In this document: piece by piece, positions 1 to 64,000 of the stretch
Layout: every line of letters starts with the position of its first letter
Position numbering within the stretch: position 1 is the stretch's first letter
Source: Ramazzottius varieornatus
Taxonomy: Eukaryota; Animalia; Tardigrada
DNA: 64,000 nucleotides
Reading direction: 5' to 3'
Assembly: GCA_001949185.1 (NCBI GenBank)
Contig: BDGG01000014.1
Coordinates: forward strand, 527,378 to 591,377
Notes under the pieces: generated by a model
The model's database searches: none
What the model was told of the DNA's origin: nothing
What the model saw: the letters and a program-made list of their open reading frames with translations, nothing else
Position numbers and translations under genes: made by a program

Positions 1-1845
1 CTAGTTTTACTTCTGCCCCTCATCAAAACACTGTTTAGAAGAAATTTATCAATCTATTATTTATCAATTTACAGTTTACAAGAAATTTATCAATTTACAA
101 TTCAAAAGAAATTTATCTCAAGACTCCGGTCTTGAGCGAACTCCGTGGTTGCTGAAGTTCGCTTGTTGTGTTGCTTCAGTCCTCGAGCTTGTTTTAATTT
201 GACCTCCAAGATCGTGAGCTTTTTCTTTCCCAACTCTTCATCCAGAAGATCCCACCACTACCTTCCTTCTTTTTAAGTATCTGCGACCGATCATCCGAAA
301 GACCAAACTGAAGAAACGAAATTACCTGCTTAGTGTGCTCATAGTGATTCGCACTGCCGTGAAACTCGCCAGCGGGACCAGGCCGTCACCACAGCCGCCC
401 CTGTTTCGCAATTCATGTTTTCGACCAGAATTGCATAAAATCATGTGATTTTATTCAATTCAAATTCTATGCTAAAGAAGTTTCGCACTCAGCGGCACAT
501 GATCACAGCATAAGCCACCGGAAATGCGTTACCTTCGCGCGATTAGTCTCTCGTTCTCGAACACTCTTCTGAACCATAGATCTCCCACCAGCAATCACAC
601 AATTGTGGCTCGACACCGCATACTCACCAGGCTCGCGGCTGTCGAAATGGCAGATAGTTCATTGGCGCATTCGTCACTTTCACACTTTCTCTGTAGTCCT
701 TTGCGCTTGGTAGTTTATTTGACTGCTGAGCGAACCTTGACCAACAATCCGTCCTTTATGATTTACCGTCACAAGAGAAAACTAAGCATCCAAGAACACC
801 TAGGTTTCTTCGGATCTCACAACGTAATGCGCCCCCGAAGCAGAAAAACTGGTCAGATTCAAAATTACTTCAGAAATTGTCAAACTGTTGTGGTCCGAAG
901 TTCTTCCCTTTCCACTTCAAGCGAGAGCTAGCATCTTTGAGGCATGTTATCCGTCCAACGCTTTAGAACTGAGGCGAGTAAAGCGTCATATAGTTGGGCT
1001 TTTGGTACGGGTTCCGGTCGTAATTCACTTCGGCACCAGTTCTGGAACAGCCGCGCTCTCCTCCTTGGTTCTGTACACCGATCTAATCTTACTGAAACTC
1101 TAGTTGACGTTCCTGTCCTTTGTTCGATCATCGCTCGAAGAAGCCAGCTTCTCTGCAAGTGGAAGCATTGTTGTATACGAGAGTTTCACTGACACAGATC
1201 CGCAGTCAACAAACCGATTAAATGCGTCACTTCACATGGGTAAGACAAAGCAAGCTCACCTCGGCATTGCTTCATCGTGGCGATTCAAGCGTCGCAAACA
1301 TTCTTTCCGTGCCGATTCGGCGGAATTTCTTCAGCTTCTCGGCTTGACTCCTTCGCAGCAGAGACTGGTGCGTAGTCTGCTTCTTCGGGGAAATGTCAGA
1401 ACTGTTCCTTTCGCAAGAAGGCGACTCTTCTGGCGACAGCTTCAGCAGTTTATGGATCGGCTCTCTGTGAATCTGGTCGTCTTGCATAGATATAAATACC
1501 ATTTCAATAACTTAATGAAGATTAGATTTGATCAGTTTGCTGTGAACGTAAGTGCTGCTCCTCACAGCAGGACCACATTCCTACAAATCGAAACTTTGGC
1601 GAATGTCAGAAAGAAGGTGATGAGACTCACCGGTTGGCCGCAGTAAGCTGGACAGGTTGCGTAATCTATATGCCTTTGCTATCGTCTTGAAAGGGCAATA
1701 AAGGCTCCTCAATATCGAATTTGGCTGATCATAAAATGCTCGAACCGGGGATATATATTGCACGTATTCAGCACCTTAGTGCCAGAAATCGCCACAGTTT
1801 CATCTCGAGTTTTTCGTTCTCCTCAGAACTGGCAAATTTTCCGAT

Positions 1846-3032
1846 ATGGCATTTCGGGTCTTTGTTCTGGTGTGCCTCGCGTTCGCTACAGGCTGCGCTT
1901 ACCAGAATGTCAACAACGGAGCCTCTATCATCACCTTTCCGGGAGATGTCAGGTCAGGTGCTTTGGATAACAGAGAGTTTCAGAACCAGTTCAAACATGG
2001 AATTCTAGATCGGCTTCTCCGTGGAAAAAAGATGAAAGTGTCGGTGGAGGAAACCCGTCGCTTGACCTACGAACAGGACGAAGAATGCAATGACTGCAAC
2101 CAGCCAACGCAGTCAATTGTCACCGAACGGCCACTCCCTCCAGGACCTATCTTGATCCGCTATGGAGGTTCCACAATTTTCGTTCCTTGCAGCGCTCAAT
2201 CGACCCAAATTCTTTACACCGGATTGTCGGTAAGACGAGTGGTGGCTCAAACAACTTCAATTCTTTGTAGCAGTCGATTCCTGAATGTCCGGCCTCGGCT
2301 TTGCTCCCCGAGCCGAGCCGTTACGGAATTTTCTAGTGCAATGTCGCCCGACCTGACCGACCGGAACCGCCAGACATTTCGATTATTGACTGCTAAAAAG
2401 AATTGAAATCGTTTGGGCTACCACCGGGTAAGGCTAATCTATTGGCGACAACATCCTTTACAATGGTTATACAGCGCATGCGGATTCAGTGCGCCAGCCA
2501 CTTATTTGAATCCTGGTTGCAGGCAACATCCCCATTGCCCATAACTTGGCACGGCAAGCTTCAGTCTTCCAGTGACGTCAGTGATGTGAGTCAGGCGATT
2601 GTGTTCGTCGTTGGACCGGATTCAAACGGAAACTATGCACCCGCAGTCACGCAGCCGCTTGGCACAGTTTATCAGACGTACGAAATCTGGGTTACCGACA
2701 GCTTAGGACGGCGGTCCACCTCGGTTTTCGTCACCGTAAGTCTCGTTACTTTCCTCTCTTAGCTAAAGTCGATACTCGGTCGAAGATGTCCCATCCCGGA
2801 ACTAAGATATGGGTTGGCTGCCCTTTAGTTTGAAATTCAGTCAGGGAACTCGTGCGGTAGCACTACCTCTTCTACCACGTGGACTACCGACACTACCATG
2901 GCAGAAGAGACTACTATCGCTACTGTTGCACCTGTGTCTAGCTGTGATCCTTGCACTGGTATCGGAGGTTCCGGTGATTGCAAGGACTGCTTCGAATGCG
3001 AAATTATCAGTGGAGGTGTTTGCCAACCATAG
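1846..3032 (+). CDS. Secreted protein with Ig/HYR-like segment, Thr-rich stalk and Cys-rich C-terminus (3 exons: 1846-2229, 2523-2735, 2829-3032)
   Basis: Signal peptide MAFRVFVLVCLAFATG; phase-0 GT-AG junctions join the ORFs in frame; YEIWVTDSLGRRSTSVFVTFEI beta-strand pattern; ends CDPCTG...CKDCFEC...CQP*. Confidence 0.65.
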
Positions 3033-3351
3033 TACATCTGGTTCAGTTAACCCTGAGTTAATCTGAGATCAAGCCGAATCGGTGCGAGACGCATCTAACT
3101 GTACAGGTTTTGTTTGCTGTGAATTAGAAGAAACCTTGCTTACCCGGAACATAGAGTGCACCGTCACAAGCCGTTAGGGTGTTTAAGGCCGTAACTCTGA
3201 TGAATTATTATCAATTGCGGTGCGGGTCTCGAGAAGTTACATGTGTCATTCAGATACGTGGTACACTACAGTATAATATCATGCAGCCTTTACATGCCAT
3301 TCTCGTAACAGAGAAGCCCATGATAACTGTCCAAGTACGCTACTCGATCAG

Positions 3352-6300
3352 CTAATCGATGGCAGCCGCGAGCACGCCGTGGGTTTCCGCCGGGCTGGAG
3401 TCTTCGGCGATCCGCTGGACTAATATTGCGTGCGAGGGACTTCGGAGCTGAAAATGGCGAAGGGAGACATTCCACCAGTTGTCCATCCCCTCCCTAAAAG
3501 TATGGCGATCGTTCAGTCACGAGGACAAACTGTCGAGATCCTTGCTAACAATTTGCTCTCTTCCAACTGGCTTACACCGTACGGACGGAGGTTGTGCAAC
3601 TGAACGCCACCCCCACGACGATAACATATGCAGCGACTATAGCGGCTAATTCCGACGAGCTAAGTGTCTCTACAATAGATGATAGCTAGCTGTACTTGGT
3701 TAGAATGGACACGGTCAATGTATCAGGAGGAATGTGGCATGAATAGCGCAAGGGCTTACTCGATTGCTGGCAGATGGCATCTTGTCCATCATATCCGCAG
3801 CGTGGGCGGTTGGGAGGTGGCCAAGGGCCCGGCCACTTTATCGGCCGTATTTGTACGGTTTCTTCGGTTAGAGCATTCAACCGGATGACCGTCTGCAGAG
3901 CATGACGTACGTGATCAAGAACTTTAGGGCTCTAAAGACAAGTTGACGCTGTATCACTTACCGTCAGATTATCTCCATCGTACTGACTACTGATTGCGTA
4001 GAGTCCAGATAGCGATCCGAACTGGTCAAAAGTAAAGTTTCCGGTGCGCAGGGAAAATGTGCGTCCCTGAAATCCGCGTGCTATTCTGCGACCATCCTTT
4101 AGCAAGTCGGTCTGGTTCAGCCGCACTAGTTCGTCAATCAACTGGAAAAAATTTGTCAAAGCTGCCATCAAAATAATGTAGTTTTGTCTATTGAGTCTCG
4201 TGCAAACAAGAGGCGGCGATTATTCTGACCTCAGCTACGACCATCGGCATGGCATAGGCCGATGTGATGTGAAAGTTTTGGCCCGCGTCCGACATGGAAT
4301 AGGTCAAATTGTAGCGAGCGGCGGACACCGACCGCCACCCATCCATCAGCTGATACGCTTCAGAACCTGGTACTAACTCTTCTTCCGGTTCACCCTCGAT
4401 AATGAGCACCGACCTGTAGGCTTTTTCAGCTTCCTGTCAGCCAAAGATATACCTCAGTTGTATGGAACACAAAAAGTGTGGTTAGCCCTACTTCATCCAG
4501 CTCGTCTCCGTATTGCCAGTGGTAGTTGCCCATGATGGGATGTCGTAGCAGCCGCAGACACATATGGACCTGGAATTTCGTACAAGATCTGCAATAGAAA
4601 CTTAGCCGGTCTATGGGCATTCTCACGTGTTGTCCCTCCGTCATGTTCAGCTTTCGAGCGGCCAGCTGGAAAAAAAAGGGTTTTGGATAGATAAACATTT
4701 TCAAGGAGGGGTGAACAACAAAGGTGGTCTTATTTTTGACCCAAGGTACCATGAGCTTCCTGAGTGTCCCGCCAAAGGTTACGTACAAGTACACTGCAAT
4801 CGAAAACTTAAATATGATTATACTCTGCATTGTCTGACGTGATTATTAACTCTTGGCGTTCAGAAAAAAGCCCTACATCTGGATGCCCTGTTCAGCCGTC
4901 GCAAAATTTCATTGTAATCCACAGTGGGGGAAAAGCCATCTAAGTTGATAAGAATGACTTCCTTCCCAAGCCGAGAACTGATAGACTGTTGGACCACCAG
5001 CGCCATCTTGAACATGGTCGGGTTGCGGTAGCCATCGACCACGATCGACACAGTGTTCCAATTGTAGTAACGCATCAGGCTGAGCATCAACCTTGAGAAG
5101 AGAAGTAGGGCAGCCACACCTCCTCTGCCCGCTTCCACGCGTGTCGGCCATCTTTCTTTCTCCTCGATCGTCGATGACACTGTCGAGCTACAAGTCGGAA
5201 TGTGGTTAACTAACCAGAAACCGATATCAAATGCTCCCTGTCGGAAGACTGACATGTACAGTCAGCGTCATGGTTCATCGTCACCCGCACCTTTCCTTCC
5301 TTTCATCATATCACGTAATCCCCCAGTCCCATTTCCAAAATTCTAAAGCAAGTGTATAGACAACACTTCAATACCTCAGGTTACGTGAGAGACCAGCCAC
5401 CTTTTCAACCAATCAACCGTGCTGCGTCTGCAGTCCGGACAAGAAATTATAGGTCATTTTTGGCTGCTGGTCACTCGTCACGTTTATGAAAAGTCTAAAC
5501 GGCCAGAATGTAGTACAAACAGCACTCTATCGATCCCGTCAAGAGAGATCTTCAGAAACCCCTTGCAAAATTAAATCGGAAAGAGGTAACTGGCATGGAG
5601 AGTACAAGTCTTGATTTTGGCTTTCTGTGTTTCAAACTCGCCTTCCTTGGTACCAAAATTAAGGAAAACTTGTTCCCATTTTTAACAAACCTTTGGCGGC
5701 AAAACACGAGTCAAACTGGTGAGATGTGAGCCTTGAAAGGGAGAGGGGTGTCGCGCAATGTTAGAGTATAACCGTCCGGTGTACAGCATCACTTGGGCTT
5801 TGGGGCTCGATTGCATTGGTTTTGGCTACATGTTAGAGAGCTTATGAGCAGTTCTAAGATCAGACAATCGAGCATGGAAAACGATGTTGGGCTGTAATCT
5901 CCTTGCCGGTTCCCTCGTATTTCTTTTCTTAGTTGTTGGTTAGTTGTCACAAAACCATAATCATTCGAGAAAACAAACTTTCGCTGTTTCATGGTACATG
6001 GGACTATCTCCATATGAGAATATGTCCAAAGCATTTTTCTCGGAATTGATCTTTTTGTGACAGCAGGTTCTTTTGTCGCACTTTGTCGTAGGAACGAAGG
6101 TCGAACGAGTGGCCGAACGAGTGGCCGAAATTTTTGGGATTACAGATCAGCAAGTACAAGGGTGTTGACAGCCACTCTTGGCGTCAGCAACGCGTTCCAC
6201 CCTGAGACGCGAACCAACGAGTACTTCGGTGTTTGTTGTCGTTCTTACTACCGCTGTTTGATTAGCTGACGAACCACAGGTGCGCACATCGTGTGAGACC

Positions 6301-8041
6301 GATACGCGAGCTGATTTACGCACCATGCAGTTTTCCGCACTTTTCGATTACTCCTCGTATTTTCCTGACCTGTGGTCGAAACTTGCTTTTAACATTAGGT
6401 TCGTGTTCCTCGAAGTCTGTTTCATATGCGTAAAAGTCCCGTTTGGATTTACCCTCAGGGTCCTGAAACTTCGAAGCCTTCTCTCCAGCAGTATAGTCAG
6501 ACACTGTTTGGCCCGCATTCGCATATGGACATACGCATGTTTTACGCAAACCTTATGCAGCTGAGAGATGGTATCCGACATAATATATTTTGTCCTGGGA
6601 ATATGTGGCAAGGTACTCTGGAGAGCCCATATGGAAATATTTTGTAAAACTTTTCTACTGAAGATCATTTTTATCGTTTCGCGATTTCCGAATATATACA
6701 GCTAGTTACGATGCGATTTATGCGAAAACGATACGACTTCTGTTGCAATTGTATCGTGACCGGGATTATGTCGTGATGGGATTGTATCGTGATCTATCCT
6801 GGCCGTTTAGACTTTTAGAAAACCTGTCACGTGACGAGTTACCAGTAGCCATAAATGACCCATATTTTCTTGTCCAGACTGCAGACGCATCCCGGTTGAT
6901 TGGCTGAAAAGGCGACTGGTCTCTCACCTGACCTGAAATATTCAAGTGTTGTCCACACAATGGCTCTTAAAAATTTGAAAATGGGACTGGGGGATCTCGT
7001 GATATGATGGAACGAACGAAAGACCCATAAGGAAAACTCCTTCACGTTTACGGATCGGTTCTCCAGTTCGTTCAATGATATAATTATTACCTCCGTGTAA
7101 TTTATGTAATTAGATTCGACGATCGAATAGATACCTATGACGTCTACAAAGTAGAAACAATCGGTAAGTCCTCATTTCATACTTCCTTATTCGTTTGATT
7201 GATCGGGTTTTCTCGGGGTTGTTATAGTCGGGATGTCGGCAAATGACTCCATGATCGTTTTCCCTGGTGGCGCATACATTCGGCCAATACCAAGGGAAAG
7301 ATGCGCCACCTGCGGTAGCGATCATGTTCCGCTCTTTCGCGGCGTCCTGATTCTGCTTTCCATTTTCAATTTTCTTGTAGGCGATGCATACATGATGGTC
7401 TCAGGACTGCCTCGCAGAAACGGTTTAAGACACGCAGGTAAATATCCTGAAATTTACTATCAGGTCTTCTGATATGACTTAAAAAATAGTACTGTAGTGC
7501 TACCAAATTATCGCGCACTGAACCACGTGATGAGTCATCGCTGTCCGGTGTGATCAGATGATGACCTACGACACTGACTGTACCTTATAACGAGCTTGTT
7601 TAGTGCGCCACCGAGCATGATGGAGGCATGGCCGTCACAGTCTACATCGAAAAGAACGTAACCGTAACCCAACACATCAAGCCAAGATATGATCGTTATT
7701 GACACGGTACCAGCTATCGTGTTCAGGAAAATCGTCATATCAGCTTCCCGCCATCTCGATCGGTGCCGGTAATAGTACCGTGCTAAAATGTCGTCACTGA
7801 CGGCCATCCATTCGTTACAGTTCTGGTACGACGGATCTGTTACAATGCGCTGCGTTACAGTTAGGCGAGGGTAATGCTTTTTGATATCCTTCAAGGCAGT
7901 CTCGTAGGGCGGTGCAACGAAGAACAAGCTTCCCATTTCTGCCGCGTAGTACAAAGCCAGGGTGATGATCTCCACCTGCAGTACGCCCTGTTCAACTACG
8001 GAGACATTCCTGGAAAGGTGTGGTTGGCCGGATGGGGTCAT
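3352..8041 (-). CDS. Natriuretic peptide receptor-like (ANF_receptor ectodomain) single-pass receptor with short cytoplasmic tail; multi-exon, 5' end uncertain
   Basis: Exons join in frame: RYYNWNTVSIVVD, LRRLNRASR, LAARKLNMTEGQH, WQYGDELDE|EAEKAYRSVLII, WPGPWPPPNRPRCGYDG, TM segment ELAAIVAAYVIVVGVAF, tail ...WWNVSLRHF...AAAID* (TAG 3352-3354); long intron 5188-7583. Confidence 0.75.
7237..7341. repeat. Intronic hairpin element, family A (1 unit)
   Basis: cggcaaa...gatcgttttccctggtggcgcatac-attcggccaataccaagggaaag-atgcgccacctg...cgatcatg, inside intron 5188-7583. Confidence 0.75.
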
Positions 8042-9820
8042 TTGAAGTGTAGCAGTATTGCGATTGCCGACAAACCTAAATCAAACGGGCAACTGAATCC
8101 CCGAACTTCAGCTCGATCAAAGAGACGATTTACTAAAATGCCTCCTGGACCAGAACCATAAGCGCAATATCCAATCTGGGTTGCAGTTCCTTCGAGGAAA
8201 AGTATTTGCGCTGTACTGCATGGCGGTAGTTGGGACGTTGACAATAGAGAAAAACTGACACGCAGACGGAAGTGCGACCGCGGCAATAATATTTCATCTC
8301 CGTAATCGAAGTTTTTAAAAAGTTGTTGGAGTAGTTCTCAGAGGCCGTGTATGACAGGTATTCGAGCTTCAGCTCTTCTTCTACAGGGTGAGTACGCCAA
8401 CTTGCTACCACCTCTTAACAATTATAGCGCTCTTGGCTGAGTGTTTTCGTCCTCCTAACTATTTTTCCTTACTTTAGCATCCCTTTTGCTACCTTTTAAA
8501 AATAACATAGCCTGGAAGAATGTCTACAGGAAGCCCAGATTTGACCCGGGATCAGAGAAGGTGCAACCGCGGAACTGCTCCGGCCGGAACTTTCGCTGTT
8601 TCTTCCTCGGGGAGAAAATCTTTCTTCATTCAGTTGCAATCTTGACTGAAAACTGCTGATTGCAAACCGTTTAGTGGTAGTGCAGCAACCGATAAGAACA
8701 TCGTGATTCATTTTACCACTTGCTGATTCACTAATACAGCCACTTTCGCGAAATCGTGCAAAAATAAAGGATGATCGCCTATAAACAAGATTTGTCGAAG
8801 TGTTCTGAAGCGTTTTCCGGAAAATGACAACATGAAAGCGTAGCCAAATTCATGAGCTATCTGAACCACAAACGTCTTGAGAAAAACTGCGTGAAATCAG
8901 AGTGCCCACTTTTCAGGAAAAACAAGGTCCGCCTGAATCAACAACGTTTTCAAATTTTGAGGGAACTTCGAGAAATTTTCTTCAGTTTCCTGGAACGATC
9001 TTGCAATGTGGACAGTGATCCAAAATTATCCCAGGGACTCAGCTAGACAAAAAGCGGTTGTAAGTACAAACTCTTGGTTCAGAACACACCTTGCAATTTC
9101 TTCCACGAGGAGGGGTTTCTTGGCAAAATCGTCAAATTCAACGATATTAATTCATTTCCAAGTTAGTTTCATCTTCTTGCGATTTATTCCAATTTTCAAT
9201 GAGCACCTAGGTAGTTGTACCCAGGCTGAAATCAAATTGCGGATGGTATCCCAAAAGAGAAGTTCCGGAGAACCTATCTCTTTCGTGGCGAGAAGTCTCC
9301 CTCACCGGAAATCATGCCAATCAGCTTTCTCAACCCTGGTCTCAATGCATGCAAGTGAACTATGTCTCTTTGAGAAGACCTTGAAAAGTTGTACGAAATC
9401 TGTGAACGACCGAAAAGAGAGCCAGCACTTCGAATTTCTTCTGCGCTGAAGTTCCAGGTGGTAGCAAGTTGGCGCACTCACCCTGTACAAGGCAAAGTGC
9501 TACAAGTCACGAGCGAAAAGAAACATTAGCTTTGATCCTTAGTAGTGCGGGACAAAAGTGGGACGGTAGCAATATAGTTGGTATTGCAAGGGTTCGCAAC
9601 AAGGTTCGTGCAAGGTTCGTGCGTGTTGAATTCCTGGAGCTGCTGAAACTCTACATCGCGTTAGCGATGATGTCTGCTTTGCTCAATCGAGCCTCATATG
9701 TTATCATAATATACGGTGTGGTTTAGCCAACAGCCGCAAATTCTCCGGTGACATGCCCACCACGGGTCCTCAACCATCATATAGTCAGCGCGATTGTCAA
9801 AGTCGAAAGGCACACCTATA

Positions 9821-11347
9821 TAGTAGAAAAGTTGCACTTTGCGCAGATAATTTTAAAAAATGAGAACTGGTTAATTTTAGACAGATTCGCGGGGCGGCAA
9901 CCTAACGGCTACTGTTGCCGCCGAGGGAGGCTAAAAGGGAAGAAAACGGGAACTGGGATGATGGCAGCGCGTATCCCAAGTTCTCAACCATTGAAATACT
10001 CCCTGTGACTCAGAATGCAATGCTGTAGCCTTATCTCTATCTTTTGTGACCTACTTTCGCTTCTCCTCACAAGGGATTTACGTCAGTCGGTCCAATCCAA
10101 CTCTAAAAGCAATAAGATGGAAAAATAGGAAAGGGTTCACTCCATGAAACAGAGCAGACGGTATTGGCGGAACTAATTCCTGGACGCCACTGCGAAATTC
10201 GGGAACAGAGGAACTATTGCCGTACACTAGCGTACAAGTCTGGTGCGATGATGCAATACTCTTGATTGAGACTTTTTCATTGACAATGAGGTGCACAGCT
10301 GATCGGATTTGACGTCGTAGCCGCTCCAAATTGCGCACCATGAAGTGCTACGGCTTCGAGACAGCAAACTGTCTGGTGAACCACACACACTCTTCGCCGA
10401 TCAGCTGATCGCCTTCTCGTCAATCAGGAATCAAATCAAAGTGCATTACGTCAAAGCGGTTTGGTTGCGTCATTAGGAAGGAGCCGTATGGCCATTGTAT
10501 CCCTGTTCCCGAATTTTGTGGTGGCGTCCAGAAATTATTTCCGCCGATGCTGCCTGCCTCTGTCTATACAGTGAACTCTCATCTACTTATATAGCGAATT
10601 GGTTTCAGAGTTGGAGTGGACCGATAGGCGTAAATCCCTTGTCAGTCACATTCCATTCACAAGCTTATCTCCTCTAATGCTGTACTTTGCCCTTCACTGG
10701 GCACAGTTCAGCAGAGGGGTTCAAACACAAACTTACGAACAAAACCAGCTTCGCAACGACAGTTCGTGCCCAAAAATCCCATGTTAGACCACCTGGAGTG
10801 GTTTGACATGGGATGACATGGGATGACATGGGGTATCAAGTTGCATGGAAGGTTTATTAGTAAGCTCTGCGAGCATTACGTAATAGCCTCCCACTGTATC
10901 GGCGGCAACAAAATCGAAGTTTATAAAAGGCGTTCGTTGGAAGCTTTGAGAAGTTTCACGACTCGAGCGATTCTGAGAACAATGATGGGACAAACGACCG
11001 CTGCTGGCCATGATGGTTTGATTGGCAGTAATTAGCCCACCAAATTCAAAAAAAGCCGGCTCCAATACAAATCTAATTGATGATTGTCCGGATTGGAGGC
11101 TCTGTGCATCCCGGGCACCGATTAAGCTCTCAGTGCTTCGGGCCAGCTAGGGCATTACTGACGGCAATTTGTTCATGTTTGAAATCTAGGGGTAATTTTC
11201 TTCGTGATTCACGAACGAAGCCCCCCTTCGTTTCGTGAATCGCGAGCGGAATTACAAATCTTGAATTTTTAAACTTTTCAAAATGCAATCGTTTTGTCCA
11301 AACTATCGTTTCTTCAAACCATCTGCGCAAAGTGCAATTTTTCTCTA
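9821..11347. mobile_element. Degenerate TIR element containing a nested insertion
   Basis: agaaaagttgcactttgcgcagat (9825) is the reverse complement, with 1 mismatch, of atctgcgcaaagtgcaatttttct (11321-11344); TIR resembles that of the MITE at 12513. Confidence 0.55.
9885..10910 (-). mobile_element. Interspersed repeat, Helitron2/Helentron-like non-autonomous element (long copy)
   Basis: 9885-10070 and 10647-10903 match 50075-50503; 12-bp inverted repeat tgttgccgccga (9913-9924) / tcggcggcaaca (10899-10910) placed asymmetrically, with hairpin ggcggcaac..gttgccgcc at one end. Confidence 0.6.
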
Positions 11348-11599
11348 ATTCAATTCAGTTGGGTGTGTTTTCGATGACTACGAGTACTCAACGGAATCGA
11401 TGTTTTTCGGTTCCTCTGAATGGAGAATTTTGTCTCCTACAAGTCCCAACAAGAGTGAAGTGAAACTAAGGCAAAAGAGGTGAGAAGGAATCTGTCGAAG
11501 AATGAGTCTCGGCAATGTTAAAAAGCTTGTGAAATGAAAAACTGTAAGGCCAGCAGAGGCGCCTGCGTCGTCGACGGCCGGAAAGACGTTATACGTCAT

Positions 11600-13150
11600 T
11601 TAATTGATTTCAACACCATGCTGCTACACCGTGCTTGGCTCACCACGGTGTAGCAGATGAAGAGAAATGAAGGTCGGTGCAACGGTATCAAATATCCGGA
11701 ACAGTGACAGCTGCTGCCACTGTATACTGCAGAGCTGACAGAATTGTGAGGTCAAATTTGCTGCGGCCACATCTCGTCTTTTACCTCATACCTGCGATAT
11801 AAGGTCCATGCAGTGTAATAAGATAGCCCGGCAACAAAACCCAAGAGCAACATTACCCCCACCGCTTCAGTCGATTCAACACTTCAGTCGAGGTGCGGTT
11901 ATTTTGACGCAGCAGGAAGAGAGTCTAGCCAATTCGTGAACTGAGTATGTCAATTTGTACTTGACTGCGGAAGCCAGACGCCACTCTTCTTTTATGCGCT
12001 GCATGTCCGTCCCAGGAAACAGCTCTTCTTTGGGCTCGGCTACAGCCACAAAATCTTTCAGATTCCTTATTGGCTTCCTGGGGAGACCCCCCACAAAAGT
12101 GCGCGCGTTGGAGAAAGTACATCTTCTTTGTGTCTCTGTCACGTTGCCTCACCATGCTTTCTTCCGTACCTACAATGAATAATTGCAGGATGTGGCCGCA
12201 TCCGTCGGCAGAAGTGTACCTAGAAAGCAAAGAAGGTTTGCGTCAGCACGATAACAGGAAAAGAACCTGACAGAGGTTTGCACTGTTTGTGGTCACTAAC
12301 ATGTTCTCCTTGGGTCATATGCAATCATCGAGCTGCCAGCTAGGAGAGTATCGAATGTTGCAGTAACTTTATACACTAACTTTGTTACAGCGCCCACGAG
12401 CAAGCTCACGATGATTTTTCTGTGTCCCGCTGCAGACCATGTGAAGGTAAAGTGTTATCAAGCACCTATACACGTTCTTTGCCTATAAATGATCTTTATT
12501 TGAAGACAATAATAGGGAAGTTGCACTTTCAACAGAGTAATTCGATAAACGAGCGTTTAAACGAAACGACTACATTTAGAAATGTTTTAACATTCTTAAA
12601 ACATTTTTTGTTGTAATCGTTTCGTTCATTTATCCAATTCCTCTGCTAAAAGTGCAACTTCCCTAATCTCTTCTCAAAAAATGAGAAAACAGAAAATTGC
12701 CTTATTATGGGCAGAGAGAAAAACTTTGAGCACCGGCCGAAAGCGGCAGCCCTTGGATTGATTGGTTGGCTGCCGGCCGGCCCGTACCGCTTCCGTGCGG
12801 TGCCCAAAATGTCGTCCCTGCCCATAATTAGGTGAAGTGCGTAGTAAACCGACCATCAGCCTAGCGAACTTCACCAGTCCGCTTTTACCACCTTCTCCCA
12901 CCTCTATGCGCTTAGGCCACTTTTCTTTGTTTTCGATATCCGTGGCAGTCAGAACTACAATCATTCGCCCACCACAATCAGAACTACAATCATTCGCCCC
13001 AAACAACGTGAAGAAATTTGGAGACTGTATACTCCCCTTCCCACCTAGAGATTAACTTGCACAGCTGAGTGGCGAGGTGTCCGCCTCCGTGTCCATCGCA
13101 GTCTGCATTGACAAGTAATCCATGACAAGTCATAACGGGAAGTGAGACAT
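11600..13150 (-). pseudogene. Decayed paralog of the NPR-like receptor
   Basis: DCDGH..., IENKEKWPKRIEVG, LAAR*LHMTQGEH (in-frame TGA), EPKEELFPG..EWRLASAVKYKLTYS match exons of the 3352-8041 gene; frameshifts, MITE insertion, 20-bp duplication agaactacaatcattcgccc at 12951/12980. Confidence 0.7.
12513..12665. mobile_element. Fold-back MITE
   Basis: TIR tagggaagttgcacttt / aaagtgcaacttcccta with extended internal complementarity; no clean TSD. Confidence 0.7.
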
Positions 13151-15050
13151 TGACATCGTTCTGGCGGAAAGAACACAAGTTACAACCTTTTCACTTTTGT
13201 ACGGTGTACAAAATGCATCCATTCCGATGGTTACGTAACGGTGGTTATCACTGACGGATGCTACGAGACCACGTGACCACCGGAACGGCCAGGTGCATTT
13301 TGTACACTGTAGAGTCAAAATTGATTCCGACAGCAAGATTGAGACCTCATTACGTACAAGGATCCGAAAAACGGAAAGTGACCAATCCGACTGACATTGG
13401 CCTGAGCCGATAGGGGTTCTTGCTTTCTGGTTTTGTCTCTTGCAAACTGACAATTACGAGGTAAACGACATAATTCGGTCATAGGGGTTTTTCGCTCGTA
13501 ATTCGGGCATATTTTTTCTCAGCTTCTGCTGAGCGTAATGAACTGGTTCTTGTTTTTTGAGGTAGACTGATCCCTCTCCTCGAGGTTTCAATAGATTTGA
13601 GAACGGGAAAGCGTCGTAAATTAGGGGAATTTGGCCTGGGATAGAGGTGGGTCTGTCCAATGTTAAAAAGCCTAATGTTGTATCAACGCACGTACGATGA
13701 GGGATGAATCAAGCGTTGAAGGTAATGTTCAACATTTCGCGTGGCACGAATTATGGTGCGAAAATCGATATGCCCGAATTATGACGTTTACCTCGTACTG
13801 TCTCATTTGAGTTCGGAAAGCAAAAACTCTCATCCTTCAAGCCGCAATGTCCGAGAACCCCAGCTCTCTCGTGCCGATTGGTGTGCAGGACTGGAGGCTG
13901 GGATACATCGCTTTTCTTCCCAGTACCATGTGTTCACTGTTCCAGGTTCCTCCTCTTTGAGAAAGATCTATTTTACAATTCTCACTAGCTTCGGTTTGGC
14001 TTCATAGCTCTTTCCCAAGTGTTTGTATCCCACCTATCTGTTCGGTTTGATTTTTAGTCTCCTAAGGTTTGATTGCGGTCTTTCCGTTACCTAACAGCAA
14101 AGGAGCGAGTTATTTGCACAGGATATGTTTTACCATACCGAAGAAAGTCTTCTAATAAAGATGGTGGTAGAGTTCCTACCGTTTTTGGGCAGACTGGATT
14201 GAGAAAACGCACGGTACTGACGCAGTCTTACCGCAGTGACTTGGGAGTCTGTGGAAAGTCTGACTTCGATCTCGCATCAGTCTGTTCCTCGTATTCTGCA
14301 GGTTTTCCCATGGTATGGTAACCGTCTGTAAACTCAACACGAAATCCGAATAGCTATGCCATGTGTTTCGGATGATTATACTATTCCAAAGACAACCAGC
14401 AGACTCACACTAAACGGGTGTTTCTATATGGGATCGTGGTATCCACCTTGCGTGAGTCAATTCCCTCATACCCCGATTATCCGTTCTCACCTGTAGGCTT
14501 ACCGTGACTGTTCCAACATCCCTGCCCCCATGACACCTCCCGGGATCCGTAATCCCATTTTCGATTTCCGCCACCACCGCGACCATTGCCACCTTTACTG
14601 TTATTTTGCCACCAAGTCTCTCAACTGTTTTGTCTTTCCCGATGTTGGACCGATGAAAGCTTCTTCTGTGCTCGTACGAGTTTTTAGGACTTGACCTTAC
14701 CATTGCAGCAGCAGATACTGCTCGTGGCGCTGGCCGTCCACTCCTGCTGGGAACCAGTTGCCATATGCAATATCAGACCCTATAACCCGGCAACAGCTAG
14801 TTCAGCCCGACTGCGCAGTACGTCTGCCCCCGACTGCTATTAAGGAGTGATTTTGTTACGGTGTCAATTTCTGATAACGTATTTGTAGTGATCCGTCTAT
14901 TCATACTGCGATGGAATTACCATATTGTAGTATTTCCCTCAAAGAAGGCAACTCACTGCAGCTTCACAAAGCATCAAGATGAATATACCAACTGTAATGT
15001 AGCAAACGGTGTTTTGCCTCATACGCCACCTAATCCATACAGTGGCTGCC

Positions 15051-17539
15051 ATGTTTGGTGACAGCCGGATTCGTTGGATTGTACTTGTGGCCTTGTACCG
15101 GTTAGGCCCTTGTCGTGGGTACTCGCCAAAGTTGACTTGGAAATACCCCGAAAGTTGGTACTGTCTTCGATTAAAGAATTCCAAGTCCGGCCAAGCGCCT
15201 ACTTAAGACATGTGCTTTTCCGCTTTTAGGAAACCTCACTGACTCCTGCGATAAAGTGATCGACGTCGACTGTGTAAATAAAGTCCCGACAAGTGACTCT
15301 TGGGATGGGCAATATAATCCCGCCATGGAAAGTCTGGTCTTTTATTCTTATCCGGCGCAAGGCTGCAAAGTGGAATTTCGAGTTATTTGTTCCAACACTT
15401 CCGTCGTAGCCGGACTGGCTTTTTATATCAACGTTAGGTGGCTATCCAACTTGGCAGCTGCGTCTGACCCTGCCAAATGATTAACGTCCTTCATTGATTA
15501 GGCTTGCGAGGTTACAGGGTCAAGATGTTCTGCACCTGTACCAACATAGTATTTCCAGTGGAATGTTTGACCGCGTACAAACGTACACCAAGGACAGCGA
15601 ATGTCGGCAGGCACCGACTTCCTGCGGCCACTTTATGGGTAGGTTCAGCCGGGGTACGGCTGGACATCCATCACCCGGCAGGTACTACATCGAGTTCGAG
15701 AGCAAAAATTCCAACGCTTCGACCATTGTCAATGACGACGCATCGCCAGTCTGGATAGACGTCACCATGGTCAAGCAGCTGGCAAGTAAGTTTAGCTCGG
15801 CCCCATTCGTCGATTGATCACATATTTCAATAACATTGATTTCAGGTAGCGTAGCTACAGCTGACGATGAGCCAGTGGAAGGGTCATTTCACTGTCCCGC
15901 CCTTCAAGGCTACGTTCACGCCAACGCGCTGTGTGAAGCGGGGGATCGAGTCAACTGTCCGTCCAGCTATGCCAACTCCACATCCCTTTTTAATCTCAAC
16001 AAACCTACGGCAACGCTGCAGTTGTACGATTGGCCCTTGTACCAGGAAGTGTGTTGGCACGATGGACGACCGATATTTACGACGTTGGCACCGGCACCGA
16101 CCGCACTGGCACCGTTGGTAAATGAGGATTCTTACTTCAGTTACCACACAGGTAACTGTGTGCGCCACTCCATCAGCTATAGTATGCCCGATAACTGACG
16201 TCGAGTGTGATGCAGAGTCTGCTTTCAGACTTTCTGGATCAGTATTGCCAAAAGACATTGTTCCTACCTTGTGAACGAAACTCTCCTCGTCGAGCTGGAA
16301 CACTGCGCTTTCTGTATAACAAGCTACCCTGGCACAGCGCGACCAATCGAAGAAGCTGTACGATCAAGATTGAGGTCGACCAGAAGTCAAAAGACTGCGA
16401 TACCGGAAATCACTACGGGCTGTACTTCCATTTCAAGTGAGCTCCAAGGCCTCGTTCTATTAATTCTGCAGTCTAGCGTTTCCAATGAACAGATTTTAAA
16501 ACTAGGAATATCCATTTGGCCAATGATTCCTTGAATGGGGGTGACGCTCTTTACATCGAGAAGTACGACCCAAAGTCTAGTAATTCGCTTGCGACGGAGC
16601 ATTTTTCCATTGACCGACCAACACCTTGTCACATCGGGCCACCTTTCACCTCCTGTGGTCAAGTGGTGACTTATGAGTACCGGACAGATCCTTACATCAA
16701 ACTTGTCTATACAGTGGGTATGGAAAAGACGGAAGACGGCCCGAGGGAAGGCGACCGGCTTCTCATCGACTACGTTGTTCTAACCAGTAAGCCCTACACT
16801 TACCTTATATTTGAGGCGACTTCCGGCTTTTTTCAAGCAGAATTCTGATGCGCCAGTTGGGAAAGCAGACATACTGGGCAGGATCGCAGTTCCAACTGGC
16901 GCACACTTTCAGCCAGTGAAGCGAAGGATGTGCGCCACTCGAAATGACGATCGTTGCCAGTTTCTTTACCGGTCTTTTAAACAGCGCTGCCGTTCCTCTA
17001 TGATTCTGCGATCTGTCTTTATTAGAGCACGGTGATTCGGCCGGGAAAGAGAGCGAATGCGCTGCCCTGGGTGGCTTCATGCCCAGCCACTTTATGTGTG
17101 AAATCCGCGACCGCATCAACTGCCCAGCCTCCTTCAACGGTTCGCAAACGTCACCGGTGGAAAAAGCCGATCAAGGCTACGCTTGGTCCAAGTTCGATGA
17201 CGTCTGTCCTCAGTACGGTATAACCAAGGCCCCAACAACACTTACGGCAGCGACCACTACCACAACGGACGAGCCTGTAACGGATGAATTGGTGAAAATA
17301 AAAAGGAGGGAACCCATGGTGGTGTTCTCTGTCAAGAACAACGGAACGGAGATAATGGTTACCGGTAGGTATGCACATCCTCCCTGATACTTGTTTGTTA
17401 CTTCTTGGGTTGAACGTCTTTCCGTCTTCTAGACCAGAATTTCAAGCACATGATCATCGGTATGGGCGTTTGTGGAGGGATTGCCCTGGTGGCGGTCATT
17501 GGCTTTGTCATTTGGATGCTGAAAAGAGCCAGGTTCTGA
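15051..17539 (+). CDS. Type-I membrane protein with two CUB-like + Cys-rich (LDLa-like) modules; multi-exon
   Basis: N-terminal hydrophobic leader; duplicated motif CPALQGYVHANALCEAGDRVNCPSSY / CAALGGFMPSHFMCEIRDRINCPASF; Thr-rich stalk; TM IIGMGVCGGIALVAVIGFVIWML then KRARF* (TGA 17537-17539). Confidence 0.7.
16810..16972. repeat. Intronic hairpin array, family A (2 units, first degenerate)
   Basis: caactggcgcacac-tttcagccagtgaagcgaagg-atgtgcgccactcg within intron 16787-17025. Confidence 0.75.
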
Positions 17540-18068
17540 AATCTGTCATTTGTCTGCTCTTAATATTCGGAGCCACGAAGGTCCTACGGTTTTATCTTTT
17601 ACATTTTACGATCGATTGTTGTTTGATAAAGTTCACGCTGGTAGGGTGTAGAGGTGCAGTATATTTCATCGAGAGCCCCGACAGAACAGGCTTCACCGAG
17701 CTGTCCAATCTCATGTACTGTATATAGATGGTTGGCTAACACTTTTTTTTCGCTTCAACATCAAGCAGAATTGATCCATTGGATTTACACACACTTAGCT
17801 GGGTATCATTCATTTCCCAAGCGGCGCACGTTTTCATTGTTATTGGCTGACCATGTCTAATTTTGTCCAATTTTTATGCCAGGTCTATGAATTTTACTAT
17901 GCACGCAGTATCAATGATTCGGAACTTCCAAAAGTCTCAGAAAATACTCAATAAAAAAATCAAACAACAAGAAGCGACGCCTTACACGAGGCGAAACGAA
18001 CCATCGTTCGGGGACCCAGCATTGCTTTTGACTGCGCCAGCTCTAAGCGTGACCACGGTGGAAAAAGC

Positions 18069-20105
18069 TTATAGTGGACGCAGAAGAGTTTGCTGCTGCT
18101 GCTTCTTGCCTGGAATGGGTTCTGCTGTTTGAGTGTCGTCCGTTTTGCGTTTGCGGGACTTGTTTTTGCCCTTGCTTGTCTTGGATTTGACGTCGGGTGT
18201 GTGAATTTTCTGTTTCTTTTCCCATGCTTCAAACTCTTCACCTTCCGAAGACAAAATCTTCTTTTTCAAACCAAAAGGCTTTCTGTATAAAACACAAATT
18301 GCTTCATAGTACTAAATTAACTCCCCTGAAAATGTTCGATGATTTGCGTATCTTGTGTGCACGTAGAAACAGAGTAAACTTCCACTCACCCGTAAATACT
18401 GTAAAAGTGCTTGATACATTCTTCCGCTTCGATCTTGTCTTCCCATGAGCTATCTTCGAGTATCCAACCTAAATAATACCACAGAAATGGGCTCAGCATA
18501 CATCCGATATGTTTCAATGAATTCGACGATGAAATATCGGCAAACGAAATGAGCATCGATCGCTATCTCAAGTGACGCAGTATTGCATTGTAACTGGCCG
18601 AAAGTGTGCATCACTTGAAAGAACGATCTTGTCGAGTTTAACTGGTTTTTTTGCCTAAGTGGCGTACATTTTCGGGATTATCGACTGCGAGAATGCGCCA
18701 CTTAGGAGAAGTGTTCTTGTCGAGCTTGTTTGCCATCCCAAGTGACGCACGTCGTCAGTCGTGTTGGCAGGAAGCATGCGCCACTTGGAAGACGATCCGG
18801 TTGAATGCATCTGCCCACGTCCTCAATGTTATTACCTTCCCATTTGATGAGGTACCACATCTTGCCTTGGCTCCACTGGACGCCCAAGATGCGTTCTACT
18901 TCATACAGGTCCTTGCCTGTTTCTGCGTCTCTTCCCGTTGAGCCGGGGTTCTTGACTGGTCGGACGGTGCTGACGGAAATGTTGGTCAGCTGTTTGGCGT
19001 TCTTGGTCTTGTCGGCCCATTCTCTGGTGTCCTCGCACTGGATCAACTGGTCATTGATAAGCCTCTGTCTGCTGTCCAGTTCAGCGTGAAGTTCTTTCCG
19101 CACTTCTATCTCGTCCTGACGGTTCCTGCAGAGACAAAGACGACATGAATTAGAGGCTACTTGATGACTCCATTTACCTTAGGTAATACGTACCATACAT
19201 CACTCATCCGAAGCGAACGTCCTGCTTGCTGCAGTCGATCCGCGTATTGCTGACGAAGCTCCTCCGAAACTTGACACTGCTTTCGCAATTCTGGACCACT
19301 TCGAATGGACGCAAGCTGACAGAGAAACCACAGTTCGCCCTGAAACAAAAACAGAGACAACAAATGTAATTTGGTATGTTGCATAACGAACCAACACGGG
19401 AATCATGACGTTATCCACGCCAGGTCGATCCAGTATTCAGAAGGTTGGAACGAGAGACTCGACAAGATCATCTCTTGCAAGTAGCGCACGCTTGTAGCCA
19501 GTAACAGGGTAAGCGTGCGCCACTTGGGAAAAACGATCAAATTGGACAAGTCTGCCATTCCAATTGGCGCACGCTTTCAGCCAGCATCAGTGAGCAGGTG
19601 CGCCACCTGGGGAAGACACCACACCGTGCTTGTTTGCCCACCTTCCAGTTATTGTTCTTCACTTTCTTACTTTGTGTCTTTGATGGCTCAAAATAGCTTT
19701 GACAGGCTTCGAAGGTCGGACACGCCATCCCTCGGCATCTGTTGACGGTGCTTTGCAACGACAGGAAGGAGCAGTACATCGAATATCATCCTAGAAGAGA
19801 CAACAGAAGAAGACACTAGTCTCATTTTGGGCAGTGGTCAAGAACAGCTGTTCCTTCCACAGCGCAGCTATGTTTAGCCATGTTGATGCTGTACGGTACC
19901 GACTTACCGTCCTGATCATGCCCAGGCATTCTTCGAAATCCACATCGTGATGGAACTTTTCCACTTCGGGATGACGGTCCAAGTAAGTTACTCGTCGATC
20001 CTCCGTGCGCCGTGCAGCGATTCTTCCAAGGAGATGCAGACGCTCATGAAGCTTCGATCCTTCCTGTGGCAACCCTCCGTCATCCAGATTTTCCTTCAGC
20101 TCCAT
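18069..20105 (-). CDS. Chromodomain-containing protein (exons 20105-19908, 19790-19671, 19339-19194, 19125-18836, 18468-18390, ~18283-18069; upstream exon possible)
   Basis: Spliced product reads DLYEVERILGVQWSQGKMWYLIKWEG|WILEDSSWEDKIEAEECIKHFY, a canonical chromo fold pattern; second degenerate chromo-like PVKAILSHQRHK|GELWFLCQL; basic C-terminal tail. Confidence 0.75.
18538..18815. repeat. Intronic hairpin array, family A (3 units)
   Basis: caagtgacgca..gtgcatcacttg; taagtggcgtac..atgcgccactta; caagtgacgcac..atgcgccacttg in intron 18469-18835. Confidence 0.85.
19447..19639. repeat. Intronic hairpin array, family A (2 units)
   Basis: caagtagcgcacg..cgtgcgccacttg; caattggcgcacg..gtgcgccacctg; ends ttgtttgcc; intron 19340-19670. 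Confidence 0.85.
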
Positions 20106-22428
20106 GGTGAAAAAACTAGCAGTTTTCGAAGATAACCAGCAGCAGCTCAAAAGTCACAACAAAAGAGAGGGAAATCATGTCACCACCTCACTGTCAGTGT
20201 GGGTTGACCATAGTGGAAAATGTTCCATCAATCAACAGCCAAATGAACTCAGCTTTCATCGAACACAGCAACAAGGCTATGTCGCCGATAGGGTTGGTTA
20301 AGTTTTTGATTATTGATTAGCGCTGGTGGCGAATTGCATCAGATTACCGGCAGGTTACGAGATCTTCCGGCTCTCCGGCATCCCTTGCTAACCGTCTGTT
20401 TCTTGCAGGCTTCTCGAAGAAGCCTCGACTTGTCCCAACATCACCTCTATCGCTCTTGTTGTCTGTCCGGCCTCTTCTGTCGCCGTTTGTTCTGCTGCCG
20501 ACTCTTCCCTAGAGTCTTCTATTTGTTCTGTTCCGCTCTGTGAGTGTTTCCGTTGCAGGTTAGTGGACATCTAAGCCGAGTCATAAAACCCGCTAACCTG
20601 TTCGTACGCATGTTCGCGTCGTGGAATGGCGTATGTATCGTGGTGCATGGTACCTAGGCGATTTTGGCACGAGAGCGACAAGCACGTACGTACTTTGTGC
20701 TTTTGTGTGTGCATGTGCAGTGTAAGCATGTGCTTGTCGCACTAATGCTATAAAGCCTTTCCACAAAACGCACCACAAAACATTTCGCTGGGCAGGAGCT
20801 TTATTGTTTCGGCAGTGTTTTGATTGGTGGAAATAAATATCTTTTGACCAATAAGATTATTTTCCAGGTCTGATGGAGTCCGCGGAAAGTACGTGATGTC
20901 TCATTTGTTTTTACAACGTTATTAATAATTTTTTCCCAGATCATTTCGGGGGTTGGTAATCCGAGGAACACGGTGCCTCGAGTTGACAATACGCGTTACA
21001 ATTTTGTATCGAGTTTGGGCGGTTCCCTAACCTTCCAAGTGAGAGCTGGATTCTTTTCGAAACATCAATAAATTCAATTTTTGTAGTAACACACGCGTGA
21101 CCAAACCCGAAACTGATTCCGGTTTTGTTTCATAGACTCATAGAGCCATCGTCGGTAGGAAGACATACGAAATTCCCGAGCTTAATGGAACCCACACGCA
21201 AAACCGTAGAGAGGATGGAACTACCCAGGACGTTTACACAGTTCTTCTTGAGACTGACGCCGATGAAGCGAGCCTACCTCTCTATCAGGAACAGACCAGC
21301 AAGGTGAACGGCGAAGACCGCAAAGTGCAAAGAGTGGAGCGAGGAAGTTCAACCGATCATATACTCTGGATGACCGACAGCAGGGGTCTTGCGGGATTAG
21401 ACCGTGGTGGGCTGCTTTATGAAACGCCGTCTTTTATTTCATTCATTCGGAATCTCGAGAACATCCTCCGGTCAAAGTTCGATGACGCTATTGCAGGACA
21501 CCCTCATGAGTTACACCGCGGTCGCTTCGGAAAATATCATATAGATTTGAAAAGAAGAAAATTTCGGCTCTGTAGACTGTTCTTGCGGTATTTCAAACAT
21601 GATCTTCGGTCTTGCCCAGTTTTTCATCAAATGTCGGTTGCATTTCGACTCGAAGTATCGCACTCAGGTTGAAAAGCTCCCGAAACCCACAGCAACTCAC
21701 GTTGTTAGGAAACCTAAGGATAGATTTAACCTGTGATCCCGTCCCATGAATTGTGTTTGTTTCCTACATTTTCTCACCCGTGTTACGATTTATTTTTTAG
21801 TAACGTTTGACGTCCTCCAATCCGAACGGCGTGTAGGGCTCCCTCTTCCCCTACTCCAATCAGCGTTCAGACCGTTGTTCGACGTTTTCACTATTGTTGC
21901 TCCATGCACATTTTCCGCTATGGTCAACCCACACTGTCACTGTTGAAATGGGCCTTATCAGCAGTTGCAATTGGCAATTGCTGCTCACTTAAAGGGGGAA
22001 TACCCAACGGGACTGTGAGTCGCGAACTCATCAGAGGAAGCTCGATCTCCAGACAGCACGATCCTTTTTTCAGGATGATTCGTCGATTTTTTTCTGGTTT
22101 TTCCAATTTTTTTTAGTTTTCGCTTAAGTATGACTTTGTGTCTGATCAATCAAATTCGTACAAATCAACTGGCGAAAACAGCTAGTTGATCAACGAAGAA
22201 ATGGTGACTCTCAAGACCCTGCCGGTCGTACCATTGACCGACTGGTATTACGTAACTCGTGCTGCCTGCGGCGCGATCGGCGGCGACGCGGCTTTGTAAC
22301 TAGGTGGGAAACTAGATGATCGTGCAATGGTAAAATCGCCAGGGTGGGTGGGCAGGTTGGTTGACCACTAGTGGCTGACCATTGATCTTTCTAGGTTCAA
22401 CACTAGGGGTCGGCCATTGGTTTTGCTA

Positions 22429-22954
22429 CTTTAAACTACCGATGAAGTGGGACAGATTTGGGTCCCGGTGGGTGTAAAACTCCCGCTTGGCAAAGTTCAA
22501 ATATAGTGGGATAAACTGTAATTCGCTTTTATTTATCAGTATACAGTCCGTTCTCGGAAAGCCACGACAGCTAAACCCGACTAACCTCGATTTCTATTCG
22601 AGCGTACCATACACATAATATACAAATTCAAATTTACTGGTCGTCCATCTCTTCATCAGACTCGCCAGAATTATCAGAACCATTTCCATCTTCAATCTCG
22701 CTATCATCAGACTGAATACAATGGCTATACCAAGATTTTCCGGGCAAAAAATAAGATGCGCAAGAGACAAAGGAAACCTCGTTATCTCAGCCGGATAAAA
22801 ATCAAGTTCTCTTGCTGACCATCGGCAGAGAAACCATTGTAAATAAGCGATCAGCTGTTTCCGGCTGCTAGTATTAGTCAAAAAAGACCGTGACCGGAGG
22901 CTGTTTTACGCTGAGTAGGACCCAAACCTGTCCCACTTCATTGGTAGTTTAAAG
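22429..22954. mobile_element. TA-flanked MITE (Tc1/mariner-like)
   Basis: ~37-bp TIR ctttaaactaccgatgaagtgggacagatttgggtcc / ggacccaaacctgtcccacttcattggtagtttaaag, TA on both sides. Confidence 0.8.
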
Positions 22955-23732
22955 TATGTTTGGTCACCGATACTAGCCATTGGCATTATAGGTTGACCGC
23001 CCAATCGCAGCTGGTTTATTGGCCCGTACTTTCTGTCCATTGGTCAATGGGCGTGGTGACCGGTCTGAGCTTTTCATTACATCAGATGTCAATGAACCTT
23101 GGTTTCCATCGTTTAATCTTTCCGCCATAGCCTCAGGCTTGCCATAGTTTTCCCAATTTAAGGGCTTCAGAATGCCTGAACAGCTCTCTACGATGACTCA
23201 AGCGGTCCATGATTCATTCTAAAGCTCCGCAGGAAGGCCAGCCTTTTGGGCGGAGCTCTCGCAGTTCTATTTGACATGGTCTCCCAGAAGCGCAAACTGC
23301 CAAAGGCAAATTAATTAGTAATCGCCTAGTCGTCAGTGACGTACTCGTAATGCAGATTGCGATTACAGAGGATCTCGGTTCAAACTATGCCGTCCACTTT
23401 TTTACCTTGAACTACATCACAGTAAATACATTACGTAGTACCGTTTACAATAGGTGCTTACAAAGACTAAGCTGGCTTGTCGGTGTAATTACACCAGCTA
23501 TTTTGGTGGATACGTCCAGAAAACTTTTTTGATCAGCTAGGAAAGCGGTCTAACGGCTTGCTTTGAAAGCCCCGCACGGCAGGTAAGCACGATCGGAGCA
23601 TTATGAGATCTTTGATGTCGGAGGAACCACCATACACTCACCTGTTGGATGAGTAGCGAGAAATTTCGTCATGAACGTGAGTTTTGAAAGTTTGGAGGGG
23701 AGCACAGCGCACTCGAGATGTTGGTTAAGTCT

Positions 23733-23774
23733 GGTGTAATTACGAGTCGTTCCGGAACGACTCGTAACTACACC
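23733..23774. repeat. 42-bp near-perfect palindrome
   Basis: ggtgtaattacgagtcgttcc|ggaacgactcgtaactacacc, 1 mismatch, no loop. Confidence 0.85.
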
Positions 23775-23910
23775 GAAAGTGTAATGTCTGGTGGAATGAA
23801 TAGGCCAGTCGCAAGGGTGTGGGTGGAGCTAATTACACCAGCGTTGTAATTCCACCAGCGGTGCAATCTATCTTTGTAAGCCCTTATTGTAAATATGACG
23901 TTCATATCTG

Positions 23911-24489
23911 TAAGGTTGTAAATTCCAGGCCGAATGCCCTTGAAATGGAAAATAGGATAGGAATTCCTATTTTCCTATTTCCTTTTCCAGCAGGTCCTCG
24001 CGGAAAGCGGAAATTCCCAAGTCCCACTTGTCAGTTTAGTTCTTTTTATATACCCATCTAAAACAGTAAACATGATCTGAAGTCATCAACAAATATTGGT
24101 TTTGAGACTGAAAGCCAGCTGGAGATTGGCCGATCCGAACTTTCGGTCTTGTCAGACCTGAAAGTCCAAGGGAAAATCAAGGACTTACGCACAGTTGAAT
24201 GCGCCGCATTCTTTAGTGCGACGGATCGAAAATGCTATTGGTCGTTCAACTGAACGACCAATTAGCCTCAGTGGTACGCATGTGTGAGCCAGCATCGGGT
24301 TCAGTTTTTCGACAGGATCTGCCGCATCTTCGACTGTCTACCTCGTGGAATTCCTAAATTTTCTCCGATTTTTGCTAGTTTTCCAAATAGGAATTCCACC
24401 GTTCCAAACGGCTACCCCTTGGAACGGAACGGAATTCCAGGAATGGGACGGAATTTGGAAAGGAATGGAATTATGAATTTACAACCTTA
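23911..24489. mobile_element. Non-autonomous hAT element
   Basis: 15-bp TIR taaggttgtaaattc / gaatttacaacctta; perfect 8-bp TSD catatctg (23903-23910, 24490-24497); subterminal GGAAT-rich repeats. Confidence 0.9.
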
Positions 24490-24701
24490 CATATCTGTCA
24501 GCACTCAGCAGCATTTCAGTGGTTATCAGTACCTTAGGCACAGAAGTTCTCCAGCTTCTCCAGTGACCATCTCTATCCCCGACATCTCTAGTATCGGCTT
24601 GTAGTTGTTCGTGAAAACGTAGACGACTAGCAAGGGAGATTTCTCGCGTGAAATTTCCTAACTGTGTACGATACAATCGGGCGCGAGCCTCAGAATAATT
24701 A

Positions 24702-24850
24702 CTGTATTCCCCCGATATCTTCACGAAGTCTGTTACCCATGCACCACCTACAGGACGTACACACAATCCCTCGTGCACGCCGTACGTCTCGTACGTTCCG
24801 TAGGCGGCGCCATGGGTAACAGGCTTCGCGAAGATATCGGGGGAATACAG
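24702..24850. mobile_element. Fold-back MITE flanked by TA (pogo/Tc1-like)
   Basis: ctgtattcccccgatatcttc...gaagatatcgggggaatacag, complementarity extends ~60 bp, TA both sides. Confidence 0.85.
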
Positions 24851-26062
24851 TAAGTTGTGTGACTTAAAGTCTTAAACCATACCGTGTCATATTATATTAA
24901 TACATAGGGGGTTCAATAAGCTTTAACGATCAATAAGCTTTAACATTCACCAGAAATTTTGTGGTCCTTCGATCTCTGCGATTTTTTGAATAAGGTGATA
25001 GCAACTTTTGGGCAATACTGCAAAATTTGAGCCTAGGTTGGGAAGTCATTCGTTGAGAAAGGTATGTAAGGTATCAATAGGGATGTTTTTTGAGTGCTCC
25101 ACGTTCTTTAAGAAATTATATTGTTTCTTCCCCGTTGTATGTTCGAGTTTGACTCCAGCACTAGATAAAAGAGGCATGTCTAGTGCCAAGTTTGAGCAGA
25201 AGGAAGTCAGGCCGCAGCGCTGTAAAGACTCGAGAAAAAATTTCTAATTCCTCCAAAGCAAAAGTGCGCAAGTGAAACGTGGTTAATCCATCTGGTGCGC
25301 TACCTGATCACCAGCCGGAATTTGCAAAATTTTCTGTTTCCTCCTCCTTGTTTCCACTCCTGATGAAATTCAGCTTTTGCTCTTTATTCCCTTCACGCTC
25401 TAGTTGCTTTTTATCGAAGCGCTGCTATCCTTAATCTTCGAGAAACTGCATTTCCATTATCGGCGCGGACAACGCAGGAACAGCATCACGAAATGCGCGA
25501 GTTTACGAAAAAAATCGAAAAACAGTTTTTGGCATTCTTTTTTCAAAAAATTATTCCTGGTTCTGTGCGAGTACCAGGTAGCTCATCTTTTGAGGATAGT
25601 GGCTAGAAGTGATTGGCTATCTATTAAACGCGTGTTCTGGAAAATAACACTTCCAGGTGGCCTATGCCTTAAAACTTATTGAACCCCCTATGTAGCATGT
25701 CATGTGCGTCTGCTGCGATAATTGATTTTCGCTGCGCGACTTCGTCTTCTATAAGTTCGATTCTTCGACCTACAGTACCTTTATCAAATTTGCTCCTTTC
25801 TCTTACCGCGTATCTCGCCGGTGACATCATGCACAGTACATGTCTTACATCAGTCGAAAAAGCTGATCTTGAAACGGTCAAAGGAAACTACGGTTAAAGG
25901 CCGTGTACATGCCAAGTATATCCAAGAAAGATGTGCACAAAGCTGCAAACTTTGTTGCACCAGAAGTTAAGCGTACAAAAATATCCGTACATTCTGATAA
26001 CCAGTAATTCCATGTATTATTCAAGCCCAGTCGACATACTAGAAAAGGAGAAGTCGATTCCA

Positions 26063-29000
26063 TTACGCGAAATACATTCCCTTAACGTTTTCATGAACCT
26101 TAATGCGCCGGTTCAAAGCTTGCACGTCCAACGCCGGACCAGAAGACCCTGACGTCACAGTAGCCCTGTAAGGAACGCAAACAGCATAACGTGGTCATCC
26201 ACCGACTGGAGAAATTAGATGGCAGTTGGCCAACAAACTGGACAAGATCGTTTTCCGAACAGGCGCATGCTCCCAAACAACAACACCGCAAATGTGCGCC
26301 ACTTGGAAACTCAACAAGATCGTTCTCAAGAGTGGCGCACGTCTACTAACAATGGAGACGTGCGCCACGTAGGAAACGATCTTGATGAATTTTCTCAAGT
26401 GGCGCCCGCTGTCGATCAGAAACAGTGCGACCGTCTGCCACTTGGGAAAGCAGGCTATTGTCGAGTTTGTTCGCCGATCTCCCGTTTTTTTGAAAATATT
26501 AATTTCCTCTTTCCGAATTCTTCATGGTGAAAAGCGACGTTCCTGATGAAGCAACGGAACTTACGTGTCATTGCCAAAGGGTTCCTCCAAGTGAGCCCGA
26601 GCGCGGAAGGCTACGTGATGGGCGTAGTAGACGGGAGCCGGAATGGAGACGCTTCGGTTGCAGCGAGCGTAGACGTAGGTCAGGTAGTACGAGAAGAGCT
26701 GAATCTCATCCGCCGTATACTTGCTGTCGTCGTACAGGACGTTGTAGTGAGCCGGACGGGAAGTACCCTGTTTGAAAAAAAGCCGTGTTTCTTACCATAA
26801 AACCATTGCGGATCATTTTCAGGTAAAAAGTACTTACTTGGATTCCGAAATGGCTGCAGGTGAACCAGTCAAATTCCAGGTAGTGACAGATGGCCGTATC
26901 GGTTGTGGTCCCTGCAACGAGTGTCGAGGTATCAAGCGAGATCATCTTATACTGACCGGAGAGTTCGACCAAATGTTTCAGAAGGATGGTCGTACCGGGA
27001 GGAACGTTGCCAGCTTTGCCGACGGCATCTGTGCGGGGATTCGCTGCAAACAGGCGAGTGTTGTGTCGCTTTCCCACTACAATGTACCTGAAAAAAGAAA
27101 GTTTAATTGTTTAGATAAAGTACGACACATCCTCCATGAACAATCATCATCAAACGGAGCTTCTGAAACGTACTCAAAAAGTTACTGCAAGTGGCGCACA
27201 TTACCGGCCAATAAAAATGTGAACGTGCGCCACCTGAGAAAATAACCTCGATAAGATCGTTTTCTCCAAGTGGCGCGGGCTTTAATCCATGAACAATATA
27301 ACGTGCACCACTCAGGAAAACACTCACACTCGACGATATCGTTCTGCCAAGTGGCGCACGCTCACGGCCAAAAACACTGGAAGTACGCGCCACTTAAGAA
27401 AGTAAACTTGTCTCGTTTGTTTGCCGAGCTCACAACCGCAAACTGCTTCTCTAAAATTTTGGGACTTACGTGATAGGAGGCTTGTAAGAGCCATCAGGAA
27501 CCAGCTCCATGCAGGCTTTCTGGATGGCGCTCAGTTCTTCCACCATGACCTGCAGACAAAATTTCGTATCGAACATTACCTGACAATAAAACCGTACGTG
27601 AATACTCGTATTCATCAAGAGAAAACTGGACTAGGTGGGACTTACGTGGAAGTACTGGCCTTCAGAGACGCCATCGCGGTAGAAGATGATGCGCTGTGGT
27701 TCTCGGTTGCCACAAAGATTCTTGAACTCGATCAAGAGATCGCGGATCATGTCCTTCAGCGTGTCCATAATTTCCTGGCGCGCTCCCTGAGCCCGCACGC
27801 GCGCTACGTACTTGGTGAAAGACTTGTTGTAGGAAGCCACCACTGCCGCTACCGACGGCTTGGCCTTCTCACCTGCAAACAGACCACAGTACTTTTTTCC
27901 GCCAGATAATATTCAAAACCAAAGCTCGGAAAATAAAATAATGCGGCCACGTGGGATATTACCTGGAGAAGGATGCGTAACATCGGCTCCGAAAATAATA
28001 GTGGGCTAAAAAACGAGCGCAATATCAGTAACACGCTGAAGTTAGGACTGATGCAGTGATGCTGCCATTTTTCTACAGTAATGTCTATTAAGGCCGTGCC
28101 CGACATGTACCAGTCAAGGCCGTGCTCAGCACGAACTCGACCGGGGGTTTCGTAGAAAAAAGGCAGAATGTGAACAATGGCCGAAGTAACTTCTTTCAAA
28201 TTTTCGTGTGAAAAATGTACTTCGAAAGAGGTGGAAATATGTACCTTGTCGACGAATCGCTTCAAGATGGCGTTGTTGGGACTGATTTCCTTGACTTCGG
28301 TGTTGATACCGCCCAGCTTGGCGTTGATCTTGAGCATGACGTTGCTGACGTACTGATTCATGATGCGCTTGTTCCAATGGTCCTCAATCTTTTGGCCCAG
28401 GACGACCTGTGTGACGATACCCACCTCCACATCACCGGCCTTCTTTATATCGGCATACTGCGGACCACGACGGGGAATGGCCACCATGATCAGCTGCAGA
28501 TCTTTGTTCTTCGCTCGCTCTTGCTGAAACATCTTGATGAAATCCGGGTTGTTGGAAGCACGCGGAGCCATGCTGGGCTTGGAGATGTCCATCCCACGTT
28601 GCCTGAAAGCACCAAAGAATGAAACCCAAACCCAAACACCAAAATCTACTGACAGTTTTTGACAGCACGGCAAACAAATCCGACAAGATAATTTCCCCAT
28701 GCGACGCACGTCCTCTATGTTATTGGCTGAAAGCGTGCGTCGCTTGCGAAAAATGAATTTGATTTGTGTTCTCAAGTGGCGCACTATTACCGTGTCACTG
28801 CCCGGAAGTGTGCGCAACTGTCAAGTTTGTTTGCCAAGATCACGAAAAGGCGAAGTTATTGACAATGTCACCAGTGTAAATTCTAACCTGCCGACGCCGA
28901 TGAATTCGCTGAGGAAGACATCCAACGGTTCGTCGTCGTTCAGCATAGCTGGATCGCACAGGTTGACAAAGACCCAGTGTTTTAGAAGCTTCGGATCCTT

Positions 29001-31449
29001 GAAGGGAACATTGCGCGCTTCCCATGTTCCGTCCATCCTTTTCACCGACAGCTACCACCAAAGCAAAATTGAACTGAATCATTCAAAATACGGACAATCG
29101 AAAAGCGCTACCTTAAAAACACTTACATCTCCCTTGGGTCCTCCAGCTGACATGGTCGGTGCTGGCAGGATGCGACCATCGAAAGCCACCATCTCAGAAG
29201 CCACTTTGATACCAAAAGCATCCAGAAAAACGTTCTTATCGTAGTTGACCCTGGAAGAATCCTTGCGCAGCTTGTTGATGCGAACCTCCCTGTCAGGAGC
29301 TGCAAACAAAATCCACCGTTAAAAAAATTGAAACCTCGGCAAGTAAACTCATCAAGATCGTTTTCCCAAGTGGCGCACGTCACGTGTTAGGACTAGTGGC
29401 TGGTAACGTGCGCCATTCGAGAAAGCGTACAAGTCGTTTTCTCAAGTGGCGCAGGTAACCAGTATCGTTGGCTTATAGCGCGCGCCGCTTAACAAAGAAA
29501 TCTCGCACGTGTCGTTTACCAATCTCTCACTCTTATTATTCCATCTACGATAAGTCGCAGTTTGTTTGATTATTTTCTGTCCATCGAAAAACGAAGCAAT
29601 GTACCGGGTTGAGCGCATTTCCTGACCATGATGGCAGTCTGGTCTTCATTCAACTTCCGGGGAACTTTCTGGCTCATCAGCTCGCAAACTTCCATCGGCA
29701 TCATAGTCTTGCCGCTGCCAATCTACCAAGAAACAAAACGTTATGAAGACGTCGAAATAATCTGCAAAACCAGTGTGTGGCGAGCGTACTTGGAGAAGTG
29801 GTAAGTTGGGGTACTTGAGCACAATCTTGTATTCGTTCTTGAAGTAGTCCGCCACCGTCACCATCTTGCCCTTGTTTTCGAACTTGTGACTAGCAGCTGT
29901 CGCGTTAGCCACGCCAGTTACACGTTGTCGACGAACACCCGTAGGACCATGCCGCATCTCCACCTTCAACGTTCTCATTTCGCTGTCGAAAGACTTGCGT
30001 TGGAAGTCGTTCAGCTGGGTTGGGGCGGGACGGTAAGGCGGTGGCTGCTCTCCCGGTCGCGCAAAAGGAAGCTTGCCACCGATGAATTCCCTCAGGAACT
30101 CCACCACGTTCATCTTCTTGTAGAAAGCTGTATTGGCCACGTCCAGGTTCAGTGTAATTCCCCATTGGCACGGTCGGGCACTCTGGAATGAACAGAAGAA
30201 CGTTGAAGACGCACCCAAATCACTTTCCGTGAATAATGACCGGGTTCCACTACAGTAGGATCTAAAATAGACAAACAGGGCGTACTAATTTACGGTTCGC
30301 TTTGAAAGTGCACCACTACGCAAATTTCAACCGCTGTTCGTCCACCTGCATACACGAATAACCTTTACGGAGTTCTATACCAGGGTATGCAGGTACGTAC
30401 AGTAGGGGTTCAGCCTTCCACCTGCATACACATTAAACCGTATTAAGCGTGACATTGAAGTATGCAGGTTTATGAAATACAAGTCTTCTATTGTTGAACT
30501 TTCATTTGCTTCTACAGTTTTCCCTACGTCAACTTTACTCAACAATTGTCAAGAACTTACGGAATAAATTCCCGGCCAAGTTTCACGGCCCCATCCCAGC
30601 CCGAAGGTATAGTTTGGATCGCGAAAGTAGATCGACCGTCCAGCAGCAATGTTCGTTTCCGTCGCCATTGCAGCCTCTCTGAACACCGTGTTGATGCATC
30701 CAAACACCTCGATGGGGAACTTCTTGCTGTGATCCTTCATGCTTTCGCCCAAGACAGCCCAGGAAACAGCTGACGGGTTGCAAGGCTTCACCGTGACCGT
30801 TGCCACAACCTCCGATCCATCGGGATCTTTTGGGACAGTCACTGTGGCTGTGTGGCCATCCTTGGATGCCATCTTGGCCTCCTTGGCTGTATAAAGGATC
30901 TTCTCGCCGTCAAAAACGGGCATGGAATCCCCAAAGACAGGCTTGAGGGTCGCTGCCACGTAGGCTTTCCAAATCTTTCGCTTGACAGGCTTGGAGATTC
31001 GTGGCGCATCTCCTTCCCCACCTCTGGGTGCCCTGTTGGGCTTGCCATCGCCTTTGCCGCCTTCCCTGGCTTTCTTCTCCACAGTGATGTCCACATCGTA
31101 ACGGAAGAAGAAGCCCTTTGTGGGACAGGCCACCTTGAAGCGATTTGAGCGAAGCCTGAAAAAACGCACATAATCACAACGCACCAATAATACAATCATG
31201 GTGCATGACGACACCGTAAACAACAGCCGTAAACAACAGCTGTATATCCTAGAGTAAACGGAGCTGGAAATTATGATGTAATGAGCGAATTGAAAACAAT
31301 GAGGAAATGACGAACAGACGGTTTCCACACAAAAAGCTAACGGTTGATTACTTGATACGATCGCCTAGCCCCCCAAAATCTGGTCGGAGGATTGGCTGCG
31401 TTGGATTGCTCGGCTGAGCTCCAACGATGGTCGCCACTGGACCAGACAT
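26063..31449 (-). CDS. AGO: Argonaute (AGO clade), 14 exons, ~906 aa
   Basis: Exons 31449-31352, 31155-30561, 30182-29790, 29722-29605, 29299-29127, 29051-28888, 28602-28245, 28005-27963, 27872-27646, 27549-27470, 27087-26996, 26911-26838, 26767-26565, 26165-26063 sum to 2721 nt with consistent phases. Motifs [85 protein letters not shown]-terminal MYFA*. Confidence 0.95.
26228..26476. repeat. Intronic hairpin array, family A (3 units), AGO intron 13
   Basis: Starts ggccaacaaactggacaagatcg, ends ttgtcgagtttgttcgccg; three ggcgc..gcgccac-type hairpins. Confidence 0.85.
27165..27426. repeat. Intronic hairpin array, family A (3 units), AGO intron 10
   Basis: caagtggcgc at 27188, 27267, 27348 (periods 79 and 81), each closed by a gtgcgccacttg-like arm; ends gtttgtttgccg. 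Confidence 0.9.
28668..28835. repeat. Intronic hairpin array, family A (2 units), AGO intron 6
   Basis: Bounded by cggcaaacaaat / agtttgtttgcc; gcgacgcacg..cgtgcgtcgc and caagtggcgcac..gtgcgcaactg. Confidence 0.85.
29337..29500. repeat. Intronic hairpin array, family A (2 units), AGO intron 4
   Basis: cggcaagtaaactcatcaagatcgttttcccaagtggcgcacgt..acgtgcgccattcg; ctcaagtggcgcag..gcgcgccgctt. Confidence 0.85.
30344..30469. repeat. Intronic hairpin array, family B (2 units), AGO intron 2
   Basis: acctgcatac(30344)-31 nt-gtatgcaggt(30385); acctgcatac(30420)-30 nt-gtatgcaggt(30460); period 76. Confidence 0.85.
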
Positions 31450-32355
31450 GATCGAAAAGTATCCAGTAATCCAATACAGTACTTATCCGAGGTGCGGAAT
31501 CAGAAATGAGTAGGGAAGCAGGAATAAACGCGGAACTTCAGAGTGAGTAACTCCAACAAGTTAAATGAAGTCCGTTTTAACTTACCAGCGTTCTTGGAAA
31601 ATCAGCGCAAACCTCAAAGTTGTAAACACTGCACAGCTGAGCGTCTACATAAAAGAAATCACCACGTGGTGTCTACCGCCATGAGTCTGCCATCGAAAGT
31701 CACGGGACTTGGCTTCTTATATTCGTGTTGCGCATTTTTGGGCCTATGATGTCATCGCAGACACTTGAAACCTTCTGTTCGCAGTTCGTGCGCTTGCGTT
31801 CAGTGCGTATAAAACAGGTTTGTACTTTCGCCATCGAAGCTCTTTGACTCTTGACTATCTTCCTTCGCTGAACAAGCTCTTGAGAATTTGTCCTTGGAGT
31901 CGTTAGAGGTCAGACACGATTTCTGATTGCTGGTGTTCGTCAGCTGCGCGAGGTCCCTATCCCCATCAGTGCTCGGTTGTTCCCGAGCTTTGCGAAGCCG
32001 TTAAGGATTTGCAATGAGATTTTTGTTGAGTGAAGGCTGAGGAAAGCTGGGCTGTTTTTACTGCGATAAAAACTCGATACATTTCCCGGCTCGGATAAGA
32101 AAGGAGAGCGCAATGGAACAGCATACGCGTGTTGTTGAGACGTGCCATTTATCCCAGCCTCCGATTCTCTAACTAGTTCTGCATTGTTTTTGGCCCCTTT
32201 TGAAGTTTTATGTAGAAAGGAATTTTTGTTCGGTGTACACTCATATCAATAGTTCAAGGTCTCACAATGTAGCAAACTGGCCGCGGCGAGCCCGTAATAA
32301 CGAGGCAACTTTCAATGGTAGAAAAACGCGCCGATTGATGCAGCCAGTCCCCACA

Positions 32356-33809
32356 TTATCGTAATCGGTAATCGGTCGTGCATGAGTTGCATGGAGAACG
32401 AGGGTCATTAATCAGTCGGTCCAACGGCACTTTACAGCGACAGCCAGCGGGACAAACTTTTGCTTTGGGTCCTCCACAGAAGGCGTTGGCGCAGTTTGGT
32501 GCGCCAATTCCGATGGGGGCGTAAATGTACTGGGTTCTTGGGGTAAGCTGGCGGTCACCATGTCTCCTTCGCGCTTCAGTAACCGATGGAATCGGAGTAC
32601 TGGTTGATGGAGGCGGTGGTTCCGTAGTTGAGGTGCTACCTGCGGGTGGCACAGTGCTTGCGCCGGACGGTGCAGGCCTGTCGCTTTCTGCTGGGTCCCG
32701 GGTAGTTACTCTGGGTGACGTCGACGGAACTGGTGTCTCGCCGTCTGGCTTCCCTGTAACTCCACCGGTACCGCTGCCATCAGCAACTGGAGGTGTTCCG
32801 GTCCGCCTGTTAGTTTTCTCTCCCGTAGGTGCCGGTGTGACGCTATCTGGTTTTCCGTCCTTGTAAGTGGGTTTTTCTTTTCTGTCGTCTGGAAAATTAC
32901 ACGGTGCGTACATGTACTAATACAGTAGTTGCTGCGACCGCTTCAGAGTGTAGTGGTTGCATGTAACCGTTTTCTTCCAGAGATCCATCATACATATCAC
33001 TCAAATGTATAAACTGGTACCTGCGTCCTTCTGTCGTATTCCTTTGGAATCTTCGGACTTTGAGCCGGGCTTCGACTGACCTATGGAGAAGCAACGTAAA
33101 AGTCGAAATGGGGGAGATTTTGACCAAAGCAGGGACTAACGATGGAGGTGCGAAGCAATTTGATGTGATCCTTCTGGTCCTTTGACAGACGAATGAGGTA
33201 CATCCTTCGCTCTAACGTTATCTCTGGAGGAAGACGCGGATTTCGGGGTTGCTTTGCCTGTAAGAATGGCGTGTTTTCTACAGTTTAATCAAATCCCGCT
33301 GTAAATCGATATCGCAAGCCGGAAACAAATACTGAGAATTGCTCCAGTTTACCTGCCCTCGCTTCGAGTTCAGTCTGAACATTTGTTGAGTCAGCTTTTG
33401 AAGCCGACCCTGCCGGAGCTGACGGACAGGCCAACGGCGTATCTGACTTGGATGGACTTGAATCGGCGGTTAGACTTCCGGCGCGACTAGATGCCGGGGA
33501 CGCCGACGCTTGACCGCCACTTGAGCTTGGGCTCCCACCAGAGCCCGAACCTGCGGCAGCTGGGGCATTAGACGAGCCGGAGCTCAAACTCGAAGAAGCG
33601 CTTGACGAGCTGATAGCGGGACTAACTCCCGAACTTGCGCCGCTACTGCCGCCGCTCGCAGGTGGACTGCCGCTCCCACCCCCACCCCCACCACCACCAC
33701 TGTTCTTTGCTGCAGATCCACCCCGATCGCGAGACTGTAGCCGAACGGTTGGTAGAAGGCATAACAAGCCGCAGAGACATAGCGTTAGAACGAGAGAAGA
33801 TTTCTTCAT
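32356..33809 (-). CDS. Secreted Ser/Gly/Pro/Thr-rich low-complexity protein with C-terminal Cys-rich domain (~4 exons)
   Basis: Signal peptide MKKSSLVLTLCLCGLLCLLPTVRL; poly-G/S tracts; phase-1 junctions lead into ORF 32356-32913; ends CANAFCGGPKAKVCPAGCRC...PCNSC. Confidence 0.7.
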
Positions 33810-34333
33810 GGTGTATGTAAGCATTGACGGCCACAGAAATATGCATACGGACACAGTTGACTTTACTGTGGGAGTGAAGAATCATCGCAACTGCAATACA
33901 GTAAGCTACCTTTTGTTTCAAACAAGTTGGCATGCGCTTTTGCTCCAGTGGCTGATAATCAATTGCAGCTTCTTGTGCTCTAAACTTTTACGCGCATTAC
34001 TTACACAGAATTTTTGTTTTACAACCATGTCAATTCATTATTCTCACTGCAGGAGTCGTAAGCTTTTTATTGCGCGGGTCATCCAGTCTCGAAGTTCAGC
34101 CGGTACCTCCTTTACAGTATGATATCATAACTTGATCGGCCTTTCGACACAGAAACTGCGCAGCAGGGGATCACAGCTAGATGTCGATATGCTGTTAAAT
34201 TTGTTTTGATTCTGCTTTCTGAAAGTTCTCAAGTTACTTCGTGCCAAATCAACAAGGCTGAAGGCTTTGCAGGCTCCAAGTATCTTTGCTTATGACGTGC
34301 GACGTTTGCAAGGTACTGTAAATTGCAACCCAG

Positions 34334-34948
34334 GTGACAACACAAGCAGAAATGAACCACCGACCACGACAACCAACAGGACAAGACTTCTCTAGGGTCC
34401 CACCACATCTGGAAATCACCCCATGCTATGCCAAGGACATCCGACGACACGTACTGCGCTTTGTTTTTCGCCTTGTGCTAATAACCCTTTGTGTCTTCTT
34501 CGTGACTTTGAAATTCCTGTATGACGATTTCCTGGCGGGTCAGGTGGACCGGGGTTATCGTTGGCAGATGATGCGGAAGTCCAGGCCTGAAGTAGAGGGC
34601 GGAGATCCAGCCGCATTTGTATCGATACTCGTAGGCGAAAGAAACGTGAAAGACCGGTTCGCTGAAGATGGAAAATATCCGCTTCTAGTGCCGAGATTTA
34701 CTGGGTACGGATACACGCTCCAAAGCGCCACCTGGGATGAGAAATATTTTCGTGCTGCGCCATGTTATAAACTGAGCAAAAAAAGCAGGAAACTCCTTTC
34801 GACGTCATCGGACACTCATAGAGTATTCACTTACCTGTCAGACAACCACAGCCTTCATACCTGTAAAAGCACAATACGGAGAGCTGAGTCAGCTGTAAAC
34901 CACAGCGTGGTGTGTTCGTTGCAAGAAAAAAACAACAACCGGATTTGA
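34334..34948 (+). CDS. Possible type-II membrane protein, unknown function
   Basis: 204-aa ORF with a single hydrophobic stretch FVFRLVLITLCVFFVTLKFLY; no recognisable family. Confidence 0.3.
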   Translation: MTTQAEMNHRPRQPTGQDFSRVPPHLEITPCYAKDIRRHVLRFVFRLVLITLCVFFVTLKFLYDDFLAGQVDRGYRWQMMRKSRPEVEGGDPAAFVSILVGERNVKDRFAEDGKYPLLVPRFTGYGYTLQSATWDEKYFRAAPCYKLSKKSRKLLSTSSDTHRVFTYLSDNHSLHTCKSTIRRAESAVNHSVVCSLQEKNNNRI

Positions 34949-35048
34949 TCTCACTAGCTGAGAGAAGCTTTGCTCAGCTGAGGGCCATCGCGGAATATAC
35001 CGATTAGAATTCAACAATCAACCCGCGGCCAGCGAGCTGACGCTGTGT

Positions 35049-36862
35049 ATGTTTCCTATGGCTAGTTCGATCTCTTTGCTTTTATGCGTCTCCGGAGTTC
35101 TTTCTCTACAGAAGATCCATGTTGTCCAGACTCAAAGTACGCCATGGATAGAGGGAGGGAACACTGCACCAAACTTTCAGCTAACGCCTCAGCAGTTTGA
35201 CGCAGCCCAACCCACAGCTGTATCCCAAGCGACACCTGTCAACAACCAAGAGTCTAATGTCGTCGACGCTAACCCGACGGAACCGCGGATGGAGGATGGC
35301 GGGAAAATGTTCCTGGGAGTGTTGTCATCCTACCTGGAATATGAGACCTTCAAGAATAATAAGGAGGATGACAACCGACCTTTGTCCGTCTTTTATGAGG
35401 GCTTAGGCCAGTAATACCTGCTATTCACTGCTGTCTTAATCATAAAATCTTAACGATGAATATATAATTTTTTGTTGGTGTCTTTATTATAGGGTGGTTC
35501 TATCGCAATGGTTCCTTGTCAAACATTGACCGCCTACCAGCGTCACCAGCTGAAGTGGACACCAAGTTCCTCCTGTATACCGCACCGAATCAAATGACAG
35601 GCCAGTTGTTGAACTATGCCAATGTTAGCAGTATCCACTTGTCCAATTTCCAACCGGGATGGCCCACCGTGGTCATCACCCATGGTTTCAAGACGTCGAC
35701 GGGCACAGCCTCCTTGCAGTGGGTGATGCTTTACATCGACGCACTTTTCCGGAGGGTTAGTCTCTCACTTGTCATTTTGGAAAGGCCAACTGGCCACAGA
35801 GAAACGAGTCATCTTGTCGTTACAGCAAGGACCTGGGAACTACATCGTGACGGACTGGTCCAAAGGCGCACAAGCTCCAGAATACTGGGCCGCCGCAGCC
35901 AACGCCCCGTTGGTTGGCGCACAGCTGGCTCGTCTGATTGAGCTACTCTGGTACGCACAATAGTTCATGAAGCATGGCCTATACCAGTATAAAAATGGCA
36001 AATAAGATTTTCAATTGTGGTTGCTTACAGTGAGGTTAAGGGAGCCCAACCGCAGTCGATCCAACTGATCGGCTTCTCCTTGGGCGCCCACGTGTCCGGC
36101 TTCGCCGGTAAGCGGCTAAAGTTAACCAGCGGCAAGATTGCCAGGATTGTCGGCCTGGATCCAGCTGGTCCACTCTTCGAAGATGCTCCAGCCGGTGGTC
36201 GCTTGAGCAAGGGCGACGCCGACTTTGTCATGACTGTCCATGGCAGCGCTGATGGCGTCAAGAATGGCGGACTGGGCATCTGGTCGCAAATCGGCGACGT
36301 GGACTGTAAGATCACCTTTTTTTTACATTACGCTCTTTTTTCTTTGTTGATCGTCCCCGCTTTTTAATTTTTCAGTTTACGCAAACGGAGGAAAGTAAGT
36401 TTGGGACTTTTGTCGTCGATCCGCAGGTGTTTTGTCCTCATGAAGTGTGTTTGTAGAACTCAACCAGGTTGCGGACATATGATTTCGACAGCCATTGAAA
36501 ACCTTCTCAAGCTTGATTGTAAGTTTCCTCAAGACGGCTGGAAATTTAGCACTGCGCTGTCAAATTTCCCTTGACGCTACTTTTTTGCAGTCAAAGCCGT
36601 ACCGGAAGCCATTCAGTGCAACCACAACCGCAACTGGATGTACGTCCTGCAGACGTTCGACCCACTGTGCGCGTGGCCAGCTGTCCCATGCGACGCATAC
36701 CCCAACGTCCGTGCTCGAGCATGCCACCGGCTGGCGCCCACCGACCAGGACCAAGCCTTGAGTTTTTACCTCAACAACTGGCCTTCCAGCAGTAAAATGT
36801 TCTTCGACACCAATGGCCCAGCTGGACCTTCCGGATCCGCTTGTGGTACGTCAGCCCGCTAA
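35049..36862 (+). CDS. Pancreatic-lipase-family lipase, multi-exon
   Basis: Signal peptide; TKFLLYT, ITHGF, NYIVTDWS, nucleophile elbow GFSLGAH, GLDPAGP, DADFV, NGG..QPGC, CNHNR. Confidence 0.9.
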
Positions 36863-39752
36863 CATGGACCAGCAAGGAACACACACATCATGTGATATTC
36901 TCCCTACATTCTTTCAGCATACCAAGTCAAGGTGACCATCATGTCGTCGAAAGTTTCGACCATTGGGCGGGGAAACTTCTCGGTGGTTTTCGTCGATCAT
37001 AACGGCGTCGAGGCTACGCCTTACGTCATCGCGTAAGCTTGAACTGCTCACATCTTTCCAACTCTTTGGCCTTAGCTTTAGCTGGCCGTGATGGAGATGG
37101 ACTTTACACTGCTGTAGGCACGACGGAAGACTGCCGGCTGGCAAACAAGCCTTCCTGCTGGTCCGCTCACCGGTGATGCCCTCTTCCATCCGCAAAATCA
37201 AAATCCTCTACCATCGCTTATGCCAACCCGATGTGTGCTACGCGGATACCCTCAACATCAAGTCGGTGGCTGTCGCCACAATCAGCAACGACGTTGTGTA
37301 AGTCTTCACTCAATATCATACGTACGATGGGAAAATATAGGACAATCAGAAAGTTATGGGACAGACCTGTTCGCTATGGCGGAACGGAAGCACGGACGTT
37401 CACGCTTGATTTACTCTCATACACTTTTCGACGCTGCTCTACGCTGGATTTTCCATTTTGCCGTCTTTTCCGCCTGTCCCATAATTTTTAACTGTTCAAT
37501 AATCACCTATCGTGCGTATATTGTGAATACCACCATCAGAATACAAGTTTAAACGTTTTTTGTCTGCTTGGCAGAAAAAGTTCCTGCGCTGAATGGGACC
37601 TAACCTCTGACGTGTGGCACACCTTGGATTTGCGGGACACCACCTGCAAGAAACCTAGGTTGAGTTTGTTTGGCTGAGGCCCGTCCCACTGAATTCGTGT
37701 CGTGTTCCTCGATGTGCAGTGTTCCTAACCCCCAATTTTATTCCTTGCAACCCCGCTGACAAACAACGGGCCACTGGCCAGTGCTTGATTGCTTGGTTTG
37801 CTTCCAGCTCCAATAACAGTAAATGGTTCCTTGTAGTGCATGGTCTGATTTGGTGGATATGTTCGGCGATATATACAAGGGCGTGGGCGGCGTGGGAGGC
37901 CTCGCTCACATTTTCCAAGCAGACTGGAGATAAACTCAGCGCCTCGATTCCCCCCACCATTCTCCACCTTCACCTTTTTCCTCTTCCTACAGTATTCGAT
38001 CTACCATGAAACTCGACTTGCCATTTTCTCACAAAGATTATTTCGCCGCTTTTCCTGCACCATGTGATGGTGTAACAGTGCCACCTGCAATTACGTAGAC
38101 TAGTACAGAACGTCTTAGTGCTTTCACAAACTTCTTCATTCATATTAATAATATTGATCAAGCCGAACGCTGGCTCTGGTACAACAATATCACACAGTTG
38201 GCTACTGAAAGTGATGGAGAAGTGAAGTCCCCCATTAGGTCAGTTTACAGAGGCTTCATTTGTAATCATACGCCAATCACATTTGTTTCCGGTTGGTCGT
38301 CCGGATGGGCTTGATGAATAGTAAACATCTTCCATGAGACTGCGCATGAACCTTCCGGCACGAACCTCGTTGTCCCAAAAGCTCATGCGTGTACCTGGAG
38401 AACGTTATTTTCTGCCTCGTACGGTCTACCGCTTCGATGACCATAGTCAAGATATAATCCGGAAAGGTTTTACGAGCTCTTGGCGACGGTGCGTAGAAGT
38501 GTTGTTTTGCTGGATTGAAGATTGGTAATGCCGAAGGCGTGACGACTTTGGCCAGCTCAATGACTGCCACCAGTATTATGGTTGATCAATTCACGCGTGT
38601 ACCACCCTATTGAGTCTCAGACGTCAATTGTCTGTCAATTATGGGGGACATTCAGTTGGCGATCAATGACTCTGTTTTATGAAAGATTCAAAATGAATGT
38701 AATCGAACTTCGGGCTTGTTTCATCCAATGGTGAAAACTATGCCGAAGCAAAGAGTTGTCCACTTGTTATTAGGTGCAACCTAATGAAACGTTTCTCCGC
38801 TCTCGTCCGAATCGATCCATTGGATGTTTTTTTGCCAAAAAGGTTCCTTGAGAGTTGCTGGGCAAACGAGGTTTCCTTGTACACTTGGGACATGTTTTAT
38901 GCAAAAGGTGCCGAATAATGGATGCTTTGAAGTGGACGATTATTTCTGCGAACACAAGTACCGTCAGTGTTGATTATGGAACGAGGCGCTTTTGGATCAG
39001 TATGCACACAAGGGAAAATCAATTTGCCTCCAGCGCAATCTTCATTTCTGACTCGAAAGATGCCTTGCCTTATTTCCACCATAACCCATCGTCCCGCTCA
39101 GAAAGCCCACGTCGGGAGGAACCTATCGGGTGGGGAGGGATAATAGGTTGGCACACAAGAAGTGGTCTCCTGGGTGGATGGCGTCGTTGAGAGAACAACG
39201 AAGCACTCAAGGACCAATGTAATCCCAATATTTACACGTTACCAGACGCTTTTACACTTCCATATTATCCCTTTGCTGTTTTTCCCTCTCACGTCAACAT
39301 ACTTACGTCCCCTGACGAAATGGTCAATAACTGGGCTGACAGTACACTTGAAAGGCAGGATAATTTTGTCCAGTATCGACCGGTCGACACAGCACAAAGG
39401 CCAGTTAAATATTTCAACAGAGATATGGGCATGTGGAGATGGGTGCAAGTCAAACGCTACTGGGAGTACGCTGGCAACAGTGTGGGCGTAGTCGAGAGTG
39501 TACCAAGAGTCCCTGTTGCCCCGCCAAATGGGCAAACAGTCCATGTCACGCTTGTTGCACTGCCCGCCAGCGATGGGCATCATTTACTCGATCCGCCAAG
39601 CAGTTGCCCATCTTGTAAGGCCTCATTGCTTCTTTGCGGTTGCCTATTAGCGCTCACGCTGCCACACATCATTTCCCCAACCGACTTCCCCAGCGTTTTC
39701 CTGCTTCCCCCAACAGCTTCTCCCAAGGAGGAATTTAGCCGACTGCATAAAC

Positions 39753-40659
39753 ATGCCCGTCTCCGATTTCCAGAAGAAAAAGCTGCTGCATTTGTTCCAC
39801 ACCTTCTTCGGTAAGAGCTGCAAACTTGATCCTCCAGTTGATCAGATGCAATCTAGTTAAAGTCTGGATGTCGTGATACCAGGTTGGCTGTCTGACCTAT
39901 GGGTTATTTCTTGTTGCAGACACGAACAAGAATGGGACGATCGACAAGAAAGATTTCGATATGGCACTGGAACGGGTCACCGCCATGCGCAAGATGACCT
40001 CCGGCGATGCCAAGCACAAAGAGGTGCAGGAGAACCTGGCCTATGTCTGGGAGCATCTGAAGCAGGTGGCCGACCGCGACAACGACGGCACCGTCTCCGA
40101 GCAGGAGTGGCTGAAAATGTGGGAAGAGGCCACCGGTTCCCAGAAGCAGCCGCCCTGGGTGCACCGTTACCAGAGCTTCTTGTTCGAGGCGGAGGACGTC
40201 AGTGGAGACGGAAAGATCGATGAAACGGAATACGTCCAAGCTTACACGCAGTTTGGCTTATCGGCTGATGAATGCAGGAACGCCTTCAAAAAGCTTACTG
40301 CTGTACGTAACAAAGCCCCAACTCTCTTATCAGATATCGTGATGGCATGGCTGACCTTTTCTCTTTTCAGAGCGGTGAGAAGGAGATCGACAAGAAGCTT
40401 TTCGAACAGCGTTTCAACGAGTTTGTCATGTAAGTAAACGTATTGGCAATAGCGCCACCGTATCGTAAAGGTAAGCCTGATGGCAAGTGTCGGTCGTTGA
40501 CGAGGTGATGGAAAAATACGCTTATTTTTGAAGCCGCATACTCTTATGTACCTAAGCGGAAGTGACTGATGAGGTGATTTGATCCCTGGCTGCGTATGTT
40601 TCAGGTCAACAGATCCGTCCGCAGCGGGAAACTATCTCTTCGGCAAAGCAGCCTACTAG
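39753..40659 (+). CDS. Calexcitin / sarcoplasmic Ca-binding EF-hand protein (exons 39753-39810, 39920-40302, 40371-40429, 40605-40659)
   Basis: MPVSDFQKKKLLHLFHTFFD|TNKNGTIDKKDF; EF loops DRDNDGTVSEQE and DVSGDGKIDETE; C-terminus STDPSAAGNYLFGK. Confidence 0.92.
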
Positions 40660-41769
40660 CAGTCGGGTTGATAGTACGCCATTGAACGTCTAGGCATTTG
40701 AATGTTTAATCAATAATCGACGTGGTGTTGAACGGAACTGTTTCGCAGTAATTTTGTCACAAGTCTCGTTAGTGTAGCCATTCAAGATTGACTAACCATT
40801 TACCCATTTCTTTGACATCGACGATGCGGTGAGTTTAATTTTGTGTCAACAGTATTGGTTCTGCATGTTGATTTAGTCTTACTTGGTTGATTACTACAAT
40901 GAAGGAAGTGCGTGGCTTGTCGTCGTCAAGTTTGCTAAAAAGTAATACAGTTGTGGACACAATACTACACTTACGGCCACCATATGCATACACAACAAAT
41001 CAATCAACTTTGACTAGACGAAGTCCTTTCTTTTTATACCGCCAGTCATCGGTGGGCAACTTCCAGTCATAACTCTTGCGAGATCTTGGTAGCCAACTAT
41101 GCGATGGAGTTTAGCACAGTCCAGAACGACGTGGTTTGGCAGAGCGTGGGCAACTTGGGGATGATGTAAGACGCGCTACAGTACTTCGACTTGGCTTCAA
41201 GGAAAATCTGGCATGTCATGAGAGTCCCAGGTAAGCCAAACAGCAACTGAAAAGCGAAAAGTCAGAAAGCTGCGGAGATCAGTTAGAATATAGGCGATTC
41301 TTGTCAATAGCTTGGGGCTAGACTACTGCACTTGTACAACGAGTTCTCACCTTAGTACCTCACTAGCAATGCCCAAGCAGAGCGACCAATGCCCAGTGTG
41401 AATCATGTCTGGACAACTCTTTGAGTACTGTTTTTGAGATCTTTGCACAGACCTCAGTATAAAGGTTTGGATTGATCTAGTTGACCGCCATATCTTTACA
41501 CGTCTAGCATGGGTGCAAGCTACGTCGACGTCTGTAAGGAAATGCCTCGCGTATTCATTTACTTCTACCCTGACGTGCGTAGCTGTGACACTTTTGTTAC
41601 GTGACGCGCTCGGGCCATCAGGGATAAATTCTTCCGCAGTCCAGTACGTGAAAACCAGAGTGTTGAATACCTTGTCTGCAACCGATCCACGTGTTTCCGC
41701 CGTCCATACGTCGACTTTTGCCACCGTACTTTTGCCGAACGAGAACAAGCTGTTCTTTAATCTGTCGGC

Positions 41770-42560
41770 ATAGTATCCAGTTTACATCATCAACCAGCCA
41801 ACCTTGTGTTCTGCGCCGAGTGTCACCCGGACGTTGAGAAACGTTTCTACCCTTATGTGTATGTTCACACGAAACCCAACCATTTTCTACGACGTGCTTT
41901 CCCTCGAAAAACATGGCTTGTACAGTCCGCATAACATCACTATGCAAGATGTGTTCATTACCGGCAAGCCCAAAGACTCGCTGATTTTGACGATGTTGCA
42001 AAAAAGAGAGCCATAAGCACCATGATCTGATTGTGGGGGACTTTGTCGACGTGTATCAAAATCTGACTCTCACGGAAGCTAGTGCCATCCAATGGATACA
42101 TGCTCACTGTTCATCTCCGAGCTTTTTTGTCAAGCTTGACGATGACGTACTTGTCAAACCTTGGTTGTTCGCAGAAGGTCTAAGAAACCTCACGGAGTTC
42201 ATAAACAAAGATTCGATAAGCATGGGTAAATCAGCCTACCATCTTCATCTGATAGAGGAAGATTTTGCCTGGGCAAAGCAAAAAAAGCAGGCTGATCGAC
42301 TGAATGCGGAGCTCGCAACAGCGCAGTGACGATGCTTTTGGGATCGTTTCGATCCCATGGTGTTGCAGGTGTTAAAGTTTTGGGACCCCAAGGGCAAGAT
42401 ATCGAGGAACACGATGCTGAAATCCGTCTGGCCATCTGACCACTGGTCAAATGACTTCGTAGAAAAGTCTGAAGTAATCGAAGTTACGTCATACGGCCCG
42501 ACTTTGCGTCTGCATCTGTTCTGACAATGAACCCCCTTGTGGGGGTGCTTCAGCCACTAA
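41770..42560 (+). pseudogene. Beta-1,3-galactosyltransferase (GT31)-like remnant
   Basis: ES..HHDLIVGDFVDVYQNLT, WIHAHC, FFVKLDDDVLV motifs; frameshift in A-run near 42000-42005 and stops on both sides. Confidence 0.7.
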
Positions 42561-43868
42561 TCACCCCTGGATTTTTCGGTATAATCTTCTCAAACGGGGG
42601 AAAGATTTCGCGAAACTTTTATCCGTGGCGAAGCTAGCACTCGGTGCCCCTTGACAATACTTACGATTTCATGTCAAAAAAGTGTGGTTGGGAGCTAAAA
42701 ATTTTACCCCGTAAACTGGACTAACGATACCCACTTGTTTGATTTTTTTCTGATGTTTCTTTCGGTCACTTTGTTACGCAAAATCATCTGAATTTAGGCT
42801 AGTTGTTTCCACGTCAGTGCTGTCAGGAATTGTGGCCTGCGCCCGATAAAATATCCGTTCACTCAGCAGTCTGGGGTTTTAATATCAAAAACCTGGCGCT
42901 GCAGTTGGGTGACCGGATTCAGCTGACAGTGAACATGGTATCCTGGTGTCAACAGTCCAGTTTCTCAACTGAAGAAGTTGTTTTGCCGTTTACTGAATAT
43001 TTCTTGTGCGTCGGTGGGAGAAGGATTGTTCGTTTACTGATAGACTGCATTGGAGTGGATACCTAAGAAGTCAACAGTATCAAGCCATTGTGTCAGCGTT
43101 GTCACGCTGCTTTATTGTACTTTCAGTCCCTATGAACATCATATTTGGTAAGCGACATTCTTCAGTGTGTAATCACAGTGTAGAAAATGCGTTTTTAGTT
43201 GTATGCACGTGGTTTTACTTTATCAAGCATTGGTAACCGACGTCACGTGCACACGAGTACGGATGCATTTTCTGCACTGTAGTCCAGTTCGGCATTTCTC
43301 AGTCAAAACAAGGTTTGATTTTTAAGCTGCCACTTTCTGTCCTGCTACAAATAAACCACTCGAAGTCAAACAGGCCTTGTCCGTTCCCCAGTACTGACCT
43401 CTTGGAGTGGCCGAAGCGGGGGCCTGAGGTCATCGCACAGTGTGCAGACTACGGTGAGGTGGTCTGAAAGTTCCCTTATGCAGCAGACATCCATGGTTGC
43501 GCCCGACTGAAATGCGGCGTCTTTCCTCCGTCTTAAGCCGGCAAGTTGATTGACTTGGATGTGCACTTGTTTTATCGAGTTGATTGCGTCCTGATTTGTG
43601 TTTCGGACGGACTGGCTCACACTTCTCCTTGAAGATACGGATGAGTGGTGAAGAGGCGCCATCTACACGAAATTTTCCAGACAAGTCTTGGTTCCAGGAA
43701 ATTGATCACCCGGCAACGCCCATGCACCCTGATATTAACCCAACAGCAGGATGTATGGAACATCCCAGTTCGGAAGCTTAATTGAGCCTGCCGTGCACAA
43801 CTGTACAAGGGCTAAGCGGCTAGTTTTCGGTCAGATCTGGCTGATGCCGACATGGTGCCTGCTGCGTA

Positions 43869-45140
43869 ATGTGGCAAGAAACCTCTGCCAGCTTAGCTTC
43901 TCTTCGAATGGCCATCCCATCGTCCGCACCAACCATCGACACCGCGGACACCATTTCCTTCTCCCTGGCCTTCACTACGCTCCACTTCCCCCCAACTAGC
44001 ACTCCTCCACTGGCTCGTTCCGGCCACCGCATCTGCATTGACAACGGTAACCTGTACTCTTTCGGTGGCTTCAACTCGACATGTCGCTCTACTAACAACG
44101 GACTGTTTCCGGAATTATGGAAGCTCAACTTGGCTACACAACGCTGGACACTACTTTCTTCCGGCAGCCCACTGGAAGCCGCTTCACATACCATGGTCCT
44201 CCAAGACAGCTGCCTCCTCATCTTTGGCGGCACCGGCTATCCGTGGGGACAACGCTTGAGCAACACCATCCACGTCTTCCACATACCTTCCGCTGCTTGG
44301 ACTGGACTGCAGTGCTTAGGGGACATTCCTACGCCGCGTTATGGCCACAGTATGAGCTTGACGTCTGACGGCATGTTCGTCCTTGGAGGGACCACAGGAA
44401 GTCAGTACAACATGCAGGTATACCGCCTTGATGTCACAGACTTGTTATGGCGCGACGTTACACCCCGGCTGTCTCTGACACCACACACTGACCTGACTGT
44501 GGTATCGCAGACGTTTCCCCCGCCACGTTATCGACATGAAGTTGTGGAATGGAATGACCATTTACTAATGTTTGGAGGCGGAGCCGGACCGCAAATCTTT
44601 GGTTTTGGTGAAATCTGGGCCTTCAGTATTAAACTGACCACCTGGACGAAAGTGAAGTGCCACCCGTGTGATCGATGCAAAAAGTATCCCATACCGAGGA
44701 AGTTTCACGCTGTAGTGCAGTACGGCAACTATGCCTACCTGTGCGGGGGATTAACTGCTACGAAAATTCTCGATGATTTTTGGAGGCTGCATTTGCCGAC
44801 GTTGCAGTGGAGGAGGATGGAAGACAGGTTGCCACAACCGCTGTATTTCCATGCCGCGGCAGTGACACCTGCAGGCTGCTTGTATGTTTTCGGCGGTGTG
44901 GTCAGGACTGGACAAGAGAAACGCACCAATGACGTGTGCAAAAAATGGCTGGTTGTGCCCAGTTTGCAGGAGATGGTGTGGGATGTTTTGGTTAAGAAGC
45001 ATTCAGAATCTTTCGCACATAGACATTTTTCACCTCTGTTGAAGAAAAGTGGCATGTGTTTGCCGCTGAAATTCCTGCAGAGAATAAACGTGCCTTCTAG
45101 CAGCACCAGCAAAAAAAGTTCAAGTCCAAAACCCGCGTGA
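43869..45140 (+). CDS. KLHDC10: Kelch domain-containing protein 10 homolog, single coding exon
   Basis: ARSGHRIC..NLYSFGG, LLIFGGTG.P.G, RYRHE, PLYFHAAAVTPAGCLYVFGGV, WLVVPSLQEM (BC-box-like). Confidence 0.88.
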   Translation: MWQETSASLASLRMAIPSSAPTIDTADTISFSLAFTTLHFPPTSTPPLARSGHRICIDNGNLYSFGGFNSTCRSTNNGLFPELWKLNLATQRWTLLSSGSPLEAASHTMVLQDSCLLIFGGTGYPWGQRLSNTIHVFHIPSAAWTGLQCLGDIPTPRYGHSMSLTSDGMFVLGGTTGSQYNMQVYRLDVTDLLWRDVTPRLSLTPHTDLTVVSQTFPPPRYRHEVVEWNDHLLMFGGGAGPQIFGFGEIWAFSIKLTTWTKVKCHPCDRCKKYPIPRKFHAVVQYGNYAYLCGGLTATKILDDFWRLHLPTLQWRRMEDRLPQPLYFHAAAVTPAGCLYVFGGVVRTGQEKRTNDVCKKWLVVPSLQEMVWDVLVKKHSESFAHRHFSPLLKKSGMCLPLKFLQRINVPSSSTSKKSSSPKPA

Positions 45141-45722
45141 TCTTCCCCTGTACCTTTTTGTTTAGTATTTTCCGGTCTTCTACGGTCCCACACTTGTGTT
45201 CCTTGTCGTATACAATTAAATTTTCCAGTCGACAGGGCAAACGAATTCCTTGTTAATTCTTCACTGAATATAGCCCGGTGTGCCAAAATGGACTATTTTA
45301 GAAACTTTAAGCACCATCAATATTGTGTAAGTGCTCGACAGTCCGTATTAAGCGAATGAAAGCTTCTTTGTCGTCGTAGCTCCACTCGTGACGATCAGAG
45401 ATTCTGAATTGGACATCTTGCTGTCTAGCCAAAGCAAAGTCTAACCTTATCGCATGTATCTGTACCTTGCTGTTAGGCCTGCAGCGAAAAGTGGTAGGCA
45501 GGAGCTCCGTTCTTCAAGCCCTGGGCGCTGTACTGAAGAAGTCTGTATGGCCGTCCGATTCGGTACTCACACCACGATGGTGCGATAAGTTTTCTTTTTG
45601 CACTTTGACTGGTAGTCTGTGTTTACACTTGTCTCTCACACTGAAGTCATATCATTATCAGGCAGAACCGATCAGCTGTTGCTACAGACGTGTTCGCTAC
45701 ATTATCCATATCCTTTCCCACC

Positions 45723-47235
45723 ATGAATCTGGCATCCAACATCGCCGATACTCTCTTGGGCCGGAACCCTGTCAGTACCGGTAGCCCACAACCACTACAA
45801 AGCACGACAAAGTTTATGCACGCTATCACCTGGCAAGCCAAGCATGACGTCAAGTATGAAATAGTGCCGCAGCCGCTGCTGACCCATCCCAACGACGCCA
45901 TCATCCGTGTGACGGCTCAAAGCATTTGCGGCAGCGATCTCCATCCTTACAATGGGGACATGCAAGGCTTCCGCAGCGGCACCATCCTCGGTCACGAATT
46001 CATGGGCCTGGTGGAGGAAGTGGGCGAGAACTGTCTTCTTCCCCTCGGCGCTCGCGTTATCGTCTCCTGTGTGATCGTTTGTGGACAGTGTGAGTTCTGC
46101 AAGGCCGGAAAGGTGTTCGCCTGTGAGACCACCAATGCTAGCAAAGTCAACGAGAAATTGTATGGACAACCGAGTCCGGGATTGTTTGGACTGGGACACT
46201 TGCTGGGCGATTACCCAGGTGGCATGGCGGAATTTGTCCGTGTGCCGCATGCTGATTATAATTGTTTGATGATCCCACCGTCGGTCCGCGATGACCAGGC
46301 TCTGTATATCACGGATGTGCTGCCGACGTCGCTCCATGGATGCCGAAATATCCAGGAAGGTGATACGGTGGCAATCTGGGGGATGGGACCCATCGGCCTG
46401 ATGTGCGCCAAATGGGCACAACTCAAGGGTGCCAAACGCATTATCGGAATTTCAGGTACGAGGTACCAATACTTATTCGGAAGTTAGGACTCCCAGTCGG
46501 TATTTTGTATTTTGGTATCTAAAATTTGGTTCTAATGTATTTGAGGTTGATTTTAAATAGAAATTTAGACTGCGGTTCTTCCGGCAACGATCTTGTACGT
46601 TTTGTTTGCACCTCCCAAACAGTACAGAAATTCTTGCATGTTTTTTTTCAGGGACCGAATATCGTCTGGCACATGCGCGCAAAACAATGGGTATCGAGAC
46701 TATCAATTACCACAACACGGACGTGGTGGACGAGCTGTACAAAATGGAGCCGAAGGGTGTCGACGTGGCTATTGATTGTACAGGTTTCCGCTTTGCCAAG
46801 AACCTTTCTCATCGCATTCAACGCGCCGTCGGGCTAGAAAGCGACACTCCAGAGACCATCTACGAGTGCGTCAAGGCCTTGAAGAAGTACGGCACCCTCA
46901 ACGTTATCGCCTCCTACACCGGCTTTGCCAATGCCTTCCCCATTGGCTTCTTCTTCATCAAGGAGCTAACATTGACGTCCGGTGGGGTTCCGGTCCAGAC
47001 TTTATGGAGGGAGTGTTTGGCCAGGATTGAAGATGGCTCGATCGATCCGCGGATGATCGTGACGCATTACATGAAGCTCAGCGAAGCGGCTGTTGGCTAC
47101 AAGGAGATGAACGACCATGAAGATGGGATGATCAAGTCCTTTATCCGTCCGGACTATATTGCCAATGCCGAGAGAGGACACGAAAATGGACGAGCTATTT
47201 TAGACTTACCTCCCGGAATTTCCAACATGGCTTGA
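45723..47235 (+). CDS. Zn-dependent MDR dehydrogenase, formaldehyde-dehydrogenase-like microbial subfamily (exons 45723-46455, 46652-47235)
   Basis: ICGSDLH, ILGHEFMG, structural Zn CGQCEFCKAG..AC, GGMAEFVRVP.AD, WGMGPIG Rossmann motif, GVDVAIDCTG..AK..HR..AVGLESDTPE insert. Confidence 0.9.
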
Positions 47236-47934
47236 GATTCAAGCCGGTTTCTCGAATATTCGCTGGAATGTGAGTATTCGTAGTTTTTATTTCGGGCAAT
47301 ACTTTTACATTCCGAGTGCCTTATTTTACTGACCACCTTTTCGTCTCACATTCATAGACTCATCAATACTCTAGTATTGTAAATTTGCTGGAGCATCCTA
47401 TTGGCGTGAAACCATGGCGTAATAAGCTTAATTGTCCGGGCTTACGACCAATAACACAATGCAAATGGGTAGTGGCGGTTCATTATCCGGAACATTCACT
47501 CAGAGAACCGCGCTGTTCGGGAATCGAGTCTCAAGTTCCTGGACCCCAAGGGCGAAGTAGAACCGACAGCGCTATCTGAAGATGGTCTGTCCAACGTATC
47601 ACAGCCAAGTATGACAGTGTTCACCTCAGTCCCATCAGTCCCACTTCCAGTCAGTATTCCCACCTCGAATGTGTGCTCGGATTCGGTCTTGAGGTCAAGA
47701 ATAGAGCGTTACATTTACGGCAAATAATTGCTCGATTGACAACAATCCAACTATCCCGAGGAACACAAAAAATAATGAACAAAGATAATTTCACACTGAA
47801 CTGAATTTGGCTGCGTAAGAGCGATGTGTGTGTGCCAGAGATTTCGTAGGTTTCATAAAAGTTACACATGTCCTTTGATCTGTCCTCATGCATCATGCTA
47901 TTCACAAGGTTGAAGAGTACCCCCGTCATTCGTA

Positions 47935-48929
47935 CTAAACTGCGGCTTGATCGGCCTTTATAACGCTCTCGTAACTAGGTGGCGCATCGAAATTCATGGT
48001 ATTGGGAATACTAGTTGCCGATGGTGATTGGGCTTGAGAGATATGGCACTGAACCGGGAGGTTCTGTGAATGGTTGTGGATAGGGATTGTTATCCATACT
48101 TCGGTGGCACTGATCTGGTGCAGACTGCAGGGACGCTGTGGCTCACTGGCGCTTTGCAGCGCGTTCTCTAAATTTTGAATGGCGCGCCGACGTCGTTCAC
48201 TGCCCGCATAGTCCTTCCTCATTTTCCTCGCAGCTTGCCATCTCTTGTAAAATACAGCCGACAAGAAAAGGCTGAGAAAGGGGACGATAATCAGCGATGA
48301 AACCGTAATTGGTTTCCAGGCCAGTCCCGAGCTGGGCAGACTGCCCATCCGTTGGCGATCTAGTGTGGCGCAACTGTGCGTTGTGATGACGGCATCTTGA
48401 GTAATATTGACGTAAACGAAGGCTGTCCCGAACAACTTGTACTGCAGACAGCCATAGACGAGACACAGGAAGAAACTGATGCTTTCCATTGCAAGCCAGC
48501 GTATTGTTCTGGCGGAAGACGGGGCGCTGAAGCTCCGCTCCACTTCCATGGCGTATAGCGCTTTGGTGTATTTCTTGTTAATGGCGCACAAGACCGCCCA
48601 GGAGAGAACCACGAGAGATGTGGCTGAAACCATGGCCAGCAGCGACCGTTGTACTCCATTCCACGTCGTGATGTATCCATCGTAATCTGTCAGGGGGAAC
48701 GAAGCAACTTTAGTCAAAAAGTACGGCTTGCAATGGTTGCGCTTGATGTCATTGTAGCTGTGTCGATGATTGCTCACTGCGCTGCTATTTACCGACCTGG
48801 GCATTTGATCCTTTCCAGCAAGCAGTATACACCCACACCACAGATTCCGCATAGTAAGACGATCCTCAAGACTGCCGCAGTTTGGAGAACCCGAAGCAGA
48901 ATCAAGTTACGGTGTTCCGAGTTACCCAT
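47935..48929 (-). CDS. 4-TM protein with C-terminal PPxY motif, paralog A (2 exons)
   Basis: Exon 1 MGNSEHR..LRIVLLCGICGVGVYCLLERIKCP, phase-1 intron, RWLAMESISFF..YG.LQ, tail APPSYESV. Confidence 0.75.
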
Positions 48930-50074
48930 CTTAGGGAAAAAACGCTTATTCAGTCAGACTAACCGAAAAGGTAACTTAGTTATCCATCGCAGAAATTAAG
49001 TCGAATACCATGCGAACGTTCAAGTTAGTGATGCCTATGGTTGAACATGCGACACTGTGAGGTATCTCTTGACGTCAGAAATCGCTGATGGACCACTGAA
49101 CGAGCTCACTGTCAATGGTTAAGAAAAATCGATAAACTAAACTGTGATGTTCTAATATGTGATTATGGTATTCAATATAATGAAAACAAACATCCGCCGT
49201 CCACCGAAGTCCTAATAACTTGCAATTACTATAGTAAAACCTCTGCCTGATTTAATACAATATTACTATAGTAGAACTCCTGTGGGTTTGGTATTAAGAT
49301 ATATTCTAATAACGGAGAACTCACCAGTAGATCTTAGCACACGGTATCAGAGGCATCTGGGTCAGCAGAAACCCTACTAAATATTTACTCAAAGAATCAA
49401 GAATGTTTAGAAAAACACTGTAGGTTTAAAACTGTTGGTTTTGCTCGCGGCGGCGGCCCGGGGCTCTCTAACAACCTAGAGGACAAATGAGATAGTTTGT
49501 CGTAAACAGTATCAATGCCTGTACTAAAGCTTGCAGCGTGCACCTGTACTCTGCGACATGCCGGTTTAGTGTGTCGCGCTATGTGTAGGTGCATGGTGTG
49601 CGCGTATGCATCTGCTTTAGCCCTTCCGTGCCGGTGTGGTAGTATCATCTGGATCTGGTGCACTTCGTGAGGCGTGGTCGTACTATAGCTATACGAAAAT
49701 GCAGTCCCACAGTCTCACAGTCTTTTCTGAAATGAGGCGGAGCGCACACTACGCACTGGAAGAAAGCGTGCGCGCACTATGGAAATCACGTGCTTGACGT
49801 CAGATGTGCTAGCCACTCAGAGCCAGACTGTGCAGCCGGCATAGTGCGCTGCCTTTCCCTATATCTATAGGTCGTCGCCGCATAACCATTGACCAGCGCA
49901 CACGCATTAGAATTTAGCAAATCAACCGGTTCTTCGAATCAGCGGTAGTGTTACGCGTACTAAAATATATTTTAATACAGGTGATAAACAGCTTAATACT
50001 AATAAAATATTGGACCCTAGTTTGAAACTACTAAAATGTTAATATCGGGTTTCGGTGTCCAGTTCTGTTTACTA

Positions 50075-50503
50075 TTCGCAGGGCGGCACGCTAACGGGTA
50101 CTGTTGCCGCCGAGGGAGGCTAAAAGGGAAGAAAACGGGAACTGGGGTGATGGCAGCGCGTATCTCAAGTTCCCAACCATTGAATTACCCCCTGTGACTC
50201 AGAATACAATGCTATAGCCTTATCTCCTTCACTTCTCCTCAGTCAAATCAGGCATATTCCATTCACAAGCTTACCTCCACTAATTTTGTACTTTGCCCTT
50301 CGTTAGGCATAAGTTCGGCGGAGGGGTTCAAACAGAAACTTACGAACAAAATCAGCTCCGCAACGACAGCTCGTGCCCAAAAATCCCATGTTAGACCACC
50401 TGAAGTGGTTTGACATGGGATAACATGGGGTATCAAGTCGCGTGCAAGGTTGTATTACTAAGCTCTGCGAGCACTACGTAATAGCCGCACACTGTATCGG
50501 CAG
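50075..50503 (-). mobile_element. Internally deleted copy of the repeat at 9885-10910
   Basis: Colinear high similarity to 9885-10070 then 10647-10903, lacking ~580 bp of the middle. Confidence 0.8.
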
Positions 50504-50792
50504 ATCAACACACATTCCTGATTTCCGTAGAAGTGTCTCTACTACTACCATTATACCGCATACTATGTATTCTTTAGAGCAAAAGACCTACATGGAACCG
50601 AAATCCGCCGGCGTCAACCTGCACATCCAGATGTGTGGCGTCTACTTCCCTCTGTCACTCATTTTATTTACCGTAACTAGGAGCTTTTTTATCTTTGCGG
50701 ACAAAACAAACATTGCAAATACCGGAGCCCAGCGTTGACAGATGATACCCTGTGTAACATATACGTTAAGCTAGAACGATACTTTTCGATTA

Positions 50793-52498
50793 CGAGGGAC
50801 CATTCAGACCATGTTAGTCGCCGATCAAAATATCAATGCTTTCACAAGATAGCTGAGACCCTTGGCTCTCTACAAAGTATGGGGAAGAATGGCAGATGAC
50901 CACTTCCGGGTCTCCCAGAAAATTGAGGAGGAGTACCGTTTATTAATCGGAAATACAAGGAAATACAATGAACTGCTTCCAAAAAACTGAATTTCCGACT
51001 TTTAAATATTCGAACCGAAAACGAATCAATACAAGACGAAAAGACAAACTCTCACAAACCGGATCTACGGTACAAATTGAATTCGGGAGCTCGGCAAACA
51101 AACTCTACATGATCGTTTGTCTCAAGTGGCGCACGCTTCTAGCCAATAACACAGAAAAGCTTACCTCTGTATTGCAAAGTACGTCCACCGTGCATATCGT
51201 AGTTGCAACCGCTTTGGTCCATGTTGGATACGTATGACGGGTCAGCTGCGAGGGTTATCAGCTTCACTCCGGCTACGAATTCGGCTACTGTCTGGCTGAT
51301 GTCGTCCAGCTCTTTAGCGTAGTTTCGAGAAACGAATTTCGTTACTTGCGAAAAACAATCTTGAAAAGCTTCTTCCACTTGTAAACGCAATTATGCGACG
51401 AACCCTTCCAGCCTAACTACTGCGTTTATTCGGATCGCCATCCGACGAATATCTCGATCGCGTACAATCATTCTCCGTTCTTTCATATCATCAAACTCTC
51501 GCTTTACACGCATTCAGATCTGAAGCAGCTTTTCGTTACGACTTCCACACTGTTCCATCTGTTTTCTCCACCGATAAAGGGTCATGAGATCAGGAACACG
51601 TTTGAACTGGGTCTGAACGGACGATAGCTTACGATTCTTCCCTTTCCCTAACGTCCAGAACTGAACAGCTCCTTGTCTTTACGAGAACTCAACATTCTCT
51701 CTCCGAGTTTTCTTTGGGGAATTATCGGGATCATAGGTCGATCCACTTGAAGGCAGCTGACTCGATGCCTCCTCCTCGCGTTGCTCCAGTTCATCCTCTG
51801 CCATCTCGTGTATCTGGTCTACGGTAATTTCCATCGTCTCGTCTTCATCTTCGTATTCCAAAGTGATCTCCTCCGTACTCACATCTTCAGGCGACAAAGC
51901 AGCGCTCCTGAGTAGATCTAAAACGAGAAAGTGGCCGTTAAACCACATTTTGAGAATCCACTCGTACGATAGAGTTCCGAAAGCTCCACTCACCTTCGTT
52001 AAGATCTACCAGCTTGACTTCTGCTTGCGTCGCACCAGATATCGTCGTAAAGTCTTGGAGCCTATCTTGCAACAAATTCAGGATGCTCCGTGGATTTACA
52101 GGCATTGCTGTGGTGTACGGAATATTACAGAGAATGCGTCTATCAGACCGGAAGTCCGGAAACGGAAAATTAATCTGACCGTTGGCTCACAAATTTCATT
52201 CAAATTTCTTGTGATGACATGTTATGCATGACCTGACATCACATGACAGGTATGTGACGTCAACAAGCATTGTGACTTGATTGAGAAATAACTTGATTGA
52301 TTGGATCTTACTCTACGCAAATCTCTCTCAAATCGAGCTCGCCTATTCAGTCTGCCTCGTATTCCAGAATTTCTGCAGAGCCCGGAAGTGGTCATCTGCC
52401 ATTCCTCCCCATGCTTCGTAGAAAGCCAAGGGTCTCAGCTATCTTGTAAAAGCATTGATATTGTGATCAGCGACTAACGTGGTCTGAATAGTCCCTCG
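50793..52498 (-). mobile_element. Tc4/Tc5-like (pogo-related) DNA transposon, defective
   Basis: ~130-bp TIRs starting CGAGGG (50793-~50924, ~52368-52498), 3-bp TSD TTA on both sides. Interrupted transposase reads AVQFW..G...LSSVQTQFKRV..LYRW, IVRDRDIRRMA, VYKWKKLFKIV.RKVTKFVSR (CENP-B-type HTH), NMDQSG..DMHGGRTL (first catalytic D), with stops and frameshifts. Confidence 0.85.
51092..51160. repeat. Half unit of hairpin family A inside the transposon
   Basis: cggcaaacaaactctacatgatcgtttgtctcaagtggcgcacgcttctagccaataacacag, abutting a minus-strand GTAAGC donor at 51164. Confidence 0.8.
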
Positions 52499-52736
52499 TT
52501 AGTTCTTGTTCTCTTGCACCGGTAACATTGCTCCGTCAATTACATCAACAGGCCAGCAAACTAGCCAGGATACGAACGTGTACAGATCAAAATACCTACG
52601 TACGGCTGCCAGCATGCGTATAAATTGGGAATTGCGAAGGATTAAACGGAGCAAAAACTCGCAAAAAATCTCGGGTGATTGTACAAAGCATCCCTCTGGA
52701 TAGAAATATTCTACGTTCTTCTTGGATGTGTGTGCT

Positions 52737-53779
52737 TCACTTCAGTTCTTGATGCAGTCTCCCAGTAGGGTAAAGTGCATGTCCGGCAACGGCGTTGGTG
52801 ACACTTTCATAGCTGGGAGGTGGATCAAAACTACCGGCCACAAGCCCGTATTCCTCCGGAGGCGGATCATATTGAGTCGAGATGGTTAAGCCACTACTGC
52901 CATGGGGGATAGTTTCCCACGAGTCAGTCTCGGTAGTCGGTCGAACCCGCAAGGTCTGCTGTGATCCGTTCATGTCGACGACGCCTTGCCCACCTACGTT
53001 CTCTGCATTCCCATTTGCGGGTAGGTTAAGTAAGTTATCATGATGCATCTTTTTGGCCCGTCTCCATCTGGTGTGGTACACTGCGAAAAGGAGAAAAGGG
53101 ACCATGGGCACAACCAACAAGCTGAAAGCGGCAACGGGCTTCCAGTTCCAGTCTTTCGGCAGTCGCACCATCTGCTGACGCTCCACCGTGGCGCAGATTG
53201 TGTCCACGGAAGCAGTCCCGTTGAACATTTGCAGATCGTCACTGATGTTGAAGGACAGCATAGGACCGAAGATCTTCATCTGCAGGAAGCCGTATGCGCT
53301 GAATAGAAGAAAGCCAAACGTTTCCATGGCCAGCCACCTTAAGGATAGGAGGGAGTGCTGATCTTTGTAGATGATTTGGATCACCGTATTCGAGGTTCTG
53401 TAGTGCACAACGCAGGTAAGGAACACTAAGGCTATAGCCAGGACCATGGCTAGCACGGAGCGATGTACACTGGCCCATGTGGTTATGGGCTCCTCCAGAC
53501 CTAAAGCATGGAAAGAAGAGCGGAAGTACGCGGTTCACCCGTTATACTCCAGATCTGGTTGCGGAAAACAAGGCCATTTTCCGAGCATCGAAGCTTTCAC
53601 TAACCCGAGCATTCGATCCTTTCAAACCAACAGTACCCTGCCAGAGCGCAAATTCCACAGAGTAAAATAGTCCTCAAGACCACCAGCAGCTGAAGAATAC
53701 GAAGCAGCCTTGTAGAACGATGCTCCGAATAATTCGGGCTGGACAGTCCGAGTCTCGGACATAGTCCAGAGAAATTCAT
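52737..53779 (-). CDS. 4-TM protein with PPxY motifs, paralog B (2 exons; start uncertain)
   Basis: SEHRSTRLLRILQLLVVLRTILLCGICALAGYCWFERIECS|GLEEPITTWASVHRSVLAM; RWLAMETFGF..YGFLQ; DPPPSYESV. Confidence 0.75.
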
Positions 53780-54318
53780 AATTACAGAAGGTTCTTCGTT
53801 CTCCAATTGGATAAATTTTTTTAAACTCGCTACGGCTGTGAAGTATCATCTAACATCATACACAAGCACGTTCCTCAAAGACTGATCGATAAGAGTAATT
53901 CACACGGTACAGTGCACCCATACCGGCACAACACGCATCCTCGCGCTGGCGTCAAGTCACGGCTTGTTACGCTGAACATCTTGTCTTTCGAATGTACAGC
54001 GTAATTACCGAAATTCTATTGAATTGACATGGGAGGATGCACTTCTGGAAAACGTAGTTGTACGGCTTAGGGATATTTCTATTTCTTGCAGTTGGTTCTA
54101 TTTTTTATTACATGACACGCACGATACTTCCTTGTTGCAAAAGCGGAATTCAACTCGCTAAAACAGCGCGCAACTACAGTAACACTCCGGACCTCAATTA
54201 AACCTAAGAATACTATACTTTATGGACAAGCTTTGTCAGAGGTCAACTTTCAAGAGCTAGAGCGGCAGTCTAGAGGTTAAGATTCATCCGACAAACTGAA
54301 AGCTGTACATTGAACTTT

Positions 54319-55341
54319 CTACACGTCCGCAGTATCGTTCTTTCCCGCTGCCGCAGCAGCCTGGCGTTCCGCATCCGACTTTGTGACACTTTCATAACTC
54401 GGAGGGGCATCGAGAATGGGAATAGTGGTCACCAGGGGACCTCTTTCTTGAGCAACATCGTACTGAGGCAGATCGTCTTGTCCATGCAGCCTACCATAGT
54501 CTCGCGACAGTGCTACGTCCGCTTCGCAAACGGCCTCCAGCCGCGCCTGATCGCTTCGCCTCTGTGCATCGAACATGCGCAGTCTTCTGGCAGCTCGCAG
54601 GGACTTGATGAACCAAATCATTCCCACAAAACTGAAAAGCAAAAATAGCCCCTCAGTGACTTCACAGATGACCATGATCTTGTACGGGACTGGTTCCATC
54701 TGCGTCTTGTTCAGGGAAAGGCAGGTGATATTCGTAGGAGCTTCGTCCAGAACGGGGTGATCGCTAACAAGGTCGTCCCTGAAATCTGTAAAGCTAAAAT
54801 TCATCTGGAGTCCGCCATAGAACGCGAAGAAACAAAAGCTGATGCTCTCCATGCTGAGCCAACTGAATGTGAGGAGGGAAGAGGGAGCGTTGAAGCAACG
54901 ATGGGATTCCATATTTAGCAGATCGGTGATACGTTTGCGCAACTTGTAGAAGACGGCGAAGACGATCAGCAGAAGGAGTAACGCCAGGGACGGGATGGCT
55001 GTCGTTAGGTACATGGTGTTCCGGGAGATTATGTAGTGTTTGAAGCCTGAAAAACATATTTTATTACAGCCGAAAGAATGGGAGAAGAGGGTAAGAAATA
55101 CATCCGGAAGGAGGGTACGCAGGAATGTGCCTGCCTTTCGTGAACCTGCATACACTTGTCCAAGGTTCGACCGCTAGAACACTAGTATGCATATGCGCGC
55201 TAGTTTACCTTCACACTGGATTCTGTCCAAACTGCAGTAGACGGCCAAGCCCAGAATGGGACAGAGAAGAAACGTCCTCCATATGGCCATCTGGCGAAGT
55301 CCTCGTAACAGTCGGGAAGCATTCTGATCCATATTATCCAT
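54319..55341 (-). CDS. 4-TM protein with PPxY motif, paralog C (exons 55341-55209, 55046-54319)
   Basis: MDNMDQNASRLLRGLRQMAIWRTFLLCPILGLAVYCSLDRIQCE|GF; SWLSMESISF..YGGLQ; LPQY and APPSYESV. Confidence 0.78.
55112..55191. repeat. Intronic hairpin family B copy
   Basis: gggtacgcagg..acctgcatac(55144)-31 nt-gtatgca(55185) within intron 55047-55208. Confidence 0.65.
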
Positions 55342-55829
55342 GGTGGATACCTAAGAAGGTGTATAACAGAACGACAAGTCCTGGGCGAGAAAACTGATAG
55401 AATTAGAAAATAGAAATCACTGTGAAATTGTGGAAACTGCCTGGATCGTGACGTCAGACGGCTTCGACGTGCGGCAGTATGGTGGTTAGGAGTGCTTTAC
55501 TGGTGCTCAATCAAATCAACTGAAACTTCGCACTTTCAAGGCGGATCCCATCATCCCACGAAAGACTCGTCATTTACTCTTCCGAATCCCGACACTGAAA
55601 TTTGGAAACAAACGTTCTGCACCCACAATAGATTTTCTTGAGCAAAACACAAACCTATAAAACTGAAAATATCAAGGACCAATCGAAGATTGGAGGAAAT
55701 GAAGCAAGAGAAGCCTCCCGGAAGTAAACTCGTCCACTCCGACACCATAAAATATAACAAACTACTCTGCGGCAGAAGAAAACTAGATCATCTAGTGAAA
55801 GAAAAAGGACAGCTAAGAGCAAAGTGTAA

Positions 55830-58800
55830 TCAAAGCAACGAATCATGGTTGACTCTGGAATAAACGTGGCCGGAGCCAGGATGGTTCATTCGGTTCTTCA
55901 AAAACGGGCAAAGTCTCTGCACATTCTCGTCAAAACGCTGTTTCGGTCGTCTGAAAAACAAGAAAATATAATTGTTATGAGAACATCGATTCACAGAAAA
56001 ATAGAACAATTTTTACATCGTTCGCAAGTCGTAAGAAAGTTTCTCCAGACTCTTCCCCGTCGTTTCCGGTACCACGAGGAAGATGTAGAGTGCGCTGAAG
56101 ACGTTCACGGCGCTGTAGAGAAGAAAGGTGCCACCCGGAGTCAGGACGGTCATGACGTTGAGGAACGTCAGGGAAACGAGAAGGCTGGATGACCAGTTGA
56201 GAATGTTGGCGAACGACATGGCTCGGCCTTTGATGCCGGATGGATACAGTTCCGTCAGCACCAACCATGTCACTAAAAAACAAAACATGAAATTCACAAG
56301 AATAATTATCGGGGGAGAATATTATTAAGACTTAGAGAACAATGTCGAATCTGTCGTTTAAGAAGGTCTGAGACGTAGGCAAATGATTTCCAGATCGTCT
56401 ATGCGAATGGCGCACGCCCTCAGTAACAACACTGGTAACATACGCCACTTGGGCTAACAATCTTGTTGAGTTTTCCTACTGGCACATGCTTCTAGTCAGT
56501 CGCAATGAAAACGTGCGCTACTTGAGAGAACGATTCGGGTGAAACCATTTACCGACGTCCCATTTTCTTTTCCAGAAAACAAGCGCAAATTGAAATGAAT
56601 TACTTGGTCCAAAGCCGATGGAATATCCAACCACATAGCACAAAAGCGCCAGGAAGCAAACGACAGCTTGGGCTATCCTCGCGGAAGAATGGCTTGAATT
56701 TGTGACGTCACTGGAAATGTTTGATATGTTTTGATCACTATCTGCTTGAAAGACCATAGTCTGTGTGGATGTGTTGGGTGTAAAAGGTGAAGGAAATGTA
56801 AGTTGAGCGTGGGAAGGCAGGAGGGAATGGGGTCGAAGTGAAGTCTCGTTGGTCCGGGAACTCAAGGCCGATGAGGACGGGGAGCAGGGTCGCGGGACGG
56901 AGGGTGGGTGGAACACCGTGGCCAACCCTACTATGGCGATGCTGACGGCCATCACAAGGCAGCCTGTTATGAGGAAAAACCTCCGGCCTTTCTTATCGGT
57001 GATGGAAAGCGCCACGGCGGTCGCCGAAACCTGTGAGAGAAAACATTCATGGCACTCGTGGTTCCCGAAACATTAAGCAACGAAAATGGAACAAAAAAGG
57101 AAAATAAAACAAATATGAGAAAATGACAATTCTGGAACTATCCCACAATACAAGCGCGCGTAAGCCACTTTCCTTGTGGACCCGCGGTGCATGAGATTCT
57201 CTGGTACAGAGGGTAAAAACAGGTCTCGGTCCACATTTCAAGGATATTATTAGGTGGCCTATGCTGGTCCATGAGCTTTTTGTAGCTTCGCTTGCCATAG
57301 TCTGGTCCGTCAGATTTTCGATCCCTGACGCGCGTTTGCCACAACAGTCCGAAAATCGAAGAACAAAAGTTACAACCAAATATTTTGAACCTTGACAACG
57401 CCCAGGCCGAGGGAGGCCAAAGCGGCCCACTTTGAAGCGAAGCCCAACTGTTCGAAGACGACCGACGCGTAAAACAGCATGTTGGGTTGTCCAGAAAACT
57501 GAAAGGAGATTCATGAGTACCGAACATATACAGCAGACCTTCGAGTACAAGACTACAGAAGTATGAGAAGGGATCAAGGGGTCGAAGACGTTTCCCTACC
57601 TGCTGAAGAGCGACGAGGCTGAATCCGATGAGTAAGCGGTACAGCATGTTGTCTTGCGACTTGAACAAAGCCACCGTCCTATACGTCTGAAAGGAATAAA
57701 GGCCATATTCTACATGAATAGAACAGGGAGCCTGGTTTGGAAATACAGTAGAACAGATAGGGACTAACTTACCCCATCCGCCACCAGAGTGTGCCGGATA
57801 GAGACGAACTCGTTCATCGCCTCATTGCGACTTCCTCGGAGGTTCTCCAGAATTAGTATCGCCTCCTTGTCGTACTTCTGCAACATCTTTTCTCGAGGAC
57901 TACATTCAATTACCATAGTCAGATTCTGTACTTGTATCAGAATAGAAGTCAACCGAGTCAGAGAAATTTTCGCTCACCTAGGCGGAAGAAACAAATACGT
58001 CCCGACAATCTGAATGCTGACTGGTATAGCACCAATTGCCATCATTATTCTCCTGCCGCAAAAAAGGAAACAATACAGCCATAGAGGAAAACGCACATAG
58101 TATGTACCGGGAAACTAACCCACCATGAGTGCTTGACTCCCTGAAGGAAAAAGCCACAAACGTAAGCTAAGAGGAACCCAATGGTGATCCCCAGTTCGTT
58201 CAGCCCGACCATAAATCCTCGCTTCTCCTGGAAGAAACAATGCATTTTTGTTTTTCATAAATGTCTTGCACCTCTTGAGAAGGGTTAGAGTGACTTGAGA
58301 AATACTTTAGGAGCAACTTCTGAGACATATATACATTCGGCAACAGCAGCCATCGACATGCCGAACCCTTGAAGGAACCTTGCGGCGGAAAGTGTGTCGA
58401 GGGAGTCCGCGATGCTACCCACGCCTGTTCCGATCAGGAACATGCAACAGGCGATGATGATGGATCGTCTCCGACCACATTTGTCAATCCAAGGGCCTAA
58501 AGCAAAAATCCCAGCATCAGCTTCAATTTTACTTCTGGTCTCGATATTTTCATAGTACTATACCTCCAAAAAACGAGACGACGATCGCTCCACCGATAAG
58601 GCATCCTACCAGAACTTCTTCTTGTTGACAACTGAGCATCCAGTGTTCTCGAAGAGCGTGAAGGATCGCGGAGATGATTCCGATGTCGTACCCGAATGAC
58701 ATTCCTCCGATCAGCGACAACGCGCCGGCAGTCGGAACGATCGGGTACTGGCACCATCTCTTCAGGGTGGACACCGGCTGACTTCCGGTATCAGACGTCG

Positions 58801-59605
58801 TGGAACCATCCATCGAATCCCTAAAACGAGACCAGAGGCCGTTCGTCAAACGGACTCAACATTTCAGAAGAGTAAACTCGGTAAAACTGAGTGGGTACGG
58901 TCAAGGCCGTGCCAGTCCCTCTGAATCTCATATCGAGCTGTGCCGGTACTAAAATCCGTGCTCCCAACCCCTACTATAGCGGAGGGGCTTCAGCGCGAGC
59001 CTGAAAGTGCTGAGAACCCAGCACAGCCCTGACAGACCGGAAGCGGATGCTTACCGTGGCAGTTCAAAAGTAACTTTCAACGCATCGCGGTTTTCTCCAC
59101 CATCCTCATCGTCGGAACTCCTTTTTATTCCGGCCTTCACCAGGATGGGTCTAGGGTTGCTTCTTCGAGGTGTGAGCGTCCTGACGAGCGATCTGAAGGG
59201 AGATTCATGGGAACTCAGCGAAGAGGACGGTTGAGTTCCATCAGCAGTCTGCGTATTTCCGTTCGAATTATCACGCGTAGGTCTTTGAACACTGTCGCTG
59301 ATTGTGGAATTATGGCCAAGTAATATTCCTGCGGGAAAGAAGGCGCGTCATCGATGGCTGCTTATCATTGGAAACTTAAACATGAGTGACAGCAGCTTCA
59401 CGTTCCACATAAAGCTCATGCCAACTTGACTATGAATTGACTATGAAATTGACTATGAAGTCTGTCAGCCCCTTCCAGGCAAGTTGCATTCAACATGGAG
59501 ATATGGGCAGCTATAAGAAGGCGACATACCTGCGTCCCCCGCTTCGTTGGAACTGGCGTCGGATGAACTACTTTGCGCCGATAAAGGTGGATTGTCCGCT
59601 GCCAT
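55830..59605 (-). CDS. Sugar porter MFS transporter, SLC2A10/12 (GLUT10/12)-like, multi-exon
   Basis: [45 protein letters not shown]|TGQPN.LFY, DKKGRR, YSIGFGP|[25 protein letters not shown]. Confidence 0.88.
56378..56554. repeat. Intronic hairpin array, family A (2 units)
   Basis: aatggcgcacg..atacgccacttg; tactggcacatg..cgtgcgctacttgagagaacgat in intron 56273-56603. Confidence 0.8.
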
Positions 59606-60119
59606 GATTTCTGCCACGGCTACCCGAGCGCTAATAATCCTGTAAACGATCCATCATCCCCCAATACCCGCTTTTCCACGTCCCGTACGACGTAGCAACT
59701 TTCTGGCTCCAAGAGAAAAATATCCGACCACGAACTGGGCATCAGCTGGGAAGACGGTTGTGGGAGAAGAAAGACAGTTAACGTTGGTAGTAGGAAATCA
59801 ACCTGTTGACTGAAATTAAGAATACGCCGCTTTGCCGCACCGTAATCAGAGATGCCGCGTCGCAAAATCAGCTGGACTGTCGTCATTCACTTGAAGATTA
59901 TTGTCTTAACCACGCCTTCGCCGACTGAAAGGAAGTCGCGATGACGTCAAACAGAAGATTTGTGTTGATTGTTGATTGATTCACAACAGGCAGAAAGAAC
60001 TGCTCCAGTTCAGTCCAGATTCGAACTTGTCTGCGTAACCAGCGTATGGTGTATCTTCGATCAGATCTTCCAGGCGCCTTGCTTACTCTAACGGAAGGAT
60101 CCGGCAGCTCGACTGATAG

Positions 60120-60845
60120 ATGGCTTCCAAGAAGTTCGGCCAAATAGCCAAGATGTTCGAGAAATATGTCAAGCACGTCAAAGGGATCGAGGGTCTTCTG
60201 AGTACCGTAAGCATCTCTTTCCTCGGATAATTTACTGTTGAATTTCTTCGATGTTGCAAGCTTACCTTCCATTTCGATTAGATTAGGGTAAGCTAGTTTC
60301 ACTGGAGGAAGGAAAGGTCGTGTACGAAATGGAGGTAATGCCTGAGCAGTGCAATGCTGGAAAGACGATGCACGGTGCCTTTGCAGCGTTGCTGGTGGAC
60401 AACCTGACGGGAGCCGCTATATGCACCAAATTAACGACTAACGAGGAGCTACCCATGTTCTCCGGAGTTAGCGTAGCTATGAATCTAAAGTAAGTCGAAA
60501 TACTGACAGCGAGTGGGTATATCACCGTCGAAATATTTGGGAGCTTGGCACGTAAGATTGTCTGTCCAAGTAGCGCACGTTTTCAGTGTTACTGGCTGGT
60601 GGCATGCGCCACGTGGAGGAAACGGTCCAGACGAGTTTTCTTGTAGAGGTTCCGTCTTTTGTTCTTATTTTTCTCGTAGATATCTACGTGCTTCGAAATT
60701 GGGAGAGACAGTCACGGTGACGGCGGAAGTGCTGAAAATTGGAAGAAACCTCGCTGTCGCCCAATGTGACATCGTTGGTAAGGATGACGGCAAGTTACGC
60801 GTAACGGGACAGCATACAAAATTCGTCGGGCAGAATAACTCTTGA
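60120..60845 (+). CDS. ACOT13: Acyl-CoA thioesterase 13 (hotdog fold), 3 exons
   Basis: GKVVYEMEV..EQCNAGKTMHGAFAALLVD, GVSVAMNLK|YL, AEVLKIGRNLA..DI..KDDGKL..TGQHTKFV. Confidence 0.88.
60547..60643. repeat. Intronic hairpin element, family A (1 unit)
   Basis: caagtagcgcacg-ttttcagtgttactggctggtgg-catgcgccacgtg in intron 60490-60679. Confidence 0.8.
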
Positions 60846-63149
60846 ATTTTTTTTTCTGCGATTTAATCAAGAATGTGGCGTCTTGGATCTTTCTTCTTAT
60901 GCTGTTGCTATTGTGTGTGTGGGCTCCTGATGCCACCTTGTTCTGTTGGTGTGCAGTCGCTGCCGGTACTGAACGATGCATGGGTTCCCAAATCGTTTTC
61001 TGCATGGCGTGGGGTTACTATTAGATTTTGTTCCGCTGAGAAATGTACGTAATATCTTATTTGTGAGTTTTCGCGTCGGGCCAACAAACGCAACAAAGTT
61101 GTGTAAATATGTTGATGATAAACGACGCCAGTCAAGTGACCGGTCAACCGCTGTCTAGTCTTTTAGTCTGACCTACGGTGTGGTAGATCTGTTCGTAGAA
61201 CATCACAATCTTCGAATGAAACGGTCTGACAAGTCGTGAGAAATACTGCGCGATCGGGAACTACAGTATTCCGAAACTGCCGCACGGCGGATCAGTAAAA
61301 TCTGTTCAGCTTTCTTTCAATGGATGCATCTTGACCTACCAACTCCCGTCTATCTTGCTGCAGTTCCAGCACCTTCGATGAACTGCCGGATGATTCGAAT
61401 CTTCTGTGTCCAGGCGTGGCGTACGGACGGCGAATCTGCTGGAGTCGAAGACCTCGGGGTCCATGTGGTGCGCTGCGTCCTCGATTACTATTACACTGTT
61501 CGAAAGACTCTTTGCGCGAGGAGTGACGTTAAACTTGTGTTTGTAGTGGACCACGCGATCTGCTTTCGTGAAAGGCAAGGGACGAAAAACATGTCATTCT
61601 CGCCCCTTGACCCCTACCAGTCTGGTCCACTTGGGTGCAGGACAAGTAGTCCCAAGCTTTGTTCAGCGTACACGCTAGAAGAGAAAGTTTGGAACAGGCG
61701 GAAAAGACGGCAAGCTGACAATTCAACCGTAGAAAATTGTCAAAAGTTGCATTGGTGTGAATTGCACACGTACGTACGAACTTCCCTTCCGCTGTTTCGG
61801 AATCGCCTGTTCCAAGCTTTGCCTTCGCGCCTGTACCGGAGAAACTGATCGGTTCGAACAGTTCGACGCGCCAGGTTTTCGAACAGTTCGACGCGCCAAA
61901 ATTGGGAAGCGTAAACGATAGTCGACAGATTCCCCAGTCCCGGTTTCTGAAAACTGGTTCATAACTTACGGGGAAGCAAAGTTGTGCAGCTTGGCTCATC
62001 TCCTTTAATACTGCCTCCGGGTTCGACTCGATTATCTGACAAGCGGCCTTGACTGGGTTCGCTGGCAGCCAGCAGCCTTCGTTGGCGCCGAAGGTGGTAG
62101 GTACTGGCTAGTTGGACGGTACCAGATTATAGCACCCTTTCGCCGTTTCGCGAGCCCTCCAGGTGGCTGATCATAATGGTATCCCGTGACCTTTAGCGGA
62201 GCACACAGGTTAAAAGTCCTCGTCCGAGCCGCAAAGCCCAGAGCCGAATTACAGTAATCGACTGCTACCAATTGGACTATTGGAGCGAAGCCCTCACGAA
62301 TATTCACCATCGGCGCGGGAAGCTGTACTTGTGAGGTCGCCTTCTTCCGTTGACGCCACCGTAACCGTTTACTTCATGTTTTTCGCTGTTGATGTCTGCA
62401 ATTGCAGACAGGACTGTGTGCCAAAATCTTGAACCAATGTACAAGTTGAGCGCCCATCCTTGCATACGCCTTCCGGTGTCTATCTTTTCAACCTTCTCAC
62501 GGCCCAACGTTATCGTAACATGCGCGTTTGAACCACTGCTCCTTATTATTTACTCTTCCTGGATCTTCGGATATCGAGCATGCTTATTTCGACAACACAT
62601 TAGCTGGGTCATTTTTGATGCCGTCAACATTGCTCTGCTTGATTGCTCTGAATCGACTAAACCCAGCCTAACACCGCCCCGAACGTTTGCTACCGTCGCA
62701 GCACGAAATTCTGAAGCGGAGAGGAATGGTCAAGTTCCGCCAAAGGCAAGAGAGGTACCAACGGGCGAAAGGAAAGACCGTGCCAGCCAGCCCTCTACAA
62801 ACTTGGGGTTTTTCGACTTCTCACCAGCGCTGTCAACCTTGTCCTGACAGCCAAAAACTGGTCACCCAACATAAGCATCGCTACGTGGAAGTTCGGATAA
62901 TGATCCAGCCATTAGTTTTAGCCCCACTGCCCACCATGGCGTCTTACCATAATGGTACTGTGGCTGTAGCACTTTGAACGCCTGCTTTTATCAGCGGAGA
63001 ATTGTTCTACCATTCGGATGAGCGTTCTTTCTCTGTTCAATACTTGTTTAATTTTTCCACTGTAATACTCGTTTGTCCTCTCGACATCGGCGAGACTGTT
63101 GAATGGATAGTCCAAGGCTAATAAATTCCTTCCTGTCTACTAGTGGGTA

Positions 63150-64000
63150 CTACTCAATTACTTGAGGAGGTACATTCTTCACTTTGTCGTTGAGGTCGCT
63201 GACCATTTCCTCCAGGTCGGATATCCGACGCTGTAGCTCTTGGATGTTTGTCGCATCGGTATGGTTGTCATTTCGACGTAGTCTTCGGCGGAGGGGTGAG
63301 GCAGAGACTGGATCTGGCGACTGCATCCAGCGATTCAAGTAGCAGTCTGAAGTATCGAACACACATTAAGATTACACGGGACCTTCAAAATAGGGCCTGA
63401 GTTTCAAGCATTAAATACTGTACCTTCACAGCACTCTGCCCAGGGTGACAAGTCAATGGCCGGCACATCTTCGCACCACGAGTATCCACCCTGCTGCCCA
63501 GCCAAGAGGAAAATGTCTTTCTGTACCTTGTCGATGGTGTCCGTATTCTCACACAACACTCTGGCCAAGGAGGCTTTCTTGACTTCCGCCAGTTGTTCTG
63601 TGGAAAACTCTCCATGCTTTTCATACCAAAACCTGAAAAGTCTCACATTAGTTTCCATCAAATCGAGGCATCTCCATTTCAACCAATGTTTTTTTACCTG
63701 TCTCCACTGCGTAGATTCTTAAACTGTTCAGTCAGCAGACACATGAAGGTCGCTCCCACTTTGGCTCCGGGCAGCGGCCTCTCGCTCATGGCTGCAGCGA
63801 AGAGGTCCACGTTCCCCACATGACCATACACCTCTTCCAGTCGCTGCAGCTGTTCCCTTTCAATCTCGTTACTCAAGGCCGCAAAGTCCTTCGGTAGCGC
63901 CAAGTTGCACTTGCGCCGGAAGTCGACGTACGGCGGCAGACCGTGATCCCTTCCTCGTTGGATATTCAAGGCTCCCAGATCCAGCGGTAACCTGTGTGTC
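63150..64000 (-). CDS. Peroxidasin-like animal heme peroxidase, 3' part (gene begins beyond window; further 3' exons uncertain)
   Basis: DLGALNIQRGRDHG, DLFAAAMSE..LPGAKVGATFMCLLTEQFKNLRSGDR|FWYE, SLARVLCEN, IDLSPWAECC, coiled coil LQRRISDLEEMVSDL. Confidence 0.88.

Follow-up and report, generated by a model that had tools for sequence, protein, structure and literature searches.

MITEs such as Stowaway and Tourist in plants and the palindromic intron repeats of Caenorhabditis accumulate in or near genes, and DNA transposons commonly carry binding motifs in internal or subterminal positions, with free spacers. Introners and MITE-derived introns occur in Micromonas, dinoflagellates and Oikopleura, and in mammals the SINE B2 has spread CTCF sites. 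For the tardigrade Ramazzottius varieornatus, a curated repeat library has been published (Peona et al. 2024, Mob DNA 15:10, PMC11071193), and the entries examined here include ramVar1-7, listed as DNA/Sola with a length of 123 bp, a 4-bp TSD and a 56-bp TIR, and ramVar1-23, listed as DNA with a length of 125 bp, an unclear TSD and a TIR described as "whole". Here, we follow up a prediction made from the sequence of a 64-kb stretch of this genome (hereafter the window), which described arrays of hairpin repeats with conserved arms, termed family A. We find that these repeats correspond to elements already in the library, and that they combine a strong concentration in short introns with a slower decay of one internal pair of motifs than of the remaining sequence.

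Family A units in the window

The repeat arm CAAGTGGCGCAC, allowing at most one mismatch, matches the window 20 times against a chance expectation of 0.37, and 17 full hairpins are found with up to three mismatches per arm. A profile scan with nhmmer recovers 22 family A units in 12 arrays, in good agreement with the roughly 21 units at 11 loci originally predicted, the additional array being the partial unit at 17810-17854. The 49-bp unit (12 + 25 + 12) is flanked by the arm extensions AAGATCGTTTT / AAAACGATCTT, and units follow one another in 1-3 copies at a period of 75-87 bp within arrays capped by GGCAAACAAAC / GTTTGTTTGCC, so that the inverted arms, 25-nt spacer, approximately 80-bp period and capped ends described earlier were all recovered. 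The arrays and the one host gene identified by its domains are as follows.

7250..7326, plus strand: single unit (nhmmer E 2e-13); intron-like, with minus-strand coding-like flanks at 6845-7165 and 7574-8008
16878..16952, plus strand: single unit with a degenerate half unit ahead of it; intron-like position, with plus-strand coding-like flanks at 16492-16845 and 17010-17366
17810..17854, minus strand: partial unit (loop and right arm); convergent coding-like flanks, ambiguous context
18558..18801, minus strand: 3-unit array in an intron-like gap of a minus-strand gene
19460..19615, plus strand: 2-unit array; intron-like gap, the host gene (minus strand) being shared with 18558..18801
25900..31351, minus strand: Argonaute gene (Pfam ArgoN, L1, PAZ and Piwi) with 13 GT..AG introns, their joints present in RNA contigs
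26241..26452, no strand assigned: 3-unit array of mixed loop orientation, caps extending to about 26228-26475; in Argonaute intron 26165-26563 (399 nt)
27181..27410, plus strand: 3-unit array in Argonaute intron 27085-27466 (382 nt)
28684..28819, minus strand: 2-unit array, caps at 28661-28843; in Argonaute intron 28602-28886 (285 nt)
29352..29504, no strand assigned: 2-unit array with opposite loop orientations; in Argonaute intron 29300-29604 (305 nt)
51107..51158, plus strand: half unit that retains the left outer arm, the left arm and the loop but has lost its right arm; ambiguous context
56390..56535, plus strand: 2-unit array, a minus-strand coding-like segment lying 75 nt to its left; context to the right ambiguous
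60554..60628, minus strand: single unit in an intron-like gap with plus-strand coding-like flanks at 60287-60490 and 60705-60839

Units had been said to share one orientation within each array, which is true of most arrays; judged by their loops, 26241-26452 and 29352-29504 are mixed. The proposal that one host of these arrays is itself a transposon found no backing, as the ORFs tested between 52.7 and 61.8 kb contain no Pfam domain, transposase domains included.

Identity and structure of the element

A consensus built from 62 single units, taken from the window and from elsewhere in the genome, coincides with the published ramVar1-23 sequence in its termini, outer arms and arm motifs, and with ramVar1-7 in its loop. 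Judged by this consensus, family A is ramVar1-7 / ramVar1-23, an ordinary element already present in the published library (PMC11071193), of which the original prediction took no account. The Sola label is the assignment of the library's curators, and among the library entries examined there is no autonomous Sola element (PMC11071193).

The full unit of 123-125 bp consists of a left arm of about 50 bp, a 25-nt centre and a right arm that is the reverse complement of the left; the 49-bp "hairpin" first described is only its innermost part. Arrays are made up of two or three such inner parts, with shortened outer arms, between a single pair of true termini. These termini read GGGAG / CTCCC, with terminal bases GGGAGCTCGGC, and the element has the features of a MITE: terminal inverted repeats, small size, no ORF and high copy number. 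Beside GGGAG / CTCCC, both flanks of 36 copies give an A-W-W-T logo, the one visible sign of a target-site duplication; exact 4-nt duplicates occur in only 1 of 11 copies with good termini, the copies being old.

Abundance and age

Genome-wide, at least 8,677 core pairs are found with up to two mismatches in 18 nt, against one in a reversed control, and 452 units have perfect 12 + 12 arms; we put the total size of the family at roughly 9,000-12,000 units. The consensus loop has no exact copy anywhere in the genome and only 29 copies with three or fewer mismatches, and for three copies or arrays that were tested, the closest paralogues share 78-89% identity. No young or active copies were found in either the paralogue or the genome-wide loop searches, in keeping with the earlier description of an old MITE or minisatellite-like family.

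Concentration in introns

RNA contigs of four studies show the removal of four introns of the Argonaute gene, each of which contains one array. The introns of this gene that lack arrays measure 67-96 nt, with three longer exceptions of 196, 239 and 378 nt; the first two contain neither family A nor a second repeat family, B, and the 378-nt intron carries family B. Most long introns of genes like this one owe their length to family A. Five further arrays in the window have same-strand coding-like segments within 350 nt on both sides, and the context of those at 17810, 51107 (the half unit) and 56390 is ambiguous. The claim that every copy is intronic is mostly upheld, with four transcript-verified and five intron-like arrays, and is uncertain for these three; the companion claim is borne out, the long non-coding stretches of the window being free of arrays. 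Outside the Argonaute gene, our intron calls rest on a codon-usage proxy; a predictor combining splice sites with ORFs skipped short exons when compared with the verified Argonaute introns and served as a rough guide only.

The same pattern extends beyond the window. In total, 354 kb of genomic DNA was examined in detail, of which 93 kb was centred on copies; 30 loci of 3 kb each were included. Introns make up 34% of the non-exonic DNA of this genome. In a regular sample of 200 kb, array density is about 2.3 per kb in short gaps bounded by coding-like sequence on the same strand and about 0.07 per kb in non-coding gaps longer than 1 kb: the short gaps hold 24 of the 32 arrays in 22% of gap bases, and the long ones 2 of the 32 in 36%. 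The intron enrichment that the original prediction had singled out for checking is thus supported in this sample, and the bias is real. Target-site availability was considered and rejected as its source, the density of AWWT being 26.5 per kb for short gaps and 23.3 per kb for long ones. The bias may stem from a preference in insertion or from better survival of copies within introns. Orientation relative to the host gene is balanced (40:39).

An association this strong, together with the short residual intron sequence around many copies, would fit an introner-like element, whose insertion creates its host intron by carrying or generating the splice sites. In the four verified introns, however, 40-88 nt or more separate the 5' splice site from the element and 37-95 nt separate its other end from the 3' splice site, both values varying, and similarity between copies ends at the GGGAG / CTCCC termini. 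The residual introns, at 116-150 nt, resemble the ordinary introns of this genome (mean 158 nt), and some copies lie outside intron-like gaps. Because the ends of the element fall at variable distances from the splice sites, we reject the introner model and give it almost no credence.

Slow decay of an inner motif pair

Across the 62 single units, the arm core is 0.925 identical and free of indels, the loop is 0.726 identical with seven indel events, and the outer 25 nt are 0.72-0.78 identical with 30 indel events on each side. The contrast between arms and loops reported earlier (about 0.92 versus 0.73 here) is thus confirmed, and it extends to the remainder of the element: outer-arm identity ranges overall from 0.66 to 0.78, and the true termini, at 0.66, have decayed like the loops. 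Best kept are two motifs of 9-11 bp, inverted relative to each other, (A)AGTGGCGCA(C), and held 25 nt apart; the remainder of the element decays 3-4 times faster. The degree of conservation is graded along the motif, and the sequence of each arm is preserved independently of the other. A second family of repeats, B, displays the same pattern.

Two technical sources of such a pattern were considered and rejected. Detection bias was set aside on finding the arm 0.88 identical in copies located through the outer 37 nt alone and 0.875 identical in those located through the other arm. Base composition, CpG content and GC-biased conversion were likewise discarded, G/C and A/T sites being protected alike within the arm (0.923 and 0.930) and neither class being protected outside the arms (0.712 and 0.754, respectively).

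The palindromic arms could in principle, as the original prediction had suggested, be kept as an RNA stem; within the pre-mRNA, it might be a substrate for Dicer, Drosha or ADAR or might modulate splicing by looping out the insertion. All verified copies are indeed transcribed within introns, units from other loci are also present in RNA contigs, and the array-bearing Argonaute intron 27085-27466 folds in silico at -128 kcal/mol, compared with -102 +/- 4.9 for shuffles (z = -5.3); moreover, the palindromic nature of the arms means that either orientation of insertion places identical arms in the RNA. However, compensatory changes, which had been named as a check, stand at the shuffled level: 69.5% of cells are paired versus 69.0 +/- 0.4% after shuffling partners among copies, and the covariation score of 0.169 versus 0.162 is reached by 52 of 500 shuffles. 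In a separate count, pairing within units was no better than pairing between halves of different units. Mismatches of the G:T and A:C types are equally frequent on the sense strand in the arms (40 versus 39) and number 84 versus 72 in the inner stem, against a tolerance of G:U on the transcribed strand. The balanced orientation relative to host genes also speaks against an RNA stem, as does the equal conservation of arms in intron-like and other copies (0.908 versus 0.892). Of the roughly 50 pairs of the stem, only 9-12 survive, its outer part having decayed; an Rfam scan of the whole window gave no match, and the RNA contigs have no listed differences from the genome sequence. We accordingly reject a structured RNA, whether pre-miRNA, mirtron or other stem, consider a maintained RNA stem very improbable, and think that the motif pair is not a base-paired stem of either RNA or DNA.

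Selection on the transposon or on the host

A more substantial alternative is that selection acted at the level of the transposon only: the arms would be transposase sites, the difference between arm and loop would predate insertion in many long-lived lineages, and nothing would be maintained in the host today. Internal motifs with a free spacer are, as noted at the outset, common among DNA transposons, and family B displays the pattern seen in family A. Other arrays of two or three units align across their spacers with the same period, which suggests that multi-unit forms may have been mobile, and recent tandem duplication in place found no support, as adjacent units of an array are no more alike than random pairs. 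There is also slight substructure among the loops (pairwise SD 0.126 versus 0.097 in column shuffles), making some divergence of lineages before insertion possible. Against this stand four observations. No near-identical copies exist anywhere, although continuing turnover among some 10,000 should leave many; arm identity across copies is nearly independent of non-arm identity (rho 0.14, p 0.15); the true termini, which transposase recognition would also need, are as decayed as the loops; and the phylogeny is close to star-like. We regard selection on the transposon alone as a serious but rather unlikely explanation.

The reading that we favor, and hold to be reasonably probable, is that family A is a dead, fully palindromic, non-autonomous MITE with a sequence-constrained paired motif, probably a protein-binding site. 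On this reading, the element spread long ago, inserting at A-W-W-T-like sites, and now lies overwhelmingly in short introns that existed beforehand and whose splicing it does not prevent; its insertion has lengthened them from about 70-150 nt to 200-400 nt. It has since died and decays as neutral DNA would, except for the inner motif pair and the 25-nt distance between its members. We infer that this pair is a sequence-specific protein site, used at first by the transposase of the element and perhaps bound even now by a host factor. The original prediction had offered a fixed-spacing site for a dimeric DNA-binding protein as its other possibility, and the independence of the arms, the graded motif and the kept spacer fit such a site better than they do an RNA stem. 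The data show the match to the library family, its copy number and age, the intron position and splicing, the slower decay and kept spacing of the core, and the lack of covariation; protein binding and the origin of the intron bias are inferred. As a counterpoint, purifying selection on about 20,000 short sites is a heavy demand in a parthenogenetic animal.

A bolder version, which we consider unlikely, is that the AAGTGGCGCA inverted pair at 25 nt is a candidate host-protein site, seeded by a MITE into thousands of gene bodies and still under purifying selection. Candidate binders would be a domesticated transposase and an architectural protein with multiple zinc fingers, like CTCF. If true, this would mean about 9,000 intragenic transposon-derived binding sites in a compact tardigrade genome and, with binding by a host protein, a large transposon-seeded site network in a non-model animal.

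Comparison with known systems

Being an ordinary and catalogued repeat family, family A ought not to be presented as a new regulatory code or a new class of RNA. For this family, Peona et al. 2024 provide a consensus and a classification only; their main text and the supplements considered here make no mention of intron bias, arrays of inner units or slow decay of an inner motif. Two of these features deserve the attention of specialists. The first is the density of family A, about 20 times as high in short introns as in long non-coding stretches, a concentration that bears on the evolution of intron length in a compacted genome. The second is that a paired 9-11-bp inner motif and its spacing have been kept across thousands of copies that are dead.

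Holohan et al. 2007 (PMC1904468) give AGGTGGCGC as the core of the fly CTCF site, and we took a match to either CCASYAGRKGGCRSY or this core as the criterion for a CTCF site. Of the 9 positions of the fly core, 8 are matched by the best-kept bases of the arm, AAGTGGCGC, and here too a motif has been spread genome-wide by a mobile element. In contrast to CTCF sites, however, the arm lacks the invariant G of the conserved AG as well as the upstream CC, and family A sites are inverted pairs 25 nt apart, so that the resemblance serves as a lead only.

Like the introners and MITE-derived introns of Micromonas, dinoflagellates and Oikopleura, family A is an intron-associated repeat family in a compact genome, but it does not supply splice sites and was inserted into introns that already existed. 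It comes closer to Stowaway, Tourist and the Caenorhabditis palindromic intron repeats, which are likewise small, non-coding, bounded by terminal inverted repeats and present in thousands of copies, and which are similarly tolerated in introns and lengthen them. Compared with these elements, family A is distinguished in being one whole palindrome, in having its inner parts arranged in tandem, and in keeping best a part that is internal rather than the termini.

Architecture, abundance and age of family A

The conserved-arm hairpin repeats of family A are readily recovered from the window: the arm CAAGTGGCGCAC has 20 matches with at most one mismatch (0.37 expected), a paired-arm search allowing 20-30 nt of spacer finds 17 hairpins, and a profile scan yields 22 units in 12 arrays. 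The sequences bear out the unit described in the original prediction, with 12-nt inverted arms about a 25-nt centre, extensions (AAGATCGTTTT / AAAACGATCTT), a period of roughly 80 bp (75-87 bp within arrays) and caps (GGCAAACAAAC / GTTTGTTTGCC) seen only at array ends; family-A units were likewise confirmed at its 11 loci, though it overlooked a partial unit at 17810-17854. The 49-bp hairpin is just the central part of a 123-125-bp palindrome, which runs from a left half (TGGGAGCTCGGCAAACAAACTCGACAAGATCGTTTTyCCAAGTGGCGCAC) through the 25-nt centre to the reverse complement of that half.

Across the assembly (55,842,812 bases, 200 contigs), 8,677 core pairs were counted (at most two mismatches in 18 nt, spacer 23-27) against one in the reversed control, with 452 perfect 12+12 arm pairs. 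A 200-kb sample drawn at 400-kb steps along contig 1 has 0.22 units per kb, which corresponds to about 12,000 units. Family A is old and inactive: the consensus loop with six arm bases per side occurs nowhere exactly, once with one mismatch and 29 times with up to three, the loop of the matching library entry ramVar1-23 has no genomic match within three mismatches, and, for one copy and two arrays of the window, the closest paralogues reach 78-89% identity.

Most arrays are short, with one (63), two (29) or three (5) units in the 97 arrays found in 354 kb of genome. Other genomic arrays align with those of the window across the spacers, at equal period and 70-78% identity, and adjacent units within arrays are no more similar than random unit pairs, which together imply that the arrays are as old as the family; perhaps they were mobile multi-unit forms. 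TTGGGA is common to the element terminus (TTGGGAGCTCGG) and the right-arm flank (CACTTGGGAAAA), and at least one internal junction (CACTTGGGATGGCAAACAAG; window 18716-18760 and others) reads like a right arm fused, at this motif, straight onto a left outer arm that is nearly complete. These junction sequences hint that recombination or slippage at TTGGGA microhomology may have built the arrays.

Arrays are concentrated in introns

Two features of this part of the window are:

25.9-31.35 kb, minus strand: Argonaute gene with ArgoN, L1, PAZ and Piwi domains
30337-30476, within the Argonaute intron 30183-30560 (378 nt): hairpin family B, two tandem copies

The Argonaute gene has 13 GT..AG introns, as mapped by RNA contigs of four studies. 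The four that host family-A arrays measure 399, 382, 285 and 305 nt, and array-free introns are mostly 67-96 nt. In these verified introns, the distance between element and splice site is 40-88 nt or more on the 5' side and 37-95 nt on the 3' side, so that family A was inserted into pre-existing introns, and an intron-creating element is rejected. RNA-seq contigs over 25900-31400 contain chimeric joints (for example, 26306 to 29353 and 29378 to 28719) and loose ends with family-A units of other loci, indicating that RNA pools contain the intronic units of many genes, which confuse transcript assembly.

The family-B unit consists of ACCTGCATAC, about 30 nt and then GTATGCAGGT. Genome-wide, it forms 234 perfect 10+10 pairs against none in the control, with spacers that look mutually unrelated, and the pattern of kept inverted motifs around a free spacer is thus not peculiar to family A. 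Within the published library file, the family-B motif occurs only in a few 'Unknown' entries (PMC11071193). A further Argonaute intron of 239 nt (28006-28244) carries neither a family-A nor a family-B unit. Inside it, ATGCTGCCATTTTTCTAC / GTAGAAAAAAGGCAGAAT form an inverted pair of 18 nt with arms 75 nt apart. The intron stays open when read in frame with the gene, and a short RNA contig of its own covers 28028-28218. Candidate readings are intron retention, an alternative exon or a further small palindromic insertion.

For loci without transcript data, we used a codon log-odds score trained on long ORFs, independent of gene annotation, which recovered all coding Argonaute exons on the correct strand. 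In the 200-kb regular sample, 24 of 32 arrays fell in gaps flanked by same-strand coding-like segments and with a residual length of at most 400 nt, which make up 22% of gap bases, and two fell in gaps longer than 1 kb, which make up 36%. Array density was 2.3 per kb in same-strand gaps of up to 150 nt residual length, 0.83 per kb at 151-400 nt and 0.07 per kb in the long gaps. Availability of the apparent target, AWWT, is ruled out as the source of this bias, its density being alike in short (26.5 per kb) and long (23.3 per kb) gaps. Besides the four Argonaute arrays, five window arrays are intron-like and three ambiguous. Taken together, these counts show a bias that is real and reaches past the window, though it is not absolute; the original statement that every copy is intronic mostly holds. 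A family-A-free stretch of the window holds a Kelch-repeat ORF of 423 aa and a zinc-type alcohol dehydrogenase with two exons (43869-45140 and 45651-47232); units were absent from genes with few or no introns there (43869-47232).

The arm core decays slowly, with no sign of an RNA stem

The earlier observation that arms are better conserved than loops holds among 62 single units aligned to the full-length profile.

Decay of family-A segments (segment; identity to consensus; indel events)
Arm core (9 nt, twice); 0.925; 0
25-nt centre; 0.726; 7
Adjacent 25 nt of outer arm, each side; 0.72-0.78; 30 each
Distal outer arm; 0.66; 57-64

Over all 136 units, Jukes-Cantor correction of core (0.90) and loop (0.70) identities gives a core evolving about 3.6 times more slowly. 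Spacer length between the arms is protected about four-fold. A detection artefact is ruled out, since copies found via one arm keep the other at 0.875 (own loops 0.67) and copies found via the outer 37 nt alone keep the adjacent arm at 0.88, regardless of outer-match strength. Base composition is likewise ruled out: G/C and A/T sites are protected alike inside arms (0.923 and 0.930), with 0.712 and 0.754 outside and 0.68 at CpG sites. Conservation is graded across the motif, peaking at TGGCGC(A) (0.87-0.97). Arm and non-arm identity are barely correlated across copies (rho 0.14), perfect-arm copies have loops as diverged as the remainder, and arms are equally kept in intron-like (0.908) and other copies (0.892).

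The proposal that the arms are maintained as an RNA stem fails. In 94 ungapped units, standard pairs fill 69.5% of cells versus 69.0 +/- 0.4% with 3' partners shuffled among copies, the covariation score (0.169 versus 0.162) is reached by 52 of 500 shuffles, and a separate count finds pairing within units equal to that between units at every position. One-sided changes in the stem well exceed two-sided ones, G:T against A:C mismatches on the host sense strand number 40:39 in arms, 84:72 in the inner stem and 144:112 in the outer stem, and loops lie in the same (40) or opposite (39) orientation to the host gene. An array-bearing intron does fold strongly in silico (-128 versus -102 kcal/mol for shuffles, z = -5.3), but the repeated palindromic arms account for this, and it is no sign of selection.

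Possible protein recognition of the core and comparison with known elements

As the arms are conserved independently as sequence, together with the distance between them, protein recognition would fit the constraint better than base pairing. Such constraint could still act in the host after insertion or have acted only while the element was mobile. Several points favour the former: none of the roughly 10,000 copies has a close relative, the loops are related in a nearly star-like way (nearest-neighbour identity 0.769 versus 0.741 in column shuffles), the true termini have decayed, and arm state is independent of overall decay. Reasons for caution are the small excess of variance seen among loops and the burden of selection on some 20,000 sites. 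Both the enrichment in introns and the slow decay of the paired core are genuine. Eight of 9 positions of the fly CTCF core, AGGTGGCGC (PMC1904468), are shared by the arm core, but other conserved CTCF positions are missing from it, making the likeness a lead only.

The element itself has a known counterpart. Our consensus agrees with two entries in supplementary file 3 of Peona et al. 2024 (PMC11071193), ramVar1-7#DNA/Sola (123 bp, 4-bp target-site duplication, 56-bp terminal inverted repeat) and ramVar1-23#DNA (125 bp, duplication unclear, inverted repeat 'whole'). The supplementary file contains 57 occurrences of the arm motif. Neither MITEs nor introns come up in the text of the paper, and the distribution and decay pattern are undescribed there. 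Family A is a real, abundant and already catalogued palindromic MITE.
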